IMG/VR virus record: IMGVR_UViG_3300013233_000093 | Coordinates: 1 to 64,000 of that record | Reading direction: 5' to 3' (one strand) | DNA length: 64,000 nucleotides | The notes under the pieces: generated by a model | Database searches by the model: none | What the model saw: only the letters and a program-made list of their open reading frames with translations | What the model was told of the DNA's origin: nothing | Position numbers and translations under genes: made by a program | In this document: positions 1 through 64,000 of the stretch, piece after piece | How positions within the stretch are numbered: the first letter of the stretch is position 1 | Layout of the letters: each line of letters starts with the position of its first letter

Positions 1-281
1 CCTGTGGGTGCCGGAGGCACCGGAGATGCTATCAGTGGCGACAGCGAAGCTGGGTCGCCCTGACGGATGTCAGATAACCCAACACGTGGACTCGCTGGCG
101 CTCCCCCACCTGTGGGTGGAGCCGCATCACCTGTGGGTGCCGGAGGCACCGGAGATGCTATCAGTGGCGACAGCGAAGCTGGGTCGCCCTGACGGATGTC
201 AGATAACCCAACACGTGGACTCGCTGGCGCTCCCCCACCTGTGGGTGGGGACACATCACCTGTGGGTGCCGGAGGCACCGG
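1..281. repeat. Tandem 129-bp (43-codon) Pro/Gly/Ala-rich repeat inside the tape-measure gene
   Basis: cctgtgggtgccggaggcaccgg recurs at 1, 130 and 259; first two units nearly identical. Confidence 0.95.
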
Positions 282-3200
282 GGGCGTGCCAGACGGTGTA
301 CCGGGAGGCGTTGGAGTTCTTCCTGGAACCGGAGGCGCTCCTTGTGCGCCACCAGCCAGCCATGCAATCATGTCCGTCTGCATGCGCCAAGCACCACCCA
401 CTATACCAGTTCCTCTACGCAAGACAGAAGAACTGTTCCCGCGCATAATACGACCTAAGGGATTTGTAAGACGCGTTCCTAAGCTGGCAGTTAACACCTT
501 CTTACCGTTTTTCTTTAGGAGTCCATCACGCACCTCCGCTGCGGTAAGGATTACATCGCCCTCACGGTTAAGAACCTCGCCGTCGATTTGCTTGTGCTTC
601 TTGATGGTCTTGCCTGTCCTACGACTTATATAGTCCCCACGTTTTAACCCACGCTTTGTCAGTCGCGGAGAATCTTCACCCGGAACATACACGTCGCCCC
701 GGTTAATAAATCCTTTCACAGATCTACCCACCATCTTAGCGATTGCCCATGCAGGTTTTAATAACAAGTGTTTTGCTATTTTACCCTGGAGTTTCCAAGA
801 GGCCTTGGTGAGTTTGATGAAGTTTCTAGCCACGTTCCGAAGCTTACCGGTACGGTTGCCAAACAGACCGGTTTGTAAATCCAATGCAGACACCACCTCC
901 TCACCTTTAGCGTCTATTACAGGGCCGTCAATGTCGCCGACCTTATGGATGACGTTACCAGTAGCTTTGTCGAAGTAACGACCTAAGCGCATGCCTCTCG
1001 CAGTCATCACAGGCGCCTTTTGCCGGGCAACGTAGATGTCTTGCGTGAAGAGATCTTTTACACCTCCACCAACTGCCTTACGAACGACGGATAGCGGATT
1101 ACGGATCAGTTTAGATAACCCGTTATCCTCGCCCAGGTATTGCCCGATGAAATCGGCTACCTTGTTAGCGCCCTGCTTTACAACGTTGTTGGTGTTCACT
1201 GCGTTATTAATGGTGTCGCCTACTGAGTTTGTGGTTTTGTTTCCACTTACTACATCGCCTGCTACGCGTGAAACCTTGTTGTAATACGAAGACACCATGT
1301 CAGCGGCATCGCCTGCACCAGACCGCATGCCACGTAAGACGCCAGATGAATCTCCAGTAATTGTACCAGACGCATCGCCTGCCTCCGCACCACTGGACTG
1401 TGATATGGATTGCAGTAAGACATGTTCTGTTGCAAAGTTACCGTCGATCGCTTTGACGACTTCTTCTAACCCCACGCGCATCGCCGATACAGCGGGGTCT
1501 TCTTCACCTGAAGTGATCTTAGCCTGACTTACATCGAGCGGTGCTTTGGACGTCGGTGCTAATACACCTGCGTTGTTCTGCATGTCGATTACAACCGGCG
1601 ATACCGCACCGAGTGTGTTTATGTCTGGCGTACCCGCGATGATCGTTTCAGTGGCTTGTAGGAGCGCAACTTTTAACGCCGACGCGGTACTTTGCTTGGT
1701 GGTTTCACTGGTGTTCTCCGTGACGGCATCGCTGGTGTTTTGTGATGGCCGCTCTGTGCCGTCCCAGGATATAGACGCTATCAGTGCGCTTAATGACTCT
1801 GGCAGATTGGTTACCTGACCATCTTCTTCCGGCTTGGTTGCAGCTGCTTCCTTAGGCTTAGGCAATTCACTTGTCTCACCTAACTGCACACCTTCTAACG
1901 CCGAAGCTAGGCCGTGACTGGTAGACGATGCATCGGTATACTTACTCACATCAGTATCGACTGTCTCTGTCCTAGACTCCACGAGGTTGATAATCGCATT
2001 TAGCGCATTATTAGCCACGTTGGCAGTCGAAGATTTGACACTCTTTACTGACTGGTCAAGTCCGATGGACTCACTGGCGTTACTCATCCCGTTTGTAAAT
2101 ACAGACTTTATGTCTGCGAAGGATACGGGACGTGAAGACATGTCACGGTACTTTGCATTAGTAACATCCACATTACTGAGTATGTCACTTCTTGCAGTGT
2201 CACCTGCAAACGCATAGTTAGCATACCCACCAACGGATTCTGATTTATCCGTTTCCTTAGACTTAAACACTTCTGACAATGTCGATACAGGGGACGAGTT
2301 AACGATTCCCTTAGATATGGCATTGTACCGATTAGTTATAGTCTCTCCTGGCGCTACCTGTAGTGCGATTAGCTCGTCGTTTACGGCTGACACAGTTGAC
2401 TCTACGTTACTTATCACAGAAGTAAGCGTTTCGTCCAGACGTTTACCCACCTTGGTATCCATCACTGTAGACGCTGCATCGCTGGTTGCGTACCTAGCAG
2501 TTTTAAGTGTGTCCTGCAAGGACGTCGAGGCTTTGGAATTCACAGCGCTGTTCACTAGGTCGTGTAGACTGCGTGATGTGGTGAGTGCCTTGTCTGTCTC
2601 GTTATGCACGGACGCCAGCGTTTCGTTTATGTTACTGTTGGAGGCGGAAGAATCGTCCGTACTTGTAGACGCACTCGCGTCGTCGGCAACACGTCCAATG
2701 GTATCGAAGATAGACGTTGTCTTATTCTCATCGGTGGACGATGTTAAATCGTTTACGACTGACGAAATAGACTTATACGCATCAGTGGACTTGGCCTTTG
2801 TCTGAAGCTTTGATACCGAGTTGCTAACGCTATCATACTTACGTGATACTGAGTCATGCAGGTCCGTAACCCGACTGCTGTTCATCACGTCGTTTAATAC
2901 GTTACCCACGCCGCGTTTTGTCGCGGGCGGTGTCTCTTCTCCTGCATGGTTGCCAGGTGGTTGGGTAGGGAGGTCTTCGGAGGCACCTGCGTTACCGTCA
3001 ACACTAGATATGTCTGCGTCTGTCTTGCCCGGTGTGCGAGTGAAGGTTTCGTCTATGGCAGTGGTTAACTCACTCCACGCCGTCGATAAATTGGCCTTGG
3101 CCTTTGTCCTGGCTTCTTCGATTACCAGCTTAGCATACGCCCGCGCCTCCGATTTACTTACATGCTCCAGATTTTCCTCCCCATATCGGACAGCGCTGGT

Positions 3201-6200
3201 GGATGTGCGGATGTCAGAACGGTTAGCTGCATGATCTTCTGTCGCTGCATCTGCGGCGTTGTCTATAGACTCCTGTACGGGCGTGACCACGTTGACTGCA
3301 TCGGCGCTTGTCGCTGACGGAGTGTTATAAATCTCGCGTATTGCCCTAACCAGAGTGGAGACCGTATGTCCGTCGAGCGAACTGTTTGTGTCTCCACCAT
3401 GGCCATCAACAACGACGGTCGTAGCGGGTTTCGGCGTGACCGCTGCCTTTGCGTTATCTGCTATGGTTCGAAGTGACAGGCTGGGCTTACCCACAGCGTC
3501 TTCCACAGTTGTGGCCTTTACCACAGCATCGCTAGCCGACTCTACTGCACCCTTTGCCTTAGTGGAAGAGAACTGTCGCTTGCCTTCTGTATCCACATCT
3601 GTCACGGCATCCAGAGCAGTCTCTTTAGCTGACTGCGCTAATGCAAGTCCTGTCTTGCCGACGGTAGTGGCAGATTTAAAACCGGCAGTCAGTCCGCTTG
3701 TCAGCTTACCTAACGCGGCATTGGCGGTTTTCTTACCAGCAGTAGTTGTGGCGTTTACGTCGATGCTACGTTTACCGTCTTCATCCACAACTGTAAAGTC
3801 ATTAAGCATGTCATTCTTAATGGATGATGCAGTTTTGCTAATCTCATCAAGCTTCGCATTTGCTTCCGTGGACAGATGTTTACGAGACTCGGTTACTGCA
3901 GTGGAGATGTTAGACTCCACAAAGCTAAGTGACTTATTAGCTACATCAGTGACCTTACTTGTCACAGTAGACGTAGCATCGCTTACTGTGGACTTGATCG
4001 TAGACGCAGTGGTCGTAAGTCTATCCACCAGGCTTTGGTTTGCAGCTAAGTTACCCGCTAACTGATCACTGATCGTGCTAAGGACCGATGCGATTGACGT
4101 ATCGCTTGATGCATTGGACGTGGTATCCGCACTGAGGTTAGAGGTTACCGTTATGCCCTTTGAGGTAACAACGACCGCATCTCTGATCTCGGTGAGCAGA
4201 TCTAGCTGATTTGACGTGGCCATCTCCATAGTGGATTGGCTTATCTCGTCGAGCAAGTCACGCAAGTCGGTGGTGTCGCAACAATCGTCACGATCTGCAG
4301 TGCTTGTTAAGATACGATCCGCTTCTTCTGCAGAAACGATTTTTGTATCACTGGTGGTCGTAGCCGTGCGTATGTATTCAGCCAGCTCGCTTTGTACCTC
4401 CATGGACAGTTCGGTAGCGGTGCTTATTTCGTGCAGTACGTCTACGACCGATGTGGAACTGGCTATGGTCTGCGTAGACGCGTTTATCTCGCCCAGTATA
4501 GCAGTCAGTTTGCCACAGCACTCGTCAAAGGATGCGCCGCCCGTGCCTGCCGGTGACGGTGTGCCTGGCGTGGGACTGTCTGGTGCACCTGCAGGAGGTG
4601 GTGTGGGTGGCTGTATTAACGGACCATTCAATAACGCGTTTGGCCCCTTCCTACCCAGCTTGAACTGCTCTAACGCCTCCATGTCGACCTGTGGGTTCCC
4701 AGAGGAATCCATGGTAATCAGACCCAATCGTTCTAGTGACTCTCGCTTACCGTTGAACATCAAGTTCTTGGTAATGTCGTTAAACTCAGACGAGCGTGTG
4801 TTAATACGACTAAACGAGTTTATCGCAGTGGACACCTTATCGTGATCACGTTCATTGTCGGCAGCCGCCATGACCTGCTCGATCTCAGTAGCCACATCGC
4901 TTGAACTGTAAAGCGTGTTTTTATCACTACTGGTATCCACGTAGTCTTTGGAAACAAATCCACCGCGTTTATCCCTCTGGGTGATAAAGCGCTCTATTAA
5001 CTCTTCCCTTGCTGTGGATGACAACGCGCCCACTGTGTCTATCGCATCTACCGCCTTACCTGCCTGTGTGCGAACTTGCATTTGTGCATCACGAGTGATG
5101 ACGGAATTAGCCACATCCATATCTTGCTGACTGTTCGTAATGAACTGCATCTTGTCCTGTGAATAAACAAGTCGCTCGTTCTTAGTACCAGTGGCAATGT
5201 TGGTTGTCTGTTCAAGGATGCGGGCGAGGTAACCTGGAATAGTAACGTTGATTGTGTTATGCGTTGTTGAATCGCTTAACGACGCACTTACGTTCTTCAT
5301 TTGACCAACTGTGTCACCTAGCGTGATACGATCGTTGAACACGGGGACTACCGACTTAAGCGCCTTTCCGGCCATATTAGCCGCAGACTCTACGCTAAAC
5401 GGCTTGGCTGCCTTTGCCATTGCAGCAAGTGCGTTGTTCTTCCAGCCGTAACCGTCGTTTGAATCAAACTCTTCATCCGACATCTTACCTTGCAACAAAC
5501 GCCTAGCTGCTCTTCGTGCCACGCCCTCGTCACGCTTATCAGAGTCCATCCTAGAACCATCGGCATTATAGTTAATAGTGCCATAGTTCTCTTCTCTGTA
5601 TCGCAGATCTGCCTTGCGTGCACGCTCTTCTTCGGCTAACGCACGCTCGTGTGCACGCCGCTGTCTGCTTAACTCTACTTCCGTCTGACGTGCATCAGCC
5701 TGTGTTTCACCGCCTAATTTGCCGGTGAGCGATACACTGGCATCTTCTATGGATTGCCTGGCGCCCTCTGCTACGTCTGAAATAGAGCTCGCTATACGTT
5801 TAAAGAACGTGGTGTCGGTAAGATCCTGATCACCTTCTGCGTACGCTGATGCCTCTGCTGCCGCGTTCTTCGTAAAATTACGACTGGCTCTGGCCATCGA
5901 CATCATCAATTTGTTATTTGATATCTTAAGCGCCAACGGAGCAGCTAACTTTTCAGCGCCCGCCTCTAGTCCCATCTCGGACGCCATGGCACCCATCATC
6001 TTTAAGCGGTCGGATCGACTCATCTCGCCAAAGCTGTCCCCGGACATGTCCGCGGTGCCCTGTGCCATACCCACAGCGTCCTTAACTACGGCGACACCTG
6101 CCATGGCTTTTTTCTGAATGGTGCCCTGTGCATTCTCTGTGTACTGGTCTGTAAAGTTCGTTACGGTATCTGCGATGGTTTCGTACATGCGCTCATCTAA

Positions 6201-6995
6201 CGTGGAACCCAGTCGTTCCGACATGCGACTCTTTACAATGTCCGGCAAGCCTGTATTCTTTTGTATGTTTTGAAGGAGCTTTGTAGCCCCATCAAAAAAC
6301 GGTTTGGACAATTCTACGAGTTCTTTAGTCGCAAAGAAAATACGATGTTGCAGTTCCAAGTGCTTACGCTGGTAGTCTATCAGCACGGTGTCTTGATAAC
6401 TAGCCAGTTTAGATACGGCAGACGCGATCTTTTGATTGACGTCTACGTTCTCTTCGTGCTGTGCGGTTGTACGTACGGCGTCTGCGTTGTTTACCGCGAC
6501 TTCGTAGTCCAGCTTGGCTGCGTCTGCCTTGGTCTCACGATCAAAGATGCCTGCCAAAGAAGTCTGAATCTGTGCTTCTTTTACGTCTACACGGTCAGGC
6601 GTTTGATAGCCCAGATCGTTAGCGAACTCCTTAACCGTGGAAGCCATGAATTCAGGTAAGAATTTATCCACCATGGCCTCGTTTTTAACGAGGAGTTTCT
6701 TTACTCCCAAAATGGCAGGTTCGAGTTCCTTCTCTGCCTTAGCTATGGTGTCTGAAACAAAGTCCATGCCACCGCCAATGGCGCTGTCAAGTTCTTGATA
6801 TTCAGTAGGCAATGCGTTACGGCGGATCGCATTACCGGCAACTTCGGATATTTTATCTTTAGTAATAGCGTCGAGTACGCCGGTCTTTATGGAATCAGCA
6901 GGCGAGCGATCGCCAGACGAATCCTCGTCCGCCTCCTCAAACCCGTCGAACTCATCCATATCGTCTAGAAAATCATCGTCGTCAAAATCTGACAT
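1..6995 (-). CDS. Tail tape-measure / tail-associated protein, phiKZ gp181-like (partial, >2330 aa, runs off left end)
   Basis: ATG at 6995 (MSDFDDDDFLDDMDEFDGF) with GAGGA RBS; absent from ORF track because no stop in window; + strand shadow ORFs at 196, 1036, 2317, 3355, 4216 and 6889 share one frame; motifs YQRKHLELQHR, TGLPDIVK, IPGYLARIL and two D(I/V)YV...IDGxV modules; divergent from vRNAP beta' as in phiKZ. Confidence 0.8.
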   Translation of the reverse strand, partial: MSDFDDDDFLDDMDEFDGFEEADEDSSGDRSPADSIKTGVLDAITKDKISEVAGNAIRRNALPTEYQELDSAIGGGMDFVSDTIAKAEKELEPAILGVKKLLVKNEAMVDKFLPEFMASTVKEFANDLGYQTPDRVDVKEAQIQTSLAGIFDRETKADAAKLDYEVAVNNADAVRTTAQHEENVDVNQKIASAVSKLASYQDTVLIDYQRKHLELQHRIFFATKELVELSKPFFDGATKLLQNIQKNTGLPDIVKSRMSERLGSTLDERMYETIADTVTNFTDQYTENAQGTIQKKAMAGVAVVKDAVGMAQGTADMSGDSFGEMSRSDRLKMMGAMASEMGLEAGAEKLAAPLALKISNNKLMMSMARASRNFTKNAAAEASAYAEGDQDLTDTTFFKRIASSISDVAEGARQSIEDASVSLTGKLGGETQADARQTEVELSRQRRAHERALAEEERARKADLRYREENYGTINYNADGSRMDSDKRDEGVARRAARRLLQGKMSDEEFDSNDGYGWKNNALAAMAKAAKPFSVESAANMAGKALKSVVPVFNDRITLGDTVGQMKNVSASLSDSTTHNTINVTIPGYLARILEQTTNIATGTKNERLVYSQDKMQFITNSQQDMDVANSVITRDAQMQVRTQAGKAVDAIDTVGALSSTAREELIERFITQRDKRGGFVSKDYVDTSSDKNTLYSSSDVATEIEQVMAAADNERDHDKVSTAINSFSRINTRSSEFNDITKNLMFNGKRESLERLGLITMDSSGNPQVDMEALEQFKLGRKGPNALLNGPLIQPPTPPPAGAPDSPTPGTPSPAGTGGASFDECCGKLTAILGEINASTQTIASSTSVVDVLHEISTATELSMEVQSELAEYIRTATTTSDTKIVSAEEADRILTSTADRDDCCDTTDLRDLLDEISQSTMEMATSNQLDLLTEIRDAVVVTSKGITVTSNLSADTTSNASSDTSIASVLSTISDQLAGNLAANQSLVDRLTTTASTIKSTVSDATSTVTSKVTDVANKSLSFVESNISTAVTESRKHLSTEANAKLDEISKTASSIKNDMLNDFTVVDEDGKRSIDVNATTTAGKKTANAALGKLTSGLTAGFKSATTVGKTGLALAQSAKETALDAVTDVDTEGKRQFSSTKAKGAVESASDAVVKATTVEDAVGKPSLSLRTIADNAKAAVTPKPATTVVVDGHGGDTNSSLDGHTVSTLVRAIREIYNTPSATSADAVNVVTPVQESIDNAADAATEDHAANRSDIRTSTSAVRYGEENLEHVSKSEARAYAKLVIEEARTKAKANLSTAWSELTTAIDETFTRTPGKTDADISSVDGNAGASEDLPTQPPGNHAGEETPPATKRGVGNVLNDVMNSSRVTDLHDSVSRKYDSVSNSVSKLQTKAKSTDAYKSISSVVNDLTSSTDENKTTSIFDTIGRVADDASASTSTDDSSASNSNINETLASVHNETDKALTTSRSLHDLVNSAVNSKASTSLQDTLKTARYATSDAASTVMDTKVGKRLDETLTSVISNVESTVSAVNDELIALQVAPGETITNRYNAISKGIVNSSPVSTLSEVFKSKETDKSESVGGYANYAFAGDTARSDILSNVDVTNAKYRDMSSRPVSFADIKSVFTNGMSNASESIGLDQSVKSVKSSTANVANNALNAIINLVESRTETVDTDVSKYTDASSTSHGLASALEGVQLGETSELPKPKEAAATKPEEDGQVTNLPESLSALIASISWDGTERPSQNTSDAVTENTSETTKQSTASALKVALLQATETIIAGTPDINTLGAVSPVVIDMQNNAGVLAPTSKAPLDVSQAKITSGEEDPAVSAMRVGLEEVVKAIDGNFATEHVLLQSISQSSGAEAGDASGTITGDSSGVLRGMRSGAGDAADMVSSYYNKVSRVAGDVVSGNKTTNSVGDTINNAVNTNNVVKQGANKVADFIGQYLGEDNGLSKLIRNPLSVVRKAVGGGVKDLFTQDIYVARQKAPVMTARGMRLGRYFDKATGNVIHKVGDIDGPVIDAKGEEVVSALDLQTGLFGNRTGKLRNVARNFIKLTKASWKLQGKIAKHLLLKPAWAIAKMVGRSVKGFINRGDVYVPGEDSPRLTKRGLKRGDYISRRTGKTIKKHKQIDGEVLNREGDVILTAAEVRDGLLKKNGKKVLTASLGTRLTNPLGRIMRGNSSSVLRRGTGIVGGAWRMQTDMIAWLAGGAQGAPPVPGRTPTPPGTPSGTPPVPPAPTGDVSPPTGGGAPASPRVGLSDIRQGDPASLSPLIASPVPPAPTGDAAPPTGGGAPASPRVGLSDIRQGDPASLSPLIASPVPPAPT

Positions 6996-7048
6996 GGTCT
7001 TATCCTCATTTAATACAAAGTATCCGCTTATAAAAGGCATGCCTCATT

Positions 7049-8689
7049 ATGAACAACAAAGACATCGCGTTTAACATTAAGATCATGAGTCCAGACAGAG
7101 AGTCGATACGCGGTATGTTGCCTGTATCTACTATGGACATGTACGACAATAACACGGGGGATTACCATCCACAAGGGCTGTACTCTAACGTCATCTTTGG
7201 TCGTGTGGGTACTGACTTACGGAACGAGTCTCACGGGTTTATTAACCTGCGGACGAGTATACTGCATCCTAAGTTGTTTGACGAGCTTATACGACTTAAA
7301 GGACTTTATCGAGCTGTGATGTCTGGCAGTGAGTTTGCAGTGTGGGATAAAAAGAAGCGTGACTTTATAAAGTCTGATATGCTTGACGGTGAAACTGGAT
7401 ATGCGTTTTTTAAGTCGCATTTTGAAGAGCTTAATCTGGTGAAGAACAAGTCGGTGCAGCGAGCTGCTCGCATCGATCTGTTAAACAAATACCGCAAGTC
7501 TGCTTATGCGGATTTCCAAGTCGTGGCACCCGCGGGTCTAAGGGATGCAAAAACTGACGAGACGGGAAGAACCATCGAGGTGGATGTCAACAAAACGTAT
7601 CGTCGTATTATGGCATTAGCCAGCACGATACCTGAAACACTGATCGACAGTGAAGACACCACGTTAGACCGTACTCGTTATAGTCTACAGTTGGCCATTA
7701 ACGAGTTGTGGAAATACCACGTTATGTTAATCGGTGGTAAGAACGGTTTTCTCGAAGCTAAGTTTGGCAGTCGTAAGGTGGAGTATGGCACGACGAACGT
7801 CATGTCTAGTATGGATCCTGCTAGTGCTGATATGAATGGCGCTACGGCCATGGACGTCACCAATACACAAATAGGCTTGCATCAGTTCCTGAAGTCCACC
7901 GAACCTATGGCGGTGGGTTACTACATCCCACACGGGATCGCTGAGGACGTGTACATCAATGCAGACGGAGACGTGGAACTTATCGAGCCTAAGACGCTTA
8001 CGCCTGTGTCTGTAAAGTTGAGCGAGAAGGAACGTACTCTGTGGGGAACCGAGGAAGGCTTGTCTACGTTGATAAACAACTTCGACGTGGTGGACATCCG
8101 GCACGAACCCGTGATGATCGCAGGCAAGTACCTTGCCATGATCTATCGAGATCGTAAGAACTTCAAAGTCATCCGGGATATGGAATCTGTGCCGGATCGT
8201 ATAAACCGTGCGTACATTAAACCGTTGACATGGGCTGAGTTCTTTTACATCACTGCGATGTCTTACGAGAATAAAGCACGGGCTTATGTGAACCGTTATC
8301 CTATTGTCGGGACGGGGTCGATCTACTTCAGTAAGATGTATTTGAAAACCACCATCAAAGGCGTGGTGTTGCGTGAGATGACCGATGACTTCTTAGAGAG
8401 TACGACGAATCCAGATTACCCTGAGTTTCCAGACACGGAGAATAAGGGTTCGTTCATGGACACCACTGCCCCGCATGTCAGCCAGCTGGCGAACCTTAAG
8501 GGCGATTACGATGGCGATAGGAGTTCTACGACTGCGGTAACATCCGACGAGGCAGTAAAGGAAGTGGACGACAAGATAAATGATCCTGCCACGCACCTAA
8601 CGCCTGACGGTGGTTTAGTGCAGCCGTCGGACAGTGACATCATTGACTGGGTATTTAAGAACTTCACGGGGTTTAAAGACTATGCTTAA
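7049..8689 (+). CDS. Virion RNA polymerase beta' subunit, catalytic part (phiKZ gp180-like)
   Basis: HPQGLYSNVIFG, catalytic GDYDGD (DxDGD) motif, NRYPI, APAGLRD; ~550 aa, upstream of large beta subunit. Confidence 0.92.
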   Translation: MNNKDIAFNIKIMSPDRESIRGMLPVSTMDMYDNNTGDYHPQGLYSNVIFGRVGTDLRNESHGFINLRTSILHPKLFDELIRLKGLYRAVMSGSEFAVWDKKKRDFIKSDMLDGETGYAFFKSHFEELNLVKNKSVQRAARIDLLNKYRKSAYADFQVVAPAGLRDAKTDETGRTIEVDVNKTYRRIMALASTIPETLIDSEDTTLDRTRYSLQLAINELWKYHVMLIGGKNGFLEAKFGSRKVEYGTTNVMSSMDPASADMNGATAMDVTNTQIGLHQFLKSTEPMAVGYYIPHGIAEDVYINADGDVELIEPKTLTPVSVKLSEKERTLWGTEEGLSTLINNFDVVDIRHEPVMIAGKYLAMIYRDRKNFKVIRDMESVPDRINRAYIKPLTWAEFFYITAMSYENKARAYVNRYPIVGTGSIYFSKMYLKTTIKGVVLREMTDDFLESTTNPDYPEFPDTENKGSFMDTTAPHVSQLANLKGDYDGDRSSTTAVTSDEAVKEVDDKINDPATHLTPDGGLVQPSDSDIIDWVFKNFTGFKDYA

Positions 8690-11600
8690 AATCGATCAGT
8701 ACATGGTAAAATGGGTAGCACGTAAGCGAGAGCAGATGGCAACCAAGCCATTACTCGCACACGGTGATTTGGACTTACCTGTATATACCACAATACACCA
8801 TGCGTCAGACGCAGCTAACGATTACGGCATTCGTAAATCGCATGTGCTCTTACAAGCCACTCTTCGTTACGTACGAGTCTACCATGAAATCCATGGGATG
8901 TCTGAGCACGGTAATCCCGCTAACCTAACCTACAACGTGGAGCGTACTAAATCGACGTTCTTTAAAGCACGGGGACGTACGTTTAAAAAGGTCACAGATG
9001 TCGCACGTGCCAGTAAGGACAAGAACGGGATCTTTGTGGCGGACTATTCGTTACTGCAAAACATGTTTCGTTATTCTGTTTCTAAGTATGCGGACTTGTA
9101 TGAAACGCGAAACGTCATGGATACGATATGGCGTAACGCTAATAAGTTCGGCGCACATCGCACACAGTTCATCACCTTTAAGATCCCCAAAGTCTTACCT
9201 GACTTTAACCGCATGCGCGTACTGTCAGAAGCCAAGGACGGTTTGATTGTAAGTGAAGTAAGTAAACCCATTACGTGGAACTTGATCGACTTATGGCGAC
9301 GTCTAAACGAGTTTGACTTGCCCGTATCACAAGAAGTGGCTGAGAACACCATCCTGGTCTTCCACAGCGAAGTGAAGATGGCACAGGTACGTCTGAGCGA
9401 TTTGTTTGAATGGATGGCTGACAGCGAGGCACAGACCTTAAAATCGTTTTATGCGATGTTGGTTAAAGTGCATGCTACGCGCGCGGTGACCGAAGTAGCG
9501 ACTGAAGAGGAAGACGACGATGACACGGTTACTGTGGATAAGGACCTTGATTACGAAGGAGGTAGTCAGATCTACAGCAAGGCATTAGAGATGGTGGAAG
9601 CCGGTAAGATGTCGGCTGCGCAAGCTGTGCGATTTAAGAAAATGGGCACGTCCTATAAGACCATTGAATCGTTTTCAGGCAACGGTACTCTGGAAGAAGA
9701 TCTGGATACCGATGTGGCGAGTATGGCGATGGGAAGTGATATTCCCATTATGAATAAAAAGCCCTTTATCCTAGATGACTCCATGCACTACTCGTCTATT
9801 GACGTTATGGATAAAGTCTATCGTGAGAACTACTTGCACAAACACGTGTCTCAGATGGTCGTCGGATTACAGACAGCGGGTGCTGTTGTAAAGGACATCA
9901 AGAAACAAGTACACGTAGACGCGATGAATCGTATCGAAAGATACACGGTTAAAATTGTGCCTGTGGTGGGTAAAGAATCCACACTGCACTTCCAACTGCC
10001 TGTGGTGGACGAAGACGGTGCGTTTTACGTCAGTGGAATAAAGCGCAGGTTAGATCCACAGAGAGTTGATTTGCCCATTCGTAAAGCGGGCTCAGATAAA
10101 GTCGCACTCACCTCTTATGCAGGCAAGGCCTTTGTTATTAGAAGTCCTAATGCTAATGCAAACGTAAGTCGCTGGATCACCAAGTTGATTGCTAACGATG
10201 CAATGAGTGGTCCTGGTAAGAAGATTACAAACTTGGTTATGAACAACAGTCAGTTGTCTCAGGCTAAGACACCGCGATTATACAGTGCGGTCGGAATGGG
10301 GGTTGGTTCCTTTACTGCAAACGGCGTGGACTTTAGTTTCCTCTATGACGAACGTGAAGCTGTGTATGGTAAGATCGGTAAGATAGAGCGCGACGGTCTG
10401 GTGGTGTGCGGTAAACGTAAATCTGACGGCGCTTTGGTTACAATGGACGAGGGTGGTTATCTTAACATAGGAGCTACGAAGCTTGGTATGTTGCCTCAGT
10501 TTATAAACTCCGACTGGCCTACCCCTCCTGTGGAATATGCCATGTTGCAAACGTATGGCAAGAAGGTACCTTTGGCACTAGCACTTGCGTCTAAAATGGG
10601 ACTCCGTAAACTGCTTAGACTGATTAAAGCGAAATCAAGATGGTTGGATCCAGGAGTACGTTTGGACTTACAACCCGGTGAGTTTCGTATTACATTTAAA
10701 GACTCCTCTTTGATCGTAGACGGCAGTGATCCAAAGGTACGACTTATCATGGGCGGCTTTACTGCCGTTAACCGTGTGACTAAGTTGTATCGTGCTAAGG
10801 AGTTCAACAAACCCGGTATCTATGGCACTGTGCTGGAAGACCTTAAGATCGGCAGACATGTGCTGGCTGAGATTACATTGATGTATGACATGTTCGTCGA
10901 TCCCATCACTCGCGATATCTTACGTGAGATGAAAGAACCTGAAGTATTCCAAGACCTGTTGCTGCGTAGTGCAGAACTGTTAATGGACGATCAATGGGTA
11001 GACGAGATGGACACACGGTTTATGCGATCACGTGGATACGAACGCTTCGCAGGATTTGTCTATAAGCGTCTTATGGATGCAGTTCGTGAACAGCGTAAGA
11101 ATCCACAGGCTGCTAACTCGGTGATCTCTATGCCGCATCAGGCAGTGATGTCGGACATTATTTCGGACGAGTCGGTAGTTCAAGTGGAGGAGTCCAATCC
11201 CATTCATGCGCTTAAGGAACGAGAAGCCATTACCTTTTCAGGTCAAGGTGGTCGTAGTGCTCAGACCATGGTACAGAAGAGCCGTGTGTTTCACGCTAAC
11301 GACGTTGGGTTCATTTCCGAGTCTGGTCCTGATTCGGCTAAAGTGGGCATCCGGTCTCATCGTGTACCTAATGCCAAGTACAATAGTATCTTTGGCACCA
11401 CGGATCGTTTCGACTATGATAAAGACGGGGTGTCTTCTGCGTTCTCCTCTGCAGCACTGATCTCTCCCGGGGCGTCACACAACGATCCAAAGCGTATTGC
11501 GCTTGGCGATATCCAGTGGTCGTCCATGGTTAGTGCTACCGGTGCTATTATTGTACCGTTGCGTACTGGGTATGAAATGGTAATCGCGGATCGTGTAGGT

Positions 11601-12974
11601 GATCTATTTGCGGTATCTGCTAGGGAAGACGGGGTTGTGTCTGCGGTAGAGAAAGACGCGGTTATGGTTCGGTATAAATCCATAGCTCAATTTGTACCCG
11701 GCGATGTCTATAAGTCAGGCGATGTTGTGCTTGATTGTAACGTCATACGTGGTGAGAAGTACGGCAAACAAGCCACCTTTATGCAGACCGATAAAATAAC
11801 TAAGTTACCTAAAGTCTCCAGTAAAGAGTTGATTGGCGTTAAGCCACAACACGCCGCCATTGTCATTGCAACCGATGACGGATATACAGTGATCTCTAAC
11901 GCCGCTGTAGTGGCCTTGGCAAAGCAAGAGAAGCGTTCTGTGTTCCCGGTGTTTATCCTAGCACCCGCGACCATAAAACGCTTAAACGGCAAGCGTGCTA
12001 AATCTGCTAAAGACGTGTTCGATGCAGAGGCACTCGCCGGAGTTGAGATTGGTTATGAGTTAGGCGTTCGCCACGGCAAAGCGGCTGGTGCGATCATCCC
12101 GCATTCTAAAGTAACGAATCTTAAGAAGGGCGATAAGTTTGTCAAGGGCGATATACTCGCCTGGAACGAAAACTACTTTGCACGGGATTACCTTAACCCT
12201 GGAGGCGTAACGCTTAAGATGGGTGTGCTGGAAAGAACACTTCTTATCGAGACCAAAGAGACCTACGAGGATAGTTCCGCTATCTCCAGGGATCTTGGAC
12301 ATGCGTTACGCACACCCACTGCCAAGGAGAAAACAATCTTTGTTAACTTCGATCAGGTGATTCATAACTTGTTGCCTATAGGTAGTGACGTAGAGCCCTC
12401 CACTATTTTATGCGCCATTGAGGAGTCTGCCACGGCGGACGTACTGGACGATGAGGAAGGTTTGTCTGGGTTAACACGGCTTGCGGCTAGTGTGCCTAAG
12501 GCAGGGTTTAAGGGTAAGATCATGTCAATAGACATGACCTACATGGGCGACATAGCGGACATGTCGCCTTCACTTGCAGGTATTGTCAAAGCAGATGCTA
12601 AGGCACGACGTCGTAAACGTTCTGTACTGAAGGACAGTTCCATCGCACAGACTGCTGAGATTAAAGAGTCCGTGTTCTTTGGCGGGCAGCGCGTTACTGA
12701 GAATACACTGTCTATTGTAATTACAATGGATGTTGAGAACATCGCTGAGTCGGGAGACAAGATTGTCTTTGATGCGTCTCTTAAGTCTATCATATCTGAG
12801 ATGATCGAGGGCAGTGACCATACTGAGGACGGCCAGCCCATTCACGCACGCACAAGTTATCGCGGCGTCGCGGCACGTACCGTGTTATCGCCTGAGTTAT
12901 CAGGCCCAACCAACACCGCATTGTTAGAAATCACTAAGCTTGCGGCTGACGTATATTTTAAAGGGAGTAAGTAA
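8682..12974 (+). CDS. Virion RNA polymerase beta subunit (phiKZ gp178-like)
   Basis: DLPIRK, VALTSYAGK, RGYERFAG, GFISESGPDSAKVG, TYEDSSAIS, GDKIVF; probable start MLKIDQY overlaps upstream stop. Confidence 0.92.
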   Translation: MLKIDQYMVKWVARKREQMATKPLLAHGDLDLPVYTTIHHASDAANDYGIRKSHVLLQATLRYVRVYHEIHGMSEHGNPANLTYNVERTKSTFFKARGRTFKKVTDVARASKDKNGIFVADYSLLQNMFRYSVSKYADLYETRNVMDTIWRNANKFGAHRTQFITFKIPKVLPDFNRMRVLSEAKDGLIVSEVSKPITWNLIDLWRRLNEFDLPVSQEVAENTILVFHSEVKMAQVRLSDLFEWMADSEAQTLKSFYAMLVKVHATRAVTEVATEEEDDDDTVTVDKDLDYEGGSQIYSKALEMVEAGKMSAAQAVRFKKMGTSYKTIESFSGNGTLEEDLDTDVASMAMGSDIPIMNKKPFILDDSMHYSSIDVMDKVYRENYLHKHVSQMVVGLQTAGAVVKDIKKQVHVDAMNRIERYTVKIVPVVGKESTLHFQLPVVDEDGAFYVSGIKRRLDPQRVDLPIRKAGSDKVALTSYAGKAFVIRSPNANANVSRWITKLIANDAMSGPGKKITNLVMNNSQLSQAKTPRLYSAVGMGVGSFTANGVDFSFLYDEREAVYGKIGKIERDGLVVCGKRKSDGALVTMDEGGYLNIGATKLGMLPQFINSDWPTPPVEYAMLQTYGKKVPLALALASKMGLRKLLRLIKAKSRWLDPGVRLDLQPGEFRITFKDSSLIVDGSDPKVRLIMGGFTAVNRVTKLYRAKEFNKPGIYGTVLEDLKIGRHVLAEITLMYDMFVDPITRDILREMKEPEVFQDLLLRSAELLMDDQWVDEMDTRFMRSRGYERFAGFVYKRLMDAVREQRKNPQAANSVISMPHQAVMSDIISDESVVQVEESNPIHALKEREAITFSGQGGRSAQTMVQKSRVFHANDVGFISESGPDSAKVGIRSHRVPNAKYNSIFGTTDRFDYDKDGVSSAFSSAALISPGASHNDPKRIALGDIQWSSMVSATGAIIVPLRTGYEMVIADRVGDLFAVSAREDGVVSAVEKDAVMVRYKSIAQFVPGDVYKSGDVVLDCNVIRGEKYGKQATFMQTDKITKLPKVSSKELIGVKPQHAAIVIATDDGYTVISNAAVVALAKQEKRSVFPVFILAPATIKRLNGKRAKSAKDVFDAEALAGVEIGYELGVRHGKAAGAIIPHSKVTNLKKGDKFVKGDILAWNENYFARDYLNPGGVTLKMGVLERTLLIETKETYEDSSAISRDLGHALRTPTAKEKTIFVNFDQVIHNLLPIGSDVEPSTILCAIEESATADVLDDEEGLSGLTRLAASVPKAGFKGKIMSIDMTYMGDIADMSPSLAGIVKADAKARRRKRSVLKDSSIAQTAEIKESVFFGGQRVTENTLSIVITMDVENIAESGDKIVFDASLKSIISEMIEGSDHTEDGQPIHARTSYRGVAARTVLSPELSGPTNTALLEITKLAADVYFKGSK

Positions 12975-13165
12975 TGATCGGATCTGACGATTTAGAATCA
13001 CATCGTACTGTTTCAAACGCGATTATGCTTGGCGATGCCATCATTCGCACACTGGGCTTGGACGACGGGGCGATCGGTAACGACACCATGACTGCCGAGT
13101 TGCTGGCGGACGAGTTGCATTACAAAGTAGAACGCGTCACCAGAGGCAAGCATCATGTTGAGTAA
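12974..13165 (+). CDS. Small hypothetical protein
   Basis: TAATG coupling to vRNAP beta stop; overlaps next start. Confidence 0.6.
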   Translation: MIGSDDLESHRTVSNAIMLGDAIIRTLGLDDGAIGNDTMTAELLADELHYKVERVTRGKHHVE

Positions 13166-14606
13166 AACACAAGCAGACAACTCCGTTAACGCCGCAGAGC
13201 GCGTGACGTATTCTGGTCTACTGGCTGAACCCAAGAGCACCACGCCTCTTGAGTTTATTCGAAACCAGACTGTGGTCATCCACGACGATGTGGATAGCCG
13301 TGATGAATTAGCAGGCATTCTCATTGCGGATACAAACCGCCCTCTGGCGCTGATCGACAAAGTGTCAGCCGACGGCATTAGCGTCTACCCACACGCCAAC
13401 GCGTTACGTGAGATGGCCGGCATACACGCAAAACGTCTGGGTAATTCCTTTGCGTATGCTAAAAACACCATCGCCCCTGTTTGTAAAGCCGTTGTGAAAC
13501 GATGTGAAGAAGAGATCAACGGCGGCGTCTGGAAAGACATTAACGTTGTAACCAATGAAATCCCAAAGGTCTATCGCAGCCCTTTGTTATCCACGCTGGC
13601 ACGCAGCATTTTACGTCCAGAGACTAACTCTTCTGACACAAGTCAGTTTAAAGACATCGAAGGACTGAATGCAGTTGTCGGTGATTTGACACTGAGCATG
13701 GTGCGCGATGTAATGCATCTCGGAGTAGCTGAGTTCGATGAGCAGTTAGACGCGTTACTGGCCGTACCTGATGTTGCGGAGATTGCAAAACACCCAAGCA
13801 ATTTATTGAACGGGTATTTCAAGGACGGTGTAGATGGCTGGAATCTGTTTCATTCACACGGTGCACTGTTATCCTATTTGTTCGCTACTGGATTACTAAA
13901 CGGCAACGGCGGGTTCTTTGATAACCAAGCTGCCACTCTAGATGAAGTGGGTTTGCTAAAGACCATCGCACGCAGAGCGGGTTGGGCTATCCAACAACGA
14001 CTGGCGGTTATTGCATCAAGCGATGAGCACGGTAAGATTATCCTTAAGCGGGATAACTACAATGTCTTCGTTAATGCAAGCGCGTATAACGCATGGCTTA
14101 AAGAAGGCGGCAGTGTTGAAGGGTTGCTGGGGTATTGTTTACAGCACAGCAGTGACATGTCTACTAGCAGTGCAGACATGGCGTTGAAAACGGCACCGGA
14201 TCACTGGACACGGGTGTATAAACAACATCGCATGCGCGAAAGTGCAGTAGAACAAGTCAAGCTTAATCGCGTCATTGACAAAGTTGTCTATCGCGGCATT
14301 GTAGACGCATTGCAAGAAGAGCATGGCGCGGAAAGCGCTGTCTGTCATATCGCCATCGACAAGGCAGCCAAGCAGCTTAAGGAAACGCGTTACTACTCAG
14401 CAATGGACTTAAACAATTACGTCCTGCAGTGCGTGTGCAAGATCATGTCAAATGACAAGAACGATTCCTACGAGATCTTAATGGGCATTCGCCAGTATCT
14501 GGATGAGAATCCTGAAGGTACTATGACACAGGCTAAACGCGTGGCTGCTACTAAGCTGGTCTGTAAATGGTTGGTAAGTCAAATCGACATCAGAAAACAA
14601 GGGTAA
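13155..14606 (+). CDS. Conserved phiKZ-family protein (gp177-like)
   Basis: 483-aa ORF; synteny between vRNAP beta and gp176/gp175-like genes. Confidence 0.65.
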   Translation: MLSKTQADNSVNAAERVTYSGLLAEPKSTTPLEFIRNQTVVIHDDVDSRDELAGILIADTNRPLALIDKVSADGISVYPHANALREMAGIHAKRLGNSFAYAKNTIAPVCKAVVKRCEEEINGGVWKDINVVTNEIPKVYRSPLLSTLARSILRPETNSSDTSQFKDIEGLNAVVGDLTLSMVRDVMHLGVAEFDEQLDALLAVPDVAEIAKHPSNLLNGYFKDGVDGWNLFHSHGALLSYLFATGLLNGNGGFFDNQAATLDEVGLLKTIARRAGWAIQQRLAVIASSDEHGKIILKRDNYNVFVNASAYNAWLKEGGSVEGLLGYCLQHSSDMSTSSADMALKTAPDHWTRVYKQHRMRESAVEQVKLNRVIDKVVYRGIVDALQEEHGAESAVCHIAIDKAAKQLKETRYYSAMDLNNYVLQCVCKIMSNDKNDSYEILMGIRQYLDENPEGTMTQAKRVAATKLVCKWLVSQIDIRKQG

Positions 14607-14612
14607 CTTATT

Positions 14613-15329
14613 ATGGACGTAGACGGTCTGGTACGTGATCCTGCCTATATACACAGCGCGTTAGTGGAAAACGGTGACTTGTTGCTGGCTAAGAAAGATT
14701 TGGTCATTCATATCCCAAAACACTGGACTGAAGGTGCGTTGGGCAGTATGGAAAGTAAGGTAAACGCCCTGGCCAACTACGGCATAATTGTGGACGGTAA
14801 GTACGCATGTAGTATCGCGTGTTGTATAATGACCTTTACCCCTGAAACCGTGAACACCATTACTGTGGACGAGTTACCTTATCTTGAGATGGTGTTTAGT
14901 GCAGGCACTCCTATACTAACGATTCCTGTTATTAAGACGGCGCCATTGCTATACGAGATCAACAACGAGTTTGATAACAAGGGTAAGAAACCTTGGTATA
15001 TGAACGAGTCCGATCTTGCACGGTTGTTTGATACAGCCGAGTATCATGCGGGCGCTGGTATTGGCGCAGATAGGGCGATCACTGAAATGATGGTGGCGTC
15101 TCGTATGCGTATGCCTGAAGATCGTGCTAAGTACTACAAGGAGGCGTATACTACTGAGAAGCAGTATGCAGAGAACCTGCCCGAGATCATTGCAGGGCGA
15201 TCTGTTGGGTACGGTGCGACTAACACAAGTGCGCGGCTATTGGGTTCTTATATGTCAGAAGGCATGACGTCTGCGTTGGTTAACCCGACTGAGAAGCTGG
15301 AGAAAGTAGAGGCCTTACTAATTAAATAG
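14613..15329 (+). CDS. Conserved phiKZ-family protein (gp176-like, possibly vRNAP-associated)
   Basis: RDPAYIH, GKKPWYM, YGATNT, SALVNPTEKLEKVEALL; immediately upstream of prohead protease. Confidence 0.7.
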   Translation: MDVDGLVRDPAYIHSALVENGDLLLAKKDLVIHIPKHWTEGALGSMESKVNALANYGIIVDGKYACSIACCIMTFTPETVNTITVDELPYLEMVFSAGTPILTIPVIKTAPLLYEINNEFDNKGKKPWYMNESDLARLFDTAEYHAGAGIGADRAITEMMVASRMRMPEDRAKYYKEAYTTEKQYAENLPEIIAGRSVGYGATNTSARLLGSYMSEGMTSALVNPTEKLEKVEALLIK

Positions 15330-15340
15330 GAGATGGTGGC

Positions 15341-16123
15341 GTGAATAACGTTGAGCCAGTGGTGTATAAATGCCTTGCTATCCACGACGATGCAAAGCAG
15401 GGTAAGCTTAAGAAAGACAGTAACGGTTATCGATCCATTGTGTTAGGTGCCTTTGACATCGGATCACGTGACGGTGAAGTGTATCGACTTAACAAAGTCG
15501 TGCGTGACGCATTTGAATCCAGTCACTCCATGCAACGGGCTATCAATAACGGTCAGCTGTATGGGGAGCAGGGACATCCTACTATGGAGCCTGGCATGAC
15601 CATGGAGGGTTTCCTAAGTCGTGTGGTGACCATCCGTGAATCCGAGCATGCGTTGAAGATAGCAGAAGCCAAGTTGGTGCCTGCTAAAGATGAAAACGGT
15701 AAGCCGTTTATCTTGACGATGGGTCGTGTCCGTGGTGCAGGTAAATACATGGAAGGCGTAGAAGCCGACTTTGATGACCCCGAAACCAACAGTGCGGTGA
15801 GTATCCGGACTTTGACTAAAATGCCACGGTATCGCGACGGTTACATGATGCGCGATGTGACTGAGTTGGTCACGTGGGATAAGGTCGGTGAACAAGCTGC
15901 AGTGCATGCTGATAAGTATCATAGTGTGGGCATGCAGTCTCTTGGTACTGATGTGGTGTTTGACCCTAATCAAATGTCCCGTGATAACTTTGAAGTGTTA
16001 AAGGTGGACGACGTTGTGGGCATGCAGTCTGGACATAGCGATGTTAGTCGTGTGCTTACTGAGTTAGGATGGGTGCACCTAGTCCGTCCAAAGGTTTTAT
16101 CTACGCAGCAGTTTGAGCTATAG
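15341..16123 (+). CDS. Prohead (head maturation) protease, phiKZ gp175-like
   Basis: LYGEQGHP (His), AVSIRT (Ser), VTWD (Asp) motifs; GTG start with AGGAG RBS. Confidence 0.88.
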   Translation: MNNVEPVVYKCLAIHDDAKQGKLKKDSNGYRSIVLGAFDIGSRDGEVYRLNKVVRDAFESSHSMQRAINNGQLYGEQGHPTMEPGMTMEGFLSRVVTIRESEHALKIAEAKLVPAKDENGKPFILTMGRVRGAGKYMEGVEADFDDPETNSAVSIRTLTKMPRYRDGYMMRDVTELVTWDKVGEQAAVHADKYHSVGMQSLGTDVVFDPNQMSRDNFEVLKVDDVVGMQSGHSDVSRVLTELGWVHLVRPKVLSTQQFEL

Positions 16124-16130
16124 TGCATAA

Positions 16131-16166
16131 GACATACAAGTCCGATTGGACTTGTATGTCACTTTG
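16131..16166 (+). terminator. Hairpin after protease operon
   Basis: GACATACAAGTCC-GATT-GGACTTGTATGTC, 13-bp perfect stem. Confidence 0.7.
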
Positions 16167-16189
16167 CTGTGTTCGCCGTTTATTACTGT

Positions 16190-16272
16190 CTATATTACTT
16201 TAGTGATACTTAGGTAATAATACTTAGGTACGTTTGTTATAAACTATTAGATCTCTAATATGAGATCAAAGG
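16190..16272 (+). promoter_or_regulatory. Early promoter variant (TATATTAC) with two-hairpin leader
   Basis: CTATATTAC matches phiKZ early motif; leader shared with copy at 34634. Confidence 0.7.
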
Positions 16273-16281
16273 ATAAAGATT

Positions 16282-16512
16282 ATGCTTAAAATGATTTCAC
16301 TGTTTATTCACATCCTGCTTCGTTCGAGTGCACTGGTGGTTGCCAGGGCGGAAAAGAACTCTCTATGGTATCTCTACGTACCCGTCTTATGGACATTGAA
16401 TTTGTCCTGTATGCCCCTGACAGTCATGCTGTTCATGGTAGCGGATTACACATTCAAGCGCCACGGAGAAGACTTCTCCTCCTTCACAAAGGAGCATTAT
16501 CCTAACCTCTAA
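16282..16512 (+). CDS. Small hydrophobic, probably membrane, protein
   Basis: AAAGGA RBS; hydrophobic segments. Confidence 0.6.
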   Translation: MLKMISLFIHILLRSSALVVARAEKNSLWYLYVPVLWTLNLSCMPLTVMLFMVADYTFKRHGEDFSSFTKEHYPNL

Positions 16513-16519
16513 ACATATT

Positions 16520-16574
16520 CTCTATCACACAAGCATAAGCTTGTGTGATAGAGCTTACTTATTTTTTATTTTTT
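16520..16574 (+). terminator. Rho-independent terminator
   Basis: 15-bp stem CTCTATCACACAAGC/GCTTGTGTGATAGAG followed by T-tract. Confidence 0.8.
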
Positions 16575-16617
16575 ACCCAAGCTACGATTACATAGACCAA
16601 CTAACGGAAGCACGATT

Positions 16618-19110
16618 ATGATCATCGAGCGTATACAACTGAAGTACTTTGTGAAGATGACCTTAGGTGATATAACGGAACTAGACTATGCGATGGTAGA
16701 ACCACTCCAACTCATTATCGGAGCAAACGGTTGCGGCAAGACATCCTTACTGGGTGTGACAAACCCCATGCCCGGTGTGCCTGCGGATTACAGGGACGGT
16801 GGTTATAAGAAGGTATGGTTGTCACATAACGGCAATCGCTTCTATCTTGAATCCACCAAGCTTGGTAAGTCCATGAAGCATAAGTTTTGCATCTTTCCAG
16901 AAGACCATAACTTTCTGGATGACGAACCAGAAAACCTGAATCGGGGTGGTACTGTAGGTGTGCAAAAAGAGCTTGTGGAGAAGCACATCGGCTATACTCC
17001 TGAGTTGCATAAGTTACTCAGTGGCAAGTTTAGCTTTACAGGGGTCACAGCTGCCGCTAGAGAGGACATCTTTACAAAACTGTCAGGTACATCGACTACG
17101 TACGCCATCGCCCTGTACAAGAAGATCAAGGGACTGCACAGAGATTGCACTGGCGCGATCAAACATCTGGATAATAAACACGAGGAACTCATTGCTACAT
17201 TAGAAGCATCCGGTAATCCGAAAGATCTCACTGTAAGAATCAATGCAGGTAAAGAGATACTTAAAGAACTTACCCCGCTTACGCTTAATAGAGATGCCGG
17301 TGTCATGGCTAAGCGACTGGCACTTAATAACGCCATGTCCATGCTCACCGGACATATAGACTCTTGCATGAAGCGTTACAGTACGCGCATGCCCGTACAC
17401 GGTTTAACCTCTGAAAGCGATGCACAAACCAAGTTACGTACTGAACAAGATAAGCTTGCAGCCATGTTGGCGCTTATCGATAAAAACGTAACGGAGTTGG
17501 ACGGGCTGACTAAGATACAAAAACGATCGGAAGGCAGCGACGTTTCTACCGACGAGTTAAAGAAACAAATAACCAAGCTTAAGTCAGTAGCTACCACGCC
17601 TGTTACAGAAGGTGTGGATTATTCCTCAAGCGAACAAGAAGTGCTTGAAGAGTTAAACGCGGTTAAGTATACGCTGTTTCAAGAGTCCAGTGTATATGAA
17701 TCTGTAAAGGCGGGTGTGTGTACTAAGGACGAGTATGGCAGTATGAAGTCTGCGTTGGCTGTAATAGACAAAGACCTGAATCAGTGCGGCGCTAACATAT
17801 CCAGACTGGAGAACGAAATAGCCAGTGCGGAACGTGGGCTATCACAAGCGCTGGATTGCAACAAGTGTGGTAACAAGGTCACTGCAGATCCAAAGCTCAC
17901 ACAGACGTATATAGATACCTTACGTGCCACACTGGTCACACATCAAGACAAACGCACTAACATAGAAACACATCGTAAAGAACAGATGTCCAAAGGCGAG
18001 CAGATGCACTCTTATGTGGAATATTACAACCGCATACTGAAGATGCTAAAAGACGCATTTAGACTGCATCCGTTTTGGGGTTCTATTGACGGTGGTGTGC
18101 AATGGTGCGTGACGCATCCAAGTGAACTTAACGCGTTGATGACCAAAGAAGTACTGCGGTTAGAGACGCTTATTAAGACTAAAGATGCTAGTACACGTTT
18201 AAAGGACTGTGAGGACATGCTGGCGATGAGAAGTCTCGCGGTAGATGTCGATGTAGCTGGTAAAATGCGGACGCTTAGAGACGATCTGGACACTCTGTAT
18301 AAAGATCGTGATCTCACCGCTAAAAAGATCAGTACGTTAGAACATCTTATCAAAGATTACCGAAACATGGTTACTGCTATGGATGGGTTGATTGAGATGC
18401 ATGACAATGTGATTGATAAGCTTGGAGATCACAGCGAAGCTCACATTTACGAGAGCATCGGAGAGATCGTTACCAAGGAACAACATTCACTGGGCGTCCT
18501 CATGGATCAGTTACATAAACACGATATCCTTAAAGGTACAATTGCTTCTTTAAAGGCGGATCGGGAAGAGCTGGAAAAGAAACGCCGTGGCTTCGGCAAC
18601 CTTATAAAGTCATTGTCGCCTAAGACAGGCATTATTGGCGAAACCATGTCTGCGTTTGTGAACGAGTTTCTTGATAAGATGAACGACATTATCGGAGAGT
18701 TATGGGAATATGAAATGCGCATACAGCCTTGCGCTATGGAAGAAAGCGGTATGGACTACAAGTTCCCTTTACAAGTGAAAGAGGAAACCACGCCTAACTT
18801 TGCAGACGCATCTAAAGGTCAACGAGAAGTTATCGACTTTGCATTTGTGCAAGTACTGATGGCGTACAGCGGACTGGGCGAGTACCCGTTGTATCTAGAT
18901 GAGGTGGGCGGCGGCTTTGATCATGCCCATAAGAGCCGGTTTGTTTCCTTTATAAACCTGCTGATCGAATCGGGTAATTGTTCGCAGATGTTTATGGTGA
19001 ATCATTACAGTGCGGAACACGGTGGGTTAAACCACATGGAGGCAGTAGTGCTTAATACAAATAACGTATTACTGCCAGACGAATACAACAATCACGTTTC
19101 AATGAAGTAA
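16618..19110 (+). CDS. SbcC/Rad50-like SMC ATPase (phiKZ gp165-like)
   Basis: Walker A GANGCGKTS, coiled coils, Zn-hook CNKC, signature ASKGQ, Walker B LYLDE, H-loop MVNH. Confidence 0.9.
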   Translation: MIIERIQLKYFVKMTLGDITELDYAMVEPLQLIIGANGCGKTSLLGVTNPMPGVPADYRDGGYKKVWLSHNGNRFYLESTKLGKSMKHKFCIFPEDHNFLDDEPENLNRGGTVGVQKELVEKHIGYTPELHKLLSGKFSFTGVTAAAREDIFTKLSGTSTTYAIALYKKIKGLHRDCTGAIKHLDNKHEELIATLEASGNPKDLTVRINAGKEILKELTPLTLNRDAGVMAKRLALNNAMSMLTGHIDSCMKRYSTRMPVHGLTSESDAQTKLRTEQDKLAAMLALIDKNVTELDGLTKIQKRSEGSDVSTDELKKQITKLKSVATTPVTEGVDYSSSEQEVLEELNAVKYTLFQESSVYESVKAGVCTKDEYGSMKSALAVIDKDLNQCGANISRLENEIASAERGLSQALDCNKCGNKVTADPKLTQTYIDTLRATLVTHQDKRTNIETHRKEQMSKGEQMHSYVEYYNRILKMLKDAFRLHPFWGSIDGGVQWCVTHPSELNALMTKEVLRLETLIKTKDASTRLKDCEDMLAMRSLAVDVDVAGKMRTLRDDLDTLYKDRDLTAKKISTLEHLIKDYRNMVTAMDGLIEMHDNVIDKLGDHSEAHIYESIGEIVTKEQHSLGVLMDQLHKHDILKGTIASLKADREELEKKRRGFGNLIKSLSPKTGIIGETMSAFVNEFLDKMNDIIGELWEYEMRIQPCAMEESGMDYKFPLQVKEETTPNFADASKGQREVIDFAFVQVLMAYSGLGEYPLYLDEVGGGFDHAHKSRFVSFINLLIESGNCSQMFMVNHYSAEHGGLNHMEAVVLNTNNVLLPDEYNNHVSMK

Positions 19111-19123
19111 GAGGAACAGTTAG

Positions 19124-19618
19124 ATGAACATAGATGATTTGTTTTACGCGATGGACTTTACTACGGCTACTGGGATAGTGGGACTGGCTATGCTGGCTGG
19201 TTGGTTTGTGGCTTGGCTGAAGTATGATAAGTCCGCGCATAAGTTCAGTAGACCAAAGACACTCGTCGCTGCCTTTGGGCATTTGATGTTGATATACGCT
19301 GCGTTGTTTTACGTGCCTGGGATGCTGTATCCCATTCCGTTAATCGCGTATGCGTTAAGTGTCTTTATAATGCCGTATCACATTGTGACGACAGACAACG
19401 CCACTGTACGCGATACCACTCGAATGCGTGCGCTCTACATTAAAGCCTCGTTAGGACTGTTGTGTGTCGTTACGTTTGGGTTGTTGTTTGTGCCCTATGT
19501 CGGGATGCAATGGCTGAGTCCTGCATTGCTTGTGATTACCACTGCGTGGGACATTACTAAAGAACGCAACGGCATGGGGTTTACATCCGTTTATCACCGT
19601 GTTATCCGAAAACGATAA
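19124..19618 (+). CDS. Multi-pass membrane protein
   Basis: 4-5 hydrophobic helices; GAGG RBS. Confidence 0.7.
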   Translation: MNIDDLFYAMDFTTATGIVGLAMLAGWFVAWLKYDKSAHKFSRPKTLVAAFGHLMLIYAALFYVPGMLYPIPLIAYALSVFIMPYHIVTTDNATVRDTTRMRALYIKASLGLLCVVTFGLLFVPYVGMQWLSPALLVITTAWDITKERNGMGFTSVYHRVIRKR

Positions 19619-19633
19619 CTGTGTCCACGAGAT

Positions 19634-19675
19634 ATTCAAAACTATATCACTATTATGATAACGTACTTTGTTATC
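19634..19675 (+). promoter_or_regulatory. Early promoter + stem-loop cassette
   Basis: ATTCAAAACTATATCACTATTATG followed by GATAAC-gtacttt-GTTATC. Confidence 0.85.
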
Positions 19676-19706
19676 TAACTTTAAACCAACCAAAGAGATT
19701 ATTAAC

Positions 19707-20066
19707 ATGAGTAACGAAATCGCTAAAGCTATTGTGGATGGAATGTCAATGGCAAATGATGCAATCACGACTGGGAACGAGTTATTCTTCAGCACCACCG
19801 AGGTGACGCCTGAGATGGTTGAGAAGGTAGACAGCGCGCGTAATGATTTCATCGCGGCTGCGTACACCGCTACGGCGGAGCAGCATTCAGGCCAAGCTAC
19901 ATTTGGAGGCGAGTTTGCCCTGGGCGGTGATGTGATACTGACCGTTGACATCAACGACGTCGATAGTTTGGACGATCGTGTTGTTGGTCATGTGGAGTAT
20001 CCGATGACGGATGCGTTGACCGAAGCCCGTAAGTGGGCGCTCGATAACCTCGAGTTTGATACCTAG
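19707..20066 (+). CDS. Acidic early hypothetical protein
   Basis: Start MSNEIAK downstream of promoter cassette. Confidence 0.75.
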   Translation: MSNEIAKAIVDGMSMANDAITTGNELFFSTTEVTPEMVEKVDSARNDFIAAAYTATAEQHSGQATFGGEFALGGDVILTVDINDVDSLDDRVVGHVEYPMTDALTEARKWALDNLEFDT

Positions 20067-20127
20067 AGTAATCCCACGGTACCGGTAATACTACCGGTGC
20101 CACTTCATACTAAAGAGAGTAAAGAAA

Positions 20128-20232
20128 ATGGATACAGAACAAGATGCGTATTGGGACGAGGTAGAAGACCTTATTGATGATTACAACGAACGCGACGAGC
20201 GTTCTTATGAAGGAGAATGTGAAGATGAGTAA
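20128..20232 (+). CDS. 34-aa highly acidic peptide (not in ORF track)
   Basis: MDTEQDAYWDEVEDLIDDYNERDERSYEGECEDE; stop overlaps next ATG. Confidence 0.6.
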   Translation: MDTEQDAYWDEVEDLIDDYNERDERSYEGECEDE

Positions 20233-21214
20233 AAACTGCATGGCGTTAATAGATGTGATTCACCCTGCTGTATTGGCTATGTTTGATAAGCCTAGTGAGG
20301 CGATTAACGATAGTGTGTTATTATCGCCAAACTTAGCCGTGACTTGTTTGGATGGTGAGCGCTGGGTGTTATCTGCACGGAACGGCTTCGGTAAGGGTTT
20401 ACTACACACCCCTAAAAGCTTTGAGATGACGGACGCGATGCTAGTCATCGTACAAGACGTTAAAGATGGATGGGGTCTTCACGCCAGGACAGACGTCCAC
20501 ATGGCCTGTCATTCAGATGGCTGTGACATTACATTTAAGAGCGATGGGGCGTATCCAATAACCATGCACCTGCGGAATTCGGGCGATGACTTGGAGTTTA
20601 TTAGTACAGATAGAACTTGCACGACTCTCGAGCTAAGTCCTAATATACACCCCATCGCGTGCATTCGGAAGGCGGTTGCGCTCGAATCTCTTTGCCGTAT
20701 ACGCACGTCAAGCATCGGCAAGTATCATATGCTTGCCGTGATTATGACGACGTTAAAGACACCCATCGGCTTCAATGACGAATGGTTTTACATTGACGAG
20801 GATACATTAGCGGCAATTGAATCCGTCTTGGTGACTGCGCGCGATCCCTATAACTTCGTCTTGTGGCATGAAGGATGCCTGAGGGTTCACACAGATACCC
20901 CGTGTAATAACTTTGTGCCTAACCGGTTTGACGTAGAACGCACGGCGTTCTCCGGAGTCGTATCCGTTAACTATGTAGAGGGACTGGTTTACGCCAACGG
21001 TTACGTGTACGACGCTGTAACTGGATATAAGTACAAGGTGCCGTTGTCGCGTACGGCGAAGTCCGTGGCTAAGCTGCTTAACATGCAGCGCTTCGACGGT
21101 GCTGATTTCGATATCTCCTACGAAGTACGTGGCACGAGACATGCACCCATAGAAGTGGTGCAAAACAATACACACCACCGCATTACATGGACAGATCGCG
21201 TGATTGATTTCTAG
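20225..21214 (+). CDS. Hypothetical protein
   Basis: AAGGAG RBS before ATG 20225 (MSKNCMAL). Confidence 0.75.
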   Translation: MSKNCMALIDVIHPAVLAMFDKPSEAINDSVLLSPNLAVTCLDGERWVLSARNGFGKGLLHTPKSFEMTDAMLVIVQDVKDGWGLHARTDVHMACHSDGCDITFKSDGAYPITMHLRNSGDDLEFISTDRTCTTLELSPNIHPIACIRKAVALESLCRIRTSSIGKYHMLAVIMTTLKTPIGFNDEWFYIDEDTLAAIESVLVTARDPYNFVLWHEGCLRVHTDTPCNNFVPNRFDVERTAFSGVVSVNYVEGLVYANGYVYDAVTGYKYKVPLSRTAKSVAKLLNMQRFDGADFDISYEVRGTRHAPIEVVQNNTHHRITWTDRVIDF

Positions 21215-21232
21215 ACGTTACTAGACGGCATA

Positions 21233-21281
21233 CACCCAGGAGCTATATAGCTCCTGGGTGCGTGTCTCTTTTTTTCTTTTT
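21233..21281. terminator. Terminator between convergent genes
   Basis: Perfect 28-bp palindrome CACCCAGGAGCTATATAGCTCCTGGGTG with T-tract. Confidence 0.85.
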
Positions 21282-21292
21282 ACATCAAGCGC

Positions 21293-22216
21293 TTATACCG
21301 CTGGATCTGGAGAAGTCCAAACTGCTGGAGCGTGTGCGCCAACTTCATTCAGTACTTTCTCGTAATCACCAGTGGTGCCGCCGCCTTTGACGCCTGCTTC
21401 GATCACGTCGTAAGACGCTGCGAGGCTAGCAGAGCGATAGCTCTGTTTGGTCAAGGTGTTGATGTAGTTCTGAGCGAACGCCAAGATATGGTCACCGATT
21501 TGAGTGGTGGCCGTATACTCGATGGTGTGCTCTACTACTTCGTTGGCATCTTGAATGACGCGTGAACCAGTCATAGCCCCAGATGTTTTAGGGATCATGT
21601 TGGTACACATCCATGCTGCAGTTACACGAGCCAGATCAACACTGGGTTCGATGAACAACATGGTCATTGCGATAGCATCAGGCAGGAACTCAGGATAACC
21701 TACTGCACGGTAAGCAGCCTTTGTGACCAGACCAGGATGAGTGGTCTCTGGATCGGCGATCAGCTCGATGATCCAATCCTGATGGAAGTTGTAGATAAAC
21801 ATCCCGTACTTTTCAGGGTACACGAATGCTGGCACGGTGCGTGCACGGCCGACCTTAATCGGAGTCTCGTGCATTTCACCTGCGTTGCTGACTTTGTGCT
21901 CAGCAAACTCAACGGTCAGTGTGGAATCGAAACCGGTGATTGAAGTGGCCATGGTCTCGACCATAGCTTTCAACAACTGTACACGATCCACGCCGTCGTC
22001 CATCAACAACATGTGACGAGGTGCTTCGACCAGTACTGGGATGATTTTCTGACGCACGTGAGTGGCAGATGACATCCAGTGACGTGGATCACTCATAGCA
22101 CCTTGCTGTCCACCGAACTTAGCGTTCAGTGCAGTAGTGCGACCTTTCGTAATCGAATGGTCTACGTTGATTAGCGGGTCATTGACGCGACCTGCGTATT
22201 TACGGTTTACGTTCAT
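21293..22216 (-). CDS. Tail tube protein (phiKZ gp30-like)
   Basis: GGQQG, EKYG, DPET, TMLFIEP, AWMCTNMIPK; directly downstream of sheath. Confidence 0.8.
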   Translation of the reverse strand: MNVNRKYAGRVNDPLINVDHSITKGRTTALNAKFGGQQGAMSDPRHWMSSATHVRQKIIPVLVEAPRHMLLMDDGVDRVQLLKAMVETMATSITGFDSTLTVEFAEHKVSNAGEMHETPIKVGRARTVPAFVYPEKYGMFIYNFHQDWIIELIADPETTHPGLVTKAAYRAVGYPEFLPDAIAMTMLFIEPSVDLARVTAAWMCTNMIPKTSGAMTGSRVIQDANEVVEHTIEYTATTQIGDHILAFAQNYINTLTKQSYRSASLAASYDVIEAGVKGGGTTGDYEKVLNEVGAHAPAVWTSPDPAV

Positions 22217-22230
22217 GTTAAGCTCCTAGA

Positions 22231-24261
22231 TCAAAGATCGCTTTTGCGGTGGACACTGACGTTCATGGTACCAACAGTACGCATGCTGTTAGCGTAAACT
22301 TCGGTGTTCATCACCCATGAATAACCACGAGCTTCATCTGCCTTAGTGAACGATGCATTCGGACGTACAACAACACGATCGTCGTAAATACCGTCGGTCA
22401 GTTCCAACATCAAGTTATCGCAAGTGGTGAGGAACTGGCTGTCACTCATGGTGCCATTACCAGTGACCATGCGCCACACTTGATCGGACTTCTTAACCAC
22501 GTCAACCGCGATCAACATAACGATGTCGCTGTTCAACACAGAAGTGTCGTTGTCGTAGATGGTCTGCATAGCAGGGAAGAACAAGGTGTTCATGTCCATG
22601 TACTGCACTGCATTCAAACCGATGTCCCAATCCGCAGAACGAACTGCACGAGGCTTCCATGCGTTAGCCACATCAACGATGTCTTTAAGCTGGTTAGCTG
22701 GAGCAACGTCGTATGCAAATGCGTTTTTGAACTTGCCGTTTCCTGCACCCATGTAACGTGCGCGTTTAACGATCAGGTCAACCACAACCGGGATGGCTTT
22801 GCCATACTTGTTATACAGTTTACGACCGGCACCGCCAACGATCACTGCACGGCAGGTAGGTGTGCCATGAATCACTGATTCAGGAACCAAACGACCAGTG
22901 GCACGCAAAGAGGTGGCAATGGAGGTTTCAGCAGAGATGGTGTTAACCGCTTGCAACACATCTTGAGGAGTCACTGCGACAGAGATGTCTGCACGGAACG
23001 CCATCAAGCCCAGAATGGCTTTCTTGGTGTCAATTGCAAAACCGGTGTCATACACGACAGAGAAAGGATACTTAGCGCGATCAACCAAAGGATCAGCCAC
23101 GTCTTCCCAACCATAGGAGCAAGCATCGAAAACCAAGGTGTTCAATTCTGCTTCAGAAACAGTACCGTCAGATCCACCTTTCAGGTAATGTGTGGTGGCA
23201 GCATTCAAGCTCAAGCCACCGTCAATACGTGCGGTAAACAGATCGTTACCCAGGCTGTCCAGGGTGTTGAACAAGTTGATGAAATCAGAACCGGTCACAG
23301 CAGTGTTCTGCAGGACTTCTTCGGCTTGGATCAAGTCAACGATGGTTTGGACGTTGTTGTCGTACACATACATTTCGTCAACAGGACCGAATGTAGGGGG
23401 TGTGCCATCAGCAGGTGTATTGGCATAGCTGCTCAATACACGATCGATGCTCAGGTCTTCACCGGTTTTGGTGTTCACTGCGCCTGCTTTCAAGCAGAAG
23501 TCGATGCTGGTAGACGCATCGATAGCGGCCAGGGTACGAGGAGTGCTCAGTGCGTCGTTACGTTCCATCCATGATGCACGGTACAGTGCAGCCATCTGGT
23601 CGTCCATGATGTCCATGTCAGCAGGAGTAGCTGTGTTTGGACCAGGGAAGCTCAGTTTGATGCCGACGTTATTGATGTAATCACCAACTCCACCTTTAAA
23701 GGCAAAGATAGGATACACGGTAGATGCTTGAGCCACACCGCCGACTGTGCCGGTCATGGTGCCAGCGAGTGCTGCTTCGCCACGCAAGTTAGCCAGATCA
23801 CTTAAAGGCTTGGTAGCCCATTTCAGGCGATAACCAGTTGTGCTGGTGGTTGCGAAGGTTTTCAAGCCACTTGCATCAAGTGTCACAGAACCGTCAGTGT
23901 TACGGACGTAATCCAAGATGTCATCTTTGACGACTTCCAGGGTAAATACCAAACTGCCGGCCGAAGAATCAGCAGGAACCAGTCGTTTCACGAAACACAT
24001 GTTGCCCGCGCCGATGGCCGCGGTCAAACCCATGGTAGCATGAGAGTAGTATTTAGAACGTTCGTCAAACGATTTGACGCCGTAAGTTTGTGCCAAGCCT
24101 TGGCCAATAGCTTGTGCGGTTAGGGGGCCGCGTTCAGCTTGGATGTAAAACAATGGGCAATGCTGCGGTACCGATAGGGGTTCTACTACTTCAGCGCGAG
24201 TTGAAGCGTCTCTGATCCCCTGTAGGCGAGATTCCGGCATTGCGTTTTTGATAGCGCTCAT
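22231..24261 (-). CDS. Contractile tail sheath protein (phiKZ gp29-like)
   Basis: LQGIRD, PQHCP, YLKGGSDGT, YDTGF, PESVIHGTPTCRA, FFPAMQTIYDNDTSVLNS; AAGGA RBS before ATG 24261. Confidence 0.9.
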   Translation of the reverse strand: MSAIKNAMPESRLQGIRDASTRAEVVEPLSVPQHCPLFYIQAERGPLTAQAIGQGLAQTYGVKSFDERSKYYSHATMGLTAAIGAGNMCFVKRLVPADSSAGSLVFTLEVVKDDILDYVRNTDGSVTLDASGLKTFATTSTTGYRLKWATKPLSDLANLRGEAALAGTMTGTVGGVAQASTVYPIFAFKGGVGDYINNVGIKLSFPGPNTATPADMDIMDDQMAALYRASWMERNDALSTPRTLAAIDASTSIDFCLKAGAVNTKTGEDLSIDRVLSSYANTPADGTPPTFGPVDEMYVYDNNVQTIVDLIQAEEVLQNTAVTGSDFINLFNTLDSLGNDLFTARIDGGLSLNAATTHYLKGGSDGTVSEAELNTLVFDACSYGWEDVADPLVDRAKYPFSVVYDTGFAIDTKKAILGLMAFRADISVAVTPQDVLQAVNTISAETSIATSLRATGRLVPESVIHGTPTCRAVIVGGAGRKLYNKYGKAIPVVVDLIVKRARYMGAGNGKFKNAFAYDVAPANQLKDIVDVANAWKPRAVRSADWDIGLNAVQYMDMNTLFFPAMQTIYDNDTSVLNSDIVMLIAVDVVKKSDQVWRMVTGNGTMSDSQFLTTCDNLMLELTDGIYDDRVVVRPNASFTKADEARGYSWVMNTEVYANSMRTVGTMNVSVHRKSDL

Positions 24262-24436
24262 TAAGATATCCTTAATCTGTATACAGGTCGAGGCGGGTGT
24301 TGTCAAACAGGCCCTTCTACCCACCACGATTGGATGAATTTATAGTAGCGATCTTATGCCGGTTAAAGGCATGTACGCCACTGCATAGTATAAATACTAA
24401 TGCACCCTAATTATTAATGAACGAGACGGACAGGCT

Positions 24437-25396
24437 ATGGATATCTACAGCGCTTTTATAAATAAGAAACAAGGTGGCGTGGCAAGCGTCGCTGTAAAGG
24501 TTATCGAAGAACAGTTAACCCTGGGCGGTTCGGATCGTTATACAGCAGTCACTGATGACAAACGTGTTTTGTTTTCAGGTGTGGATAATGACAAGCTTCC
24601 CCACTTTGGACATCCGGTTATCTACCATGAAAAGTGCTATGCTGATGCTCGTCCGTACCTGAAGGCAAACGGTGGCGTTAGAAACTCACTGGATTATGGC
24701 TTTCTGCGTAAGCGTGCAATTGTAACGTTATCGCAGTTCGAGAATCCTGATTTGTTTGAACACGTCATCATTCCACTGTGTGCGGTGTTTGGAGAATGGA
24801 TTAGCAGTACATTAGTCCAGCGCTTCGGCGGTAGTGTGGGTGACGGCGTCAAGTACAACGTGATTGCGGCTTCTTACTATGCTAAGTTAATCCTTGAGCA
24901 TACTGCACAATCGCAGGAATACAAGAAGTTGTGTTTGCAGAGTTCTCACGGCTATGTCGAATATCCTCCTGTTAAACGTTTGGAGATGGGGCATGACGCA
25001 TTAGCGGGATTGATCTTAAAGGTAACGGGTACTCGTGGAATCGGCGTTCCTGCAAGCTTTACGAACACATTGCTAGACGACGGTCTGCTGGAAGGTCTGG
25101 CAAAATCTGACGGCGATGTTCTTGGACTGGCCGATCTGATCAAAGCGTATTCAGAAACCGATCTCGGTGAGTTTACACACGCTACTCTAATGCGCGTCAC
25201 AAGTGGCGGAACGTGGATGGGTACGGATGCCGCTTCTTTAAGTGTGGCTGCGCTGGAATCGCCAATCGTGCTGTCTGCCATGATTGCACATGCCATGGAA
25301 ACCCCCAGCTATAAAAACAAAACCCGCATTGGCCGCGTCTGTAACAGTCTGTCACGTAAAGTGGATCTGGATACGGTCATTGCTATCACACGGTAG
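24437..25396 (+). CDS. Virion structural protein (phiKZ gp28-like)
   Basis: PHFGHP, DARPY, ALESP; divergent from sheath as in phiKZ. Confidence 0.65.
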   Translation: MDIYSAFINKKQGGVASVAVKVIEEQLTLGGSDRYTAVTDDKRVLFSGVDNDKLPHFGHPVIYHEKCYADARPYLKANGGVRNSLDYGFLRKRAIVTLSQFENPDLFEHVIIPLCAVFGEWISSTLVQRFGGSVGDGVKYNVIAASYYAKLILEHTAQSQEYKKLCLQSSHGYVEYPPVKRLEMGHDALAGLILKVTGTRGIGVPASFTNTLLDDGLLEGLAKSDGDVLGLADLIKAYSETDLGEFTHATLMRVTSGGTWMGTDAASLSVAALESPIVLSAMIAHAMETPSYKNKTRIGRVCNSLSRKVDLDTVIAITR

Positions 25397-25405
25397 GTAT
25401 ACACC

Positions 25406-27895
25406 ATGCAAAACGTAACGCAATTCATAATGGATGAGGCCACGAGCAAGCTCTGGTTTAATCCGCATAACGACAAGCACGTCACTATAAAACCGATACG
25501 CGTTACCAGTCAGCTAGGTGTGGCGGGGACGTTAACGCTACGACACGTCAGCATACCGCTGCCGAACACAACCGCTCGATGGGCAGTCTATGAGCTTGGC
25601 AATCTAAACCCATCACGGATGGGCATAGAGGGCATTAACGTTATCTGGAGACCACTCCCCAAGATGGTCACCGATTACGATGTCTTGGCGATGGTGTACT
25701 TTAACTCCATACAAGTGCCATTATCACAGGTTTACATACGGCGTGGTTATGACGGTAACATATTGTTAGCCGTAAATCCTAACATGATCGGAGAGGGCGA
25801 GTTGTATTTTCGTCTTTACAGTAACTTGTGGAACTACGTGGGTGATAACGCCCGGGCAGATCCCATACGTACGTACGACGCGGTTATATCCGATAACGCT
25901 GCGCTTACGGCTGCCGTAAACTCGATACAGATTCCTTCGGTGGGCACACGATGGCTTTACCATAATGGTTATTACGTGGATCGGATCACATCCGCTGATG
26001 TGGAGATGGGTGATACAATCGGGTACATCGAAGATCGGTATGGTCGTGGCTACATAGACGTGCCTTTGTCTGAAGCTAAGTCGTTTAATTCTACTTTAGA
26101 CGGTCGTGGTAAATACATGATTTCCATGCCTGTGGAATCCAACGCCATGGCTGTAGAGCCAGGCGATGAATTGGAGATCTACATATGCACTGTGGAGGAC
26201 GCTGCTGTAACGAAACGCACCCGTGGTGTTTTTTACGGCGTGCATAAACTTGAAGACTTACGCATGATCACCCACCGTGACATTGCACTGGACGCTAGAC
26301 GTGTAGACTTATACTCGCACAATCATCCATGGTTGAGAAAAGGCAGTGAGATTTTTCTTCGTGTCTTCTACCGCTTTCACGAGAATCCAGATAGGACATT
26401 GCTGGACGGTGCGTACCTCATGGATCTGTTTCGTGTGGACAAGTCTTATCGTGACGCGATGATTACCGGTTCTGGTGGTGTAACGGGCTGGCGTGCTAAC
26501 GAGTTAGAAGAAAGCATGGCGGTTCTATGGCAGACCAGACCCAGTATGGATCTCAGCGCCATTAATGTACACGGTGTACTGAGCAAGCCCTCGTTGGGCG
26601 AGCTATTATCGGTAGGTACTCTATACCAAGACTCTTTAGACCTTCCCTACTCTATGAACTTGGGCGGTAAGGTATTGTGCTTTAATATAGAAGGTCATCT
26701 CAGTAACGTCGTGAATGTACGAACGAACGCGGGCGGTTCACGTATTGCACTGCCACCTGCCACGTTTGATGTGGAATGCATTCCCGGCAAGTTTATCACA
26801 GACGGCGATGTTATTGACGAGCCGCTGTATGGCGGTGAGGTACTGAATTGGTATAACGAGGTATTCTATTACCAAGAAGCGGAAGGTACTGGATGGATTC
26901 GTGCTGTGGTGGAAGCCGATTACAAGGTCGATCCAGATACCAGTAAAGTCTACTGGACGACCAAGCATCTCGGACATGGTAAAATGCGACGCGGGTGTCA
27001 CCATGCCAGTCATAACAGACTGACAGTGGACATCTCGACTGTCTATTACGGTATACCGTTGTTTAAGGATAACAATCCCGTAACGAAAGTGCAGTTCGAT
27101 CGGTGCGATGTGTTTGTTAATAACAAACCCATTGTCCGTGGCATTGATTACACCGTTACGAACAACAATGTATACTTGACTTACAAAGGGTATATGTTTG
27201 ATGATCCTACTGCCACGACGATTCTGGTCGATGTGTTTTCATACGGAGTCGGCGAACTGCCAAGTGAGCGTATTGTGTCCGGATACGTGGAAGGGCGGAA
27301 AGCTAAAGCCAGCGAACCTGGGATGTTTATAAGCAATCGCAATCGTACGTGCGTCGTAGACGGCCGTAAGATGTCTGTGACGGACATTGGTCCATATGAA
27401 GATCCAAACCTACTGGCCTCTGATACAGTCCGTGAAGGGGCTCCCTGGGCGTGCGAGACACGGCCGTGTGTATTAAGTCTGCCTGAACAACAGAAGTACA
27501 TCTCTGACATGGATTACCCTGAAGTTGTATCTAGGGCAATGTGGCAGCATATGCCGTTACCGGATGAATCAAAACCCGTGGTGATACCAAAACGACACGT
27601 TATCTTTTCTCCCTTCATAAAGAAATTGATTGTACGTATCGCAGCCGGTCTGGTAAACGTAAGTAACATTGGCACATCGTCTGCTGCTGTATCGTTGTAC
27701 ATGGAAAGTCTAATGGACGAGCTTGTGCAAGACATCGCGTATTTAAACGTGGATAACTGGATGGTGGACATACATCCTGTAGGTGACCTTACAGCCACCA
27801 CGCTCACTGTAGAAGAATTTGCTTTCTTACGTGAGGTCAATCGCCTGTTCTTTAAAGAACGTATTACCTTTAACACGTACATTACAGTGACGTAG
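25406..27895 (+). CDS. Virion structural / baseplate protein (phiKZ gp27-like)
   Basis: FNSTLDGRGKY, RMITHRD, WRANELEES, HVIFSPF; synteny. Confidence 0.7.
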   Translation: MQNVTQFIMDEATSKLWFNPHNDKHVTIKPIRVTSQLGVAGTLTLRHVSIPLPNTTARWAVYELGNLNPSRMGIEGINVIWRPLPKMVTDYDVLAMVYFNSIQVPLSQVYIRRGYDGNILLAVNPNMIGEGELYFRLYSNLWNYVGDNARADPIRTYDAVISDNAALTAAVNSIQIPSVGTRWLYHNGYYVDRITSADVEMGDTIGYIEDRYGRGYIDVPLSEAKSFNSTLDGRGKYMISMPVESNAMAVEPGDELEIYICTVEDAAVTKRTRGVFYGVHKLEDLRMITHRDIALDARRVDLYSHNHPWLRKGSEIFLRVFYRFHENPDRTLLDGAYLMDLFRVDKSYRDAMITGSGGVTGWRANELEESMAVLWQTRPSMDLSAINVHGVLSKPSLGELLSVGTLYQDSLDLPYSMNLGGKVLCFNIEGHLSNVVNVRTNAGGSRIALPPATFDVECIPGKFITDGDVIDEPLYGGEVLNWYNEVFYYQEAEGTGWIRAVVEADYKVDPDTSKVYWTTKHLGHGKMRRGCHHASHNRLTVDISTVYYGIPLFKDNNPVTKVQFDRCDVFVNNKPIVRGIDYTVTNNNVYLTYKGYMFDDPTATTILVDVFSYGVGELPSERIVSGYVEGRKAKASEPGMFISNRNRTCVVDGRKMSVTDIGPYEDPNLLASDTVREGAPWACETRPCVLSLPEQQKYISDMDYPEVVSRAMWQHMPLPDESKPVVIPKRHVIFSPFIKKLIVRIAAGLVNVSNIGTSSAAVSLYMESLMDELVQDIAYLNVDNWMVDIHPVGDLTATTLTVEEFAFLREVNRLFFKERITFNTYITVT

Positions 27896-27908
27896 AGGAA
27901 GTTAAAAA

Positions 27909-29570
27909 ATGAACGTATTGTGGGATCAAGACCAAAAGGGTCGTATCTGGCATTCAGATGAAATCTATTTCGGCGTCGCTGGTACTGAGAACGCCGGGCT
28001 TCGTGTGCCTAACGTGGGCGATGGTGTATTCAAAAACGGCGTCGTAATGACGGTGGTGTCCGTGGACAGTGAAACGTACATCCCTACCTTGGAAGATGCA
28101 CTGGCGGTTGTGAACGAAAGTAAATCAAACTCCCTACTGCAAATCTTAGATCGCGGACTAAGTGTCACCGCTAAAAACATTCTGACCCGTTGTTATGTCG
28201 ATACGCATACAGAGCCATACACCATCTCCTTTGACGCACGGTTTCGTATTTGGGACAGCACCGCCACCAGCATGAAGCTTGTATTAGGCGACGGCAGTGA
28301 TCCAAGTGCTCCTGTGGTGAGTCATACGTTGGATACCAACGGAAACATTCTAAGCGAGCTTGTGGGAATGAAGGAAGTCAATCCCAACGGTGGTGAGGGT
28401 CTGCGTCCCGGTGAAACATACACGACTACCGATCTTAAACACGGCGACCACGTCACCGGCATTTTTTACAAAGCCAATGGTCGTGTAACAGATGAAGTAG
28501 TGTTCTCTGTTGTGATGGCGGATCTTGTATCTGGGCCGAATCTAAACAACGTTTACATTCAAGACATCACGCTTGAATCACCATTGCTTTCGGCTACAAA
28601 TCCGTTATTGTTCGAGAACCCTGCAGGGCACAGTTTCAACACCAGTCTGGTTAAGGCGATCGTGCATTATAATAATGGCATGAAACTGGATTTACCTGTA
28701 GACGGCAATCGTGTTATCCTGCACGGCATCCGTAACTTTGATACATCTCAACGTGGTAAGATCACAGACATTGTAGCTTCTTATTACCCAGATGCCGATG
28801 AACCTGCCATTAACCTGAACGGCGAGATTAAGAAGAGCATCTCTAAGGTGTACAACTTAATCAACGTAGACGTCCCCGGTGAGTTCCCGTTACGCGTTTA
28901 CGTTATACCTACTTATCAGAATGGTGGTTGGGTGTTAAACTATCGCATCACGTCCTTGGCTTACGACGTGGACATTGACGTCACTGCGTACGCCACTGCA
29001 TTAGACGGCAATGGTCGTGCGTTTAACCCAAACAACTTAAACGTGTTCCAGCGATTGCATTTGACTGTGGATCTGGGTGCCATGAACTCTGTGGACTATC
29101 CAGGATACAAGCACGTACAGAAACTGGATCTTAAACTGCCTGATTACTCCACTATCGATACGGTAAGTTGGATGATGGATTATGGCTGTGATGGGATTAC
29201 TGTGTTTGGCGATGGTACTTACGCTAAGGTAAGTCAGGTGGGCGATAAACCCTTTACCATTAAATGCGGTCAGACGTCTCTGGACGATTGGTTGCGGGTG
29301 GTGTATTACGGAGTAGATCCTTCGTTTGATGCACTGACGCTACCTAAGGCGCCTACGCCTACGCACTTTAGACTGGAGCACGCTGGTACAAACGGACAAG
29401 GCGCCATTGGCACTTATTCTGTTACTGAATGGAACTCTGTGTTGTATCTGGGTCCTCTGGTAACTTGGGACGCGGGTTGGCCTCTAAACTTAGTATGGCT
29501 AAACGACGACGGCTCGCGTGTACAAACACTGGCTGTTACCGCACTTCCCGTGAAGTTCCTTTACGTATAA
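27909..29570 (+). CDS. Virion structural / baseplate protein (phiKZ gp26-like)
   Basis: RIWHSDEIY, VPNVGD, LPVDG, APTPTHF; upstream of terminase. Confidence 0.7.
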   Translation: MNVLWDQDQKGRIWHSDEIYFGVAGTENAGLRVPNVGDGVFKNGVVMTVVSVDSETYIPTLEDALAVVNESKSNSLLQILDRGLSVTAKNILTRCYVDTHTEPYTISFDARFRIWDSTATSMKLVLGDGSDPSAPVVSHTLDTNGNILSELVGMKEVNPNGGEGLRPGETYTTTDLKHGDHVTGIFYKANGRVTDEVVFSVVMADLVSGPNLNNVYIQDITLESPLLSATNPLLFENPAGHSFNTSLVKAIVHYNNGMKLDLPVDGNRVILHGIRNFDTSQRGKITDIVASYYPDADEPAINLNGEIKKSISKVYNLINVDVPGEFPLRVYVIPTYQNGGWVLNYRITSLAYDVDIDVTAYATALDGNGRAFNPNNLNVFQRLHLTVDLGAMNSVDYPGYKHVQKLDLKLPDYSTIDTVSWMMDYGCDGITVFGDGTYAKVSQVGDKPFTIKCGQTSLDDWLRVVYYGVDPSFDALTLPKAPTPTHFRLEHAGTNGQGAIGTYSVTEWNSVLYLGPLVTWDAGWPLNLVWLNDDGSRVQTLAVTALPVKFLYV

Positions 29571-29572
29571 CC

Positions 29573-29600
29573 ATACTGCACGCCATATGGCGTGCAGTAT
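29573..29600. promoter_or_regulatory. Perfect 28-bp palindrome just upstream of terminase RBS
   Basis: ATACTGCACGCCATATGGCGTGCAGTAT; no T-tract. Confidence 0.6.
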
Positions 29601-29614
29601 ATGCTGGAGAGGTA

Positions 29615-31747
29615 ATGATACTATTTTCAGAAGACTGGGCTGCGTACCCTAACGCCATCCCCCACGTCACTACAAAAAATGAATCGTTCTTAAGACTTGC
29701 CAAAGTGTTTAAATCCACGGGTGTGGTTAACCATGCGTTTCATTTAGCACTGCACGATCCTGTATTACTCCACATCGATCCGTTCTCTGAGTCACTTACA
29801 CAGGAAGAAATGTGGCGAGTGGCCAGAGAATGCGAGGTCAATCCTTGGTATGCGATGCGTGAGGTCATACGTCTGCCCGAACAAGGCAGTCCGGAACCCA
29901 TTGCATATCGAGCTAACCGTGCTAACATTTCACTGACATGGTCGTATTTTAACCACATCGACTACATGCTCATACAACCCAGACAAACCGGTAAGTCCAG
30001 GTCGACTGATGTGATCTGGATCATACTCATGTACCTGATGGGGCATAATTTAAAGATCCAGTTGTTTACCGAGAAGAACAAACTGCGTAAAGAAAACGTG
30101 GTTTACTTGAAGGCCATTAGGGATAACTTACCTAAGTACTTAAACCCCACCAATCACCTTGACTCCGATAACCATGAAGGTCTGACATGCGTGGTACGTG
30201 GGAACAGTTATTTGACATCTGTTGGTCGTCCCAGTAAAGAAGGCGCGGAGTCCATTGGCCGTGGTATATCTTCCAGTAACTTCCAGTGCGACGAAGTACC
30301 CTATGTACCTAACGTGGATATCAGCTTACCCGTGGCATTGGCTTCTGGTACAAACGCCCGTATGGCCGCTAAGAGAGCCGGTGCTCCGTATGGTAACATC
30401 TTCACCACTACGGCGGGAAATCGTGACACGCGTGGCGGTAAGTACGCGTACGGTATTCTAAGCAGCAGTGCTCCATGGAGTGACAAGTTCTACGACGCCA
30501 CACACTTAAAAGACCTTGAAGAGATTGTGTTAAAGCGTGGTACATACACGGTACCCAGCATTAACGGTACGTTCAGTCATCGTCAGTTGGGTCTTACAGA
30601 TCAATGGTGTAAAGACGCGATTGCCAATGCACGCGGTAGCGTGGATTCAGCTAAGAAGGATTTTCTTAACTATTGGTTTAATGGCACACTGTCGAGTCCG
30701 TTAGCGACTAAGGTGCTTGAAGCAATAGCTAACAGCGAGCGCGACCCGTCTTATATAGAGAAGACGCGTGACAATTACTTAATGGATTGGTATATTCCGT
30801 TAAGTGAAATAGACGTTCGCATGGCTAAGCATCATCATTTGATCACGCTTGATTCAGCGCAGATGGTGGGGAAGGATAGTAATGCGTTAATCATCAGTGA
30901 CATTCGCGACATGGGGGTGGTTGGGGTATGCGATGTTAACGAGGCCAACTTACTGAAGTACGGTTTATGGCTAGCCGAGTTAATGCTGCGGTTCCCTAAG
31001 ACCACACTGATTATCGAAAGTGCTTCTTCTGCACAGGGACTGATTGACATTGTTATGGTTAAGATGTATACTGCAGGCATTGATCCATTTCGCAGGATCT
31101 TTAACCGCGTGGTGGATATGGCAGAGACCCGTCCTAGTGATTTTGAGAAGCTTAGCCTGTCCATGCGTAAGCGTGATGAGCATTTCTATAACTCGCTTAA
31201 AGGGTACTTTGGGTTTAAGACAAATGCAGCGAGTCGTTATCACCTATACGACACGGTGTTACAACAAGCAGCACGAACCACCGCGCATAGAGTGCACGAT
31301 AGTAAACTGTCACACCAGATACGCGGACTGGTCACCAAGAACGATCGGGTGGATCATGATGTTGGTGGACACGATGATTTGGTTATCAGTTGGTTACTAG
31401 GGCATTGGTTTATCACTAACGCTAAGAACATCGAGTACTACGGTATCAAACGCGGCGAGTGCCTATCGTTGGTGACGGAGGATGGTGCCACACTGAGTCT
31501 CAAACAGTCCGCCATCCGCGATGAACAGGTATCCCGCAGGCTGCGTCTGGAAAGGCTTAAAGACATGCTTGCTAACGAATCGCGTGTGGCGCATCGAATG
31601 CAGCTAGAGCATCAGATAAAGACGCTGGCTAGGGAGACTGAAATAGACGGCGGCGAAGTGGTTAACATAGACAACGCGCTAACGGAAGCCAGAGAAAAGG
31701 GCAAGAAGCGTGTCAGTTTACGACACGCATTACGCAGGCATCTATAA
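29615..31747 (+). CDS. terL: Terminase large subunit (phiKZ gp25-like)
   Basis: Walker A PRQTGKS, Walker B FQCDE, TTTAG, nuclease LDSAQMVGKD and GHDDLVISWLL; GGAGAGG RBS before MILFSEDW. Confidence 0.93.
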   Translation: MILFSEDWAAYPNAIPHVTTKNESFLRLAKVFKSTGVVNHAFHLALHDPVLLHIDPFSESLTQEEMWRVARECEVNPWYAMREVIRLPEQGSPEPIAYRANRANISLTWSYFNHIDYMLIQPRQTGKSRSTDVIWIILMYLMGHNLKIQLFTEKNKLRKENVVYLKAIRDNLPKYLNPTNHLDSDNHEGLTCVVRGNSYLTSVGRPSKEGAESIGRGISSSNFQCDEVPYVPNVDISLPVALASGTNARMAAKRAGAPYGNIFTTTAGNRDTRGGKYAYGILSSSAPWSDKFYDATHLKDLEEIVLKRGTYTVPSINGTFSHRQLGLTDQWCKDAIANARGSVDSAKKDFLNYWFNGTLSSPLATKVLEAIANSERDPSYIEKTRDNYLMDWYIPLSEIDVRMAKHHHLITLDSAQMVGKDSNALIISDIRDMGVVGVCDVNEANLLKYGLWLAELMLRFPKTTLIIESASSAQGLIDIVMVKMYTAGIDPFRRIFNRVVDMAETRPSDFEKLSLSMRKRDEHFYNSLKGYFGFKTNAASRYHLYDTVLQQAARTTAHRVHDSKLSHQIRGLVTKNDRVDHDVGGHDDLVISWLLGHWFITNAKNIEYYGIKRGECLSLVTEDGATLSLKQSAIRDEQVSRRLRLERLKDMLANESRVAHRMQLEHQIKTLARETEIDGGEVVNIDNALTEAREKGKKRVSLRHALRRHL

Positions 31748-31826
31748 CGTCTTGTAATTTTATGTTGCGACATCCATGTGGTTTGGAGTATGGAGTGGTA
31801 GTTTAATCCTTTATCGGAGCTAAATT

Positions 31827-31940
31827 ATGACTAATCCTATTTACCCATATGTAATGAGTTTGTTGGTTAACACCGCCTGTTTGGTATTTGGTATCCGGTG
31901 GGTACTGCAGACTGCTCGGGAGTACGAAGCCAATGAATGA
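31827..31940 (+). CDS. 37-aa single-TM peptide
   Basis: GGAG RBS; MTNPIYPYVMSLLVNTACLVFGIRWVLQTAREYEANE; overlaps next ATG. Confidence 0.5.
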   Translation: MTNPIYPYVMSLLVNTACLVFGIRWVLQTAREYEANE

Positions 31941-32175
31941 GTTTACCTACACTGAAATACTCATTGCCCTTATCTTAAGTATCTTTCTCACACTGTGGAT
32001 AAGGGACTTGTTTAACGATGAGGTGGAGTTGGTTGATGTTGTGGTGCAGGGCGTAGAACACGTCTGGTGGGAAGAAAGCAAGTACAACGATGTAGAGGCG
32101 ACAGTAGATACGTTGAGTGACGAAGCGGTGCGGCGACTTAATACTCGCGGAGCCATCGACTATGTTATTCCATGA
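31933..32175 (+). CDS. Small membrane-anchored protein
   Basis: N-terminal ILIALILSIFLTLWI; GGGAG RBS. Confidence 0.6.
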   Translation: MNEFTYTEILIALILSIFLTLWIRDLFNDEVELVDVVVQGVEHVWWEESKYNDVEATVDTLSDEAVRRLNTRGAIDYVIP

Positions 32176-32269
32176 TATTATTTTTTACGGGTTTATTGGA
32201 ACAATTTCTTTGATCTGTGTTAGCGTACTTAGTATTTTATACGACATGCTAGGACGGACGGAGCAATGA
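32162..32269 (+). CDS. 35-aa single-TM peptide
   Basis: GGAG RBS; MLFHDIIFYGFIGTISLICVSVLSILYDMLGRTEQ. Confidence 0.5.
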   Translation: MLFHDIIFYGFIGTISLICVSVLSILYDMLGRTEQ

Positions 32270-32307
32270 TCTAATGACTTGTATCATCTACTACGAAGGA
32301 GGTTGCC

Positions 32308-32682
32308 ATGTTTGATTCATTCATACTGGGATCCTCGGAAGGAATTCGCCTTCTGTTTGTCGCGTGCGGTATTGGGGTAACGACTATTGTACTCTACCTC
32401 AAATACAAACGTAACGTGTATCGTACCGGGACAGACAGACTTAGGGAACTTGGAATCATACCCGTGCATGTTCCTGGATATATAAATGGCATTATCGACA
32501 TGCGGGTCGAGATCGCGTGGGCGCGTTTAAGTGCGAAGGGTCGTAAGAAGACCGGTCACGCTTTAGCTCATGCGATCAGTATACGTTTGGTTGATGAACT
32601 AAAAGACTTATCTAACGCTGAGCTGGAACAGGAATACTCTAATGCGAAGCGGGATTATAAGCTTTTAACTCAACCGTACTGA
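32308..32682 (+). CDS. Membrane-anchored hypothetical protein
   Basis: AAGGAGG RBS; N-terminal TM followed by basic residues. Confidence 0.7.
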   Translation: MFDSFILGSSEGIRLLFVACGIGVTTIVLYLKYKRNVYRTGTDRLRELGIIPVHVPGYINGIIDMRVEIAWARLSAKGRKKTGHALAHAISIRLVDELKDLSNAELEQEYSNAKRDYKLLTQPY

Positions 32683-32784
32683 CGGTGATTCACACCCTGT
32701 CTTGGCTAACGCCAGGGCGGGGTATTATGCCGTGTGTATTTTTACCAAAGTACCTTTGTTATGTGATTAACTAGGAGTAATGAA

Positions 32785-33264
32785 ATGAAGTACGACGATT
32801 TCTATAACGAAGTGACTGCTTTAGATAACGTGGCTGTCTTGGAAGTATGTCTTGACAGTGGCGATCTCTGTGCACGCACAAAGACGGGGGTAATCTATTA
32901 CTCCGGATTACCAGGTTATCACAAGTATGAATGGCATTACGACATCATTAACTGTGAACGTCATATACTGCACGTACGCGTTTTAAACAGTAACACGGTG
33001 CACTGCCTTACATTTGATAAAGGGGTTGTTACAATAGACCTACACGTGGACTGGGATACACATGAATGGTCGACGGCGTGTCCGGACATGAACGTTATCT
33101 GTTTACTAAAGGAATTTCGTGTGCTTGGGTATTCGCATCCTGTAAAAACCGCAGCTGCTATATTAGAGTGTCTTGATAAGGAGACCCGAGGGCAAGTATC
33201 GCTTTCAATTTACTCGGACGTTGCGATGTGTGCATTAGTGGCTCAACTGTTAGCACATGCTTAA
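32785..33264 (+). CDS. Hypothetical protein
   Basis: AGGAG RBS, 159 aa. Confidence 0.7.
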   Translation: MKYDDFYNEVTALDNVAVLEVCLDSGDLCARTKTGVIYYSGLPGYHKYEWHYDIINCERHILHVRVLNSNTVHCLTFDKGVVTIDLHVDWDTHEWSTACPDMNVICLLKEFRVLGYSHPVKTAAAILECLDKETRGQVSLSIYSDVAMCALVAQLLAHA

Positions 33265-33300
33265 CAAACGATTCATCAAACTAAAAAAGGTACAGGTACT

Positions 33301-33879
33301 ATGAATAAATTAGATTACGGTGCTATTGTAGAGAACGCTGGATACAGTCGCGCGGGCGCATCGTCCATGGTTATCTCTGACATTAACGAGTACGTCGACA
33401 TCGCAGTGGCGCGAGGAGGTGACCTAAGTTGCTTTCCAGTTGAAATGCGTACAGCAGAAGTGTGTTTAAAGATGATAAAAATAAACCACAATGCGTTTTT
33501 TGAAGTTCCTGTGGATCTAGTCACGCGTGATTTTTGCATGACCGTCGTGGAAGTAAATGCCTTTGTATTTCGACATATTCCGGATGAGTTAAAGGACGAT
33601 GCCATGTGCACGGCTGCTGTGGAAACGTACGTAGAGTTACTGGACTCGGTTCCTGTGCGCTTGCTGACCAGAAAACTGTGCTTGACCGCACTGTCTACGG
33701 CAGGGGGAATGTTAATAAATATACCCGTCCACATGCAGACACACGCCATGCATCTCACCGCCGTAACTAATTACGGCGATGCGTTACGGTTGGTGCCGGT
33801 AGAACACCGTACTACGGACGTCTGCATAGCTGCTGTGTTGGACGATGCGGGTGCACTTGCGTACGTACCCGGCATTTAG
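33301..33879 (+). CDS. DUF4116-like helical repeat protein
   Basis: ~25-aa repeats of type (L/F)xx(V/I)PxxxxTxxxCxxAV. Confidence 0.75.
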   Translation: MNKLDYGAIVENAGYSRAGASSMVISDINEYVDIAVARGGDLSCFPVEMRTAEVCLKMIKINHNAFFEVPVDLVTRDFCMTVVEVNAFVFRHIPDELKDDAMCTAAVETYVELLDSVPVRLLTRKLCLTALSTAGGMLINIPVHMQTHAMHLTAVTNYGDALRLVPVEHRTTDVCIAAVLDDAGALAYVPGI

Positions 33880-33900
33880 CTTGAATAACGATCGGTATAT

Positions 33901-33944
33901 ATTCAAAACTATATCACTATTATGATGGACAACGTGTTGTTGTC
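33901..33944 (+). promoter_or_regulatory. Early promoter + stem-loop cassette
   Basis: Consensus followed by GACAAC-gtgtt-GTTGTC. Confidence 0.85.
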
Positions 33945-33965
33945 TTTAGACTAAGGAATAGAAAT

Positions 33966-34562
33966 ATGGCTAACATAATTGAGAATATAATCACCATTGA
34001 AGGGTCAAGCGAAGACCTGGCTGCAATGTTAAAAGACCGGTCTGTGAAAGACTTGTTTAATTTTAACTACCTGCTACCCATGCCAATCGAACTGCTTATT
34101 GATGATTCTTCCTCTGGATGGTGCAGCGCGTTACGGCTGTGCGGTAAGGATTGTAAAGGCGGTATCGCCGGTCGTGGCAAAGAGTTAGGTGTGAAATACA
34201 TCCGTAACATAGCGTTGTATGGAGCTGCTACGTGGTACGACTGGCGTGTAGATCACTGGGGTGTGAAATGGCATGCGTCTGGTATCAAAAAACTTGTTAC
34301 AGAACGCAAGTGTGTGGTGGCGTTTGAGACCGCATGGGGATATCCAGACGGTATTGCTATTCGCGTGCATGAGCTGTTTGCTAAAGAATATCCTGGACTG
34401 ACACTGTCCTGGAAATGGGCAGATGAGTTTGATCCTGAGAACTACTTAGCGGTAGACTTTGCTAAATTGCATGCACGGGAGAGAATCGTTATCGGCGGTC
34501 AATCTGCGGAGCTTGCGGCCTTACCCGGGTTCGCGGATGCAGTGAAGAAGCTATCTGAATAA
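33966..34562 (+). CDS. YubB/DUF1281-like ferredoxin-fold protein
   Basis: FNFNYLLPMP, WYDWRVDHWGVKW, FETAWGYP. Confidence 0.8.
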   Translation: MANIIENIITIEGSSEDLAAMLKDRSVKDLFNFNYLLPMPIELLIDDSSSGWCSALRLCGKDCKGGIAGRGKELGVKYIRNIALYGAATWYDWRVDHWGVKWHASGIKKLVTERKCVVAFETAWGYPDGIAIRVHELFAKEYPGLTLSWKWADEFDPENYLAVDFAKLHARERIVIGGQSAELAALPGFADAVKKLSE

Positions 34563-34566
34563 GTAA

Positions 34567-34620
34567 TATACTACAGTGCCATACGGCACTGTAGTATAGA
34601 CTTTCTTTATTTCTTTTTCT
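34567..34620 (+). terminator. Rho-independent terminator
   Basis: TATACTACAGTGCC-ATAC-GGCACTGTAGTATA followed by T-rich tail. Confidence 0.8.
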
Positions 34621-34633
34621 ATGCTTGCCAAAT

Positions 34634-34710
34634 ATTCAAAACTATATCACTATTATGATACTTAGGTAATAATACTTAAGTCGTTATTAGATCTCTTAGA
34701 GATCAAAGGA
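34634..34710 (+). promoter_or_regulatory. Early promoter with two-hairpin leader
   Basis: Consensus, then ACTTAGGTA-ataa-TACTTAAGT and GATCTC-tta-GAGATC. Confidence 0.85.
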
Positions 34711-34718
34711 AATTGATT

Positions 34719-35081
34719 ATGGATAAGTTTACATTTTTCAATGCCGGTCATAATGCAAATATAGTAATTACCGCCCAGTACAACGAAGTACTATGCACAA
34801 ACATTCTTAACGACAACGGACTCTCCAGAGGTACATGTCTTCCTGACAGCTACATTACGAACTACGCGCTCACTGACCACGGTGTGTCTTTTATGCACAA
34901 TGATGGATATTTCTCAAGCATCACGTATGTAGGTGGATGGTGCGTGACGCACACGCACTACAAAACCGCCGCCGAACTTAACTGGGTTCCCGCGCCCGGC
35001 GATGAAGATCCACGTCTTATAATCTGGGTAGACAAAGACGGTGTTTCTACACGAGTAGTTCACAACTGCATCTCCCCTTAG
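34719..35081 (+). CDS. Hypothetical early protein
   Basis: AAAGGA RBS, ATG at 34719. Confidence 0.7.
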   Translation: MDKFTFFNAGHNANIVITAQYNEVLCTNILNDNGLSRGTCLPDSYITNYALTDHGVSFMHNDGYFSSITYVGGWCVTHTHYKTAAELNWVPAPGDEDPRLIIWVDKDGVSTRVVHNCISP

Positions 35082-35147
35082 CCGGGGAGGCTTTCTTTTT
35101 TTTTGCATTTACAGCATATAAGCCTTGCTCTAAGAGCAAGGCTTATA
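35073..35147. terminator. Two terminator hairpins between convergent genes
   Basis: CTCCCC/GGGGAG with T-tract; TATAAGCCTTGCTC-TAA-GAGCAAGGCTTATA. Confidence 0.7.
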
Positions 35148-35197
35148 CACCGCAGTCTAGGGAAACTACAAGGATGACTTGTGAGCAAGTCTTACCG

Positions 35198-36763
35198 TCA
35201 TTGGTAATGGCCAAATGTTATTATCCGTAAAGACAAATAGACCAAAGCGGATACGCGAGCTGGCGCGGTAATCGATTTCGATTTTGTACGCAAGGGGGAT
35301 TTCTCGACGATCCTTTCCATTTCATTCTTCACCAGTGTGATGTCTGGATTAGATAACTGAGACGATCTGAATAAGTTCCGTAACGTCGCAGTAAGTTGTA
35401 TCATAGTATTACCATTTTTACCGTTCTTGGCATAGTAGTCTACAACGAACCTAACGAGTGTATTGGACAACTCACGCACATCAAAGTCTTTCTTCTCATC
35501 TACGTTCTCTGAAATGAAATGCATCAGCGATAAGAAGTGTCGTTCTTCTGCAGTCGCTACGATACGCATGGTCTGTTCCACCAACGCTTCTTTGATTAAC
35601 GCTCTTGGGTTACGGATGACTTGTGTCATCTGCTCGCCGAGTGCTTTTGCGTTGTTGATGGATTCTCGTATAACCCGTTCACCTTCCACAGTGATCATAG
35701 AGGACTCTAGAAGCACGCGTGCGTCACGTTCTGCGAAGTCGTAATAAAGTATGTTCAGCTTTACCACGACCTTACGTATGCGTGTCTGTACGTCTGAGAT
35801 GCAGTACACAAGACCTTCATCATCTTTGAACTCATTGACTGACTTATAGTGGATGGACTCAGGAGAAGCAAGTACATCCGCTCTGTGGTTAATTAGTCCA
35901 CCCCAAGTGCCGTACTTCTTAAGTGACGACTTCTTAGAGAGCGATTCATACACAGCCATAGCGATGGCTTCTTGTGCAGGATAACGCCATGATCTCCAGA
36001 TAATAGATGTGATAAACTTAAGGTTTAACATCTTCCATAAAGACGTAATACCCACGATCTTCTCTTTATCTGTCAAAGGTGAATTGTGTATCCGATGGAC
36101 TAGGTAAAGATATGATGCGTTTACCGCATTAGAGGTTACTGCAAATGCCGGGTTGATTTCTTCTTGGTCTTTATAGTCGACCTGTAAGTCTTCCCAATCA
36201 TCCAGCAGTAATACTTCCTCGATCCATTTCACCTCATCAATGGTATCCGCATAGCGGATACGGTGTACTCCGATTAAGTTAGAACCTAAGAATCCAATGT
36301 GTTCTTCGTTCTTTGTCTCGAACGCACGCACGTAGTAGATGATCCGTTTTACCAGATCTCGATCCACCTTTACATTCGCGTCGCTGAAATACCAATCGAA
36401 GACTTCCTTCATGGAGTTAAACCTGCCCTTTGGTTTCTTCTTCCAGGCCGCTTTCTTCGAGTCGTTATGATACTCATCTCGAGTCTGTCCATCGAGCACG
36501 TCCCTCGATTGTACACCAGCGACAACGTCTTTTTTTATTGCAGGTAACTGAATGGCAGTGGCTCCGTAGCCCGTGACAAACTCTACCTCGTGGTCTTTTG
36601 TTTCAAACGGGATCTTTACCACATGTAGTGTGTCCTCGCCTTGCGTACGTGGTAAGGTGTCTATAACGTCTCCTGCGACGTCTATGGTCATTTTAGTACC
36701 TAAGGGCACTGTGGTCACCGGAGATCCGCTTAGGTACACGTATGCCCTTTTGTACTTAAACAT
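35198..36763 (-). CDS. Conserved virion/head protein (phiKZ gp32-like)
   Basis: KNEEHIGFLGSNLIGVHRIRY, LSKKSSLKKYGTW, ISDVQTRIR; probable start MFKYKR with AAAGGA RBS. Confidence 0.75.
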   Translation of the reverse strand: MFKYKRAYVYLSGSPVTTVPLGTKMTIDVAGDVIDTLPRTQGEDTLHVVKIPFETKDHEVEFVTGYGATAIQLPAIKKDVVAGVQSRDVLDGQTRDEYHNDSKKAAWKKKPKGRFNSMKEVFDWYFSDANVKVDRDLVKRIIYYVRAFETKNEEHIGFLGSNLIGVHRIRYADTIDEVKWIEEVLLLDDWEDLQVDYKDQEEINPAFAVTSNAVNASYLYLVHRIHNSPLTDKEKIVGITSLWKMLNLKFITSIIWRSWRYPAQEAIAMAVYESLSKKSSLKKYGTWGGLINHRADVLASPESIHYKSVNEFKDDEGLVYCISDVQTRIRKVVVKLNILYYDFAERDARVLLESSMITVEGERVIRESINNAKALGEQMTQVIRNPRALIKEALVEQTMRIVATAEERHFLSLMHFISENVDEKKDFDVRELSNTLVRFVVDYYAKNGKNGNTMIQLTATLRNLFRSSQLSNPDITLVKNEMERIVEKSPLRTKSKSITAPARVSALVYLSLRIITFGHYQ

Positions 36764-36764
36764 A

Positions 36765-38366
36765 TTACTTCCTTTGTTCTGACGCACTGACCGCTCTTAC
36801 TATACCCGCCGCCAGACTAATATACGCGGTGGACGCTGTAAGATACTCCTTCAAAATAATACTTACAAACTTTAACGCCTTGGACATGTTTTTATACTCG
36901 TTGCCCATAGACGCCACAATAGAATTAATATATTTCGAATGAGGCTCGTCACGGTACTTTCCAGTGATACCGTCAAACGTCTTTAATCCGTCCTTTATGT
37001 CCTGAAGCTTCGCTCTTTGCGCCGGTCTAAACAGCTTAGCGGTGTCGGCTGCGCGCATGTGCATTTCATACATAGCCTTAGTGGCTGTGTTAAAGTCTAC
37101 AATGTCTATATACTCTAACACGGTTGGCTGTGATGGTTTGGTGACCGACAACGTAAAACTGGGCATGCCGAGATCGTCGGTACTTATTGTAATCTCAAAA
37201 ACCCGCCCGCCGCCTGTGTCTGGAGATATTAAACTTCCAGATGCGTCATCTGGATCAAGATCGGTAATGCCGTCGTATAACCCAAGCATCGCCTGTAAGT
37301 ACCCATGAGGCATATTAAAGATTTCGTACACCCACTCAGCGTTATTCAGTAACGCGCGTACCAACCGGCGCCTATCACGCATTGCGTGTGAGTCCTCGTC
37401 GTGTAGACCCGGTAAACTCGTGTTCATTGTCTCGAACAATTCCAAGATTTCGTCGATGGACACGGGCTCTATTTTCTTTATGGCGGTGTTTATATTATCA
37501 ATAACATCGCTCATTTTAGACCGATCCATGCCACCGCTGATGATGATTGCATGGTCCTCTATCATATCGACGTCTTCCACGTAGGCTTTGCGGATGTCAT
37601 TGGTGATCTTTATACGAGTGAACCCACTACGTTGCTTACGCAGTTCTTTAATCCTTGCCTCGTCCCTTGCAGCAGCCTGCGCTGCTGCTTCCTTATCGGC
37701 CGCTGCGATGCGCGCGGCTTCCTTTTTATTAGCGGCTTCTTGCTCGACGGTTGCGTTAAACCTTGCTGCGGCGGCGTCTAACCTTTCGCGTTCGCGCTTG
37801 TTGAATTCCTCCGCTTCTTCGACGTCCTTCTTTATTTTAGATAGCCGTGCATCATCTCGAGTATTATTCTCAAGACGCGCTGCTTCTAACATCTCAGGAG
37901 TGACTTCGCTTACTGCCTTTTCTATATCCACGCCTTTCTCTTCTAGCTCTGCTACGGCTAAAGCAGTCTCTACGGTGGCCTTATCTTCCTTGGCCATTTC
38001 CTTACCGATCACGCCTCCCACAGGAGTGGGTGTATCCTGATAAGTAGCGCCAGGAGTATCAGGGTTAGTACTACCCTTACCTCCGGTAAGCCACTCCCAT
38101 AGCTTTTTAAGACCGCTTACCACCGCCATGACTGCACGGACGATCAAACGCCAAACAGCTTTAAAAGCACGTCCTATAAACTGCATACCAGCTACAGTGT
38201 CTGCGCCTATGGAGTCGCCAGACACCCACTCCACTCTATCACCACACATACCCATCATACCAGCAATAGTATCAGACTCCTCATAGATCTTAATAACACG
38301 ACCACTAAGCACCCCATCCAACACCAACTCAGCATACTCCAACTCACTCACCACACGACTATCCAT
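36765..38366 (-). CDS. Putative internal head (ejection) protein with propeptide and coiled coil
   Basis: Acidic N-terminus, then amphipathic AFKAVWRLIVRAV...KKLWEWL typical of phiKZ-family inner head proteins; A/E/K/R-rich coiled coil. Confidence 0.6.
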   Translation of the reverse strand: MDSRVVSELEYAELVLDGVLSGRVIKIYEESDTIAGMMGMCGDRVEWVSGDSIGADTVAGMQFIGRAFKAVWRLIVRAVMAVVSGLKKLWEWLTGGKGSTNPDTPGATYQDTPTPVGGVIGKEMAKEDKATVETALAVAELEEKGVDIEKAVSEVTPEMLEAARLENNTRDDARLSKIKKDVEEAEEFNKRERERLDAAAARFNATVEQEAANKKEAARIAAADKEAAAQAAARDEARIKELRKQRSGFTRIKITNDIRKAYVEDVDMIEDHAIIISGGMDRSKMSDVIDNINTAIKKIEPVSIDEILELFETMNTSLPGLHDEDSHAMRDRRRLVRALLNNAEWVYEIFNMPHGYLQAMLGLYDGITDLDPDDASGSLISPDTGGGRVFEITISTDDLGMPSFTLSVTKPSQPTVLEYIDIVDFNTATKAMYEMHMRAADTAKLFRPAQRAKLQDIKDGLKTFDGITGKYRDEPHSKYINSIVASMGNEYKNMSKALKFVSIILKEYLTASTAYISLAAGIVRAVSASEQRK

Positions 38367-38383
38367 TACTGTTCTCCAGGTTT

Positions 38384-38420
38384 ATTCAAAACTATATCAC
38401 TATTATGCACAATATTGATG
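38384..38420 (+). promoter_or_regulatory. Early promoter
   Basis: ATTCAAAACTATATCACTATTATG. Confidence 0.8.
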
Positions 38421-38443
38421 CTACTAATTTAGGAGTTTTAACC

Positions 38444-38863
38444 ATGAGTAAACCTTACGTTCGCATTACCGATGAAGTGTCTGTACACGGCATGTATCAA
38501 ATGGCACTGCGCGACCATAATGTTTCTCCTTACACCGAGTTTGCCAGTGATATGGCGCTGTCGCCGGCCCATGATCACACTTGGCTTATCTACAGCAAGA
38601 AGAAGTGCCTGCATGCACGACATCTGCCCACAGGCGTAGAGACGAATCTAAAGGCATGTTTCGATAATAAGAACGATGTCCAAATGGCGATTGTTGCGAC
38701 AAATGTTTTGCACGTTTGGATTGGTCGAGTTAAAGCAGTTTACACATTCCGCGCTGGTGATTTGCGTCATGTAAGTGTGGGACCGGATCTTACCATGTCG
38801 CATGACAACATGCGTGCGGTACCTGCTGCGTCTAAACTCGCAGCGGGTATAAAGATCACCTAA
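38444..38863 (+). CDS. Hypothetical early protein
   Basis: AGGAG RBS before MSKPYVR. Confidence 0.7.
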   Translation: MSKPYVRITDEVSVHGMYQMALRDHNVSPYTEFASDMALSPAHDHTWLIYSKKKCLHARHLPTGVETNLKACFDNKNDVQMAIVATNVLHVWIGRVKAVYTFRAGDLRHVSVGPDLTMSHDNMRAVPAASKLAAGIKIT

Positions 38864-38874
38864 GCGGCATAATA

Positions 38875-38897
38875 CCCATCCGTAAAATACGGATGGG
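38875..38897 (+). terminator. Hairpin
   Basis: CCCATCCGTA-AAA-TACGGATGGG. Confidence 0.55.
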
Positions 38898-39047
38898 AGG
38901 TGTATGCCAATAAGGCAACTCTTATTCACCATACACTTTAATGTTAGGTGTGTGGAACGTAGCCGGTTGTGCTTATTGTCCCGAAGACGTTGCAACGTAA
39001 TGGCTTGTTCCACATACTATACATAACCTTTTATGCACGGCATAAAA

Positions 39048-39073
39048 CCATACACCGTCTAGACGGTGTATGG
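39048..39073 (-). terminator. Terminator after nrdB
   Basis: Perfect 26-bp palindrome CCATACACCGTCTAGACGGTGTATGG; TTTT follows on minus strand. Confidence 0.7.
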
Positions 39074-39092
39074 GTAACTATGCAGTCAACGG

Positions 39093-40991
39093 TTAATCGT
39101 CATCATCGTCCCATTCCAAACCAGCGTTGGATTGGTATTCAGTCACACGGGTTTCAAAGAAATTTTTTTCTTTCTTTAAAAGTGCCTGTTCGTCTAACCA
39201 TTCACATGCATTCGTTGCACCAGGAAAGGGTTCTTCCAAATGCAATGCACGTGCTCTTCGATTGGCCATGTAGTGGAACTGTGCAATGTGTTGATCCTTG
39301 GTGTAACCCAACATCGGTTTCTTAAGGATGTACCCAGCGTAATCACGTTCTACTTGTTCTGCCTCATCCCACATATCGCGGACTTCCTGTGGATCTAGAA
39401 CCACACCTTCTTCTTTGATGATCTGGTTTGCTACACGGATACCGAACGAAGCATGCATGACTTCATCCCGCATAATGTATTGCAACTGCTCACCAGTACC
39501 TTTCATAAGACCTCTACGCTGCAATGCGAAGATCGGAGTGAAACCGTTATAGAACCAACATCCCTCGAAGATGGCTGCGAAGAAGATGTACGACATGACA
39601 AACTCACGCAGGTGATCTGGATTGGTTAAGTCCAGTGTTTTAGACATGGAAGCTGCAAGTCGTTTTTCTGCCATCCGGATCTTAGCGTTGATCTCAGGCA
39701 CCACCAGATAACGATTATAGATCTCATCCTGATCTAACCCAATGGTCTCAATGCAATGTTGGTACGTCCATGTGTTACCGGACACAACCACTTTGCCGTC
39801 AAGACGAGTGATGATCACTCGGGAAGGTACACCTACGCTGTAGACATTACCATTGTACGCTTCTAGTGATTTCTGCAGCCGCAAGCCATTCACGCACGTG
39901 CGATGTTCAAAATGCACAGACGTGCCGTTCGGACGATCGTCTACATGCATGACAGTACCACACAGTGGTGCTAACGCACTGAAGGTTTCCTGCACACGTT
40001 TAAAGTCCCCGTACAGCACCCGACCCCAAGTCGTTAGTTCAGATAAAAGCTCCGTGCACTGACTGTAGTTTAAGGCAGGCAGGTACGCGCGCTCCAGCGA
40101 TTCCAACACGCATTGTAAAATCGTTGCGAAGTTTACAATTTTAAACCATGCACTGTTGGCATCGTCGCAGCCCATCTCATATTCGATATCACTCGTCTTA
40201 CAAAGCCACACCAATCTACTGATGGATCTTGGTTCGTGAAGAATCACATCGTGACCTTCAATGCTGGTGACGTGCGCTAGCGTGGCCACGGTCAGTCTCG
40301 TTTCGTTGTCGAGACTTACCCTGCGATTGTTGTTAAACGTTCTGGCACTGACGGGGAACCCGTGCTTTCCAAGCTCCAACTCGCCCGCTTTAGCAAGCGT
40401 CAGTTCAGTATCGTCAAAGTCGAAGTACGCACAGTTATGATTCGGAGTGACCTTAGTGAGATAATTGTCACCCGTGATGACTACAAGATTGCCCTCGTAG
40501 TGATCTTTGGTGACACCAAGATGGTTCACAAACGTGACTTTCCCGTTAGCATTAAAGTCCGCTACGGTATCAGTATCCGCAAGGTCTCTAAAGTCCACCC
40601 AACCACGACCGGTCAAGACTTCTGTGCCTTCCACGTAACAATGCAATGCTTCTTCGAACACCTGACGTGCTTGGTAAAGTTGCAGCTCCGGTGCAGTCAT
40701 GCGCTCCATGACGGCTAAACCGATGTTACGCATTGCCATAATGTCAGATGTAGTGAGGTACGCTAAGACGTTTTCGTACACATGACGCTCATTGTCGCTC
40801 AGTTTATGCCGAAAGTCATGCACGTCCTGCGTCATGTTCACGTCTAACGGCACCCAGTGGTTCTTATTGGCGTTGGTAAAATACGTAAACGCCCATGGAT
40901 ACTTGAAGGGCGCTAACTGGTTTATATTACCCTTGCCGTTTACAACTCTCTTGTCGGATGCACGTACACCCGATTTCTTTTCTTCGCTCAT
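39093..40991 (-). CDS. nrdB: Ribonucleotide reductase class I beta subunit (intein-containing)
   Basis: PFKYPWA, NHWVP, EEALH, EGCWFYNGF, YIMRDEVMH, KEKNFFETRVTEYQ; 343 aa after removing intein. Confidence 0.95.
   Translation of the reverse strand: MSEEKKSGVRASDKRVVNGKGNINQLAPFKYPWAFTYFTNANKNHWVPLDVNMTQDVHDFRHKLSDNERHVYENVLAYLTTSDIMAMRNIGLAVMERMTAPELQLYQARQVFEEALHCYVEGTEVLTGRGWVDFRDLADTDTVADFNANGKVTFVNHLGVTKDHYEGNLVVITGDNYLTKVTPNHNCAYFDFDDTELTLAKAGELELGKHGFPVSARTFNNNRRVSLDNETRLTVATLAHVTSIEGHDVILHEPRSISRLVWLCKTSDIEYEMGCDDANSAWFKIVNFATILQCVLESLERAYLPALNYSQCTELLSELTTWGRVLYGDFKRVQETFSALAPLCGTVMHVDDRPNGTSVHFEHRTCVNGLRLQKSLEAYNGNVYSVGVPSRVIITRLDGKVVVSGNTWTYQHCIETIGLDQDEIYNRYLVVPEINAKIRMAEKRLAASMSKTLDLTNPDHLREFVMSYIFFAAIFEGCWFYNGFTPIFALQRRGLMKGTGEQLQYIMRDEVMHASFGIRVANQIIKEEGVVLDPQEVRDMWDEAEQVERDYAGYILKKPMLGYTKDQHIAQFHYMANRRARALHLEEPFPGATNACEWLDEQALLKKEKNFFETRVTEYQSNAGLEWDDDDD
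39774..40640 (-). mobile_element. Intein (289 aa) in nrdB
   Basis: Begins CYVEGTEVLT...GW, has VTPNH block B, ends VYSVGVPS...VVVSGN before +1 Thr; interrupts EEALH|TWTY. Confidence 0.92.
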
Positions 40992-41001
40992 GGTATCTCC
41001 G

Positions 41002-43641
41002 TTACTGACATGCTTCGCAGTCAGGGTCTAAAATAGAACACACCTTAGGTGCAGTCTCTGTTGGTTCTTCCGCGTCCCTAGCACCAGTAGCTGCCAGTGT
41101 ACGCAGGTAGTACGTTGTCTTCAGCCCATGGTTCCAAGCTGCTGTGTACAACCGCTCCACTGACGGGCCTGTGGGTGACGCCAAGTACAGATTTAACGAC
41201 CCGCCTTGATCAATCCATCGCTGCCGGCGAGCCATTGCCTTGATCAACCACATACTGTCGATTTGAAATGCGGTTTTATACAGGTCTTTCATCTCGGGTG
41301 GGATAAGTGGATGTTTACTTATGTCCCCGTCATGCGCTGCTAGGTAATCGGACATTTGCTTATCCCAAATACCCAGCTCTGTGAGATCGTCTACCAAGTA
41401 TTGGTTTACCACAGTAAACTCACCAGACAGGTTTGACTTCACATACATGTTCTGGTAAGTAGGCTCGATTGACTGACTCACACCGCAGATGTTTGAAATC
41501 GTAGCTGTGGGTGCGATGGCTCTCAGCAAAGAGTTACGCATGCCTGTTTTTACCATGCGCTCAAAACCATGTGCCCTCCAGTTGAACTTCGGCTTGTCGG
41601 TGATCTTAAACTCTGCAGGGCGGCGTTGCATAAGTTCTTCATACGTATCGATTGGTAATACACCACCACTCCAATCACTACCCACGAAGCTTTCATACTG
41701 ACCCAGTACATCTGCAAGTTCCGCGGAGGCGACTGTGGCGTAATACGAGATGGCCTCGCTTATATCCGATGCCAACTCCATGGCACGTTCGCTCTCGTAA
41801 GGAGTACGTGTCTTATGCAGTACATCCTGGAATCCCATTTCACCAAGACCTACTGGACGATGCCGTAGATTAGAGTTCTCGGCTTGTTTAATGGGATACA
41901 TGTTTACATCAATTACTGCGTCTAGCATTAGCATTGCCAGGGCAACCGTGTCTTTTAACTTGACGTGATCGATCTCGCCAGCAGCATTCACATGCGGAAG
42001 CAGGTTAACGGAAGCCAGGTTACAGACAGCCACCTCATCCACAGATGTGTTTTCCATGATCTCTGTGCAGAGATTACTGCTGTGCACCACACCCGCGTGT
42101 TTTTGAGGAGATCTGATGTTACATGGATCTTTGAATGTAAACCAGGGATGTCCGGTTTCCACTAACATGACGAGCATCTTACGCATGAACTTACGGGCAC
42201 CGACTACTTGGAAGTTTTCGATTTCTCCATTACGGGCTTGTTCTTCACGTAGCTCATACGCCACCTTAAACTCTTCCCCGTACAGGTCGTGTAGCTCTGG
42301 TACATCGGTGGGAGAGAATAACGTCCATGTCGCTTCTTTGGTCTGTGCGCGTTCCATAAACAAGTCAGGGATCCAGTTAGCCACGTTTATGTCATGTGCC
42401 CTACGACGTTCGTCGCCAGTGACCTTGCGCAACTCAATGAAGTCCGCAATGTCGAGATGCCATGTTTCGAGATACACGCATGCGGCTCCGCGTCGCTTAC
42501 CGCCCTGATTAACCGCTACTGCAGTATCGTTAATCACTTTGATAAAGGGGATCACGCCCTGTGATTGTCCACCTGTACCTTCGATGAAAGAACCTAATGC
42601 ACGGACTGGTGTCATATCGTTACCCAAGCCACCTGCGAACTTAGACAACATCGCATCGTCTTTAATGGCGTCATAGATGCCCTCTAAGTCATCGGGGAAC
42701 GTACTTAGGTAACACGAGCTCATTTGTGAGTTTAACGTCCCTGAGTTAAACAGGGTGGGTGTGGAAGGCATTAGTACACGATCTGTCATAGCCCAGAATG
42801 CAGACAGTGCAAACGTACGGTGATACGACGTGCGATACAAGATGCCCATCGCTACTCTGGCAAGAAACATTTTGGGTGTTTCAATGCACACACCATTTAC
42901 CCTTACGAAGTAGCGGTCGATTAGTGTACTGATGCCAAGATAGGTATAACGTTCTTTCGATACGTATTCGTCCATGCCAGCAAACAACTCGTCCGTGTTG
43001 TCATAAGCGGCCAATACCTTAGGATCGTAACGTTTGTTATCGATGCCTAGCTGCCATGCCTGGTTGTAGTAATCCACGCCACTGCCAGTTAGTCCATGGG
43101 CACGCTGCATTCTAATTTCATTTACCTTAAGAAGCATCCGTGCTGCCATTTCGTCGTATGCACGACCCAGTTTGATAAACGCGGTGCAGGTGAGTACGCA
43201 TGACTCCAAGATCTCATCGTCAGTCATGCCCGGCAGAGTGTTCTTAGCGTGCTCGTTCATCATCATCACCACGTCAATGCCTTCACGTCCTGTGATGACT
43301 TCGATGAGCGGAAGATAATTACGTTCCTTATCCGGACTGACGTTACTGACGTCATCACCGCGCTTAATGGCATGGGTGATGCGATGGTACACGTAAGCAC
43401 TCACTGTCTTTACTAATCCCATTCTCATGAGCTGTCTTACAACCACATCCTGTATTTCTTCTACTGTGTAGGTGTGGTGGTCTGTAACGTCTAGCCGTAA
43501 TTGCTTTTCTATTTCAGATACGCAGTAGTCGATGCCCTTAGTGTCGTCCTCGCACCAAGCTGCTGTAACCGCTCTTCTGATAAATGACATGTCAAATGCG
43601 ACACGTTGTCCACTACGTTTGATAACACTTAATTCCAACAT
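41002..43641 (-). CDS. nrdA: Ribonucleotide reductase class I alpha subunit with ATP cone
   Basis: VIKRSG ATP cone, STPTLFN, SSCYL, NLCTEI, VCNLAS, LKTTYYLR, C-terminal CEACQ. Confidence 0.96.
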   Translation of the reverse strand: MLELSVIKRSGQRVAFDMSFIRRAVTAAWCEDDTKGIDYCVSEIEKQLRLDVTDHHTYTVEEIQDVVVRQLMRMGLVKTVSAYVYHRITHAIKRGDDVSNVSPDKERNYLPLIEVITGREGIDVVMMMNEHAKNTLPGMTDDEILESCVLTCTAFIKLGRAYDEMAARMLLKVNEIRMQRAHGLTGSGVDYYNQAWQLGIDNKRYDPKVLAAYDNTDELFAGMDEYVSKERYTYLGISTLIDRYFVRVNGVCIETPKMFLARVAMGILYRTSYHRTFALSAFWAMTDRVLMPSTPTLFNSGTLNSQMSSCYLSTFPDDLEGIYDAIKDDAMLSKFAGGLGNDMTPVRALGSFIEGTGGQSQGVIPFIKVINDTAVAVNQGGKRRGAACVYLETWHLDIADFIELRKVTGDERRRAHDINVANWIPDLFMERAQTKEATWTLFSPTDVPELHDLYGEEFKVAYELREEQARNGEIENFQVVGARKFMRKMLVMLVETGHPWFTFKDPCNIRSPQKHAGVVHSSNLCTEIMENTSVDEVAVCNLASVNLLPHVNAAGEIDHVKLKDTVALAMLMLDAVIDVNMYPIKQAENSNLRHRPVGLGEMGFQDVLHKTRTPYESERAMELASDISEAISYYATVASAELADVLGQYESFVGSDWSGGVLPIDTYEELMQRRPAEFKITDKPKFNWRAHGFERMVKTGMRNSLLRAIAPTATISNICGVSQSIEPTYQNMYVKSNLSGEFTVVNQYLVDDLTELGIWDKQMSDYLAAHDGDISKHPLIPPEMKDLYKTAFQIDSMWLIKAMARRQRWIDQGGSLNLYLASPTGPSVERLYTAAWNHGLKTTYYLRTLAATGARDAEEPTETAPKVCSILDPDCEACQ

Positions 43642-43711
43642 TGTAATTTCCTTTGCTTAGGTACATGATTCTAACCAGTGCAAAATTACAGGAATGGAGA
43701 AGTAAACAAGC

Positions 43712-43745
43712 CTATATCACTATTATGATAACGTACTTTGTTATC
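43712..43745 (+). promoter_or_regulatory. Early promoter + stem-loop cassette
   Basis: CTATATCACTATTATGATAACGTACTTTGTTATC, identical to the 19634 copy from the core onward. Confidence 0.8.
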
Positions 43746-43766
43746 TAACTTTAACTATGAGGAACC

Positions 43767-44096
43767 GTGTATATGGAAACAGTAAATGATTTTATCCCTA
43801 AACTACTGAACGCTCGTAGGCTGGTAGATCAGTTGATCAAGGGAGATACATCTGGTCGCCTGTCGCTTGACGCAGTGCATTACTTCGAGGACAGTCCTCA
43901 TGTGTACTACCTTGGCACTGGTACTAACCATGTGGACTGGTACATCGCACCGGCCACTCTGGCACTGGACGCTATGGATATCGTAACTTACGGCATCCAA
44001 CATAACGGGCGTATTGCCACAGCAACCGCCAGTCCCATCGGACTGATTATCTTTACTCGTCTGTGTGACGAGTTAATCTCTACCGAAGATTTATAG
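43767..44096 (+). CDS. Hypothetical early protein
   Basis: GAGG RBS after promoter cassette. Confidence 0.65.
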   Translation: MYMETVNDFIPKLLNARRLVDQLIKGDTSGRLSLDAVHYFEDSPHVYYLGTGTNHVDWYIAPATLALDAMDIVTYGIQHNGRIATATASPIGLIIFTRLCDELISTEDL

Positions 44097-44104
44097 GATC
44101 CGTA

Positions 44105-44437
44105 ATGACCAGCAACATTGTGCAAGTAGTAGAGCGCACGTTCCGACACATCCCAGACGAGGGGGTTTGTCTAGGCGGTGTACCCGATCTATCCACGTAC
44201 ATCGTAGGACGGATTCTGGAGCGATTTGAGAAGAGTTCTTCTGAGGATGTTAAATCGGTAAGGGTCATCGTAGATCACGTCGCTAATGGATGGCTACGGA
44301 CTCGTGTGGGTGAATCGTGTACGTTACTTGGATCCATGTGCGATTGCAGTACGCATAACTGGAAGGAGGAGTTCCTGACATTACACAACCCAGAGCAAGT
44401 AAGTCTAGAGGGGTACTTAAACAGTGTCTTAACTTAA
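44105..44437 (+). CDS. Hypothetical protein
   Basis: AGGA RBS, contiguous with upstream gene. Confidence 0.65.
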   Translation: MTSNIVQVVERTFRHIPDEGVCLGGVPDLSTYIVGRILERFEKSSSEDVKSVRVIVDHVANGWLRTRVGESCTLLGSMCDCSTHNWKEEFLTLHNPEQVSLEGYLNSVLT

Positions 44438-44900
44438 AGCACTTATTTAAGTGTTTAAAGAGCTCTATATCTTAATATGTTTTTATAAGTTATATAAAAA
44501 ATTAAGATGTATAGCAATTAGTTGTTACAAAGCCAACCTGTCCCAATCACTCCGGTGGTTGGGTAGGGAGGAGAGAGCCTGGAAAAAGCCGGAGGGTTTT
44601 TACAGATAAACAACAGTAGTGACTTACGTAGTAAGTCACTACTCCTTCACTACCACTGTACCTTAAGACTTGCTAGAGGAGTTTAGATACACTACGTTAG
44701 GCTTTACTTGATTGGACATTGTCAAGTAAGAATTAGGTAAGTGTGTCTTTAGTCTCTTACACTACTTATCTTTCTATCTTGCTTTATTAAGATTAGATAG
44801 ATTAAGTGAGTGAGCGATCGGAAAAGGCTGTGGTGTGAAATGTACGTAAAACCACCGGTAGGTATTCTGCTCATCGGTGTAACCTTAAACCTGGAGTAAT
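44434..44900. other. Long non-coding region with many stem-loops (candidate origin or structured RNA)
   Basis: No ORF of 60 aa or more; hairpins at 44434-58, 44465-514, 44542-63, 44615-43, 44685-748, 44853-79. Confidence 0.55.
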
Positions 44901-44906
44901 ACGAAG

Positions 44907-45347
44907 ATGAAAGAAAGTAAACTGGCTGACTGCGGTATCATGGACAGCATGCTGTGTGTGATTGACGGGTCTGTGGAACTTAAAGAGTTCTTAGTGACGT
45001 TGATCGAGTCTGATGCGGATACTGTCAATGTAGATCATGATTTGTACATGCTCATGAATGCATGTAACGTGAAAGTGTTTGTATCGTCGAGTAAAGAATG
45101 GTACGACGTCGACGTCGTGCACGGTGCCGACTGTACACGAGACGAGGAAGATTACGAGCAGATCGCATGGGTGGATCGTTACGGCGTGGTGCGTCGTGGT
45201 GAAGACGAGGTGCGTCGGCCGGTCTGTCTTGTGTACGTGCGTGAGGTGGCCGGGAATGCCTCAGATACACCTGAGGTAGAGTCTGTGGTAGAAACGCCGT
45301 CACAGGGCATTGTAGGACGTCTGGTGGGCTGGTTTAAAAACCTGTAA
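44907..45347 (+). CDS. Hypothetical protein
   Basis: GGAG RBS behind leader hairpin. Confidence 0.7.
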   Translation: MKESKLADCGIMDSMLCVIDGSVELKEFLVTLIESDADTVNVDHDLYMLMNACNVKVFVSSSKEWYDVDVVHGADCTRDEEDYEQIAWVDRYGVVRRGEDEVRRPVCLVYVREVAGNASDTPEVESVVETPSQGIVGRLVGWFKNL

Positions 45348-45424
45348 GCTTTTAACATCTTTATCACGGGTAGGTATCCTACTTATCCGTGTACTTAAAC
45401 TGTAAACCTGGAGTAAATAGAAAA

Positions 45425-46030
45425 ATGAGTGGTCTTAGTAAATTAGCTGTATTACGCGGTGATCTCCGTATTATGGAGCGCTTCCTGCACGGTTTGGATT
45501 TGGATGTATACACTGCTGTGTGTGGCGATGCGCTGAAGTGGGTGCATGGTGAAGGTCATAGTGCCAGTGTGGGCGTGCCCAGTGCCATGCATGCGCTGGC
45601 CTTGGATGTATGCGTAGAGGGTGGGTACGTGACTGTGAAGGGCTGGCATGGCATGGTGCATGAGATGTACGTGTCTGTGGTCGGATATGTACGCTTCGAT
45701 GGTGGTATGGATGCAATGAAAGACGAAGCGGTGCGTTACGCATTCACTGTATACCGTCGTGATGTGAATGAGATCCACTATGTGGTTAAGCAATGGCTAC
45801 GTGTCAAGGCGATGGGTCACACATTGCAGGGACCGTTAAATCACTATGCCGTGCATGAGATGTACGGTCGTGGCTTGCAGGCGATCGCGCATGCTGACGG
45901 CAAGCTTGATCTTGTCATGGCAGAAGAGACGGGCGGGATGTCGGTCAGTGCTCGTGTGAGTATGGATGGGTTTGTGATCGAGGATGGCGCGGTGGACGAT
46001 GTGGCGTTTTACATCTACTGTCCCTCCTAA
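45425..46030 (+). CDS. Hypothetical protein
   Basis: GGAG RBS before MSGLSK; same leader type as 44907. Confidence 0.7.
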   Translation: MSGLSKLAVLRGDLRIMERFLHGLDLDVYTAVCGDALKWVHGEGHSASVGVPSAMHALALDVCVEGGYVTVKGWHGMVHEMYVSVVGYVRFDGGMDAMKDEAVRYAFTVYRRDVNEIHYVVKQWLRVKAMGHTLQGPLNHYAVHEMYGRGLQAIAHADGKLDLVMAEETGGMSVSARVSMDGFVIEDGAVDDVAFYIYCPS

Positions 46031-46070
46031 GGGTCTTTATGCATCGTAGAGATGCGATGTAATGTATATA

Positions 46071-46119
46071 GCCATAGAGCCTCTTAGAGAGGCTCTATGG
46101 CAGCTTAAAACTCTTTTTT
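46071..46119 (+). terminator. Hairpin terminator
   Basis: GCCATAGAGCCTCT-TAG-AGAGGCTCTATGGC. Confidence 0.7.
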
Positions 46120-46135
46120 ACCGAGGATTAGAAAT

Positions 46136-46570
46136 ATGAACAGTCTACGCGTATCGAGTACCTGTGAAGCAACCATTACAGAGGGCATTGATAAAAGGCT
46201 TGTTGGCGTTAACGAATCCGTGCACGCGGTTCCATCCGGTGAGGATGTGAATGTATTTTACAAAGACGGACGGCTTTGGATAAAAACATTGTCCTGTGAT
46301 GTCATGCAGTGGTCGGCACCTGCCAGTGAGTTACACGTGGCAAGCGTCAGTCCGGACGGGACATTGTTTATCCGCACTATAGACAATCAAGGCGGTACCA
46401 CGTACAAAGTCCAGTATGTCCAGCGTGGTGTACATCAATGCGTTACCATCACCAAGGTGGATGACAGGCCAACTGATGTGGCGTGTCGTATACAGCTCAA
46501 TAACGATACGCGTATCGTTTTTAGTAACACAAAGAGCGTACCGTCTGTAATGGTATTCACTCGTACGTAA
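46136..46570 (+). CDS. Hypothetical beta-rich protein
   Basis: GAGGA RBS. Confidence 0.7.
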   Translation: MNSLRVSSTCEATITEGIDKRLVGVNESVHAVPSGEDVNVFYKDGRLWIKTLSCDVMQWSAPASELHVASVSPDGTLFIRTIDNQGGTTYKVQYVQRGVHQCVTITKVDDRPTDVACRIQLNNDTRIVFSNTKSVPSVMVFTRT

Positions 46571-46661
46571 CTGAGAAAGTTATCGCTGGTCTAAGTTATC
46601 AGTGTAGGTAATATACTAAGCAGGCGGTTCTGTCTGCTTAGAAACATACGGAGAAATAGAA

Positions 46662-47345
46662 ATGAAGATTATGAACAGAGATTACGGCGTAGAGTTAACC
46701 GTTGTATCAGAACAAACCGCCCTTGGCCAAACATTGTATAACACGTACTGCAGTGACGCGTTTAAGCTAGGCAACGGTCATTATGCGGTGATCATGGTGG
46801 ATCTAAAGCATCACGACTTCGAAGCGATTGTTACGATCTTTGGTCAGGACTTTACCGCTACGTACAGTGTCTGGGGTGCTGGTCCAGTAAACAGCATCTC
46901 TTATAACGTAGATACCGAGCACGCAGACACATACTTGTTGTCATGTGAGGACGGCGACATCTGGTTTACACTGGACACGGATCACGAGGTGTGTAGCGTA
47001 ACGTGTAACTTCGTAAACAGCGTCATGGTGGTGGATGGTGGTAGTGTAGAGCCGGCGGGTATGCCAGCCTGGTATACATTTGGACCTGTGAAAGCGCTTA
47101 TTGCTTATGAAGCGGGTTATGTATCTGTAAAGGTACACGCCGTGTCAGATAGTCAATTGTTATACACAGACGTCATAGAGCTTAAGCACTTTGGCGATGT
47201 ACGCGGCGTCCAATTACACGAAACACACGTTGCTGTGTGTAACGACCTGTATGAAGTAGATATACCGATCAGCTCTACCAAGGGCGAGTTTTTCCAACGC
47301 GGCGTATCGGTCGCGCAACGTATACAACGAGGTAAGCGGAAATGA
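46662..47345 (+). CDS. Hypothetical beta-rich protein (paralog of next gene)
   Basis: GGAG RBS; C-terminal DVRGV...IPIS...GEF. Confidence 0.7.
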   Translation: MKIMNRDYGVELTVVSEQTALGQTLYNTYCSDAFKLGNGHYAVIMVDLKHHDFEAIVTIFGQDFTATYSVWGAGPVNSISYNVDTEHADTYLLSCEDGDIWFTLDTDHEVCSVTCNFVNSVMVVDGGSVEPAGMPAWYTFGPVKALIAYEAGYVSVKVHAVSDSQLLYTDVIELKHFGDVRGVQLHETHVAVCNDLYEVDIPISSTKGEFFQRGVSVAQRIQRGKRK

Positions 47346-48067
47346 GTAAACCAACTGTGGTAATCAATCCAATGCCAATGGATCGTTTAATCAAACTTGT
47401 GACTGATTCCAACGCATCTGGTTTTACGATATTAACGTGTGATCGTCAATGTGTTGTAATGACAGACGAAAGCGACTTGATACAGTTACACTTTGACGGC
47501 TTCGTGATTGGCATTCATGCGGGCGTAAGAAGGCACGTTGATCCGTTCACGATTACGGTTGAAAATGACATCGTTACAATTTACGACGATGGCGAACTAC
47601 GTCTTGCAGTTAGCATTAACCTGGCCCTACAGGAGGGGGACGATGTCTTCATGCAGTATATGACCTTGCCGGTGGTCTACGATGTTACTAAACGTCGGAG
47701 AGGGGATGAAGGTTTCCTGGACGTAATAGAAATGCAGCACAAGTGCATGAACGAGCCCATGGGTGACGCAACTCTAATACACCAGGCCATCGACGACCTG
47801 CAAATAGCGGTAATGAACATGTATGACATCGTACCATATACAGTGCCATGCGTGGCAATGCGGTTAGGTAGAAGCATTACCCTGTACCTAAAGGATTGCG
47901 AGCACAAGTTTTCATTCCCGGGCTGGTCTGATTGCCGGTCCGTAAAGATCGTAGACAATGTAATCGAGTTTGAGTTTAGTCATAAATCCGTGTTTATACC
48001 AATTTCGTATGTACAGGGTGAGTTTACTGTTCGTCCTGGCGTGCACGTGGAGAACTCAACACAATAA
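47342..48067 (+). CDS. Hypothetical beta-rich protein (paralog of previous gene)
   Basis: ATGA overlap; C-terminal DCRSV...IPIS...GEF. Confidence 0.7.
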   Translation: MSKPTVVINPMPMDRLIKLVTDSNASGFTILTCDRQCVVMTDESDLIQLHFDGFVIGIHAGVRRHVDPFTITVENDIVTIYDDGELRLAVSINLALQEGDDVFMQYMTLPVVYDVTKRRRGDEGFLDVIEMQHKCMNEPMGDATLIHQAIDDLQIAVMNMYDIVPYTVPCVAMRLGRSITLYLKDCEHKFSFPGWSDCRSVKIVDNVIEFEFSHKSVFIPISYVQGEFTVRPGVHVENSTQ

Positions 48068-48121
48068 CCCATCACAGCACGGACTTACGTCCGTGCTGAT
48101 TACCACAAGGTATTTTTTTGT

Positions 48122-48394
48122 ATGACTTTATATCACGGCACTAATTGCATTGACGATATTCTAAATAACGATTTACGTATTGGGACATGGCTGTCTGCCG
48201 ATCTGTCACATGCCTTTAGATTAGCATGTCGGCGAGAGCGACAACGTGGCGGTGATGCCCGGGTAGTCGAGTTAGAGATACCGGCTGAATGTGTGTATCG
48301 AGTGAAAGGCAGGTCACTGCCAACCTATAAATACACAGGAGGTTCCTGCTTGGTAATCGCAGTGCACCAGATGTCACGCACGCAGATCCAGTGA
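48122..48394 (+). CDS. Putative small ADP-ribosyltransferase-fold protein
   Basis: LYHGT...GTWLSADLSHA...ARVVELEIP pattern. Confidence 0.5.
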   Translation: MTLYHGTNCIDDILNNDLRIGTWLSADLSHAFRLACRRERQRGGDARVVELEIPAECVYRVKGRSLPTYKYTGGSCLVIAVHQMSRTQIQ

Positions 48395-48413
48395 ATTACA
48401 GGAGACTTGTATA

Positions 48414-48632
48414 ATGGCCAGAACCCGACATCACCGACATCAAAACAGGGCACACGTCGCCCACGATTACGGCGCTAGGTATAAATGTAATAAGTGTTAT
48501 TCCGCGGGTTACGGTGTGTATTCAATAGACTTAGCGGATACAGAGCGTCGAGTTAACGATAATAACCATTGCCAATCTGGCATTTACGACTACGATGAGG
48601 ATTACGAAGATGAGTTTAAGTTTAATTTATAG
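48414..48632 (+). CDS. Small protein, His/Arg-rich N-terminus and acidic C-terminus
   Basis: AGGAG RBS. Confidence 0.6.
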   Translation: MARTRHHRHQNRAHVAHDYGARYKCNKCYSAGYGVYSIDLADTERRVNDNNHCQSGIYDYDEDYEDEFKFNL

Positions 48633-48888
48633 TGACGGTGACGTCCTAGTGGAAGAACTAGACGTGAGGTTTCGCATCGGCCGATTACAGGATGTTGAGT
48701 ATACGCATATGTCCGTAACGTACATAGGCACCGAGGGCGCCGTGCACATGTCGCACTCTAACGCCACATCCAGACTGGGTGCATTTTCAGTGAAGGAAGG
48801 CGAGTACGCCGCTGCATATGCTTCAATTCCGCAACAGGGCGAGTTTGCGGATGTATGTCTAATTACATCGAACGTTAAGCCATATTAA
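48595..48888 (+). CDS. Hypothetical protein
   Basis: ORF ends just before promoter cassette; start may be 48610. Confidence 0.55.
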   Translation: MRITKMSLSLIYSDGDVLVEELDVRFRIGRLQDVEYTHMSVTYIGTEGAVHMSHSNATSRLGAFSVKEGEYAAAYASIPQQGEFADVCLITSNVKPY

Positions 48889-48900
48889 CGATCGTTAGAT

Positions 48901-48944
48901 ATTCAAAACTATATCACTATTATGATGGACAACGTGTTGTTGTC
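48901..48944 (+). promoter_or_regulatory. Early promoter + stem-loop cassette
   Basis: Consensus followed by GACAAC/GTTGTC hairpin. Confidence 0.85.
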
Positions 48945-48969
48945 TTTTAACTGATTAGGGAATAGAACC

Positions 48970-49266
48970 TTGCGCACTATGCTAGAAGATGTAACCGTAA
49001 CCGTTGAATTTCGGGAGCTGTTTAGTCGCGGCAATGTAAATTTCAGACCACCGGAGCAGCTATTTGATCCTGCATACGTTTCATCTTTGCTGTACGCCAG
49101 TCATAAGGTTTATGTACGTGCCCGCCTCACCATGGGAGATTGTTACATAACCACGGCGACGGCGAGCAACGATTATGGACTGCCGCAGGTTATCGATGTC
49201 GATGCGTACGGTGTTCCGTGCGACGCATCTAACGCCGCGTGGGCGGTTTACGCAGCACCCGAGTAA
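48970..49266 (+). CDS. Hypothetical early protein
   Basis: AGGGA RBS after promoter. Confidence 0.6.
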   Translation: MRTMLEDVTVTVEFRELFSRGNVNFRPPEQLFDPAYVSSLLYASHKVYVRARLTMGDCYITTATASNDYGLPQVIDVDAYGVPCDASNAAWAVYAAPE

Positions 49267-49322
49267 CCCTAACAAGCCGCTTGGTTTCTCAAGCGGCCTC
49301 TATGCAGTAATAAGGAAGAAAT

Positions 49323-50390
49323 ATGAATAAGTTAGACACCACAAGTTTCGCATTAACCGTATTGGATCACGGATACAATTTGTTTCCTGCTTCTATGGAA
49401 GGCGGTTACCGGCCGTTCGGCGCAATGTTTAACCCAGCTCTTCTGCCCACCGAGAAATTAGTGGACGGCGGTGTAATCTTTGTGCCGGATAAAAACTGGT
49501 ACATTGCTAAAGCAGGTACAGATCTTAGCGCGCTGCAAAATGAAAATACCTCGCTTTACCCAATAAACAGCGACGGGATGGTTGACTTTGACTCACAATT
49601 CCCACATACGGTGTTATGGCAGATTGTGGTTGTTCGTCCGCCACAGACCATGTCGCCTATATCTACATTGCGTAAAGCCATGGACGATTGGTCAGTCAGT
49701 AAAGATATCCCGCACGGGACTGCTTCTCGTGAGACAGAGACTCATTTTGCCACAGGCACACCGGCGCGTAACATCTCTTCAAGCCTCGTTGATGCATTAA
49801 AAGCATTGATTAATGATTACGGTACGTTCGGTGTTGAACAATCGTGCATTGTGTATCGCATGACCACTGCACCTGTTTACAACATGACCGAAGCAAGCAT
49901 TGCGTTTGGCTGGGATCACCGTGGTAAGGTTACCTTCAAAACGGCGGACATGCTCGTCGTAGTCCACATTGACGTGCCGACCATGCCGCGTACGCGATGC
50001 GGCAGGGCATCGATGTTAATTGACGGCAACCCGGTTATCTTCGGCACATCAACGATAGATTGCGAACGACAGATATCCAGGATTGCAGAGTTACACAACG
50101 AGGGTAGATCTTATTACGATCTGGCCGAAAAACCAGGAGCGTACATTTCACACCTCACCGATATGGGTAAAACGTTCTCGTTGTTTGTGTATACAGACAC
50201 GGGTATTACTGTACTTTACTCTCCAGGCGATGAAACCTATAACGGTAGTGGTGTTGACAGATGCATCGATAGGTCTGGTTATTCAGCCAACGTTCGAGAT
50301 GTTAAACAAGAATACGTGCTGGCGCGGGTTCGTAAATTGCCGTATGACATAAGTCCGGACATCAGGCGTGCTAGTCGCTGGCACGCATAA
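49323..50390 (+). CDS. Hypothetical protein
   Basis: AAGGA RBS, 355 aa. Confidence 0.75.
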   Translation: MNKLDTTSFALTVLDHGYNLFPASMEGGYRPFGAMFNPALLPTEKLVDGGVIFVPDKNWYIAKAGTDLSALQNENTSLYPINSDGMVDFDSQFPHTVLWQIVVVRPPQTMSPISTLRKAMDDWSVSKDIPHGTASRETETHFATGTPARNISSSLVDALKALINDYGTFGVEQSCIVYRMTTAPVYNMTEASIAFGWDHRGKVTFKTADMLVVVHIDVPTMPRTRCGRASMLIDGNPVIFGTSTIDCERQISRIAELHNEGRSYYDLAEKPGAYISHLTDMGKTFSLFVYTDTGITVLYSPGDETYNGSGVDRCIDRSGYSANVRDVKQEYVLARVRKLPYDISPDIRRASRWHA

Positions 50391-50425
50391 TCCATTAACC
50401 ACTTTAATACTTCTGAGGATTGGAA

Positions 50426-50821
50426 ATGAATGGTGATGACTATCAAGCACATGCCAGCAAGGTTAAGAAGGATGGCAATTTGCTTAAAGAAGTACCACAC
50501 ACGTTGATAGACTACAAAATGTGTATCGATGCAGTGACAAACTTCGAGTATGCGATTAAGCATGTTCCAGACGAGATCGCTGACCATGCTCTCTGCGAAA
50601 TCGCCGTTAGGAAAAGTGGCAACGTTTTTATGCACACGCCCATGCGATTTAGATCGCCTGATATGTGTAAAATAGCAGTAAGCGATTTTGGCTTTATGCT
50701 GTCGGAAGTACCTGTGATACATCGTACGCCAGAGCTGTGTGCAATCGCGGTAGCTGGAAACCCTAGAGCGCGGGAATTCTTTCCGTGTAACTTAACAGAA
50801 GAGGAAAGTTGTAATGACTAA
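50426..50821 (+). CDS. DUF4116-like helical repeat protein
   Basis: LKEVP...MCIDAV, IKHVP...LCEIAV, LSEVP...TPELCAIAV repeats. Confidence 0.75.
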   Translation: MNGDDYQAHASKVKKDGNLLKEVPHTLIDYKMCIDAVTNFEYAIKHVPDEIADHALCEIAVRKSGNVFMHTPMRFRSPDMCKIAVSDFGFMLSEVPVIHRTPELCAIAVAGNPRAREFFPCNLTEEESCND

Positions 50822-51221
50822 ACTAACTGAGAATAACATCCGTGTGATCGTGGATAAGTCTAACGGTATTATTTCCACAAGTAAAACCGATGAAGGTTTG
50901 GCTGGATGGGAGTTCGTCGTTAACGAAAAAGAGTTTGCCGCGTTAGACCCTGGCAATTACATAATCATCTCTTCGTGCATGACGGTTGTATTGGTAACAG
51001 AGACTGCGTTAGATCTATTCATGGAGCTGAAGTTTTTCGATACGACAGCGCTATACGCCGTACCGCAGCTCCACCAGATAGCCGCCCGCGTGCCTAACGT
51101 AGATGCATACCGCTCGCTATGTGAGGCAATGGATGTCGCAGTAGAAGAAGATTATTGCGCGTACTGTGAAAAGTTTAACGATCGTGAGACCGGAGACATT
51201 ATCTTAAAGGTAATGACCTAA
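50814..51221 (+). CDS. Hypothetical protein
   Basis: GAGGA RBS; overlaps upstream stop. Confidence 0.7.
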   Translation: MTKLTENNIRVIVDKSNGIISTSKTDEGLAGWEFVVNEKEFAALDPGNYIIISSCMTVVLVTETALDLFMELKFFDTTALYAVPQLHQIAARVPNVDAYRSLCEAMDVAVEEDYCAYCEKFNDRETGDIILKVMT

Positions 51222-51227
51222 CTTAAC

Positions 51228-51275
51228 TATATCACCCACGCTTAAGCGTGGGTGATATAACCATTTTTTATTTTT
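51228..51275 (+). terminator. Terminator (perfect 32-bp palindrome)
   Basis: TATATCACCCACGCTTAAGCGTGGGTGATATA with T-tract. Confidence 0.8.
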
Positions 51276-51283
51276 CACCGTTT

Positions 51284-51324
51284 ATTCAAAACTATATCAC
51301 TATTATGATAACGATCGTGTTATC
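51284..51324 (+). promoter_or_regulatory. Early promoter + stem-loop cassette
   Basis: Consensus followed by GATAAC-gatcgt-GTTATC. Confidence 0.85.
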
Positions 51325-51357
51325 TAACCTTTAAACTAACCAAAGAGTGATTGAATT

Positions 51358-52131
51358 ATGTGCATGATTGATTTCGTAGAAACACGCTTCTTTGACACCA
51401 TCGATGCTCGTCGCGCGCAATGTGATGGGTACGCAGTACGCCGCAAGGTAGATATCGATGTAGATAAAGATGGTCGGGTACGCAATGAATGGTCTGAGCT
51501 GGTAGGCAGTTACATTAACAACCCGGATGCGATAACTGCTAAATGTTATTATATTCCGAAGGGTTTGAACCGTATGGACAGTGACGGCGCGGTGCGCCGC
51601 GTGGCGTGTATCGACCATAACGGCGCTTTGAGTGTACTTTCAGAAGTCGTAATTCACGCTCCGGTACACCGTACAGTGCACGCAGGGTTACCAAAACACT
51701 TGGCGGATTTCTCCACGACAGAATCAAACGGTTTTCGCACTGTCACCCTGCCCTCGTCACCCTCACTGACGGCGAAAGACGTGGCGTTCATGACCGATTT
51801 GTTCCAGGCAGATTACGTAGTATCACGCTTTAAGTGTTACACCGTATACGTGACCCTGTCGTCAAAAGTGACTGGTGTCGTAGGTCATATTGAAGACGAC
51901 GCTCATGGTACAGTTTATGTATGGGATAAGTACATGAACGAAGAACCCTGTACAGAAGAGGTCTCTGAATTAGCAGGTTACGCAACACCAGACAAACCCG
52001 CCGAATACGAGACTGTGTTTCAAGATGTATTCGAGGCATTATTTAATAAAGGTAAAATTAATGCCAGAGGCAAGGTTAAGGCGATTGCGCTTAAAGCCAT
52101 TGACGACATCTTCGACGCACTGGAAAAGTAA
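51358..52131 (+). CDS. Hypothetical early protein
   Basis: 257-aa ORF after promoter. Confidence 0.7.
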   Translation: MCMIDFVETRFFDTIDARRAQCDGYAVRRKVDIDVDKDGRVRNEWSELVGSYINNPDAITAKCYYIPKGLNRMDSDGAVRRVACIDHNGALSVLSEVVIHAPVHRTVHAGLPKHLADFSTTESNGFRTVTLPSSPSLTAKDVAFMTDLFQADYVVSRFKCYTVYVTLSSKVTGVVGHIEDDAHGTVYVWDKYMNEEPCTEEVSELAGYATPDKPAEYETVFQDVFEALFNKGKINARGKVKAIALKAIDDIFDALEK

Positions 52132-52139
52132 GTACTATG

Positions 52140-52184
52140 CCACACCAGGCCGTGAAGCCTGGTGTGGTGCACTTTCTTTTTTTC
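52140..52184 (+). terminator. Rho-independent terminator
   Basis: CCACACCAGGC/GCCTGGTGTGG with T-tract. Confidence 0.8.
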
Positions 52185-52233
52185 TAAAAGGCGCGGTATT
52201 AACTGTATCCAGAATAAATAATCGAGAATTATT

Positions 52234-52686
52234 ATGCTTAATGAAACGAAACCAGTAACAACCGTAATTGATGAAGACGCGGGAAGTGCGTTAATGCAGT
52301 TTCCAGGACAGGCACCTAACTTTATCTTTTCGTGCGATGCCACTGCAGGGTTTTTATCCCTAGCCACGGACGAACCTATTTTGTTATACGTCACTGCACG
52401 AGACAATCTAAACGTAACGAAGAAAATTCGTTTCGACATAAACGAGACAGAGGAGCCTGGGTATTTTCTAAAGTACACACCGCCACTGCCTTACGTTGCA
52501 GTGCACCAGATAAACGGTAGTCTTTTAGTGACATGCTTAGACGGGACAGGAATTCACTTAGTGCCGAAATTGTCGTTACGTGAATCTGGCGGATACGTGT
52601 TGCGTGTAAGGGAAGAAGCGGTGTCCGAACGACTGTGCTCATTATTTGTAGCTAACGCTACGCTACAGGCATTACGGAACTTATAA
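52234..52686 (+). CDS. Hypothetical protein
   Basis: 150-aa ORF in co-oriented run. Confidence 0.65.
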   Translation: MLNETKPVTTVIDEDAGSALMQFPGQAPNFIFSCDATAGFLSLATDEPILLYVTARDNLNVTKKIRFDINETEEPGYFLKYTPPLPYVAVHQINGSLLVTCLDGTGIHLVPKLSLRESGGYVLRVREEAVSERLCSLFVANATLQALRNL

Positions 52687-52697
52687 CGGAGATTATT

Positions 52698-53036
52698 ATG
52701 GCAGTCTTGGTAAAGTCACCGGTCCCTGTAGAGGCAGAGGCTAATGTAATCGACGGGATTGTAGAGGAACACGACGAAGCAATTGCGCGTCTACGTGCAG
52801 TGTTTAAAGTGGAACCGTATAAGCTATTAACAATAGCTAAACTGTACGCACTGGTGGATAAACTGGACGGGCTTCCGTCCAACGATCCGTTGATACTGGA
52901 TGTGTTTGGGGAACCTAAGGTCGGATACGATCTTGTAATCCTTATTAACAGGCGTGGTAAAAAGCAGTACCTCACCGCGCAGCTACTGTCACAAACACCA
53001 CCACCGACATTTGTACAAAGGATGTTTGGACAATGA
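52698..53036 (+). CDS. Hypothetical protein
   Basis: GGAG RBS. Confidence 0.65.
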   Translation: MAVLVKSPVPVEAEANVIDGIVEEHDEAIARLRAVFKVEPYKLLTIAKLYALVDKLDGLPSNDPLILDVFGEPKVGYDLVILINRRGKKQYLTAQLLSQTPPPTFVQRMFGQ

Positions 53037-53566
53037 TAAACGATACAGATAGTTATACGGATGCAGAATTGACCGCCCGGGTATCAGACGATACACTTTT
53101 CAGGGTAATCCATCAATGGACGGAGTCCGGTGACCCCGACAATACAAGCATTGGATTAAGCCTTGTGTCCATACGTCCGATTGTGGACGCTCCTAGGATT
53201 ACAATTGAATTAGAGTATGATTGGGATTCCACTGATTGGGTGGTTGCATGGCTCACAGGTAAACATTTCGACGACAAACGTCTTGTGATGACGGACGACG
53301 GCAGGGTGCGTGATACGTTTCACATGACAGTCCCAAGCATGGGATATGTGAGAATGGTGCATAATTTCGATGAACCATATGCCCTAATGAGTATGCAAGA
53401 TGATAGTGGTGTGGAGGTGGGCATTACATCTAAAATGTCATCAGACCGTATGTGCATGACTATAAAGCTAAACGTAGAGCGATATGACGGTGATTCATTT
53501 CGCACGCGGTTGTTGCAAGAGCAACTACGTGAAACCAGCAAAATAAAAACCCTTTTAACCAAGTAA
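53033..53566 (+). CDS. Hypothetical protein
   Basis: ATGA overlap with upstream gene. Confidence 0.65.
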   Translation: MINDTDSYTDAELTARVSDDTLFRVIHQWTESGDPDNTSIGLSLVSIRPIVDAPRITIELEYDWDSTDWVVAWLTGKHFDDKRLVMTDDGRVRDTFHMTVPSMGYVRMVHNFDEPYALMSMQDDSGVEVGITSKMSSDRMCMTIKLNVERYDGDSFRTRLLQEQLRETSKIKTLLTK

Positions 53567-53584
53567 CCCAATTAAGGATATATC

Positions 53585-53944
53585 GTGGACATAAAAACAT
53601 TAGAAACTCCGATCCCACAGGGAGATTATTTAACCCTGTACGCGGACGACTTATGGTTGCTGTCGGTGCCAAATAAGGTACTTACTTGCTATGAACTGGC
53701 CAGGTCTGATTTTAAGTTAGTGGTTTCCACCAACGACGTCGACCGCGTAACGGTTTACACCGACACCGCGACAGTCCATTGCGTGAATCGTAATCAACCA
53801 TCTCAAACGCATTACATCAATCGCCACATACCAAGCGATGTCAGCAAACCAGTGCATATAAGCATGTCTGATATACGAGATAACACCTGCACTCGATTTA
53901 CAAGCCGTAAGGTTTGCGGTTACACACTACTAGGACCATTGTAA
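53585..53944 (+). CDS. Hypothetical protein
   Basis: AAGGA RBS; TAATG coupling to thyA. Confidence 0.6.
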
Positions 53945-54738
53945 TGAAAGCGTATTTAGATCTGTTAGGGGACGTGCTGTTAACCGGACAGTCACGCGAC
54001 GACCGTACAAGCACAGGTACCATTTCTGTATTTGGCAGACAGGCGCGGTATAACCTAGAAAATGAATTCCCGTTGGTGACCACGAAGAAGGTCAACCTGC
54101 ACGCCATCATTCACGAGCTATTGTGGTTCTTGAAAGGTGACACCAATGTCAAATACCTGCAGGATAACAATGTCCGGATTTGGAATGAATGGGCAGCTGA
54201 AAATGGCGATCTAGGTCCCGTGTATGGAAAGCAGTGGCGATCGTGGACAGATAGCGAAGGCTGGAGTGTCGATCAGATCGGGGAAGTCATCGAATCCATT
54301 AAAACAAATCCTTTGTCCCGCAGGCATATTGTAACTGCCTGGAACCCGTCTGACCTAAATGACATGGCCTTGCCGCCATGTCATTTACTGTTTCAGTTTT
54401 ATGTCCGTGGGGACTATCTTGATTGCCAACTCTATCAGAGATCCGCTGACATGTTCTTAGGTGTACCGTTTAACATCGCGTCGTATGCGTTGTTAACTAT
54501 GATGATTGCACAAGTCACGGGGTTAAAGGCAGGTGAGTTTGTTCATACCTTGGGCGATGCACACATTTACACCAACCATACGGCACAGGTAAATACACAG
54601 CTACGTAGGTTGCCATGCAAGCCACCCCGCATGTTGTTAAATCCTTCTGTTACTAACATTGACGACTTTACATACGACGACTTTAAACTGACCGGTTATG
54701 AACCGTTCCCAGCATTGCGCGGAAAGGTAGCTGTGTGA
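53944..54738 (+). CDS. thyA: Thymidylate synthase
   Basis: [55 protein letters not shown]. Confidence 0.97.
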
Positions 54739-55232
54739 CCATAATACATGCGATAGTGGCGTTGGATTTAAACGACGTCATAGGAGATACCAGAACCAAC
54801 GATCTGCCCTGGCGTTCGCCGGGAGACCTTAAGAACTTCAAGCGCATAACGGACGGTGAGGTCATCGTCATGGGCAGGCGGACATTCGAGTCTTTGCCTA
54901 ACGGACCACTGCCAAATAGGCGTAACGTTGTAGTCTCTCGAACAATGACGAATATCCCAGGAGTAACGGTTATTCCTTCGATGAAAGGCTTTGGTAAACG
55001 GAGTGAACATAAACGCATCTTCATCATAGGAGGTGCAGGACTTTTTGCCGCAGCGTGGCATCGGATAGACTATCTGCACATGACCAGAATAGGCTTTCAT
55101 TCTCCAGGCGATTTGAGGTTTCCTATAACTAACCCTGAAAGTTATTTTACCAAAATAACAGAAGATGTTAATCTGGAACCTTACGGACACGTACCGGCGA
55201 TCTATTCGGTTTTCGAAAGGCGTGATCGTTAG
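54735..55232 (+). CDS. folA: Dihydrofolate reductase
   Basis: LPW...[37 protein letters not shown]; GTGA overlap with thyA. Confidence 0.93.
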
Positions 55233-55235
55233 ATT

Positions 55236-55278
55236 TTCAAAACTATATCACTATTATGATGGACAACGTGTTGTTGTC
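55236..55278 (+). promoter_or_regulatory. Early promoter + stem-loop cassette
   Basis: Consensus; 55227-55287 identical to 58489-58549. Confidence 0.85.
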
Positions 55279-55300
55279 TTTTAACTAGAGAGATTTTATT

Positions 55301-56152
55301 ATGGAACCGACACTAGAAGAACTTAAAGACATTCTCGTCACGATGTGCGAGGGACGCGGCACCCGATTAACTATCGTCCACGATCATCTGACGAAATGCA
55401 ACCGTTATCATAAAACGCGGTTTTGTAACGTCGGAAATGACCGCATGTTCGTAACGATCACTGCATCAGACGTACGCGTTGGCAAGCATGAACTGTGCAC
55501 ACTCGCCACCGTGCACGTGTATTTTGTAAACGAAAACGCCCGTGTTAATCCAAACTGGGATAAGGTGCGTGAATACGAACTGGTTCTCACCGAGCCATAC
55601 ATCGTCCCGTTGGACGCGCAGCTGGTGCTAGACTGGCCAGTCGTCACACATACTAACGGCGCTCTGACGTATAAGATAAACCCTTCAACATACCTCGCAG
55701 TTGAAGACACTACCTGGTTAAAGCACGGTCGTTGGAATGGCGGTCATGTTGAGGTAACTGATACGTCAACTGAACCGCACAAGATGGCTGTAGATGTGGC
55801 TGCCTTATTAAAGACTTATAGTGCGCCAGAAGGTAACTTCGATGACTATGTCACCGGCGTTTCAAAACTGGCGTTTAACAATAAGATTACTGCCATATGT
55901 ACCCCACAGATTACCTTTATACGCGAATCGACATCGGAGACATTTCACGATTATGACGTCTACGCAGTCATTGCCTCCGACGAATACATCGTAATACCGG
56001 TAATTTCTCCATGCCCTAAGTTAGATACCCCACCGGTTATAGTGGATAACGGCACTAGAATCATGTTTGGAGATGGTAGTTTTTGGTCGTTAGCCACATT
56101 CTTATTGGCAATGACTATCGAACCCGTAAATAAGGCACTGCCTGACGATTAG
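55301..56152 (+). CDS. Hypothetical early protein
   Basis: 283-aa ORF after promoter. Confidence 0.7.
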   Translation: MEPTLEELKDILVTMCEGRGTRLTIVHDHLTKCNRYHKTRFCNVGNDRMFVTITASDVRVGKHELCTLATVHVYFVNENARVNPNWDKVREYELVLTEPYIVPLDAQLVLDWPVVTHTNGALTYKINPSTYLAVEDTTWLKHGRWNGGHVEVTDTSTEPHKMAVDVAALLKTYSAPEGNFDDYVTGVSKLAFNNKITAICTPQITFIRESTSETFHDYDVYAVIASDEYIVIPVISPCPKLDTPPVIVDNGTRIMFGDGSFWSLATFLLAMTIEPVNKALPDD

Positions 56153-56214
56153 AAATACAAGAAGCAAAAAACCAATAACGGGAATTAGCCCGTTATAAAC
56201 AGGAGAAGATTAAA

Positions 56215-56346
56215 ATGCAATACATTAATTGGTTATTGATGGTAATCCCGGCACTACTGACTCCACTGGCTGCTATAGCTGGTGTATGGATCGCGGTGGT
56301 TTGTCCAATCAGAGTGAGTAAAGATTGCCTACGTAAGGAGGGTTAA
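56215..56346 (+). CDS. 43-aa single-TM peptide
   Basis: AGGAG RBS; MQYINWLLMVIPALLTPLAAIAGVWIAVVCPIRVSKDCLRKEG. Confidence 0.55.
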   Translation: MQYINWLLMVIPALLTPLAAIAGVWIAVVCPIRVSKDCLRKEG

Positions 56347-56348
56347 TT

Positions 56349-56540
56349 GTGATATTTTATCACTACGCAAGTGAGCAGTATCCAGAGTTATTATCCAAGC
56401 AGGCACAGGGCGGCCCGACGAACGCAGATTTAAAAGAGTAAATTCGAATGTCTGTGTTTAGAGGTTATCCCGCATCGTATGAGAAACACATATCCCTGTT
56501 TATAGAACCACCTCCCTTTAAAGAGTTACCGAGTATATAA
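56349..56540 (+). pseudogene. Probable pseudogene with in-frame TAA
   Basis: AAGGAGG RBS; MIFYHYASEQYPELLSKQAQG...LKE*IRMSVFRGYPASYEKHISLFIEPPP...; stop at 56439. Confidence 0.55.
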
Positions 56541-56620
56541 TGACTTACCCTAAAAACGGTAAGATCAAAGTAAGTAAAACAAGACGCATTGTCTTATAAC
56601 CCAAAAGAAGGATTAGAATT

Positions 56621-57136
56621 ATGACAGCCATAATCGCGTCGTACAAAGATGGTTATTACCATCTCACAGCCGACACTTGTGTTTCCATGACCGGGTATGT
56701 TAGTACTTGGACAAAGGTATTTAGTACGCAGTACGCCGCAGTAGCGATCTCTGGTAGTGCAGGGATTTGCACACGCGTTGCAACGCGCGCACTGGCCGCG
56801 CACGACGGTTCTGATATCGAGGCACTGCTTGCGGACTTACAGAAACGCGCCGGTATATACCATGACAGCAAAACGGAGGTTTACCTCACAGTCATCCACG
56901 CTACCGGGATTTACGCAATAAGTACGTCAGATACCCGCGCTTACGGCGACATAACGTTCACCGCCGGAAGCGGTGCGGATGCAGTTCTTGTAGCGTTAAC
57001 CGCAGCTAGTCGTCTTGGCAAGTTCAAAACGGAATTAGAGCGCCACGCGTTTGCAATGAAGCAGGCTGCACGCTGGGAACCCAGCGTTAATGCTAAAGTA
57101 GATCAGGTATCCATCAAAGCAGGAGACGCAGTATGA
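56621..57136 (+). CDS. Proteasome-beta/HslV-like Ntn hydrolase (N-terminal Thr)
   Basis: M-T start, LTADT, TKVF, AISGSAG, AGSGA: canonical Thr1/Asp17/Lys33/GSG pattern. Confidence 0.75.
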   Translation: MTAIIASYKDGYYHLTADTCVSMTGYVSTWTKVFSTQYAAVAISGSAGICTRVATRALAAHDGSDIEALLADLQKRAGIYHDSKTEVYLTVIHATGIYAISTSDTRAYGDITFTAGSGADAVLVALTAASRLGKFKTELERHAFAMKQAARWEPSVNAKVDQVSIKAGDAV

Positions 57137-57651
57137 TTTTCACTCACAACGACGGCAAATCTTTGTTGGTCTACGCGAATGAATATAATTCCGTGGAGCT
57201 TATTGAGCCAGATGACTACTCGATCCACGAGGCAGATAATGCGTCGATTACGTCGGGCTACACTAACTCATTTACGGCGTTGGTAAAACGTCATATGACG
57301 GATAAATACGCCAGCCAGCCATGCGCATACACAGCAGCCATGGTGTTCAAAGATGAGTTAATTGCAATAGCCAAGCACTATGAATTAGACATTACCAAGA
57401 TGTCACACTTCGTAGTTAGATTGGGTAATGAGATGGTGCAGATTGCAGACACCGACATTTACATTGACGACTCAGAAGTCAGCACGTTGAACTGTTCAAC
57501 TGCATTGGTGTATCTTACATCGATCAAAGATCTTATCCCTGGTATAACAAAGGCACGTACGCGTAAGCTTATGCTGGAGCATCTTGAAAACGATCTCCCG
57601 CAGACAAACCCGCCGTTCATAAAGGTGTTTAAGTTTAAGAAAGGCAGGTAA
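57133..57651 (+). CDS. Hypothetical protein, probable inactive Ntn-fold paralog
   Basis: ATGA overlap; same length and collinear similarity to upstream gene; lacks Thr1. Confidence 0.55.
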   Translation: MIFTHNDGKSLLVYANEYNSVELIEPDDYSIHEADNASITSGYTNSFTALVKRHMTDKYASQPCAYTAAMVFKDELIAIAKHYELDITKMSHFVVRLGNEMVQIADTDIYIDDSEVSTLNCSTALVYLTSIKDLIPGITKARTRKLMLEHLENDLPQTNPPFIKVFKFKKGR

Positions 57652-57655
57652 GCGC

Positions 57656-57704
57656 ATATCACCTAGGCCATACGGCCTAGGTGATATATGTGGTCTTTTC
57701 TTTT
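57656..57704. terminator. Terminator between convergent genes
   Basis: ATATCACCTAGGCC-ATAC-GGCCTAGGTGATAT with T-rich tail. Confidence 0.8.
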
Positions 57705-58447
57705 TATCTGGAAATCCGTAATCCGGTTAGAGCGTAATGCTGATCTTTATTAGCCATGATGGTGATCTTTCTCCATCGTTTTAAATGAGTCGTCCGTAGC
57801 AACTCAAAGGAGTCTGAGTAAGAATCTATAATCTCCCGCTTTTTGCCAGAACTCGCCCCGCCGTTCATGTACATGTACGTACTGTTTAGACTGAGTTCTT
57901 TATGAATAAACCCTTTCTCCGCTAACACGGCCATATCACCATAAAGTAACTTAGTGGAGTTTGCCATATTACGCATCTCGGCGTCATTCTCCATGCGACA
58001 TCTTAACCCGATGTGGATATAAGGTATACGCTTTGGACTGGCAATGGTGTTCGGTACCGGCATATACACTGCAGTAGAGCCTTGGTAGTTAGGACTGCCG
58101 CTGACCATACCACCTGTGTTTCCACCGTACTCAGAGGAGTAACCATACTCCAGTGTAAAGACTTCGGTAATGTCTCTGCCCTGTCTAATACGAGGTGGTA
58201 TGAAGATAGCAGTCCCCGTTTGAAACTCTCGTCTAGGTAGTCCTGTAATGTCCAGCGTTTCCACATCGCCAGAAGCGATGTTTAAATCCGGTGTAAGGAT
58301 GCCGTTAATCGTATCTCGGATAATACGACTTTCCAGACTGCTGTAGTCAAACCCTGTGCCTTCAGATGCAGTATGTGCATCCGCTAACAGTTCCTTTGGT
58401 ATCTCTTGATAAATTCGATTAAGTGCATAGTCAATATGAGTGCCCAT
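57704..58447 (-). CDS. Conserved phiKZ-family protein usually found near phuZ
   Basis: IDYALNRIYQEIPKELL...SLESRI...DLNIASG, LRCRMEND, REIIDSYSD. Confidence 0.65.
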   Translation of the reverse strand: MGTHIDYALNRIYQEIPKELLADAHTASEGTGFDYSSLESRIIRDTINGILTPDLNIASGDVETLDITGLPRREFQTGTAIFIPPRIRQGRDITEVFTLEYGYSSEYGGNTGGMVSGSPNYQGSTAVYMPVPNTIASPKRIPYIHIGLRCRMENDAEMRNMANSTKLLYGDMAVLAEKGFIHKELSLNSTYMYMNGGASSGKKREIIDSYSDSFELLRTTHLKRWRKITIMANKDQHYALTGLRISR

Positions 58448-58497
58448 AATACATACCCCATTGTAAATTCATATGATCGTCCTGTGTCCGTTAGATT

Positions 58498-58540
58498 TTC
58501 AAAACTATATCACTATTATGATGGACAACGTGTTGTTGTC
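58498..58540 (+). promoter_or_regulatory. Early promoter + stem-loop cassette
   Basis: Consensus followed by GACAAC/GTTGTC hairpin. Confidence 0.85.
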
Positions 58541-58563
58541 TTTTAACTATAGGTTTATGTGAT

Positions 58564-59250
58564 ATGAACGAAGTTAGTAGTGTAGCAGAAGCTTTGGTAT
58601 TAATAAGGATGGATGAATGTAAGTTAAGTTCGATCCCTGTAGATTATCGTACACACACCGTCTGTCTCGCCGCGGTTACGAAAGATGCGTCTTGCCTCGC
58701 CAGCGTCCCAGAAGAGGTCATGTGCAAGTCCATTATAATGGCAAGTGGTGCGTGGACGCGTGCCGTAAACGGCACAACGGAGCTTATTTTAACAGTAAGC
58801 AGCGATGACATATCCAGGAATGTCTTACAGGCAATGTGTGAAGTTATGGAAGCGGTCGTTATTTTAAGCCAATGCGCACCCGGCGACCCAGCTGCGCCGG
58901 GACCACGCACCGTATTTCCACTAGAAAATAAACCATTAGATGATTTGTTGAACGCAGCAGATAATGATTTTCTAGACGATACGCAGGCAGGCAGTGAACT
59001 GGATGAATTGTTTGACTGCAGCGGTGACACCACCGCAATGTTATTTCCAAAGCTCACACCGTCCAAGATCCGCTGCATGAGTTTCTATGGTGACATAAAC
59101 AAGCCGTCAAACACAGCATTGCCCGTCAACGCAGATGCAAGCCGTGCGGTAAATGCAATACTTGATTCGGTTAGTACGATAAAGCATATCAGTGACACCG
59201 TGCGACTTAGCGATGCAACGCTGGATCGTATATCCAAGATGCTTAAGTAG
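58564..59250 (+). CDS. Protein with N-terminal DUF4116-like repeats
   Basis: LSSIPVDYRTHTVCLAAV...LASVPEE. Confidence 0.65.
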   Translation: MNEVSSVAEALVLIRMDECKLSSIPVDYRTHTVCLAAVTKDASCLASVPEEVMCKSIIMASGAWTRAVNGTTELILTVSSDDISRNVLQAMCEVMEAVVILSQCAPGDPAAPGPRTVFPLENKPLDDLLNAADNDFLDDTQAGSELDELFDCSGDTTAMLFPKLTPSKIRCMSFYGDINKPSNTALPVNADASRAVNAILDSVSTIKHISDTVRLSDATLDRISKMLK

Positions 59251-59266
59251 TCATAACTAATATAGC

Positions 59267-59306
59267 GTGTAGTGACGTCAGTCACTGCATGTTATTTTTT
59301 ATTTTT
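59267..59306 (+). terminator. Rho-independent terminator
   Basis: GTGTAGTGAC-GTCA-GTCACTGCAT with T-tract. Confidence 0.7.
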
Positions 59307-59314
59307 CACCGTTT

Positions 59315-59360
59315 ATTCAAAACTATATCACTATTATGATGGACAACGTGTTGTCATCAT
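59315..59360 (+). promoter_or_regulatory. Early promoter + stem-loop upstream of phuZ
   Basis: Consensus followed by ATGATGGACAAC-gt-GTTGTCATCAT. Confidence 0.85.
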
Positions 59361-59444
59361 ACACAAGGCGGTAACGCCTATAATTTAACCATTTACAGTA
59401 TGGGATGTGAACAATCACACCTACAGTAAACAAAGGAAATAAAT

Positions 59445-60494
59445 ATGAGCAAGAAACAAAATCTGGCATCCGTGTACTTCTTTGGCGGCACTGGTACTAA
59501 CCTGGCAATCTCTTCAAACGTCCCCACGTTTGAAGAATCCGACGGTGCATTTGCCAACTTCAACAAGGTGATTGTGGACACCTCCCGTGCCAACATCCAA
59601 GGGCATGAGGAAGAGTTGGAGCAACGAGGCGTAGCGGTTCACGTTATTCCTGGTCTGGACGGATGTGGTAAAAGTCATAAGACTGCTGCGCAGCACACTG
59701 CCCCGCACATCAAGGGTATCTTGAATGATTACAAGCCAAGTGAGGTTAACATCTTAGTGGCGAGTGCAGCAGGCGCGTCTGGACCAGTGCTACTGCGACA
59801 GGTCGTGGGTGAAATCGCAAGTCGTGGTAAAGCTCTGGCCGTTATCCTGGTAGCCAACGTCACCAGTTCACTGGAAGCGGCAAACACAATGTCCACGATT
59901 CAAGGCATTCAACGCACCGCAGAGAAGTACGGCTGCACCATTCCCATCAGCTATTGGCAGAACGCAGCGGCAGCTGATGCAGATAAACCATGGCTGGGTA
60001 CTTTCACCTCAAACAACACCAACATCGACAAGGCATTACGGGCGATGGCGGTGTTTACTTCAGGCACAGTTGCCCATATGGATAGCGAGGATGTTATCAA
60101 CACCTTGGATATCCGTCGGACTAATAAGCGCATTACCGCTCAGGCAGTGGAGCTTATCATCCGACCCTCTAAAGACGAGGCGTTGGACGCGTATATTGGT
60201 AAAACACTTACCTCTGCATCATGCATGCGGAACGTGGATGACCTGCAACCTGCGCTGCGCGCACTGTACGAGTCCGTGGGTTACTATGCTAAAGGTATTC
60301 ACTTCAACTCAGACGAAGCGGATGAGGGCATGCCTGACTTAACCATGATTACCACGCCAGCTAACCTGCCTGTGATCATGGCGGATTTGGAAGAGGAGCG
60401 CAAGATCTTCAAGGGCATCGAGGAATCGCTATCCGGCAATGGAGCGATTACCACTTCTCTGGATGATGACGATGACGATCTCGGCATCGATTAA
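59445..60494 (+). CDS. phuZ: Tubulin-like spindle protein PhuZ
   Basis: FGGTGTNL, VDTSRAN, LDGCGK, SAAGASG, HMDSED, acidic C-terminal tail DDDDDDLGID. Confidence 0.9.
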   Translation: MSKKQNLASVYFFGGTGTNLAISSNVPTFEESDGAFANFNKVIVDTSRANIQGHEEELEQRGVAVHVIPGLDGCGKSHKTAAQHTAPHIKGILNDYKPSEVNILVASAAGASGPVLLRQVVGEIASRGKALAVILVANVTSSLEAANTMSTIQGIQRTAEKYGCTIPISYWQNAAAADADKPWLGTFTSNNTNIDKALRAMAVFTSGTVAHMDSEDVINTLDIRRTNKRITAQAVELIIRPSKDEALDAYIGKTLTSASCMRNVDDLQPALRALYESVGYYAKGIHFNSDEADEGMPDLTMITTPANLPVIMADLEEERKIFKGIEESLSGNGAITTSLDDDDDDLGID

Positions 60495-60505
60495 CCGTTA
60501 ACACG

Positions 60506-60533
60506 AGAGCACGGATTCACCGTGCTCTTTTTT
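60506..60533 (+). terminator. Rho-independent terminator
   Basis: AGAGCACGG-ATTCA-CCGTGCTCT followed by T run. Confidence 0.8.
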
Positions 60534-60549
60534 CTTAGGTAAAAATAAA

Positions 60550-60987
60550 ATGAACTATTTTGTTGTAGCGGGTATCGGAGGTGAGAGAAGCCTATCCATC
60601 CTTACAAGACTGTACGCTTTGCTATTAGGCAATAACCCAAATAGCTTGACGTGTATGTCCGAGGTATCTTGGTATTTTGGTTACTACCTATCTCATATTT
60701 TTTCAGAACACACCGGAATTATTAATGTCAAACCGTGCACACTGATTGATACGGATCTGCTACAAGCCATTGTAGATGAGTTGGCTTCAGACAGAGCAAT
60801 TTGCTTAGACATTATGATCGCGGCAACATCGCTGTATAACCATGAGGGATTCGCTGGAGTGGACGTAGGGCATAGAAGTAACGCAAGTCTTCTCATAGGA
60901 CTGATAAACGATTTAACCGGCTACACGGGACTGCCTGGCGGTGACGTAATACCACACACAGTGAAACAGTTGGCAGGGATAAACTAA
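60550..60987 (+). CDS. Hypothetical protein
   Basis: First of coupled run after phuZ. Confidence 0.6.
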   Translation: MNYFVVAGIGGERSLSILTRLYALLLGNNPNSLTCMSEVSWYFGYYLSHIFSEHTGIINVKPCTLIDTDLLQAIVDELASDRAICLDIMIAATSLYNHEGFAGVDVGHRSNASLLIGLINDLTGYTGLPGGDVIPHTVKQLAGIN

Positions 60988-61607
60988 TGGGCAAGATACT
61001 GAAGTCAGTCACAATCACACGTGTGCCGTTCGCCACTATGATAGAAGAGTTCTTAGTGGGTGTGGATAAGTTCGTTCACCCGATATGCGATCCGCATAGA
61101 CTGGCCACCAGCCTAGTGAACTGCATGTTGGAAAAACACATTACTCGCAAGCTAAGTGCGTTTGGCATCAATGCAACAAGTCCGCTTGACTTTTTAGTCG
61201 CCTATCTAATCGTAGGAGAACATGTCAGTAACGGCGCGCCAATGCCAAATAACCATCATGGTGATTTTTGCCTGGAGTTATTAGACAGCAACGGCATGCA
61301 TTTGCCGGGTGGTCGAAGACGTCTAGACAAAGAAACATTAGACGTGATGAGATTGTGGGATTGGGACTTAGATGCATCTGACAACCTTGACCAGATAGAA
61401 GACCAGGCAGCTGCGATCTTATCCAGCAACGAGGTCGATGCATTTGCAATGTACCTCGATGAGCTTGTGCCTGTAAAAGGTTTTGATTATTGGGACAGTT
61501 ACTACGACGTAGGCAGAACTGTGCTGTCGTATTACGGCGATTACCGCCTACACAAATTTGACGAGATCTTTCTCGGTAAAGACGGGAAATACATACTAGG
61601 AGAATGA
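60987..61607 (+). CDS. Conserved phiKZ-family protein downstream of phuZ
   Basis: C-terminal YGDYRL motif; TAATG coupling. Confidence 0.65.
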   Translation: MGKILKSVTITRVPFATMIEEFLVGVDKFVHPICDPHRLATSLVNCMLEKHITRKLSAFGINATSPLDFLVAYLIVGEHVSNGAPMPNNHHGDFCLELLDSNGMHLPGGRRRLDKETLDVMRLWDWDLDASDNLDQIEDQAAAILSSNEVDAFAMYLDELVPVKGFDYWDSYYDVGRTVLSYYGDYRLHKFDEIFLGKDGKYILGE

Positions 61608-61611
61608 TGAA

Positions 61612-62052
61612 ATGCAGAAATACGCAGGATGTAGATTTGACACGGGAGGGTTTTTACAACGGTTGCAACAACTGCTGGAGCAGACCGGAAGGCGTAACTC
61701 TTACATGCCGTTAGATGAGGCGATACACCACACTATCGACCAGGTTACCGACCCGGAAGGCGGTTATGTAGACTCTACGTATGACCCATACGACCAGCTA
61801 TTTGTTTCATACGACGTACCAGAGCAACACCATCATTCCATAAAGGCGGCGATGGCGGATCTGATATCGGGTAGGATAAACGCGGTCAGATATCAGTATC
61901 CACAGGGCGCCGCAGGTGCACGACTATCCATACTTTGGCATGGCGAGGGGACGTTTGACGTTGTCCCGGTAGACGATGGAACACTGGATGACGATTATCC
62001 AAATGAGGAACAATCGTTTGATTCTGGTTATGACCCGGACTATGAACTGTGA
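61612..62052 (+). CDS. Hypothetical protein with acidic C-terminus
   Basis: AGGAG RBS. Confidence 0.65.
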   Translation: MQKYAGCRFDTGGFLQRLQQLLEQTGRRNSYMPLDEAIHHTIDQVTDPEGGYVDSTYDPYDQLFVSYDVPEQHHHSIKAAMADLISGRINAVRYQYPQGAAGARLSILWHGEGTFDVVPVDDGTLDDDYPNEEQSFDSGYDPDYEL

Positions 62053-62432
62053 TCCCGCACGGATGGAGCAATCTATCCGGCATTGTCTTATCGGAGAGTT
62101 CGGTATGGCATTTACAGGACATACTAGACGACAGTGAGTACGCACCGTTTGCAGAGTGGTTGTATCATGGGTTGTTCTCAGGGCTAGTGGGGTCAAGTGT
62201 GGACGAGATGTATACGTACACCGCAGTAAACACACAGCCCGAAGAACTGGCAGAAATAATGGAGGACGAGAACATCTTATCGGTGATCTCTACCATCTCC
62301 ACTAGGTTTGTCGCGTCTAGATCATTGCCGTGGACCACCACGGAGTTTGCACTTTATGGCCAGGTCACTGTACGCCTGCCAGGCAGCTTACTGCTAGAGT
62401 GCGAATTACAACAAGCACACACGAGGTTTTAG
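62049..62432 (+). CDS. Hypothetical protein
   Basis: GTGA overlap. Confidence 0.6.
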   Translation: MIPHGWSNLSGIVLSESSVWHLQDILDDSEYAPFAEWLYHGLFSGLVGSSVDEMYTYTAVNTQPEELAEIMEDENILSVISTISTRFVASRSLPWTTTEFALYGQVTVRLPGSLLLECELQQAHTRF

Positions 62433-62434
62433 TC

Positions 62435-62911
62435 ATGATGCCACCGGCTGGTGTTGTAGTAGAGCACAGGGGTGTACGAGAGGCCGTGACGTACATAAAC
62501 AGCGTTATCTCACATGTCTCTAATGACTTTGAGGTGGACGAAGATGGAAACCGTACAGAGACCGTATGGACGTACAGCGGAGAAAGCTTACTGGTGGATA
62601 TGTATAACCAGTTTATCGATCTACGTAGAATACCGCAAGTAGAAGAACTTGCTGATTTCATATACAGTAAGTCAGCATTACTACAGTCTCTTGAGCACCA
62701 TGAAAGGATTGTAAGCAACACGGGCATGACTGTTCCTATGCTACCAGAGTCGAATCAATACGATGCGATCTTCTGGTTCTCGCAGTTCTTTCTAAACACC
62801 TTTAACCCACGCATGCCTATCCTGGATGTATTCAGAAGACATGGCTTACGCTTAACAGATGTATTACTGCATGGCAATCATTCTATTGCATGCAGTCTAA
62901 AGAGGATATGA
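62435..62911 (+). CDS. Hypothetical protein
   Basis: GAGG RBS before ATG 62435. Confidence 0.65.
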   Translation: MMPPAGVVVEHRGVREAVTYINSVISHVSNDFEVDEDGNRTETVWTYSGESLLVDMYNQFIDLRRIPQVEELADFIYSKSALLQSLEHHERIVSNTGMTVPMLPESNQYDAIFWFSQFFLNTFNPRMPILDVFRRHGLRLTDVLLHGNHSIACSLKRI

Positions 62912-62915
62912 TAAA

Positions 62916-63335
62916 ATGAGCACGAAAGATTTAGTACCCGGCGATACAGTAAACTTCGTAACCTATGCACCCATCGGCGGTAGAACGTCTATAAGTGGCA
63001 TTGTCCAAGGCGTTACGCTACCGGGTGGATTGCCACCTAATAACACAGCAGCAGCGGATCACGTTAATGTGTACCGTGAGTTACCTGAAGTAGTGACGTC
63101 TGTCACACGCGATGCGTTTGATTCGTACAGCTATCTGGTCGTGGCCACATCTGCGGGAGAGATCTTGCATATTGGCTTACCATGGATAGTGGAGGCGACC
63201 TTGCAGGTTAATGTGCAACGGACTGCCACCATCACAATACAGCCGCTGTTGGAACACACCGAAGAGGATCTTAGAAAGATCCTTACTTTAAACGGCATTA
63301 CTGAAGGCGTGCATATCGCCATTCAAGAAGGATGA
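62916..63335 (+). CDS. Conserved phiKZ-family core protein (gp49-like)
   Basis: GDTVNF, HVNVYRELP, SYSYLVV...IGLPWI; GAGGA RBS. Confidence 0.65.
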   Translation: MSTKDLVPGDTVNFVTYAPIGGRTSISGIVQGVTLPGGLPPNNTAAADHVNVYRELPEVVTSVTRDAFDSYSYLVVATSAGEILHIGLPWIVEATLQVNVQRTATITIQPLLEHTEEDLRKILTLNGITEGVHIAIQEG

Positions 63336-63339
63336 TGAA

Positions 63340-64000
63340 ATGAGAAAGTTACGTTTTGAAGAGACCCGTCATCGGGAGATCGGCGCATACATGCCATACA
63401 CTGATGCAATCATCGTGTTTGGTCGCATCGGATGTACCCTGAAACTCACCGAGGATTTAGAATACGGTGAAAGTGAACTGACCATCATATCAGAGCACGG
63501 CTTAGCGTCTACCAGACGATTCAACCCAGAACGTTGTCCAGAGGGTTATGTACCATCGTCTAACTTCACGGATGATGGCAAGTTTATGTTATCGTTCTCA
63601 GACAGCGGTAATTCCATAAGCCTACATCGTGTAAAGGTATCACAACCAGAGACATTGCATTTTAGCGAGTGTCTGGCCAGATACTACATTAAGGATATGG
63701 GAGATCCATTGACTTGGGATATGTGCGAAGACTTCGCTAATATCGTATACGACGCAATCCATCGTAACACACAGGCATCGGATGTCGTGGATATGTTTTC
63801 CGTGCCAGTAGACAAGCGTCGTAACGTAGATGCTTATCGCATAGACTGTCGGGTAAACAATCGCACAGAACGCGTGCAGCATGTGTTGTTCTATGATAAC
63901 AAGTTTATCTGGAGCACCGATGCAAACAGCGAGATAACTCGTCGCTATGCCATCCATGATAACACTGTGGTTTCTACGATCATTCCGCCAGTGGGTAATC
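63340..64000 (+). CDS. Hypothetical protein (partial, runs off right end)
   Basis: AAGGA RBS, MRKLRFEETRH..., open to window end. Confidence 0.65.
   Translation, partial: MRKLRFEETRHREIGAYMPYTDAIIVFGRIGCTLKLTEDLEYGESELTIISEHGLASTRRFNPERCPEGYVPSSNFTDDGKFMLSFSDSGNSISLHRVKVSQPETLHFSECLARYYIKDMGDPLTWDMCEDFANIVYDAIHRNTQASDVVDMFSVPVDKRRNVDAYRIDCRVNNRTERVQHVLFYDNKFIWSTDANSEITRRYAIHDNTVVSTIIPPVGN

What the first reader, a model, noticed from the sequence alone, without database searches (positions are those of the whole stretch)
11680..12050. ~120-aa insertion in vRNAP beta resembling a degenerate ParB/Srx domain
Seen: between VMVRYKS and GYELGVRHG lies a long segment including AIVIATDDGYTVISNAAVVALAKQEKRSVFPVFIL. 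This follows the ParB/Srx pattern PIxV...GYxIxDGxxR..A....g...iPV, but the GxxR motif is replaced by SNAAV. From memory, homologs link these two strands with only a few residues. No intein termini are present. Inference: a captured, catalytically dead domain grafted onto a virion RNAP.
Basis: inference. Interest (0 to 1): 0.6.

Follow-up and report, generated by a model that had tools for sequence, protein, structure and literature searches.

The report
Orphan insertion in jumbo-phage virion RNAP beta
A giant phage's virion RNA polymerase beta subunit carries a real, translated extra segment of about 120 residues at a surface hairpin; it has no detectable relatives, and its resemblance to ParB/sulfiredoxin domains is no better than chance.

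Summary
Window 8634/8682..12974 (+) encodes the orthologue of phiKZ gp178, the virion RNA polymerase beta-like subunit. The gene order matches phiKZ gp181 to gp175. Residues 1017-1139 (nt 11682-12050) form a net 119-residue insertion. phiKZ gp178 has 2 residues there. It is absent from 28 of 31 metagenomic homologues and from all 41 sampled cultured jumbo phages with both flanks aligned.

The site is the hairpin tip of the N-terminal sandwich-barrel hybrid motif of beta (T. thermophilus beta about 616-622). The segment is in frame, and its GC content and codon usage match the rest of the gene. It shows no intron, intein or boundary-repeat signature.

I found no relative of the insert in any collection searched. 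The apparent hits in the 1.84-billion-protein search are repeat-summing artefacts.

The ParB/Srx reading fails every sequence test. A ParB_N profile scores the insert at -0.5 bits, and 26% of shuffled copies do as well. Both AlphaFold2 runs left the insert below pLDDT 50, so its fold is undetermined.

A distant clade of orthologues carries an unrelated insert of about 100 residues at the same hairpin, so the site is permissive.

Best reading: an orphan, lineage-specific accessory domain, comparable to the lineage-specific inserts of bacterial RNA polymerase. Its function is only inferred. Interest is modest.

The parts
8682..12974 (+). Gene for the gp178-type virion RNA polymerase beta-like subunit. 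It is 1430 aa from ATG 8682; the open frame begins at GTG 8634, giving 1446 aa. Residue numbers in this report count from 8634.
   Evidence: PHROG 3148 (E = 0, 1108 bits) and PHROG 14872. 33-35% identity to phiKZ gp178 in three segments, best E 3e-113. Gene order as in phiKZ gp181|gp180|gp178|gp177|gp176|gp175. A profile of the family aligns to T. thermophilus beta 534-656, E 1e-17.
11559..11681 (+). N-terminal half of the beta N-terminal sandwich-barrel hybrid motif (aa 976-1016), ending in the strand VMVRY.
   Evidence: Conserved across the family: T978, G979, Y980, A996, G1000 and Y1014 are invariant or nearly so. Modelled with pLDDT 82-96. Aligns to Tth beta about 577-615.
11682..12050 (+). 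The insertion, aa 1017-1139 (123 residues between the anchors, net 119 more than homologues). The sequence is an orphan: pI 9.4, net charge +5, with a basic patch at aa 1107-1126.
   Evidence: Searches show absence from homologues. with 34, 57 and 59 found no relatives. One search shows native GC, codon usage and reading frame. One search gives the composition. Searches give pLDDT < 50.
11856..11960 (+).
   Evidence: Position. Both low-confidence models place a beta hairpin at 1076-1080 and 1083-1088. The ParB_N profile aligns only 5 residues here, at -0.7 bits.
12051..12170 (+). C-terminal half of the same hybrid motif (aa 1140-1179: GYELGVRHG ... KKGDKFVKGDILAWN).
   Evidence: G1144 and G1166 are invariant. 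pLDDT 84-97. Aligns to Tth beta about 622-656.
7049..8689 (+). Upstream gene, a 546-aa gp180-like vRNAP subunit. Its stop overlaps ATG 8682 of the beta gene by 8 nt.
   Evidence: PHROG 2986, E 2.5e-163. Position as phiKZ gp180.

Best explanation
The segment is a genuine, translated, lineage-specific insertion domain in the virion RNA polymerase beta-like subunit (the gp178 orthologue) of an uncultivated jumbo phage related to phiKZ. It sits at the tip of the beta hairpin of the N-terminal sandwich-barrel hybrid motif. This hairpin is 5-9 residues long in nearly all relatives and in Thermus beta.

The two halves of the host motif remain intact on either side. The roughly 120 extra residues should therefore fold as a separate module protruding from the polymerase, leaving the catalytic double-psi beta-barrel (E1212/D1213, G1374-D-K1376, K1384) untouched.

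By analogy with the lineage-specific inserts of bacterial RNAP (beta-i4, beta-i9, beta'-i6), I infer that it adds a phage-specific interaction surface. Its net positive charge and the basic patch at 1107-1126 make a nucleic-acid or acidic-partner contact the most likely role, for example during packaging into the head, ejection or early transcription. It is unlikely to be an enzymatic activity.

Shown here: the insertion, its site, its coding character, its lack of relatives, and the independent use of the same site by another clade. Inferred: surface exposure, autonomous folding and the interaction function.
For: Insertion relative to homologues:
- 28 of 31 metagenomic homologues lack it.
- phiKZ gp178 lacks it.
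- 41 of 41 sampled cultured jumbo phages lack it, as does SPFM4.

Site: the hairpin in the N-terminal hybrid motif, by profile alignment to Tth beta 534-656. The motif is described for phage and bacterial beta in PMC7824862.

Flanks: modelled with pLDDT 82-97, and they match only bacterial RNAP beta chains in Foldseek.

Coding character:
- The reading frame is open, with 8-14 stops in the other forward frames.
- GC is 47.4%, against 47.6% for the gene and 47.8% for the genome.
- The codon score is +0.29 bits per codon, against 0.272 +/- 0.049 for flanking windows, and is negative in the other five frames.

No Rfam family matches, and there are no boundary repeats.

Composition fits a folded domain: GRAVY +0.07, no low-complexity sequence, pI 9.4.

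Permissive site: the clade P0033/P0035/P0037 has an unrelated insert of about 100 residues at the same hairpin. hhalign gives a probability of 0.1%. The tree gives two separate clades with support 1.0, and the window protein is sister to the insert-less P0003. P0035 sits in the same gene order.

Bacterial precedent for surface-exposed lineage-specific inserts: PMC2939025.
Against: - No fold could be obtained. Both AlphaFold2 runs leave residues 1022-1122 below pLDDT 50, so autonomous folding and exposure are not shown.
- There is only one sequence, so no conservation or selection signal is available.
- I did not compute the three-dimensional surroundings of this hairpin in a polymerase complex, so a partner or nucleic-acid contact is speculation.
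- Bacterial inserts are typically acidic, whereas this one is basic.
Confidence: 0.72

Rival explanations
1. One reading: the insert is a captured, catalytically dead ParB/sulfiredoxin-like domain that might hold DNA or a nucleotide.
For: By eye, aa 1075-1109 can be laid on the ParB pattern (hydrophobic strand, G-Y, hydrophobic strand, helix, I/V-P-V). The insert is basic. The fold is undetermined, so it is not excluded.
Against: - No Pfam, PHROG or NCBIfam hit at E <= 10.
- PF02195 finds nothing in six frames of the genome at E <= 10, while 11 of 14 control genomes respond.
- My own ParB_N profile with filters off gives -0.5 bits. 26% of 2000 shuffles reach that, and P1 ParB scores 9.8 bits.
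- GxxR is absent, and the 58 residues upstream do not align to the N-terminal half of the domain.
- Protein-language-model neighbours never include ParB.
- No donor was found, and codon usage is native.
Confidence: 0.05
2. The insert is a very divergent beta-rich RNAP insertion module of the known kind (a sandwich-barrel hybrid motif or BBM-type unit nested inside the host hybrid motif, as in bacterial beta' SI3). It may have arisen by an old local duplication.
For: - Many bacterial lineage-specific inserts are built from such modules (PMC2939025).
- The start of the insert (PGDVYKSGDVV) resembles the GD-x-V-x-GD turn of the host motif, and AAIVIATDDGYTVI resembles host residues 970-983.
- The nearest named language-model clusters are RNAP fragments and an RPOC_hybrid/Peptidase_M23 cluster.
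- The low-confidence models contain mostly beta strands.
Against: - The local matches have E 6-9 in a tiny search space, which is chance level.
- Profiles of the host motif and of the whole family score the insert no better than shuffles: 0.0 bits with 19% of shuffles reaching it, and -3.8 bits with 35%.
- Atlas scores of 0.79-0.81 are within the noise range stated by the tool.
- No Pfam hit.
Confidence: 0.15
3. The segment is not part of the mature protein or of the real genome. It could be an in-frame intron, an intein or another mobile-element remnant that is removed, or an assembly chimera.
For: Jumbo-phage RNAP genes do host mobile introns and homing endonucleases. Examples are PhiPA3 gp210 between beta fragments and the papers listed. 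The genome is a single metagenomic assembly. Read support could not be checked.
Against: - No Rfam intron or other RNA family at E <= 1.
- A clear frame-0 codon signature equal to the rest of the gene, and an open frame of 123 codons.
- No intein termini or Hint profile (sequence), and no endonuclease.
- No boundary repeats.
- The junctions fall exactly at a hairpin tip with both halves of the host motif intact. A random chimera would rarely produce this.
Confidence: 0.05

Closest known systems
Lineage-specific inserts of bacterial RNA polymerase large subunits (E. coli beta-i4/SI1, beta-i9/SI2, beta-i11, beta'-i6/SI3; nomenclature of Lane and Darst, described in PMC2939025)
   Same: A domain-sized segment of 50-280 residues inserted between conserved blocks of a large subunit. 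It is present in one lineage only and leaves the catalytic core intact. The bacterial examples are surface exposed and act as docking or regulatory surfaces.
   Different: The host is a phage virion RNAP. The site is the hairpin of the N-terminal hybrid motif (about Tth beta 616-622), and I know of no described insert there. The sequence shows no detectable SBHM or BBM2 character. It is basic rather than acidic. It is known from a single genome.
phiKZ gp178, the virion RNAP beta-like subunit (vRNAP = gp178, gp149, gp180, gp80; PMC10612078)
   Same: It is the orthologue: 33-35% identity over three segments, the same neighbours, and almost the same length (1451 vs 1446 aa).
   Different: gp178 has 2 residues where this protein has 121. 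This protein in turn lacks about 115 residues in the N-terminal region (query 376 aligns with gp178 491).
Inserts of about 100 residues in the orthologues P0033, P0035 and P0037 (uncultivated jumbo phages)
   Same: The same hairpin of the same subunit, a similar size, and the same gene order around P0035.
   Different: No sequence relationship (BLAST E > 0.3; hhalign probability 0.1%). They are acidic to neutral, form a separate clade, and have no relatives among cultured phages.
ParB N-terminal / sulfiredoxin domain (Pfam PF02195)
   Same: A similar size (about 95-120 residues) and a loosely similar pattern of hydrophobic strands around a G-Y dipeptide.
   Different: The profile score is at chance level. 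There is no GxxR arginine patch and no N-terminal box. No fold evidence exists.

Membership tests
ParB/Srx (PF02195 ParB_N) | Significant match to the family profile | tested here: not met
   No hit at E <= 10 on the insert or in six frames of the genome. My own profile of 33 ParB_N domains, run with --max, gives -0.5 bits. 26% of 2000 shuffles reach that score, and P1 ParB scores 9.8 bits.
ParB/Srx (PF02195 ParB_N) | GxxR / GERR arginine patch (nucleotide-binding box II) | tested here: not met
ParB/Srx (PF02195 ParB_N) | ParB/Srx alpha/beta fold | tested here: inconclusive
   AlphaFold2 with and without an alignment leaves residues 1022-1122 below pLDDT 50, so no fold search of the insert was meaningful.
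Lineage-specific insertion of a multisubunit RNAP large subunit | Present in one lineage and absent from most homologues, lying between conserved blocks | tested here: met
   The sister protein P0003 lacks it.
Lineage-specific insertion of a multisubunit RNAP large subunit | In frame, with flanking conserved structure and catalytic motifs intact | tested here: met
   Invariant columns are kept on both sides, including E1212, D1213, G1374, D1375, K1376 and K1384. Flanks have pLDDT 82-97. Codon signature is native.
Lineage-specific insertion of a multisubunit RNAP large subunit | Built from SBHM or BBM2 modules (true of many bacterial inserts, but not all) | tested here: inconclusive
   Profile and BLAST comparisons with the host motif are at chance level. 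Weak language-model leads point to RNAP hybrid domains at 0.79-0.81. No fold is available.
Intein | N-terminal Cys/Ser/Thr nucleophile, C-terminal His-Asn followed by Cys/Ser/Thr, and Hint-domain blocks | tested here: not met
   The insert begins with I (after S1016) and ends in V-E-I followed by G. It contains one His and one Cys, both internal. There is no Pfam Hint or intein hit.
Self-splicing intron (group I or II) | Match to an intron covariance model, and non-coding character | tested here: not met
   No Rfam match at E <= 1 over 8000-14000 on both strands. The frame-0 codon score equals that of the gene.
phiKZ gp178-type virion RNAP beta subunit (host protein) | Orthology to gp178 by sequence and gene order, with a separate non-virion beta gene in the same genome | tested here: met
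   for sequence. for gene order. A second beta-like gene of 697 aa (PHROG 3295, E 8e-156) lies at genome 83882-85975.
phiKZ gp178-type virion RNAP beta subunit (host protein) | Physical presence in the virion | not testable with these tools
   This needs virion proteomics. The phage is known only as a metagenomic record.

The most novel reading that the evidence does not exclude
The insert is a newly evolved (orphan-fold) basic domain that gives this phage's injected RNA polymerase a function its relatives lack. One possibility is a tether to the genome end or to an ejection or inner-body protein, so that the enzyme enters the cell with the DNA. Another is a contact with a lineage-specific promoter or host factor. 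The same hairpin serves as a general plug-in site in virion RNAPs, as the unrelated insert in a second clade suggests.
Probability: 0.15. Interest if true: 0.55.

Novelty: new variant of a known kind. Interest (0 to 1): 0.3.

Why it matters
Virion RNA polymerases of phiKZ-like phages have no solved structure that I could find. How they are packaged, ejected and directed to early promoters without a sigma factor is an open question.

A hairpin that has accepted two unrelated domain-sized inserts marks a surface that tolerates cargo. This could be useful for tagging the enzyme, and it may point to where lineage-specific partners dock.

Beyond that, this is one more lineage-specific insert in a large RNAP subunit. 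It is known from a single uncultivated genome, so its immediate importance is limited.

Tried and rejected
1. The exhaustive search of 1.84 billion protein representatives with the insert returned four apparent hits: a 3390-aa plant NLR-type leucine-rich-repeat protein at E 2e-36, and three other long repetitive proteins. Re-alignment shows each stretch scores only 1-7.5 bits. The total is summed over up to 19 near-identical repeats, so I rejected these as artefacts.
2. The word search with the insert, tblastn against phages, the phage's own genome, IMG/VR and metagenome contigs all found nothing.
3. phmmer against PDB sequences gave only a PP2C phosphatase at E 0.25, which is chance.
4. Structure prediction of residues 1005-1150 alone gave mean pLDDT 30.7. 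Prediction of 940-1270 with a 28-row alignment gave good flanks but an insert below 50. Both jobs are now spent, so the insert's fold was never searched.
5. Foldseek with the flank model returns only bacterial RNAP beta chains, which says nothing about the insert.
6. I fetched P1 ParB and ran a word search with it to build a ParB profile. This gave only close P1-type relatives, so I rebuilt the profile from 33 ParB_N domains of bacterial genomes.
7. I sought PF21668 (RPOC_hybrid) domains to build an SBHM profile. None were found in the 41 genomes sampled, so I dropped the idea and used the phage family's own motif.
8. I tried to read the hairpin's surroundings from the E. coli model coordinates in the supplement of PMC2939025. 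The stored file is cut before the beta subunit.
No read-level check was made and read laying was not used.
10. Relatives cannot be drawn for a virus record.
11. I made no complex-prediction job, because no specific binding partner is claimed.

Full report
**What is there.** The window is the first 64 kb of a 222,906-bp virus record with terminal repeats. An open frame at 8634..12974 on the + strand gives 1446 residues from a GTG. The copy in the protein collections starts at M17 (ATG 8682, 1430 aa), which overlaps the stop of the upstream gene by 8 nt. Residue numbers here count from 8634. VMVRYKS is residues 1010-1016 and GYELGVRHG is residues 1140-1148.

**The host protein.** No Pfam model reaches it. 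PHROG 3148 ('RNA polymerase beta subunit') matches at E = 0, and its best stretch ends at residue 1016. PHROG 14872 resumes at residue 1138. tblastn finds 312 phage records, all jumbo phages of the phiKZ type, at 30-37% identity.

The neighbours are:
- a gp181-like giant tail protein on the opposite strand;
- a 546-aa gp180-like RNAP subunit;
- the beta gene;
- a gp177-like gene;
- a gp176-like virion protein;
- the head maturation protease.

This is the order of phiKZ gp181 to gp175. phiKZ gp178 aligns in three segments with best E 3e-113. Gp178, Gp80, Gp149 and Gp180 are the virion RNAP subunits (PMC10612078). A second, very different beta-like gene (697 aa, PHROG 3295) lies at genome 83,882-85,975, as expected for the non-virion enzyme. 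The label 'vRNAP beta' is therefore supported.

**The insertion is real.**
- In a 32-sequence alignment, 28 homologues have 57-61 residues over query positions 990-1165, where this protein has 176.
- phiKZ gp178 has two residues between the tyrosine that ends the first strand and the glycine that opens the second. This protein has 121.
- I ran tblastn with residues 940-1270 and sampled rows down the whole ranking of 293 phage records. Every one of the 41 records in which both flanks aligned spans 579-642 nt, against 993 nt here.
- In SPN3US-like phages only the C-terminal flank aligned. A direct alignment of Salmonella phage SPFM4 shows the short hairpin there too.
- The net gain is 119 residues.

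**Where it sits.** A profile of the family aligns to T. thermophilus beta 534-656 (E 1e-17). The phage consensus around the site aligns with V-R-Y-E-D-G-R-L-V-E-Y-P-L (Tth 613-625, my count from the printed alignment). The insertion replaces the turn of that hairpin, about Tth 616-622. From my memory of the E. coli sequence, this is roughly E. coli beta 737-749. This is the sandwich-barrel hybrid motif N-terminal to the catalytic double-psi beta-barrel. Iyer et al. describe it as shared by phage and bacterial beta subunits (PMC7824862). Both halves of the motif, the E-D pair (1212-1213) and the G-D-K...K motif (1374-1384) are conserved. The flanks are modelled at pLDDT 82-97, and Foldseek matches them only to bacterial beta chains.

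**It is coding sequence native to this genome.**
- GC is 47.4%, against 47.6% for the rest of the gene and 47.8% for the genome. The GC by codon position is alike.
- A codon-usage log-odds trained on the genome's 87 long ORFs gives +0.29 bits per codon in frame. Flanking 369-nt windows give 0.272 +/- 0.049, and the other five frames are negative.
- The other forward frames hold 8 and 14 stops.
- No Rfam family matches at E <= 1, and there are no direct repeats at the boundaries.
- No intein termini are present.
- The antisense ORF at 11708-11992 has no coding signature.

**No relatives.** The insert finds nothing in any of these searches:
- Pfam, PHROGs and NCBIfam at E <= 10;
- PDB sequences;
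- cultured phages;
- the word-indexed collection of 5.8 billion proteins;
- the phage's own six frames;
- IMG/VR;
- metagenome contigs.

The exhaustive HMMER search of 1.84 billion representatives listed four hits besides the protein itself. Re-alignment shows each is a sum of many stretches of 1-7.5 bits over near-identical repeats of long repetitive proteins, the best being a plant NLR-type leucine-rich-repeat protein. These are artefacts. The nearest full-length relative of the whole subunit is only 38-41% identical. This phage lineage is therefore poorly sampled, and the age of the insertion cannot be bracketed closely.

**The ParB/Srx idea.**
- No ParB-clan model matched in the family scans.
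- PF02195 searched over six frames of the whole genome found nothing at E <= 10, while 11 of 14 control genomes responded.
- I built a ParB_N profile from 33 domains taken from bacterial genomes and scored the insert with all HMMER filters off. It gets -0.5 bits, aligning five residues around G-Y-T-V-I. Of 2000 shuffled copies of the insert, 26% score as high or higher, and the best shuffle reaches 8.1 bits. The divergent but genuine ParB of phage P1 scores 9.8 bits.
- The defining GxxR patch is absent.

The resemblance is therefore what chance gives. It cannot be excluded at the level of fold, because AlphaFold2 failed on the insert. The single-sequence run gave mean pLDDT 30.7, and the alignment-based run left residues 1022-1122 below 50. 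The two models agree only on a beta hairpin at 1076-1088 and a short helix near 1125-1134.

**Other origins tested.**
- Local duplication of the host motif or of any part of the protein: BLAST snippets at E 6-9. Profiles of the motif and of the whole family score the insert no better than shuffles.
- Protein-language-model neighbours are all below 0.82, within the noise range the tool states. They are RNAP fragments and an RPOC_hybrid/M23 cluster, never ParB. This is a weak lead towards a hybrid-motif-like module, not evidence.

**A second, independent insert at the same hairpin.** P0033, P0035 and P0037 carry 102-113 extra residues at this exact position. These three are the most distant orthologues in the alignment, and P0035 lies in the same gene order. 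Their inserts are alignable with each other. They are unrelated to this one, acidic to neutral rather than basic, and absent from cultured phages. In a tree of 1373 columns they form one clade (support 1.0). The window protein is sister (support 1.0) to P0003, which has only four extra residues in the hairpin. Two separate insertion events are the parsimonious reading, which marks the hairpin as a permissive and probably exposed site.

**Interpretation.** This is a lineage-specific insertion of the kind well known in bacterial beta and beta' (PMC2939025). Here it occurs in a phage virion RNAP, at a site for which I know of no described insert, and its sequence has no detectable kin.

The composition fits a folded domain: 123 residues, GRAVY +0.07, rich in V, I, A and K, pI 9.4, net charge +5. 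There is a cluster of six net positive charges in 1107-1126. I infer a protruding accessory module that offers a new interaction surface, possibly for nucleic acid. The three-dimensional surroundings of the hairpin were not computed, and no partner is proposed. Nothing points to an enzymatic activity.

**Limits.** The analysis rests on one genome and one sequence. There is no fold.

Noticed in passing
P0033:1282-1394, P0035:1099-1206, P0037:1183-1284 (L044:8001-12548 for P0035): A distant clade of vRNAP beta orthologues from uncultivated jumbo phages carries its own insert of about 100 residues at exactly the same hairpin. It is unrelated in sequence to the one in the window and has no match among cultured phages.
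   Followed up: partly
window 3-7040 (-) and the end of the genome record: The record's 'direct terminal repeat' is an exact 239-bp overlap. The gp181-like giant tail gene on the minus strand runs through the record's origin and reads 3401 aa when the record is circularised. The record start is therefore arbitrary and cuts this gene.
   Followed up: partly
window 8634-8689: The beta frame is open from GTG 8634, but ATG 8682 is the likely start. It overlaps the stop of the upstream gp180-like gene (ending at 8689) by 8 nt, and the database copy begins there.
   Followed up: partly
window 8634-9760 (aa 1-375 of the beta subunit): Relative to phiKZ gp178, this protein lacks about 115 residues in the N-terminal, phage-specific region (query 376 aligns with gp178 491). 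The total length is therefore almost unchanged despite the 119-residue insertion. An acidic run (EEEDDDD) lies near aa 291-297.
   Followed up: no
genome C1:83882-85975 (outside the window; L043:364-2457): A second beta-like subunit of 697 aa (PHROG 3295, E 8e-156; weak PF00562 match). It is presumably the non-virion RNAP beta C-terminal subunit.
   Followed up: partly
search result, (P0053-P0056): HMMER whole-sequence E-values as low as 2e-36 arose purely from summing stretches of 1-7.5 bits over up to 19 near-identical repeats of long repetitive proteins. This is a trap for any short query in this library.
   Followed up: yes
window 11708-11992 (-): A 94-codon antisense open frame lies wholly inside the insert. 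Its codon score is negative, and similar antisense frames occur all along the gene, so it is probably not a gene.
   Followed up: yes

Follow-up and report, generated by a model that had tools for sequence, protein, structure and literature searches.

A giant phage related to phiKZ in which the head protease and head proteins seem to have changed together from glutamate to glutamine cleavage sites

INTRODUCTION

Cleavage after glutamate has been treated as a constant of prohead maturation from T4 to the phiKZ-like giant phages (PMC5694885). The locus examined here raises the question of whether this rule can change. In an uncultured phiKZ-like giant phage, the tail of the prohead protease carries Gln where the sites of self-cleavage would be expected, and similar Gln motifs occur in putative head proteins. 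The original prediction, made from the sequence alone, was that enzyme and substrates had undergone a concerted switch of P1 specificity from Glu to Gln. Here, this prediction was compared with homologous proteins and with genes from the rest of the phage contig. The replacement of Glu by Gln was confirmed at homologous sites, and the prediction of a concerted switch is supported, although it rests on sequence inference, as the phage is known only from a metagenome and no cleavage has been observed.

RESULTS AND DISCUSSION

The repeated motif and the protease that carries it

The analyzed window was the first 64 kb (64,000 nucleotides) of IMG/VR contig IMGVR_UViG_3300013233_000093, which is 222,906 bp long. 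The last 239 nt of the contig (L101:9630-9868; here, L numbers denote loci and P numbers denote proteins) repeat the first 239 nt (window 1-239). This terminal overlap indicates that the assembly is circular or terminally redundant and that the genome is probably complete. The phage is a divergent phiKZ-like (Chimalliviridae-type) jumbo phage, with no DNA match in the phage collection and protein identities to known phages of about 25-36%.

In the window, the 15-mer gtgggcatgcagtct was found at 15926-15940 and again at 16016-16030, both in frame in the plus-strand open reading frame (ORF) 15341-16123, which encodes 260 aa. The two copies encode V196-G-M-Q199↓S, within KYHSVGMQS, and V226-G-M-Q229↓S (the arrow marks the P1-P1' boundary). 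From residue frequencies, VGMQS is expected about 0.01 times in the 44.5k residues examined. Given identical peptides, identical codons have a P of about 0.008 from the codon usage of this phage, and one site may have been copied onto the other by conversion or duplication.

The 260-aa protein is a prohead (head maturation) protease of the Peptidase_S80 (phiKZ gp175-type) family. It matched PF20034 with 167.3 bits against a cutoff of 23.4 (E = 3.9e-49), covering profile positions 1-226 of 229, and phrog_3014 (head maturation protease) at 6.7e-51. An AlphaFold model built on 147 homologues had a mean pLDDT of 81.6, with the tail at low confidence. Foldseek against PDB gave nothing significant, but a wider structural search found T4 gp21 (5JBL; Z, 12.4; 137 residues; rmsd, 2.5) as the best match to the model, followed at lower scores by herpesvirus assemblins (VZV, HCMV, and KSHV proteases; Z, 7.1, 5.6, and 3.6). 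His79, Ser154, and Asp180 were invariant in 147 aligned family members; their assignment as catalytic residues rests on published mutagenesis of gp175 and gp245. Nothing suggests an inactive enzyme. The catalytic domain spans about residues 20-190 and the C-terminal tail residues 190-260.

The genomic context is also that of a phiKZ-like prohead protease. Upstream of the gene lie virion RNA polymerase beta/beta' pieces (7049-8689 and 8634-12974) and two gp176/gp177-like head genes (13155-14606 and 14613-15329), with matches to phrog_2926 (virion structural protein) and phrog_3841, and the order matches that beside the phiKZ-type gp175. The window also holds an SbcC-like gene, the tail tube and sheath, the terminase, a gp32-like gene, ribonucleotide reductase, and the PhuZ tubulin.

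The tail motifs occupy conserved cleavage-site columns

To determine whether the Gln motifs are homologous to known cleavage sites, relatives of the protease were collected. A word-indexed protein search found only the protease itself, whereas an exhaustive HMMER search found 657 relatives, of which the best 150 representatives were aligned. The family tail has a fixed architecture. Site 1 is K[YFW]xxP[SAG][LM]E↓S, and after a variable linker of about 30 residues, site 2 is [VIL][GSA]xE↓S, followed by RVLTxLGW (RVLTELGW in this protein). Glu occupies P1 of site 1 in 143 of 150 representatives and P1 of site 2 in 144 of 150. A phiKZ-type gp175 shows ALE↓N and GFE↓C at these positions, and an SPN3US-type protease shows AQE↓S and ATE↓S in the same tail region, offset by a few alignment columns. 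As reported previously, SPN3US gp245 removes a 64-residue C-terminal propeptide by autocleavage (PMC10052503). Here, the predicted self-cleavage after Q199 would remove 61 residues. The tail (residues 190-260) has Gln at both sites and no [SAG]-x-E; the only such tripeptides in the whole protein are AFE59 and GVE141, in the folded domain.

Only three other representatives change both sites, namely P0081 with TMQ↓S and SMQ↓S, P0019 with AGLL↓S and AGML↓S, and P0003 with GMQ↓S and GLM↓S. P0081 derives from locus L079 (ERR7337947) and P0019 from L081 (SRR14574972). P0003 derives from a syntenic 204-kb phiKZ-like contig in the same metagenome (JGI 3300013233, Ga0172420_10000008; L080, L108, and L109) and represents a sister phage, with a protease 38% identical to the one studied here and, upstream, a 3738-aa protein with a Peptidase_M23 domain. 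In a quick tree, P0003 was placed beside the pair formed by this protease and P0002, its nearest protease (41% identity), with SH-aLRT values of 91 and 86. P0081 and P0019 fell elsewhere in the same weakly resolved group. Thus, independent origins of the non-Glu types were not shown, and a single origin is not excluded.

Capsid, portal, and other head proteins show the same replacement

The capsid and portal genes are not in the window and were therefore retrieved from the same contig. A profile search for the capsid gene missed this contig, because this capsid protein lacks the conserved TNTNRRxRG pattern. A 19-mer from a promoter-like repeat of the window was used instead to obtain further pieces of the contig, which were extended from a capsid fragment and from the gp128-like gene.

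The capsid gene lies at L105:8939-11119 (contig 122500-124683). The N-terminal 132 residues of its product contain SVAGMQ43↓S, NVAGLQ70↓Q, and VVPGLQ132↓A. In an alignment with 70 other distinct phiKZ-like capsid proteins, the first and third positions, which are the columns of phiKZ E54 and E163, are Glu in 70 of 70, while the second is less well conserved. The third is the column of the experimentally mapped phiKZ cut between Glu163 and Asn164 (PMC11297242). The nearest capsid relative (P0272, 35% identity) has AME↓S, GME↓A, and ALE↓S at the three positions. However, the capsid propeptide of this phage still contains IGME↓A, whose Glu is conserved in relatives, and GGME↓M, and Glu may therefore still be accepted. 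In the phiKZ group proper (L004-L017 and related loci), a conserved G-[SG]-[LI]-Q-V-F lies 10-15 residues upstream of the Glu163 maturation site and is probably unrelated to cleavage.

The portal gene (L106:7409-9823, minus strand of the locus) encodes YGMQ186↓S and VGTQ243↓S where 12 of 12 homologues have Glu, although one further portal site of homologues (site A) has no clear Gln counterpart. A 421-aa head protein (L097:6973-8238) has PGMQ86↓A where homologues in two cultured phages have AME↓S and ALE↓E, and in all three proteins a hydrophobic helix follows directly. One other site in this protein likewise has no clear Gln counterpart. In total, eight homologous positions in four protein families have a conserved Glu in relatives and Gln in this phage: two in the protease tail, three in the capsid propeptide, two in the portal, and one in the 421-aa protein family.

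Two further examples named in the original prediction lie in the window, and their positions were correct to within one codon. The minus-strand ORF 36765-38366 encodes a 533-aa protein with TVAGMQ62↓FIG at nt 38198-38178, directly before a hydrophobic or amphipathic stretch, and with an upstream TIAGMM38 motif. It is one of five paralogues (with L092:905-2506, L092:2601-4100, L095:5366-6814 on the minus strand, and L095:6855-8063 on the minus strand) scattered over at least three places in the genome. Their first 125 or so residues are highly conserved, including an invariant G-M-Q-F-I, whereas the remaining parts are only 28-62% identical. This resembles the shared leaders of T4 internal proteins and of SPN3US gp53 and gp54. 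The paralogues are predicted substrates, possibly inner-head or ejection-type proteins, but this function is a guess based on the leader and on the hydrophobic helix after the predicted cut. No PHROG match and no tblastn match in the phage collection were found.

The other example, the minus-strand ORF 35198-36787, encodes a phiKZ gp32-like protein (phrog_2921, 2.3e-90 over residues 121-527) with VVAGVQ93↓S at nt 36523-36506. The motif lies in an N-terminal extension of about 120 residues, about 30 residues before homology to phiKZ gp32 begins (the tblastn match to PHIKZ032 starts at residue 124). This possible substrate is the weakest case, since the extension has no counterpart in phiKZ gp32 and no evidence was found that gp32 homologues are processed. 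The homologue of the sister phage does carry TDGLQ20↓A in its own shorter extension.

Gln is enriched after the motif context

In 44,474 residues from 169 ORFs of this genome, the context [VAIT][VAPT]G[MLV] was followed by Gln 14 of 72 times, against 1.9 expected (7.4-fold; binomial P = 5e-9, or 1.7e-6 with paralogues collapsed). Glu followed 3 of 72 times, against 3.9 expected (0.8-fold), and thus was not enriched. Leu stood at 1.2-fold and Met at 2.2-fold, with two of the five Met counts being paralogue copies. The plain tripeptide G-[MLVI]-Q was not overrepresented overall (28 found, about what composition predicts); the signal lies in the context and in the position. Not every Gln motif was taken as a site. 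MVVGLQ413 in the virion RNA polymerase beta' piece was rejected because it is not conserved in the sister or in the P0019 contig and lies inside a folded region, and GTVGVQ116 in the SbcC-like protein was likewise taken as chance because that protein is not expected in the virion.

The nearest protease (P0002) has Glu at both tail sites and the nearest capsid protein (P0272) has Glu at all three sites, and both come from JGI sample 3300023500. Within this small clade, the residue in the enzyme's own sites and the residue in its substrates therefore go together.

A switch of P1 preference and its alternatives

Taken together, the S80 prohead protease of this phage most likely cleaves after Gln rather than after Glu. 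The predicted motif is [V/A/P/T] at P4, Gly at P3, Met or Leu (sometimes Val or Thr) at P2, Gln at P1, and usually Ser, Ala, or Phe at P1'. [quoted passage not shown] Glu to Gln requires one G-to-C change per site (GAR to CAR), and a plausible path is that the enzyme first tolerated both residues and the substrate sites followed. The simplest reading is that the S1 pocket now prefers the amide of Gln, but both cleavage at the Gln sites and remodeling of the pocket are inferred only. No single protease column separated the four non-Glu proteases from the rest. The only substitution here at a position invariant in all 143 Glu-type proteases is G186A; the sister has Asp there and the Glu-type P0002 keeps Gly, which makes it a candidate and no more. 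P132G, N42S, H106K, R67A, and F153V, the last next to the catalytic Ser, are further candidate changes at otherwise conserved positions.

A relaxed rather than switched specificity remains possible, though we consider it less likely. In this view, the S1 pocket accepts several long unbranched side chains (Gln, Glu, perhaps Met or Leu), recognition is carried mainly by P4-P2 ([V/A/P]-G-[M/L]), and Gln is merely the commonest P1. The retained GME tripeptides of the capsid propeptide, VAGME9 and TAGLE150 in two other proteins, the IAGMM and IAGML motifs upstream in the paralogue leaders, VPGLL64 and VAGLI96 in the 421-aa protein, and the Gln/Met and Leu/Leu tails of the sister protease and P0019 fit this view, and the change may be a broadening rather than a replacement. 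However, in the motif context only Gln was strongly enriched, and all eight homologous sites went to Gln and not to a mixture.

It is very unlikely that the protease is still Glu specific, with the Gln substitutions as dead sites and processing lost or moved to the remaining Glu sites. A few G-[ML]-E sites do remain, and the catalytic domain shows no obvious loss of a basic residue that would mark an altered S1 pocket. But without any [SAG]-x-E in the tail, self-maturation would be abolished, and the capsid maturation site, invariant in 70 of 70 relatives, would be lost. Moreover, decay would give mixed residues and eroded flanks, whereas P4-P2 and P1' are kept and P1 is uniformly Gln, including in the leader shared by the five divergent paralogues. 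Chance or compositional bias can be all but dismissed. Although the overall count of G-[MLVI]-Q agrees with composition, Gln is the fourth-rarest residue (2.6%) and yet is enriched after the motif context, and the sites coincide with conserved Glu columns in four families. Global recoding is excluded, since both CAG and CAA encode the P1 Gln across 15 sites, as the original prediction had noted for its examples, and Glu at conserved positions that are not cleavage sites is still Glu (protease E76 and E184 and capsid E161).

Comparison with characterized prohead proteases

By homology, the protein is a member of S80. It shares with phiKZ gp175 (the MEROPS S80 type enzyme) and the 201phi2-1 and SPN3US gp245 proteases the Pfam family, the gene neighborhood next to gp176/gp177-like head genes and virion RNA polymerase subunits, the tail with two cleavage motifs, the substrates (capsid protein, portal, and head proteins with long N-terminal propeptides), and the small or hydrophobic P4-P2 and Ser-rich P1'; SPN3US prefers Val at P4 and Ser at P1' (PMC10052503). 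By predicted specificity it differs, with Gln instead of Glu at P1 of the eight homologous sites and with P3 almost always Gly rather than Ser/Ala/Gly or Ala. All published S80 sites lie after Glu (PMC5694885, PMC10052503, PMC11297242). T4 gp21 (MEROPS S77) has the same role in degrading and trimming core and shell proteins inside the prohead, but it is only about 16% identical in sequence, its motif is (L/I)-x-E, and it is activated by N-terminal self-cleavage (PMC9958956) rather than by removal of a C-terminal tail. The herpesvirus assemblins share a role in capsid maturation, with no detectable sequence similarity. No report of a Gln-specific prohead protease was found in the literature that could be searched, which did not include many subscription papers.

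If the reading is right, this is a natural case in which an enzyme and at least ten substrate sites in five or more proteins changed their shared code together, and it offers a clean system for asking how a protease and its whole substrate set coevolve without loss of viability. Together with its 41%-identical relative P0002, which has Glu sites, this protease would give a matched pair for mapping the unknown S1 pocket of the S80/S77 fold. Annotation pipelines that predict mature capsid termini from (S/A/G)-x-E would fail on this lineage.

Phage protease activity is now known to trigger CBASS, in that CD-NTases are activated when a phage prohead protease cuts a bait loop (PMC12991175), and natural variation in P1 specificity would therefore be relevant to how phages evade protease-sensing defenses. 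As a speculation that we regard as unlikely but not excluded, the P1 switch may be an escape from such immunity. A phage whose protease no longer cuts after Glu would not trip baits tuned to x-x-E, at the cost of rewriting every one of its own sites by single G-to-C changes. The scattered Gln/Gln, Gln/Met, and Leu/Leu tail variants in one S80 subclade would then be footprints of an arms race over protease specificity.

Other features of the phage genome

The promoter-like repeat used to retrieve the contig is a 20-25-nt motif of the form TTCAAAACTATATCACTATTATGAT. It occurs ten times in the window, at 19635, 33902, 34635, 38385, 43712, 48902, 51285, 55236, 58498, and 59316, all on the plus strand. 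It is always intergenic and lies 25-120 nt upstream of a plus-strand ORF, including PhuZ. The 19-nt core occurs 20 times on this contig and only five times in the rest of IMG/VR, and it looks like a phage-specific promoter class for nonstructural genes. The ORF at the very start of the window (8-448, plus strand) contains the octapeptide RPDGCQIT twice, at about residues 17-24 and 60-67, which may be an internal repeat adjoining the terminal overlap. The ribonucleotide reductase small-subunit ORF (39093-40991, minus strand) encodes 632 aa, but family matches cover only residues 40-117 and 408-630, with about 290 unmatched residues between them. The gene of the sister phage encodes 359 aa. This suggests an intein or another inserted element.

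What the first reader, a model, noticed from the sequence alone, without database searches (positions are those of the whole stretch)
16190..59360. Family of promoter-stem-loop cassettes heading the accessory blocks (PeSL-like shuffling units)
Seen: ten + strand copies of CTATATCACTATTATG (19634, 33901, 34634, 38384, 43712, 48901, 51284, 55236, 58498, 59315; nine with upstream TTCAAAA) plus a TATATTAC variant at 16190. Identity extends well beyond a promoter: 61 bp identical at 55227/58489 and about 45 bp at 51263/59294. Many follow a terminator and precede an RBS. Known: phiKZ early promoters contain TATATTAC; T4-type phages use promoter-early-stem-loop cassettes for modular gene shuffling. 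Inference: vRNAP promoters that also serve as recombination anchors for accessory gene gain and loss.
Basis: partly seen in the sequence, partly recalled or inferred. Interest (0 to 1): 0.7.

Follow-up and report, generated by a model that had tools for sequence, protein, structure and literature searches.

The report
Early-promoter cassettes of a jumbo phage
The repeats are almost certainly this uncultivated phiKZ-like giant phage's own early promoters, each joined to a short 5' RNA hairpin and ribosome site. This is a known kind of element in an unusually modular form, and its proposed role as a gene-shuffling anchor is only circumstantially supported.

Summary
The 16-mer occurs 10 times exactly in the window, always on the + strand, with 0 expected by chance. 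The window is bases 1-64000 of a 222,906-bp phiKZ-like (chimallivirus-type) jumbo phage record. That record holds 25 copies of this class (A) plus 6 of a TATATTAC class (B). All are on the + strand, all but one (116285) intergenic by my crude ORF calls, and 22-178 nt (mostly 40-77) upstream of a + strand ORF.

The motif has the layout of published phiKZ-family early (virion RNA polymerase) promoters: TTYAAA, 2 nt, a TATAYYAC octamer, 6 nt, then an invariant G. Three relatives carry their own forward-only versions at syntenic positions. Cassettes head PhuZ, the chimallin/non-virion RNAP pair, a DNA polymerase and many ORFans, and none sits directly upstream of a recognised structural gene.

The full unit is: optional terminator, a promoter of about 27 bp, an RNA hairpin starting at +1 to +4, Shine-Dalgarno, start codon. 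This resembles T4 PeSLs in architecture but lacks their sigma-70 promoter, so it is not a PeSL.

The recombination-anchor idea is only partly supported. In favour are mosaic cassettes, two indels of cassette-gene-cassette versus a single cassette, and variable syntenic slots enriched for cassettes. Against it, in a closer trio of relatives most "breakpoints" are fast-diverging orthologues, and cassette number is unchanged. No RNA data exist.

The parts
16131..16160 (+). Terminator-like hairpin ending the upstream unit, followed by the CTGTGTT upstream element
   Evidence: Read from the sequence and folded
16181..16281 (+). Class-B cassette. Promoter core CTATATTACTTTAGTG at 16190-16205, putative +1 G at 16205, leader hairpin 16207-16230 (SL3 type, with G-U pairs), second hairpin GATCTC..GAGATC, SD AAAGGA. 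Heads the ORF 16282-16512.
19633..19706 (+). Class-A cassette. Promoter 19633-19657, leader hairpin 19657-19675 (SL1, GAUAAC..GUUAUC), SD. Heads the ORF 19707-20066.
33900..33965 (+). Class-A cassette. Promoter 33900-33924, hairpin 33927-33945 (SL2). Heads the ORF 33966-34562.
34567..34598 (+). Intrinsic-terminator-like hairpin with a T-rich tail upstream of cassette 34642
34633..34712 (+). Class-A promoter joined to the SL3 leader otherwise typical of class B (a mosaic). Heads the ORF 34713-35081.
38383..38443 (+). Class-A cassette with a weak unique leader. It lies in a divergent intergenic region next to the - strand gene 36765-38366. Heads the ORF 38444-38863.
43703..43766 (+). Class-A core without TTCAAAA, with an SL1 leader at 43727-43745. 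Heads the 14-kb ORFan block 43767-57651.
48900..48969 (+). Class-A cassette with an SL2 leader at 48927-48945. Heads the ORF starting at 48970 or 48979.
51228..51259 (+). Terminator: a 14-bp stem followed by a T run
51283..51357 (+). Class-A cassette with an SL1 leader at 51307-51324. Heads the ORF 51358-52131.
55234..55300 (+). Class-A cassette with an SL2 leader at 55261-55279. It is 61 bp identical to the 58505 copy. Heads the ORF 55301-56152.
58496..58563 (+). Class-A cassette with an SL2 leader at 58523-58541. Heads the single gene 58564-59250. This cassette-plus-gene unit is absent from the same slot in G001.
59262..59295 (+). Terminator: a 15-bp stem followed by a T run
59314..59444 (+). 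Class-A cassette with a leader hairpin at 59338-59358 and a 107-nt UTR. Heads the PhuZ tubulin gene 59445-60494. G001 and G002 also have a cassette at this position.
7049..12974 (+). Two split multisubunit RNA polymerase beta/beta'-like genes (7049-8689 and 8634-12974). These are context that identifies the phage type and the likely reader of the promoters.
   Evidence: relatives

Best explanation
The repeats are the early promoters of an uncultivated phiKZ-like (chimallivirus-type) jumbo phage. They are read by the phage's own virion-packaged multisubunit RNA polymerase. Each promoter sits in a composite regulatory cassette of about 70-130 bp with this order: (1) often the intrinsic terminator of the preceding unit; (2) a promoter of about 27 bp, TATTCAAAA plus CTATATCACTATTATG in class A or a TATATTAC..AGTG version in class B; (3) transcription probably starting at the last G; (4) an RNA hairpin beginning at +1 to +4; (5) a Shine-Dalgarno site and the start codon. 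Thirty-one such cassettes, all on one strand, switch on the early transcription units. These are mostly small ORFans, plus PhuZ, the nuclear-shell protein with a non-virion RNAP subunit, and the DNA polymerase. The 5'-terminal hairpin most likely stabilises or marks these mRNAs; that step is inferred. Shown here: the sequence family, its strand and position bias, its match to published consensus sequences, the lineage-specific versions in relatives, and hairpins of different sequence at the same place. Inferred: which polymerase reads it, the exact start site, the timing, and the hairpin's function. Because the cassettes are direct repeats with 25-60 bp of perfect identity, they will also act as substrates for homologous recombination. 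I regard that as a real but secondary consequence, not their selected function.
For: The family is real: 10 of 10 window copies and 31 of 31 genome copies lie on the + strand, all but one (116285, inside the 3' end of gene 115105-116334) are intergenic by my crude ORF calls, and they sit 22-178 nt (mostly 40-77) upstream of a + ORF with an SD. The genome encodes split RNAP beta/beta' genes, tail sheath, terminase and PhuZ, with only phiKZ-like relatives at about 25% identity. The published predicted early promoters of N1M2, OBP, 201phi2-1, EL and phiKZ share the TTYAAA-N2-TAYATYAY layout (PMC7058600). The review PMC7598289 states that every RNAP-encoding jumbo phage has such a motif centred near -10 upstream of early operons, confirmed wherever transcripts were mapped. 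The G lies exactly 7 nt after the octamer in 7 of 7 phiKZ copies and in G000, G001 and G002. The relatives have forward-only lineage versions: G001 24-25 copies with TATATAAC, G002 about 23 with CCATATTACC, G004 13, and G006-G008 10 each. Cassettes head the chimallin homologue plus the PHIKZ055 homologue, PhuZ and the DNA polymerase homologue. None sits directly upstream of the sheath, terminase or virion genes. Leader hairpins start at +1 to +4 in most copies. At least 10 unrelated stem sequences occur across three phages, with G-U pairs, and they fold more stably than random genomic windows (MWU p=4e-9 for G000, 0.002 for G001).
Against: No transcript 5' ends could be examined. No listed RNA run holds the sequence, and the one DNA run is fragmentary. 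The assignment to the virion RNAP rather than the non-virion RNAP rests on homology of the motif alone. Class A ends in TATG, which is also the phiKZ late (nvRNAP) initiator. The hairpins are modest (-5 to -8 kcal/mol), a few cassettes lack one (125500, 214129), and phiKZ itself shows no consistent 5' hairpin.
Confidence: 0.78

Rival explanations
1. The cassettes are selected as recombination anchors (PeSL-like shuffling units). Homologous exchange in the identical promoter core excises or integrates cassette-gene circles and drives gain and loss of early genes.
For: All copies are direct repeats, with perfect identity up to 61 bp. Modules are mosaic: three leader types combine with several upstream modules, and 98454 (class B) and 198928 (class A) share terminator and leader but differ in the promoter. 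The slot 124683-125606 holds cassette-gene-cassette in G000 but a single cassette (114 and 151 bp) in G001 and G002. The PhuZ slot behaves similarly: 1469 bp in G000, 146 bp in G001, 783 bp in G002. Sixteen of 17 cassette-bearing syntenic slots vary by at least 500 bp, against 12 of 51 without cassettes (p=3e-7). One of only three out-of-order anchors is a cassette-headed gene. In G001 even the terminator stem is the same in about 18 copies, which function alone does not require.
Against: In the G006/G007/G008 trio (about 80% nt identity) all 10 cassettes are retained in order. Six to seven of the 10 first genes are still homologous at 33-72% aa identity, so the 'breakpoints' are mostly rapid divergence. 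Flank similarity shows no decay with distance. No junction or circle reads were seen in the one region laid (54000-59900), but coverage was too low to count as evidence. Early genes turn over fast in all phages whatever lies beside them.
Confidence: 0.3
2. The identity beyond the promoter reflects binding sites. The three leader families (SL1, SL2, SL3) would be operators or RNA targets of phage regulators that define co-regulated sets of early genes. SL3, for example, is two copies of a near-palindromic 10-mer.
For: A few leader types are reused at scattered loci (12, 8 and 4 copies). The SL2 loop is invariant in G000. Stems are conserved while loops vary in G001 and G002. The GATAAC and GATACTTAGG leader starts are shared between G000 and G002 despite about 50% aa divergence.
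Against: No regulator has been identified. Many unrelated stems sit at the same position, which suggests that structure rather than a specific site is what matters. No Rfam family matches.
Confidence: 0.25
3. They are promoters of the non-virion RNAP (middle or late), or dual promoters, because class A ends in TATG, the phiKZ late initiator.
For: TATG at the putative start in G000 class A and in G001. The late consensus T-3 A T G+1 is given in PMC7598289.
Against: The conserved octamer plus TTYAAA is the experimentally verified early signature in phiKZ. Late promoters show no upstream conservation. No cassette sits directly upstream of a recognised structural gene. Class B and G002 lack TATG but keep the G.
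Confidence: 0.1
4. They are host sigma-70 promoters as in true T4 PeSLs, or promoters for a T7-like single-subunit RNAP, or a MITE-like mobile element.
For: TATTAT resembles a -10 box, and the 27-bp conservation is reminiscent of T7-class promoters.
Against: There is no -35 box at 16-18 nt spacing. Sigma-70-like sites are depleted in the region (21 found against 33.6 expected) and coincide only weakly (9 of 12) with two cassettes, 48909 and 55243. No PF00940 match was found in the genome, though the control was uninformative. There are no inverted ends or target duplications, and orientation is strictly gene-linked.
Confidence: 0.03

Closest known systems
Early (virion-RNAP) promoters of phiKZ-like jumbo phages: phiKZ TATATTAC, and the predicted consensus sequences of 201phi2-1, OBP, N1M2 and EL
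   Same: Same layout: TTYAAA, 2 nt, TAYATYAY octamer, 6 nt, G. Tens of copies per genome, one strand, upstream of early operons, in a phage with split multisubunit RNAPs.
   Different: The octamer here is TATATCAC in the main class. The conserved block is exact over about 25 nt in 22 copies. Two discrete promoter classes coexist. The promoter is fused to a small set of reusable 5' hairpin leaders, and often to a terminator. The first 50 kb of phiKZ shows no consistent 5' hairpin.
PeSL / PmSL cassettes of T4-like phages (Arbiol 2010; Comeau 2014, PMC4122927)
   Same: A composite intergenic unit of terminator stem-loop, early promoter, SD and ATG. Many near-identical direct copies, concentrated among variable ORFan genes. 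Some indels are bounded by two copies.
   Different: The promoter is not sigma-70 type. The phage family and the polymerase differ. An additional transcribed 5' hairpin is the best-conserved structure. Terminators are present in under half of the G000 copies. There is no evidence for circles. A closer trio of relatives shows no gain or loss of cassettes.
5'-terminal stabiliser stem-loops of bacterial and phage mRNAs (ompA-type; from my own knowledge, not tested here)
   Same: A hairpin within the first few nucleotides of the transcript, with varied sequence and conserved position.
   Different: The 5' end is inferred, not mapped. The effect on decay is untested.

Membership tests
phiKZ-like (chimallivirus) early / vRNAP promoters | The host phage encodes split multisubunit RNAP beta/beta' genes, in virion and non-virion sets | tested here: met
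   RNAP beta-like genes at 7049-8689 and 8634-12974. A homologue of the nvRNAP subunit PHIKZ055 at 73462-74913. PhuZ and a chimallin homologue are present.
phiKZ-like (chimallivirus) early / vRNAP promoters | A conserved AT-rich motif of about 10 nt of TATATTAC type, with an upstream T/A-rich element | tested here: met
   The TTCAAAA-C-TATATCAC and TATATTAC classes match the published consensus sequences. The G lies at the same 7-nt spacing as in phiKZ.
phiKZ-like (chimallivirus) early / vRNAP promoters | Many copies on one strand, upstream of early operons and not of structural genes | tested here: met
   31 of 31 copies are on the + strand and 30 of 31 are intergenic by crude ORF calls. They head PhuZ, chimallin/nvRNAP, DNA polymerase and ORFans. 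Expression timing itself was not measured.
phiKZ-like (chimallivirus) early / vRNAP promoters | Primary transcript 5' ends about 7 nt downstream of the motif early in infection; initiation by virion RNAP | not testable with these tools
   No listed RNA run holds the phage.
T4-type PeSL | A sigma-70-like early promoter (-35, N17, -10) | tested here: not met
   No -35 box at the proper spacing. Consensus sites are depleted and coincide only weakly (9 of 12) with two cassettes.
T4-type PeSL | A terminator stem-loop immediately upstream of the promoter | tested here: inconclusive
   Present in about 13 of 31 copies in G000, 20 of 25 in G001 and 14 of 23 in G002.
T4-type PeSL | SD and start codon at the 3' end of the element | tested here: met
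T4-type PeSL | Indels or replacements between close relatives bounded by the elements | tested here: inconclusive
   Supported at long range. In the closer trio it is mostly fast-diverging orthologues, with no cassette gain or loss.
T4-type PeSL | Excised mini-circles detectable | not testable with these tools
   Only fragmentary contigs of one DNA run were available.

The most novel reading that the evidence does not exclude
In this clade of uncultivated nucleus-forming jumbo phages, early genes may be organised as portable expression cassettes: terminator, vRNAP promoter, 5' hairpin, SD. The invariant promoter core would double as the crossover site for gaining, losing and re-heading early genes. 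The conserved 5'-terminal hairpin would be a dedicated mark of virion-RNAP transcripts, serving for example to protect them from host 5'-end-dependent decay or to handle or export them from the early infection compartment.
Probability: 0.2. Interest if true: 0.7.

Novelty: new variant of a known kind. Interest (0 to 1): 0.42.

Why it matters
It gives a ready-made map of the early transcription units of an uncultivated nucleus-forming jumbo phage, with 31 predicted starts. It shows how the early-promoter sequence drifts from lineage to lineage (TATATTAC, TATATCAC, TATATAAC, CATATTAC) while its geometry stays fixed. That variation is useful for working out how the sigma-less virion RNAP reads promoters. 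The reusable 5' hairpin leaders and the mosaic cassettes are a testable lead on early-mRNA handling and on how ORFan early genes turn over. As a phenomenon, however, it extends known biology rather than overturning it.

Tried and rejected
- **Close relatives by motif.** The exact 16-mer in IMG/VR gave 18 single, unrelated chance hits, none with the TTCAAAA flank. The 23-mer in metagenome contigs gave none.
- **Close relatives by gene.** Megablast of 12 kb against phage genomes found no match. A PhuZ-based locus search found nothing. The nearest relative anywhere has 54% aa identity in an RNAP subunit, so a phi1/RB49-style comparison of the window's own phage is impossible.
- **RNA evidence.** Two run searches and one read-laying found only a low-coverage DNA run from a microbial mat, and no listed RNA run holds the phage. 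A loose end at 59296 is merely a contig from the 125.4-kb cassette crossing into the repeat.
- **Other promoter or element types.** Rfam gave no family in the window. The sigma-70 reading was rejected. No T7-like RNAP was found, although the control was silent.
- **Local gene conversion.** Cassette-flank similarity does not correlate with genomic distance in G000, G001 or G002.
- **Paralogy of cassette-headed genes.** This is rare. The exception is three small class-B-headed proteins at about 25% identity, whose cassettes are 91-93% identical.
- **Function of headed genes.** PHROG and Pfam searches of cassette-headed genes were almost all empty.
- **Papers.** Two papers, one on phiKZ transcription (PMC4178840) and one on the OBP genome (PMC3264338), are not held.
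Full report
**Observation.** The 16-mer CTATATCACTATTATG is present 10 times exactly in the window, always on the + strand. Shuffles give 0.00 exact matches, and there are no extra copies at up to 3 mismatches.
- Nine copies carry that extension; 43712 does not.
- The 61-bp identity between 55227 and 58489 is exact.
- The identity at 51263/59294 is about 47 bp.
- The TATATTAC variant at 16190 is real.

**What the genome is.** The window is bases 1-64000 of a 222,906-bp IMG/VR virus record.
- It encodes split multisubunit RNAP beta/beta' genes (7049-8689 and 8634-12974), a tail sheath, a terminase, ribonucleotide reductase and an SbcC-like protein.
- It also encodes PhuZ tubulin at 59445-60494.
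- Outside the window it encodes a weak homologue of the phage nuclear-shell protein, and homologues of the phiKZ nvRNAP subunit gp55 and the DNA polymerase gp50.
- Database phages match only at about 25% protein identity, and all are phiKZ-like jumbo phages.
- It is therefore an uncultivated phage of the nucleus-forming (chimallivirus) type.

**The whole family.** The genome holds 31 copies in two classes.
- Class A comprises 22 exact copies, 2 near copies (116285 and 168839) and one degenerate copy at about 153373.
- Class B has the core CTATATTACTTTAGTG, with 6 copies.
- All 31 lie on the + strand. All but one (116285, which overlaps the 3' end of gene 115105-116334) are intergenic by my crude ORF calls, although only about 11% of the genome is uncovered by called ORFs.
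- They sit 22-178 nt (mostly 40-77) upstream of a + strand ORF that has a Shine-Dalgarno site.
- Of 259 self-BLAST repeat pairs in the genome, 213 are cassette-to-cassette.

**Anatomy.** The class-A consensus is conserved from about -24 to +3 relative to the last G.
- Upstream, about 13 of 31 copies have a terminator-like hairpin with a T tail, and many have a CTGTGTT element.
- Downstream, most copies have a hairpin starting at +1 to +4.
- The hairpins fall into a few families: SL1 (GAUAAC..GUUAUC, 4-5 copies), SL2 (GGACAAC-GUGUU-GUUGUC, 12 copies), SL3 (two copies of a near-palindromic 10-mer pairing through G-U, 8 copies), and several unique ones.
- These leaders fold more stably than random genomic windows (Mann-Whitney p=4e-9). 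G-U pairs point to the RNA level.
- No Rfam family matches.

**Comparison with what is known.**
- A published table of predicted early promoters (PMC7058600) gives consensus sequences for N1M2, OBP, 201phi2-1, EL and phiKZ. These share the layout TTYAAA, 2 nt, TAYATYAY, and in some phages ..GTG.
- Class B fits the 201phi2-1 consensus position for position. Class A fits the EL spacing.
- The review PMC7598289 states that every RNAP-encoding jumbo phage has such a motif centred near -10 upstream of early operons, and that it proved to be the early promoter wherever transcripts were mapped. Late promoters, it says, show only T-3 A T G+1.
- In the first 50 kb of phiKZ, 7 of 7 TATATTAC sites have a G exactly 7 nt after the octamer. 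G000, G001 and G002 have the same spacing.
- The start site at that G is therefore a reasoned inference, not a measurement.
- Sigma-70-type sites are depleted (21 found against 33.6 expected) and coincide only weakly (9 of 12) with two cassettes, 48909 and 55243. No T7-like RNAP was detected.

**Relatives.** The nearest genome, G001, has 54% aa identity in the RNAP subunit.
- G001 carries 24-25 forward-only copies of CTATATAACT(TG/AC)TATG. They sit in an almost invariant cassette of about 125 bp: the same terminator, the promoter, an AAGAGA..TCTCTT hairpin at +2, SD and ATG.
- G002 (50% identity) carries about 23 forward-only copies of CCA(T/C)ATTACCTTAnTG, followed by a GAUAACAC-N4-GUGUUAU hairpin.
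- G004 and the G006-G008 group have TATATTAC versions.
- The three genomes G000, G001 and G002 are collinear over 77 triple best-hit anchors, of which only 3 are out of order.
- Cassettes sit at syntenic places: before PhuZ, after the SbcC-like gene, and after several other anchors.
- The promoter therefore tracks the lineage, as expected for a polymerase-specific signal. The 5' hairpin is a clade feature that phiKZ does not show.

**Test of the shuffling idea: evidence in favour.**
- Cassettes are mosaic.
- Cassette-headed + strand runs are poor in genes shared with G001: 28 of 108 against 65 of 124 elsewhere (p=5e-5).
- Sixteen of 17 cassette-bearing syntenic slots vary by at least 500 bp among the three genomes, against 12 of 51 slots without cassettes (p=3e-7).
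- The slot between genes 122500-124683 and 125606-127003 is cassette-gene-cassette (923 bp) in G000 but a single cassette (114 and 151 bp) in G001 and G002. The outer terminator and the inner leader are recognisably orthologous. This is what integration of a circle at the promoter core would leave behind.
- The PhuZ slot is similar: cassette 58505 plus gene 58564-59250 is extra in G000 relative to G001.

**Test of the shuffling idea: evidence against or neutral.**
- In G006, G007 and G008 (about 80% nt identity) each genome keeps the same 10 cassettes in order.
- There, unalignable segments do start at cassettes more often than at random + gene starts: 3-6 of 10 against about 1.1 expected (p from below 0.001 to 0.07, in six non-independent comparisons).
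- However, 6-7 of the 10 first genes are still homologous at 33-72% aa identity. Most of these 'breakpoints' are therefore fast-diverging early genes, or allele swaps, which I cannot tell apart.
- Flank similarity does not fall with distance.
- The other variable slots are mostly explained by an eight-member paralogous gene family without cassettes.
- No read-level junctions could be assessed.

**Verdict.** The element is a family of early-promoter cassettes. As promoters they are a known kind. The variant features are the exactness of the core, two coexisting promoter classes, reusable 5' hairpin leaders and frequent fusion to terminators. They work like PeSLs in layout but are not PeSLs. Their role in gene turnover is plausible and partly supported but unproven, and it is probably a side-effect of being long direct repeats next to fast-evolving genes.

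Noticed in passing
window 1-281 and record end 222665-222906; ORF window 3-7040 (-): A 129-bp tandem repeat (2.2 copies, 98% identity) lies at both record ends, inside a giant - strand ORF that runs across the ends. The G001 homologue is 3373 aa. The 239-bp 'direct terminal repeat' of the record is therefore probably an assembly overlap within a coding repeat, not true genome termini.
   Followed up: partly
window 36765-38366 (-); G000 66926-68527, 68622-70121, 91497-93053, 199554-201002 (-), 201043-202251 (-), 206281-207654 (-), 208793-210022 (-): An eight-member paralogous family of 400-530-aa proteins with a shared N-terminal region of about 135 aa (up to 80% aa identity, 85-92% nt) and divergent remainders. 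There is no Pfam or PHROG hit. They account for about a third (roughly 4 of 12) of the cassette-free variable slots relative to G001 and G002. They are possibly tail fibres or receptor-binding proteins.
   Followed up: partly
window 39093-40991 (-): The ribonucleotide reductase small subunit is 632 aa, with its Pfam domain split into two stretches (about 41-118 and 409-591). The G001 orthologue is 359 aa. That implies an insertion of about 290 aa, possibly an intein or homing-endonuclease-like element. This gene is also the only core anchor out of order in both G001 and G002.
   Followed up: no
G000 64319-64576, 98543-98782, 121538-121807 (outside the window; class-B cassettes): Three small proteins starting MKL(V/I)KEF, headed by class-B cassettes, are only about 25% identical to each other. 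Their cassettes, by contrast, are 91-93% identical over about 125 bp. The regulatory DNA is far better conserved than the genes it drives.
   Followed up: partly
G000 98379-98537 vs 198853-199010: These two cassettes share the same terminator and the same SL3 leader, but the roughly 35-bp promoter between them is class B in one and class A in the other. This is a clean internal swap.
   Followed up: yes
L115 (phiKZ) 2665 and 4516: Two phiKZ early promoters share an identical leader of about 35 nt downstream of TATATTAC. Leader re-use therefore also occurs in phiKZ, but without a stable hairpin.
   Followed up: no
G001 (L062-L072), about 18 of its 25 cassettes: In the nearest relative nearly the whole intergenic unit, from just after the stop codon through an identical GC-rich terminator stem to the ATG, is repeated at about 70-88% mean pairwise identity over roughly 70 of its ~125 bp (-35 to +35). 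This is much more uniform than in the window's phage.
   Followed up: partly

What the first reader, a model, noticed from the sequence alone, without database searches (positions are those of the whole stretch)
19657..59360. Compensatory base changes in the hairpin directly after the early promoter
Seen: the stem is GATAAC/GTTATC at 19657, 43727 and 51307 but GACAAC/GTTGTC at 33928, 48928, 55262, 58524 and 59342 (T-A to C-G), with four different loops. Structure is conserved over sequence. Inference: a 5'-terminal RNA hairpin stabilising early mRNA, or a DNA hairpin used by the virion RNAP as in N4.
Basis: partly seen in the sequence, partly recalled or inferred. Interest (0 to 1): 0.6.

Follow-up and report, generated by a model that had tools for sequence, protein, structure and literature searches.

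The report
Stem-loops starting jumbo-phage early transcripts
In this giant phiKZ-like phage, most early promoters are followed at once by a short inverted repeat that most likely folds as a hairpin at the very 5' end of the early mRNAs; this is a familiar kind of RNA element in a setting where it has not been described.

Summary
The window is the first 64 kb of a complete 222.9-kb phiKZ-like jumbo phage with two sets of multisubunit RNA polymerase genes.

The repeated motif is a chimallivirus-type early promoter, TATATYAY-N6-G. It occurs 34 times on the + strand and once on the - strand. By homology with AR9 and phiKZ, the invariant G straight after the motif is the predicted start site, so the stems begin at +1 to +5.

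28 of 34 promoters carry such a stem-loop, in about six unrelated sequence families. Between classes A and B, one base pair runs U-A, U.G, C-G. The folds beat dinucleotide shuffles: z about -6 for distinct sequences and -3.6 for one representative per family. Only the sense-strand RNA folds in every class; the template DNA strand does not fold in two classes.

The N4-type DNA hairpin reading fails. Here the hairpin lies downstream of the start, the polymerase is multisubunit, and the stems are AT-rich and variable.

The single compensatory pair has no statistical power alone (197 of 500 shuffles match it). No start-site or RNA data exist for this phage.

Three relatives (BONAISHI, sm033, Phobos) show similar 5' hairpins; phiKZ and AR9 do not.

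Best reading: a 5'-proximal RNA stem-loop that protects early mRNA. The function is inferred, not shown.

The parts
16183..16204 (+). Early promoter of the second flavour (TATATTAC-TTTAGT), predicted +1 = G16205.
   Evidence: TATATYAY-N6-G scan: 34 on + strand, 1 on - strand
16207..16230 (+). Class C 5' stem-loop: 10 bp with two to three G.U pairs, loop AUAA. It is built from a direct repeat of the quasi-palindrome TACTTAGGT.
   Evidence: RNA -8.5 kcal/mol, z -4.2.: as DNA -1.7 on the + strand and 0 on the - strand.: 7 copies, all at promoters.
19635..19656 (+). Early promoter (TTCAAAAC-TATATCAC-TATTAT), predicted +1 = G19657
19657..19675 (+). Class A stem-loop starting at +1: GATAAC(G)/(U)GTTATC, 6 Watson-Crick pairs plus one G.U
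   Evidence: -4.6 kcal/mol, z -5.6, 0 of 200 shuffles as good
33902..33923 (+). Early promoter, predicted +1 = G33924
33927..33945 (+). Class B stem-loop starting at +4/+5: (G)GACAAC/GTTGTC(U), loop GUGUU, followed by U3-4
   Evidence: -7.2 kcal/mol, z -3.2
34635..34656 (+). Early promoter, predicted +1 = G34657.
34660..34681 (+). Class C variant stem-loop. Here U6-A23 replaces the U.G pair of the other copies.
   Evidence: -7.4 kcal/mol, z -3.4
38385..38406 (+). Early promoter, predicted +1 = G38407, with no 5' hairpin and a short 37-nt leader
   Evidence: -2.1 kcal/mol, z +0.19.: leader length.
43705..43726 (+). Early promoter with a divergent upstream part, predicted +1 = G43727
43727..43745 (+). 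Class A stem-loop, identical to the one at 19657
48902..48923 (+). Early promoter, predicted +1 = G48924
48927..48945 (+). Class B stem-loop
51285..51306 (+). Early promoter, predicted +1 = G51307, preceded by a terminator-like hairpin and T run
51307..51324 (+). Class A stem-loop with a different loop (GAUCGU)
   Evidence: -4.0 kcal/mol, z -2.0
55236..55257 (+). Early promoter, predicted +1 = G55258
55261..55279 (+). Class B stem-loop
58498..58519 (+). Early promoter, predicted +1 = G58520
58523..58541 (+). Class B stem-loop
59316..59337 (+). Early promoter in front of the PhuZ tubulin gene (59445-60494), predicted +1 = G59338
   Evidence: phrog_4733, E 7.7e-43.
59338..59358 (+). Degenerate class B copy. 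The bulged alternative fold from +1 is weak.
   Evidence: -3.9 kcal/mol, z -0.47

Best explanation
The repeated motif is the early promoter of a chimallivirus (phiKZ-like jumbo phage), read by the injected multisubunit virion RNA polymerase. Its architecture is TATATYAY, a 6-nt spacer, then an invariant G that is the predicted transcription start. The inverted repeats are therefore the first 18-27 nt of the early transcripts. In the RNA they fold into a stem-loop that begins at +1 (classes A and D, and the single-copy stem at 116300) or at +3 to +5 (classes B and C, and the stem at 175385).

The most likely role is the known one for such elements. Keeping the 5' end base-paired, or nearly so, slows 5'-end-dependent decay by pyrophosphohydrolase and RNase E. 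Early messages made before the phage has disarmed the host would then last longer.

Shown here: the promoter architecture and its strand bias, the stems, their significance against shuffles, the sense-strand specificity, and similar hairpins in three relatives. Inferred: the exact start site, the early timing, that the RNA rather than the DNA is the selected form, and the stabilising function.
For: Promoter identity:
- The genome is complete (direct terminal repeats, 100%) and encodes two sets of multisubunit RNAP genes, phiKZ gp29PR and DUF7193, and PhuZ.
- TATATYAY-N6-G occurs 34 times on the + strand and once on the - strand.
- One copy (153388) has a different spacer but keeps the spacing and the G.

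Start site:
- AR9 early promoters are AAATATATATTAT-N6-G(+1). phiKZ and phiR1-37 start 6 nt after the consensus (PMC5312081).
- In the AR9 and phiKZ sequences that G is usually followed by A and then T or A, as it is here: G in 24 of 24, A in 22 of 24, T in 21 of 24.
- The same pattern is strand-biased in five relatives: 12:0, 9:0, 7:0, 0:6 and 8:0.

Structure:
- 28 of 34 leaders have a stem-loop starting at +1 to +5, in about six unrelated stem sequences.
- The folds beat shuffles.
- The class A/B stem and the class C stem occur nowhere else in the genome.

RNA rather than DNA:
- 14 of 15 distinct leaders fold better as sense RNA than as the complement. The asymmetry is -36.4 against -13.8 +/- 5.9 for shuffles.
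- Classes C and B' do not fold on the template DNA strand: 0 and -0.1 kcal/mol.
- The pair series U-A, U.G, C-G is all present.

Relatives:
- 5' folds beat shuffles in BONAISHI (-43.0 vs -26.7 +/- 5.6), sm033 (-32.1 vs -15.4 +/- 4.9) and Phobos (-37.6 vs -21.2 +/- 4.5).
- BONAISHI shows an A-U to G-C swap between homologous leaders.

Function by analogy: 5' stem-loops protect bacterial mRNAs (Emory et al. 1992, as cited in PMC7509114).
Against: - No transcript data exist for this phage, so +1 is only predicted.
- The most common class (B/B', 12 copies) leaves 3 nt unpaired at the 5' end.
- The stems are weak: -4 to -9 kcal/mol.
- 6 of 34 promoters have no hairpin. These are mostly the ones with leaders under 40 nt.
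- Some of the strongest inverted repeats continue 1-3 bp upstream of the predicted +1. This is seen at 71420 here and in sm033, pir03 and phiKZ. RNA cannot use those pairs.
- When the promoter is included in the fold there is no sharp boundary at +1.
- Copies within a class are identical, so they are duplicates, not independent evidence.
- With one representative per family the strand asymmetry is only z -2.0.
- Within the A/B family the covariation is not significant.
- The G.U pairs of class C may be a by-product of a direct repeat of a quasi-palindrome.
- Early 5' ends of phiKZ and AR9 are not structured overall.
Confidence: 0.55

Rival explanations
1. DNA-level element. The inverted repeat acts in the DNA, either as an extruded hairpin or cruciform or as a downstream promoter element read by the virion RNAP during initiation or escape, in the spirit of N4.
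For: The repeats abut the promoter at every copy. Within class B the sequence is identical through +25, which fits a sequence-read element. Some repeats extend 1-3 bp upstream of the predicted +1.
Against: - As DNA the hairpins are marginal: -1.6 to -5 kcal/mol. On the template strand, classes C and B' do not fold at all.
- The stems are AT-rich, and they vary in sequence, length and loop.
- 6 of 34 promoters lack them.
- N4 hairpins are GC-rich, centred at -11, and read by a single-subunit enzyme. This phage has multisubunit RNAPs, and its giant ORF is tail-fibre-like.
Confidence: 0.1
2. Binding site for a sequence-specific regulator. One form is a palindromic operator for a repressor that shuts off early transcription. 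Another is an RNA hairpin bound by a phage translational or decay regulator, one per leader class.
For: Within a class the stems are strictly conserved while the loops vary: class A has three loops, and the second hairpin of class C leaders has six. Early genes need to be shut off.
Against: - Half-site spacing varies (5, 6 and 7 nt in A/B, 3-4 nt in other classes).
- The stem sequences fall into about six unrelated families, so one protein cannot read them all.
- B' and C are not symmetrical in duplex DNA, where they give G.T and A.C mismatches.
- No candidate regulator was identified.
Confidence: 0.12
3. No selected function. The hairpins ride along with promoter-leader cassettes that spread by duplication or gene conversion, and the inverted repeats are historical accidents such as duplicated quasi-palindromes.
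For: - Copies within classes are identical far beyond the stem.
- Class C is a direct repeat of TACTTAGGT.
- Covariation within A/B is not significant.
- phiKZ and AR9 do without such hairpins.
Against: - About six unrelated stems sit at the same place.
- Family representatives still beat shuffles, reached by 1 of 1000.
- The changes seen keep pairing: U-A, U.G, C-G, and U.G to U-A in class C.
- Three distant relatives have their own 5' hairpins, with a compensatory swap in BONAISHI.
Confidence: 0.15
4. Promoter-proximal attenuator. The class B hairpin followed by U3-4 terminates or pauses the polymerase after about 25-30 nt.
For: Class B stems are followed by TTT or TTTT. phiKZ makes many short RNAs derived from 5' UTRs by premature termination (PMC10914365).
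Against: - Classes A, C and D have no U run.
- The stems are short and AT-rich, unlike the GC-rich phiKZ terminator motif.
- Genuine terminator-like hairpins with long T runs lie upstream of the promoters, not downstream.
Confidence: 0.04

Closest known systems
Early (virion RNAP) promoters of phiKZ-like jumbo phages: phiKZ TATATTAC-N6-G and AR9 AAATATATATTAT-N6-G
   Same: The core is the same (TATATYAY), with the same 6-nt spacer, G at +1 followed by A and then T or A, strong strand bias and dozens of copies. The genome has two multisubunit RNAP sets.
   Different: The upstream part (TTCAAAAC abutting the core) and the fully conserved TATTAT spacer are particular to this phage. phiKZ and AR9 early leaders are not structured overall (z -1.5 and -0.7). 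Timing and start site are not measured here.
5'-terminal stabilising stem-loops of bacterial and phage mRNAs, of the ompA type (Emory, Bouvet and Belasco 1992)
   Same: A short stem-loop sits at or within a few nt of the 5' end. Its sequence is free as long as it pairs, and it lies well upstream of the ribosome binding site.
   Different: Here it is a serial feature of about 28 transcripts made by a phage polymerase. No half-life data exist. Class B leaves 3 nt unpaired. From memory, the ompA work tolerated only about 2-4 unpaired nt; I could not check that against the paper.
N4 virion RNAP hairpin promoters
   Same: A virion-carried RNA polymerase and an inverted repeat next to the start site.
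   Different: In N4 the hairpin is GC-rich, centred at -11, has conserved bases, is read on the template strand, and needs gyrase and SSB; the enzyme is a single-subunit 3500-aa protein. Here the repeat is downstream of +1, AT-rich, variable and dispensable at some promoters, and the RNAP is multisubunit.
5' leaders of Vibrio phages BONAISHI and vB_VpaM_sm033 and Erwinia phage Phobos (the nearest relatives found, about 25% protein identity)
   Same: They have TATATYAY-N6-GA promoters on one strand only. A subset of their leaders has stems starting at or near +1 that beat shuffles, and BONAISHI shows a compensatory A-U/G-C swap.
   Different: The stem sequences are unrelated, and a smaller fraction of promoters carries them. 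None has mapped start sites that I could find.

Membership tests
Chimallivirus (phiKZ-type) virion-RNAP early promoter | Highly conserved AT-rich element centred near -10 (TATATTAC or TATATTAT type), with many copies in the genome | tested here: met
   TATATYAY-N6-G occurs 34 times on the + strand and once on the - strand. The 15-mer has 10 exact copies in the window, and no shuffle reached 11.
Chimallivirus (phiKZ-type) virion-RNAP early promoter | Transcription starts 6 nt downstream of the element, at a conserved G | not testable with these tools
   The G is invariant and the spacing is kept even when the spacer sequence differs (153388). No RNA run holds this phage.
Chimallivirus (phiKZ-type) virion-RNAP early promoter | The genome encodes virion and non-virion multisubunit RNAP sets | tested here: met
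   Beta-like genes lie at window 7049-12974 (phrog_2986 and phrog_3148). Beta'-like and beta-like matches lie at 74.5 and 85 kb.
Chimallivirus (phiKZ-type) virion-RNAP early promoter | Drives genes expressed early, independently of host RNAP and of protein synthesis | not testable with these tools
   Context only. The promoters sit before PhuZ, an SbcC-like gene, many small ORFs with no family hit, and 3 kb upstream of the 74.5-kb RNAP gene. The motif is absent from the virion-gene block at 24-34 kb.
5'-terminal stabilising RNA stem-loop (ompA type) | Stem-loop at, or within a few nucleotides of, the transcript 5' end | tested here: inconclusive
   Stems start at +1 to +5 of the predicted start. 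The start is not mapped, and class B leaves 3 nt free.
5'-terminal stabilising RNA stem-loop (ompA type) | Structure matters rather than sequence | tested here: met
   About six unrelated stems sit at the same place. The series U-A, U.G, C-G is present, and the folds are specific to the sense strand. The within-family covariation test has no power.
5'-terminal stabilising RNA stem-loop (ompA type) | Prolongs mRNA half-life | not testable with these tools
   This needs half-life measurements.
N4-type DNA hairpin promoter | Giant single-subunit virion RNAP | tested here: not met
   The 2346+ aa ORF is tail-fibre-like (phrog_3201). The RNAP genes are beta/beta'-like.
N4-type DNA hairpin promoter | GC-rich hairpin with conserved bases centred at -11, upstream of +1 | tested here: not met
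   The repeats lie downstream of the conserved motif and of the predicted +1. They are AT-rich and variable.
N4-type DNA hairpin promoter | Stable hairpin on the template strand | tested here: not met
   Template-strand DNA folds are 0 kcal/mol for class C and -0.1 for class B'.
Palindromic operator of a dimeric DNA-binding protein | Fixed half-site sequence and spacing, symmetrical in duplex DNA | tested here: not met
   Spacers are 5, 6 and 7 nt in A/B and 3-4 nt elsewhere. Half-sites are unrelated between classes. B' and C are asymmetric.
Intrinsic terminator or attenuator | GC-rich stem followed by a U tract | tested here: not met
   Only class B has U3-4. The stems are AT-rich, and classes A, C and D have no U run.
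Any curated RNA family (Rfam 15) | Match at the gathering score | tested here: not met
   No match in the window.

The most novel reading that the evidence does not exclude
5'-terminal stem-loops may be a functional signature of virion-RNAP transcripts in a sizeable branch of the nucleus-forming jumbo phages: this phage, BONAISHI, sm033 and Phobos. They could do more than slow decay. For example, they could mark early messages for export from the early infection compartment, for preferential translation, or for shielding the triphosphate end from host sensors. The exact abutment to +1 would then reflect a requirement of the phage's own machinery.
Probability: 0.15. Interest if true: 0.7.

Novelty: new member of a known kind. 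Interest (0 to 1): 0.45.

Why it matters
Early transcripts of nucleus-forming jumbo phages are made by an injected polymerase, before the phage has any protection or control over host RNases. How those first messages survive and get translated is not known.

A serial 5' stem-loop on about 80% of predicted early transcripts, echoed in three distant relatives, is a concrete and cheap hypothesis to test. It also gives compact promoter-leader cassettes for phage engineering.

If the stems have no effect, the finding reduces to the annotation of 34 early promoters in an uncultured chimallivirus.

Tried and rejected
- Close relatives for real covariation analysis. Megablast against phages found nothing. 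A protein-guided scan of viral contigs found nothing. Exact promoter words in viral contigs and metagenomes gave only single chance copies with no homologous flanks.
- RNA evidence. Only one microbial-mat DNA run holds half of the words, and no RNA run holds the phage.
- Literature. A full-text search for TATATTAC gave only noise. The phiKZ transcriptome paper of 2014 is not held. No supplements with start-site tables are held. The phiKZ dRNA-seq and phiR1-37 papers do not use the words hairpin or stem-loop at all. The 201phi2-1 and phiKZ ONT-cappable-seq papers use them in the passages shown only for terminators and sRNA folds, never for early leaders.
- Alternative start register. Treating TATTAT as the -10 element puts +1 seven nt later. 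I rejected this because that position is a pyrimidine in 19 of 24 copies, whereas the G after TATTAT is invariant. In addition, copy 153388 changes TATTAT but keeps the spacing.
- Pairing profile including the promoter. It gave no sharp boundary at +1 and is uninformative.
- Histogram of stem starts across eight phages. It was spread from -3 to +8 with no single peak.
- MAFFT alignment of the A/B stems. It put the gap inside the 3' arm of class B, so pairs 5 and 6 were counted for class A only.
- First genes downstream of the promoters. Pfam and PHROGs gave no hits except PhuZ. The 633-aa protein behind promoter 71420 has no PDB relative by sequence.


Full report
WHAT THE WINDOW IS

The window is bases 1-64000 of a single-contig virus record of 222,906 bases. 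The record has direct terminal repeats and is estimated to be 100% complete.

It is a phiKZ-like (chimallivirus) jumbo phage:
- Pfam finds phiKZ gp29PR and DUF7193.
- PHROGs finds multisubunit RNAP beta-like genes at 7049-8689 and 8634-12974.
- A second set of beta'-like and beta-like genes lies at 74.5 and 85 kb.
- PhuZ tubulin is at 59445-60494.

The nearest phages in the public collection are Vibrio jumbo phages, at only about 25% protein identity.

THE OBSERVATION

All eight sites read as the finding says. The 15-mer CTATATCACTATTAT has 10 exact + strand copies in the window, and no shuffle of 100 reached 11 matches. It has 24 copies with at most 2 mismatches in the genome, all on the + strand.

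The copy at 34642 has a different, longer stem. The copy at 38392 has no hairpin.

At 59342 the two arms are 2 nt apart and cannot pair. The alternative bulged fold is no better than shuffles.

The two stem versions are also in different registers. GATAAC begins immediately after TATTAT, whereas GACAAC begins four bases later.

THE PROMOTER AND THE START SITE

AR9 early promoters are AAATATATATTAT-N6-G(+1). phiKZ and phiR1-37 start 6 nt after their consensus (PMC5312081). The motifs are AT-rich and centred at about -10 (PMC7598289).

I checked this on the records themselves:
- AR9 has 35 matches, and the transcripts mostly start GAT or GAA.
- phiKZ has 33 + strand copies of TATATTAC, against 10-12 in controls. 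About 24 of them are followed by N5-T-G-A-(T/A).

In this phage the same core, TATATCAC, is followed by the six bases TATTAT and then G-A-T. The G is present in 24 of 24 copies, the A in 22 and the T in 21.

A scan for TATATYAY-N6-G gives 34 hits on the + strand and 1 on the - strand. It adds:
- one copy with another spacer (TTAAGG) but the same spacing and G;
- a second promoter flavour (TATATTAC-TTTAGT-G) at 16205, 64245, 98469, 121466 and 182484;
- four further single copies at 68613, 79241, 91488 and 175385.

The same pattern is strictly strand-biased in five relatives.

The G right after the motif is therefore the predicted +1. The other register, with TATTAT as the -10 element, puts the start on a pyrimidine in 19 of 24 copies, so I rejected it. 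No RNA data exist to confirm the prediction.

THE STEMS

From the predicted +1, 28 of 34 leaders carry a stem-loop that starts at +1 to +5.

| Class | Stem | Loop | Start | Copies |
|---|---|---|---|---|
| A | GATAAC/GTTATC | three different loops | +1 | 5 |
| B | GACAAC/GTTGTC | GUGUU | +4/+5 | 7 |
| B' | GATAAC/GTTGTC (U.G pair) | GUGUU | +4/+5 | 4 |
| B, degenerate (59338) | arms 2 nt apart | - | - | 1 |
| C | 9-10 bp with two or three G.U pairs | AUAA | +1 to +4 | 7 |
| D (71420) | 8 bp, one U.G | GCU | +1 | 1 |
| single stem at 116300 | interrupted 8-bp stem | 5 nt | +2 | 1 |
| single stem at 175385 | 8 bp, three G.U | 4 nt | +3 | 1 |

The class A/B stem and the class C stem occur nowhere else in the genome.

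Most leaders without a hairpin are short (9-37 nt). Those with one are 40-107 nt, and the ribosome binding site lies at least 15 nt beyond the stem.

STATISTICS

- Summed MFE of +1..+30 for 15 distinct leaders is -76.3, against -37.7 +/- 6.3 for dinucleotide shuffles.
- With one representative per family, including the five unstructured families, it is -56.4 against -35.9 +/- 5.7. One of 1000 shuffles reached this.
- Against random genome windows the excess is marginal (p 0.054), because coding sequence is richer in G+C than these leaders.
- The formal pair count on the A/B family gives 100% pairing and one pair changed on both sides. With five distinct rows, 197 of 500 shuffles do as well.

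The case rests on unrelated stems sitting at the same place.

RNA OR DNA

14 of 15 distinct leaders fold better as sense RNA than as the complement, and none folds worse. The summed difference is -36.4 against -13.8 +/- 5.9 in shuffles. With family representatives the asymmetry is weaker, at z -2.0.

| Form | Fold (kcal/mol) |
|---|---|
| DNA, + strand | -1.6 to -5.0 |
| DNA, template strand, class C | 0 |
| DNA, template strand, class B' | -0.1 |
| Sense RNA, all classes | -4.6 to -8.5 (z -3.2 to -5.6) |

All mismatches inside stems are G.U on the sense strand, and none is A.C.

There are three caveats:
- The G.U pairs of class C could stem from its origin as a direct repeat of the quasi-palindrome TACTTAGGT.
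- A few of the strongest repeats continue 1-3 bp upstream of the predicted +1.
- Folding with the promoter included shows no sharp boundary at +1.

RELATIVES

Early leaders of phiKZ and AR9 are not structured overall: -42.9 vs -33.4 +/- 6.4 and -29.1 vs -25.2 +/- 5.8.

Three relatives do show structure:
- BONAISHI: -43.0 vs -26.7 +/- 5.6
- sm033: -32.1 vs -15.4 +/- 4.9
- Phobos: -37.6 vs -21.2 +/- 4.5

Several of their stems start at +1. Two homologous BONAISHI leaders differ by an A-U to G-C swap. pir03 and Yong MS32 are not significant.

The phiKZ dRNA-seq and phiR1-37 papers never use the words hairpin or stem-loop. The 201phi2-1 and phiKZ ONT-cappable-seq papers use them in the passages shown only for terminators and sRNA folds. 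No passage found in the AR9 paper concerns leader structure, although I did not search it for those two words.

WHAT IT IS NOT

- It is not an N4-type promoter.
- It is not a palindromic operator, because spacing and half-sites vary.
- It is not a terminator, because only class B has a short U run. True terminator-like hairpins with long T runs lie upstream of the promoters.
- It is not an Rfam family.

MECHANISM

The virion RNAP starts at the G, and the first 18-27 nt fold as soon as they emerge. A paired or nearly paired 5' end is a poor substrate for 5'-end-dependent decay. This is the known effect of 5' stem-loops (Emory et al. 1992, as cited in PMC7509114). From memory, that work tolerated only about 2-4 unpaired nt at the 5' end. 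Class B, with 3 free nt, is at that edge.

This would favour the first messages of the infection. It is inference, and I put it at 0.55.

The rivals are a DNA-level role (0.10), a class-specific binding site (0.12), hitch-hiking with duplicated cassettes (0.15) and an attenuator (0.04).

VERDICT

This is a new instance of a known kind of element in a setting where it has not been described, and it is of moderate interest.

Noticed in passing
window 16183-16230; genome 64245, 98469, 121466, 182484: A second early-promoter flavour (TATATTAC-TTTAGT-G, with a different upstream part) is always followed by the class C leader.
   Followed up: yes
window 16250-16267 and 34690-34704; five more in the genome: Class C leaders (about 75 nt, 7 copies) carry a second stem-loop, GATCTCT-loop-(A)GAGATC, right before the ribosome binding site. 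The stems are conserved and there are six different loops. This could be a structured regulatory leader.
   Followed up: partly
window 7049-8689 and 8634-12974 (+): Two multisubunit RNAP beta-like genes (phrog_2986, phrog_3148) have no early motif upstream, so they are probably the virion RNAP set. The second set, at 74.5 and 85 kb, sits behind early promoters 71420 and 79241, as expected for the non-virion enzyme.
   Followed up: partly
window 3-7040 (-): An ORF of 2346+ aa, tail-fibre-like (phrog_3201), has no stop before the left end of a record classed as having direct terminal repeats. The record start therefore seems to cut a gene.
   Followed up: no
window 39093-40991 (-): The ribonucleotide reductase small subunit is 632 aa, and its Pfam match is split into two stretches (best 409-591 on profile 98-276 of 281). 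This may be an insertion such as an intein or a homing endonuclease.
   Followed up: no
leaders of the 34 promoters, e.g. window 19676-19690 and 51325-51340: TTTAAC occurs in 11 of 34 leaders, against 122 on the whole + strand. Class A leaders contain TAACTTTAA. From memory, the same 9-mer occurs in the 'epsilon' translational enhancer of the T7 gene 10 leader; I did not verify this.
   Followed up: partly
window about 16135-16165, 34570-34625, 51235-51280, 59265-59310: Terminator-like hairpins followed by long T runs lie directly upstream of several early promoters, so these are insulated transcription units.
   Followed up: partly
genome 68613-70121 and 91488-93053: Two paralogous genes of about 500 aa have TATATTAC-N6-G promoters only 9 nt before the ATG, so their transcripts would be nearly leaderless, with the Shine-Dalgarno-like GAGGA or AAGGA straddling the predicted start.
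   Followed up: no
genome 167007-167117: A 36-codon ORF for a hydrophobic peptide lies 17 nt after early promoter 166990. A related short leader sits at 214144.
   Followed up: no
L108, L114, L117 (Vibrio phage BONAISHI 136282, 210207, 274691): Three BONAISHI early leaders share a stem starting at +1, with an A-U to G-C swap at pair 7-19 between two of them.
   Followed up: partly
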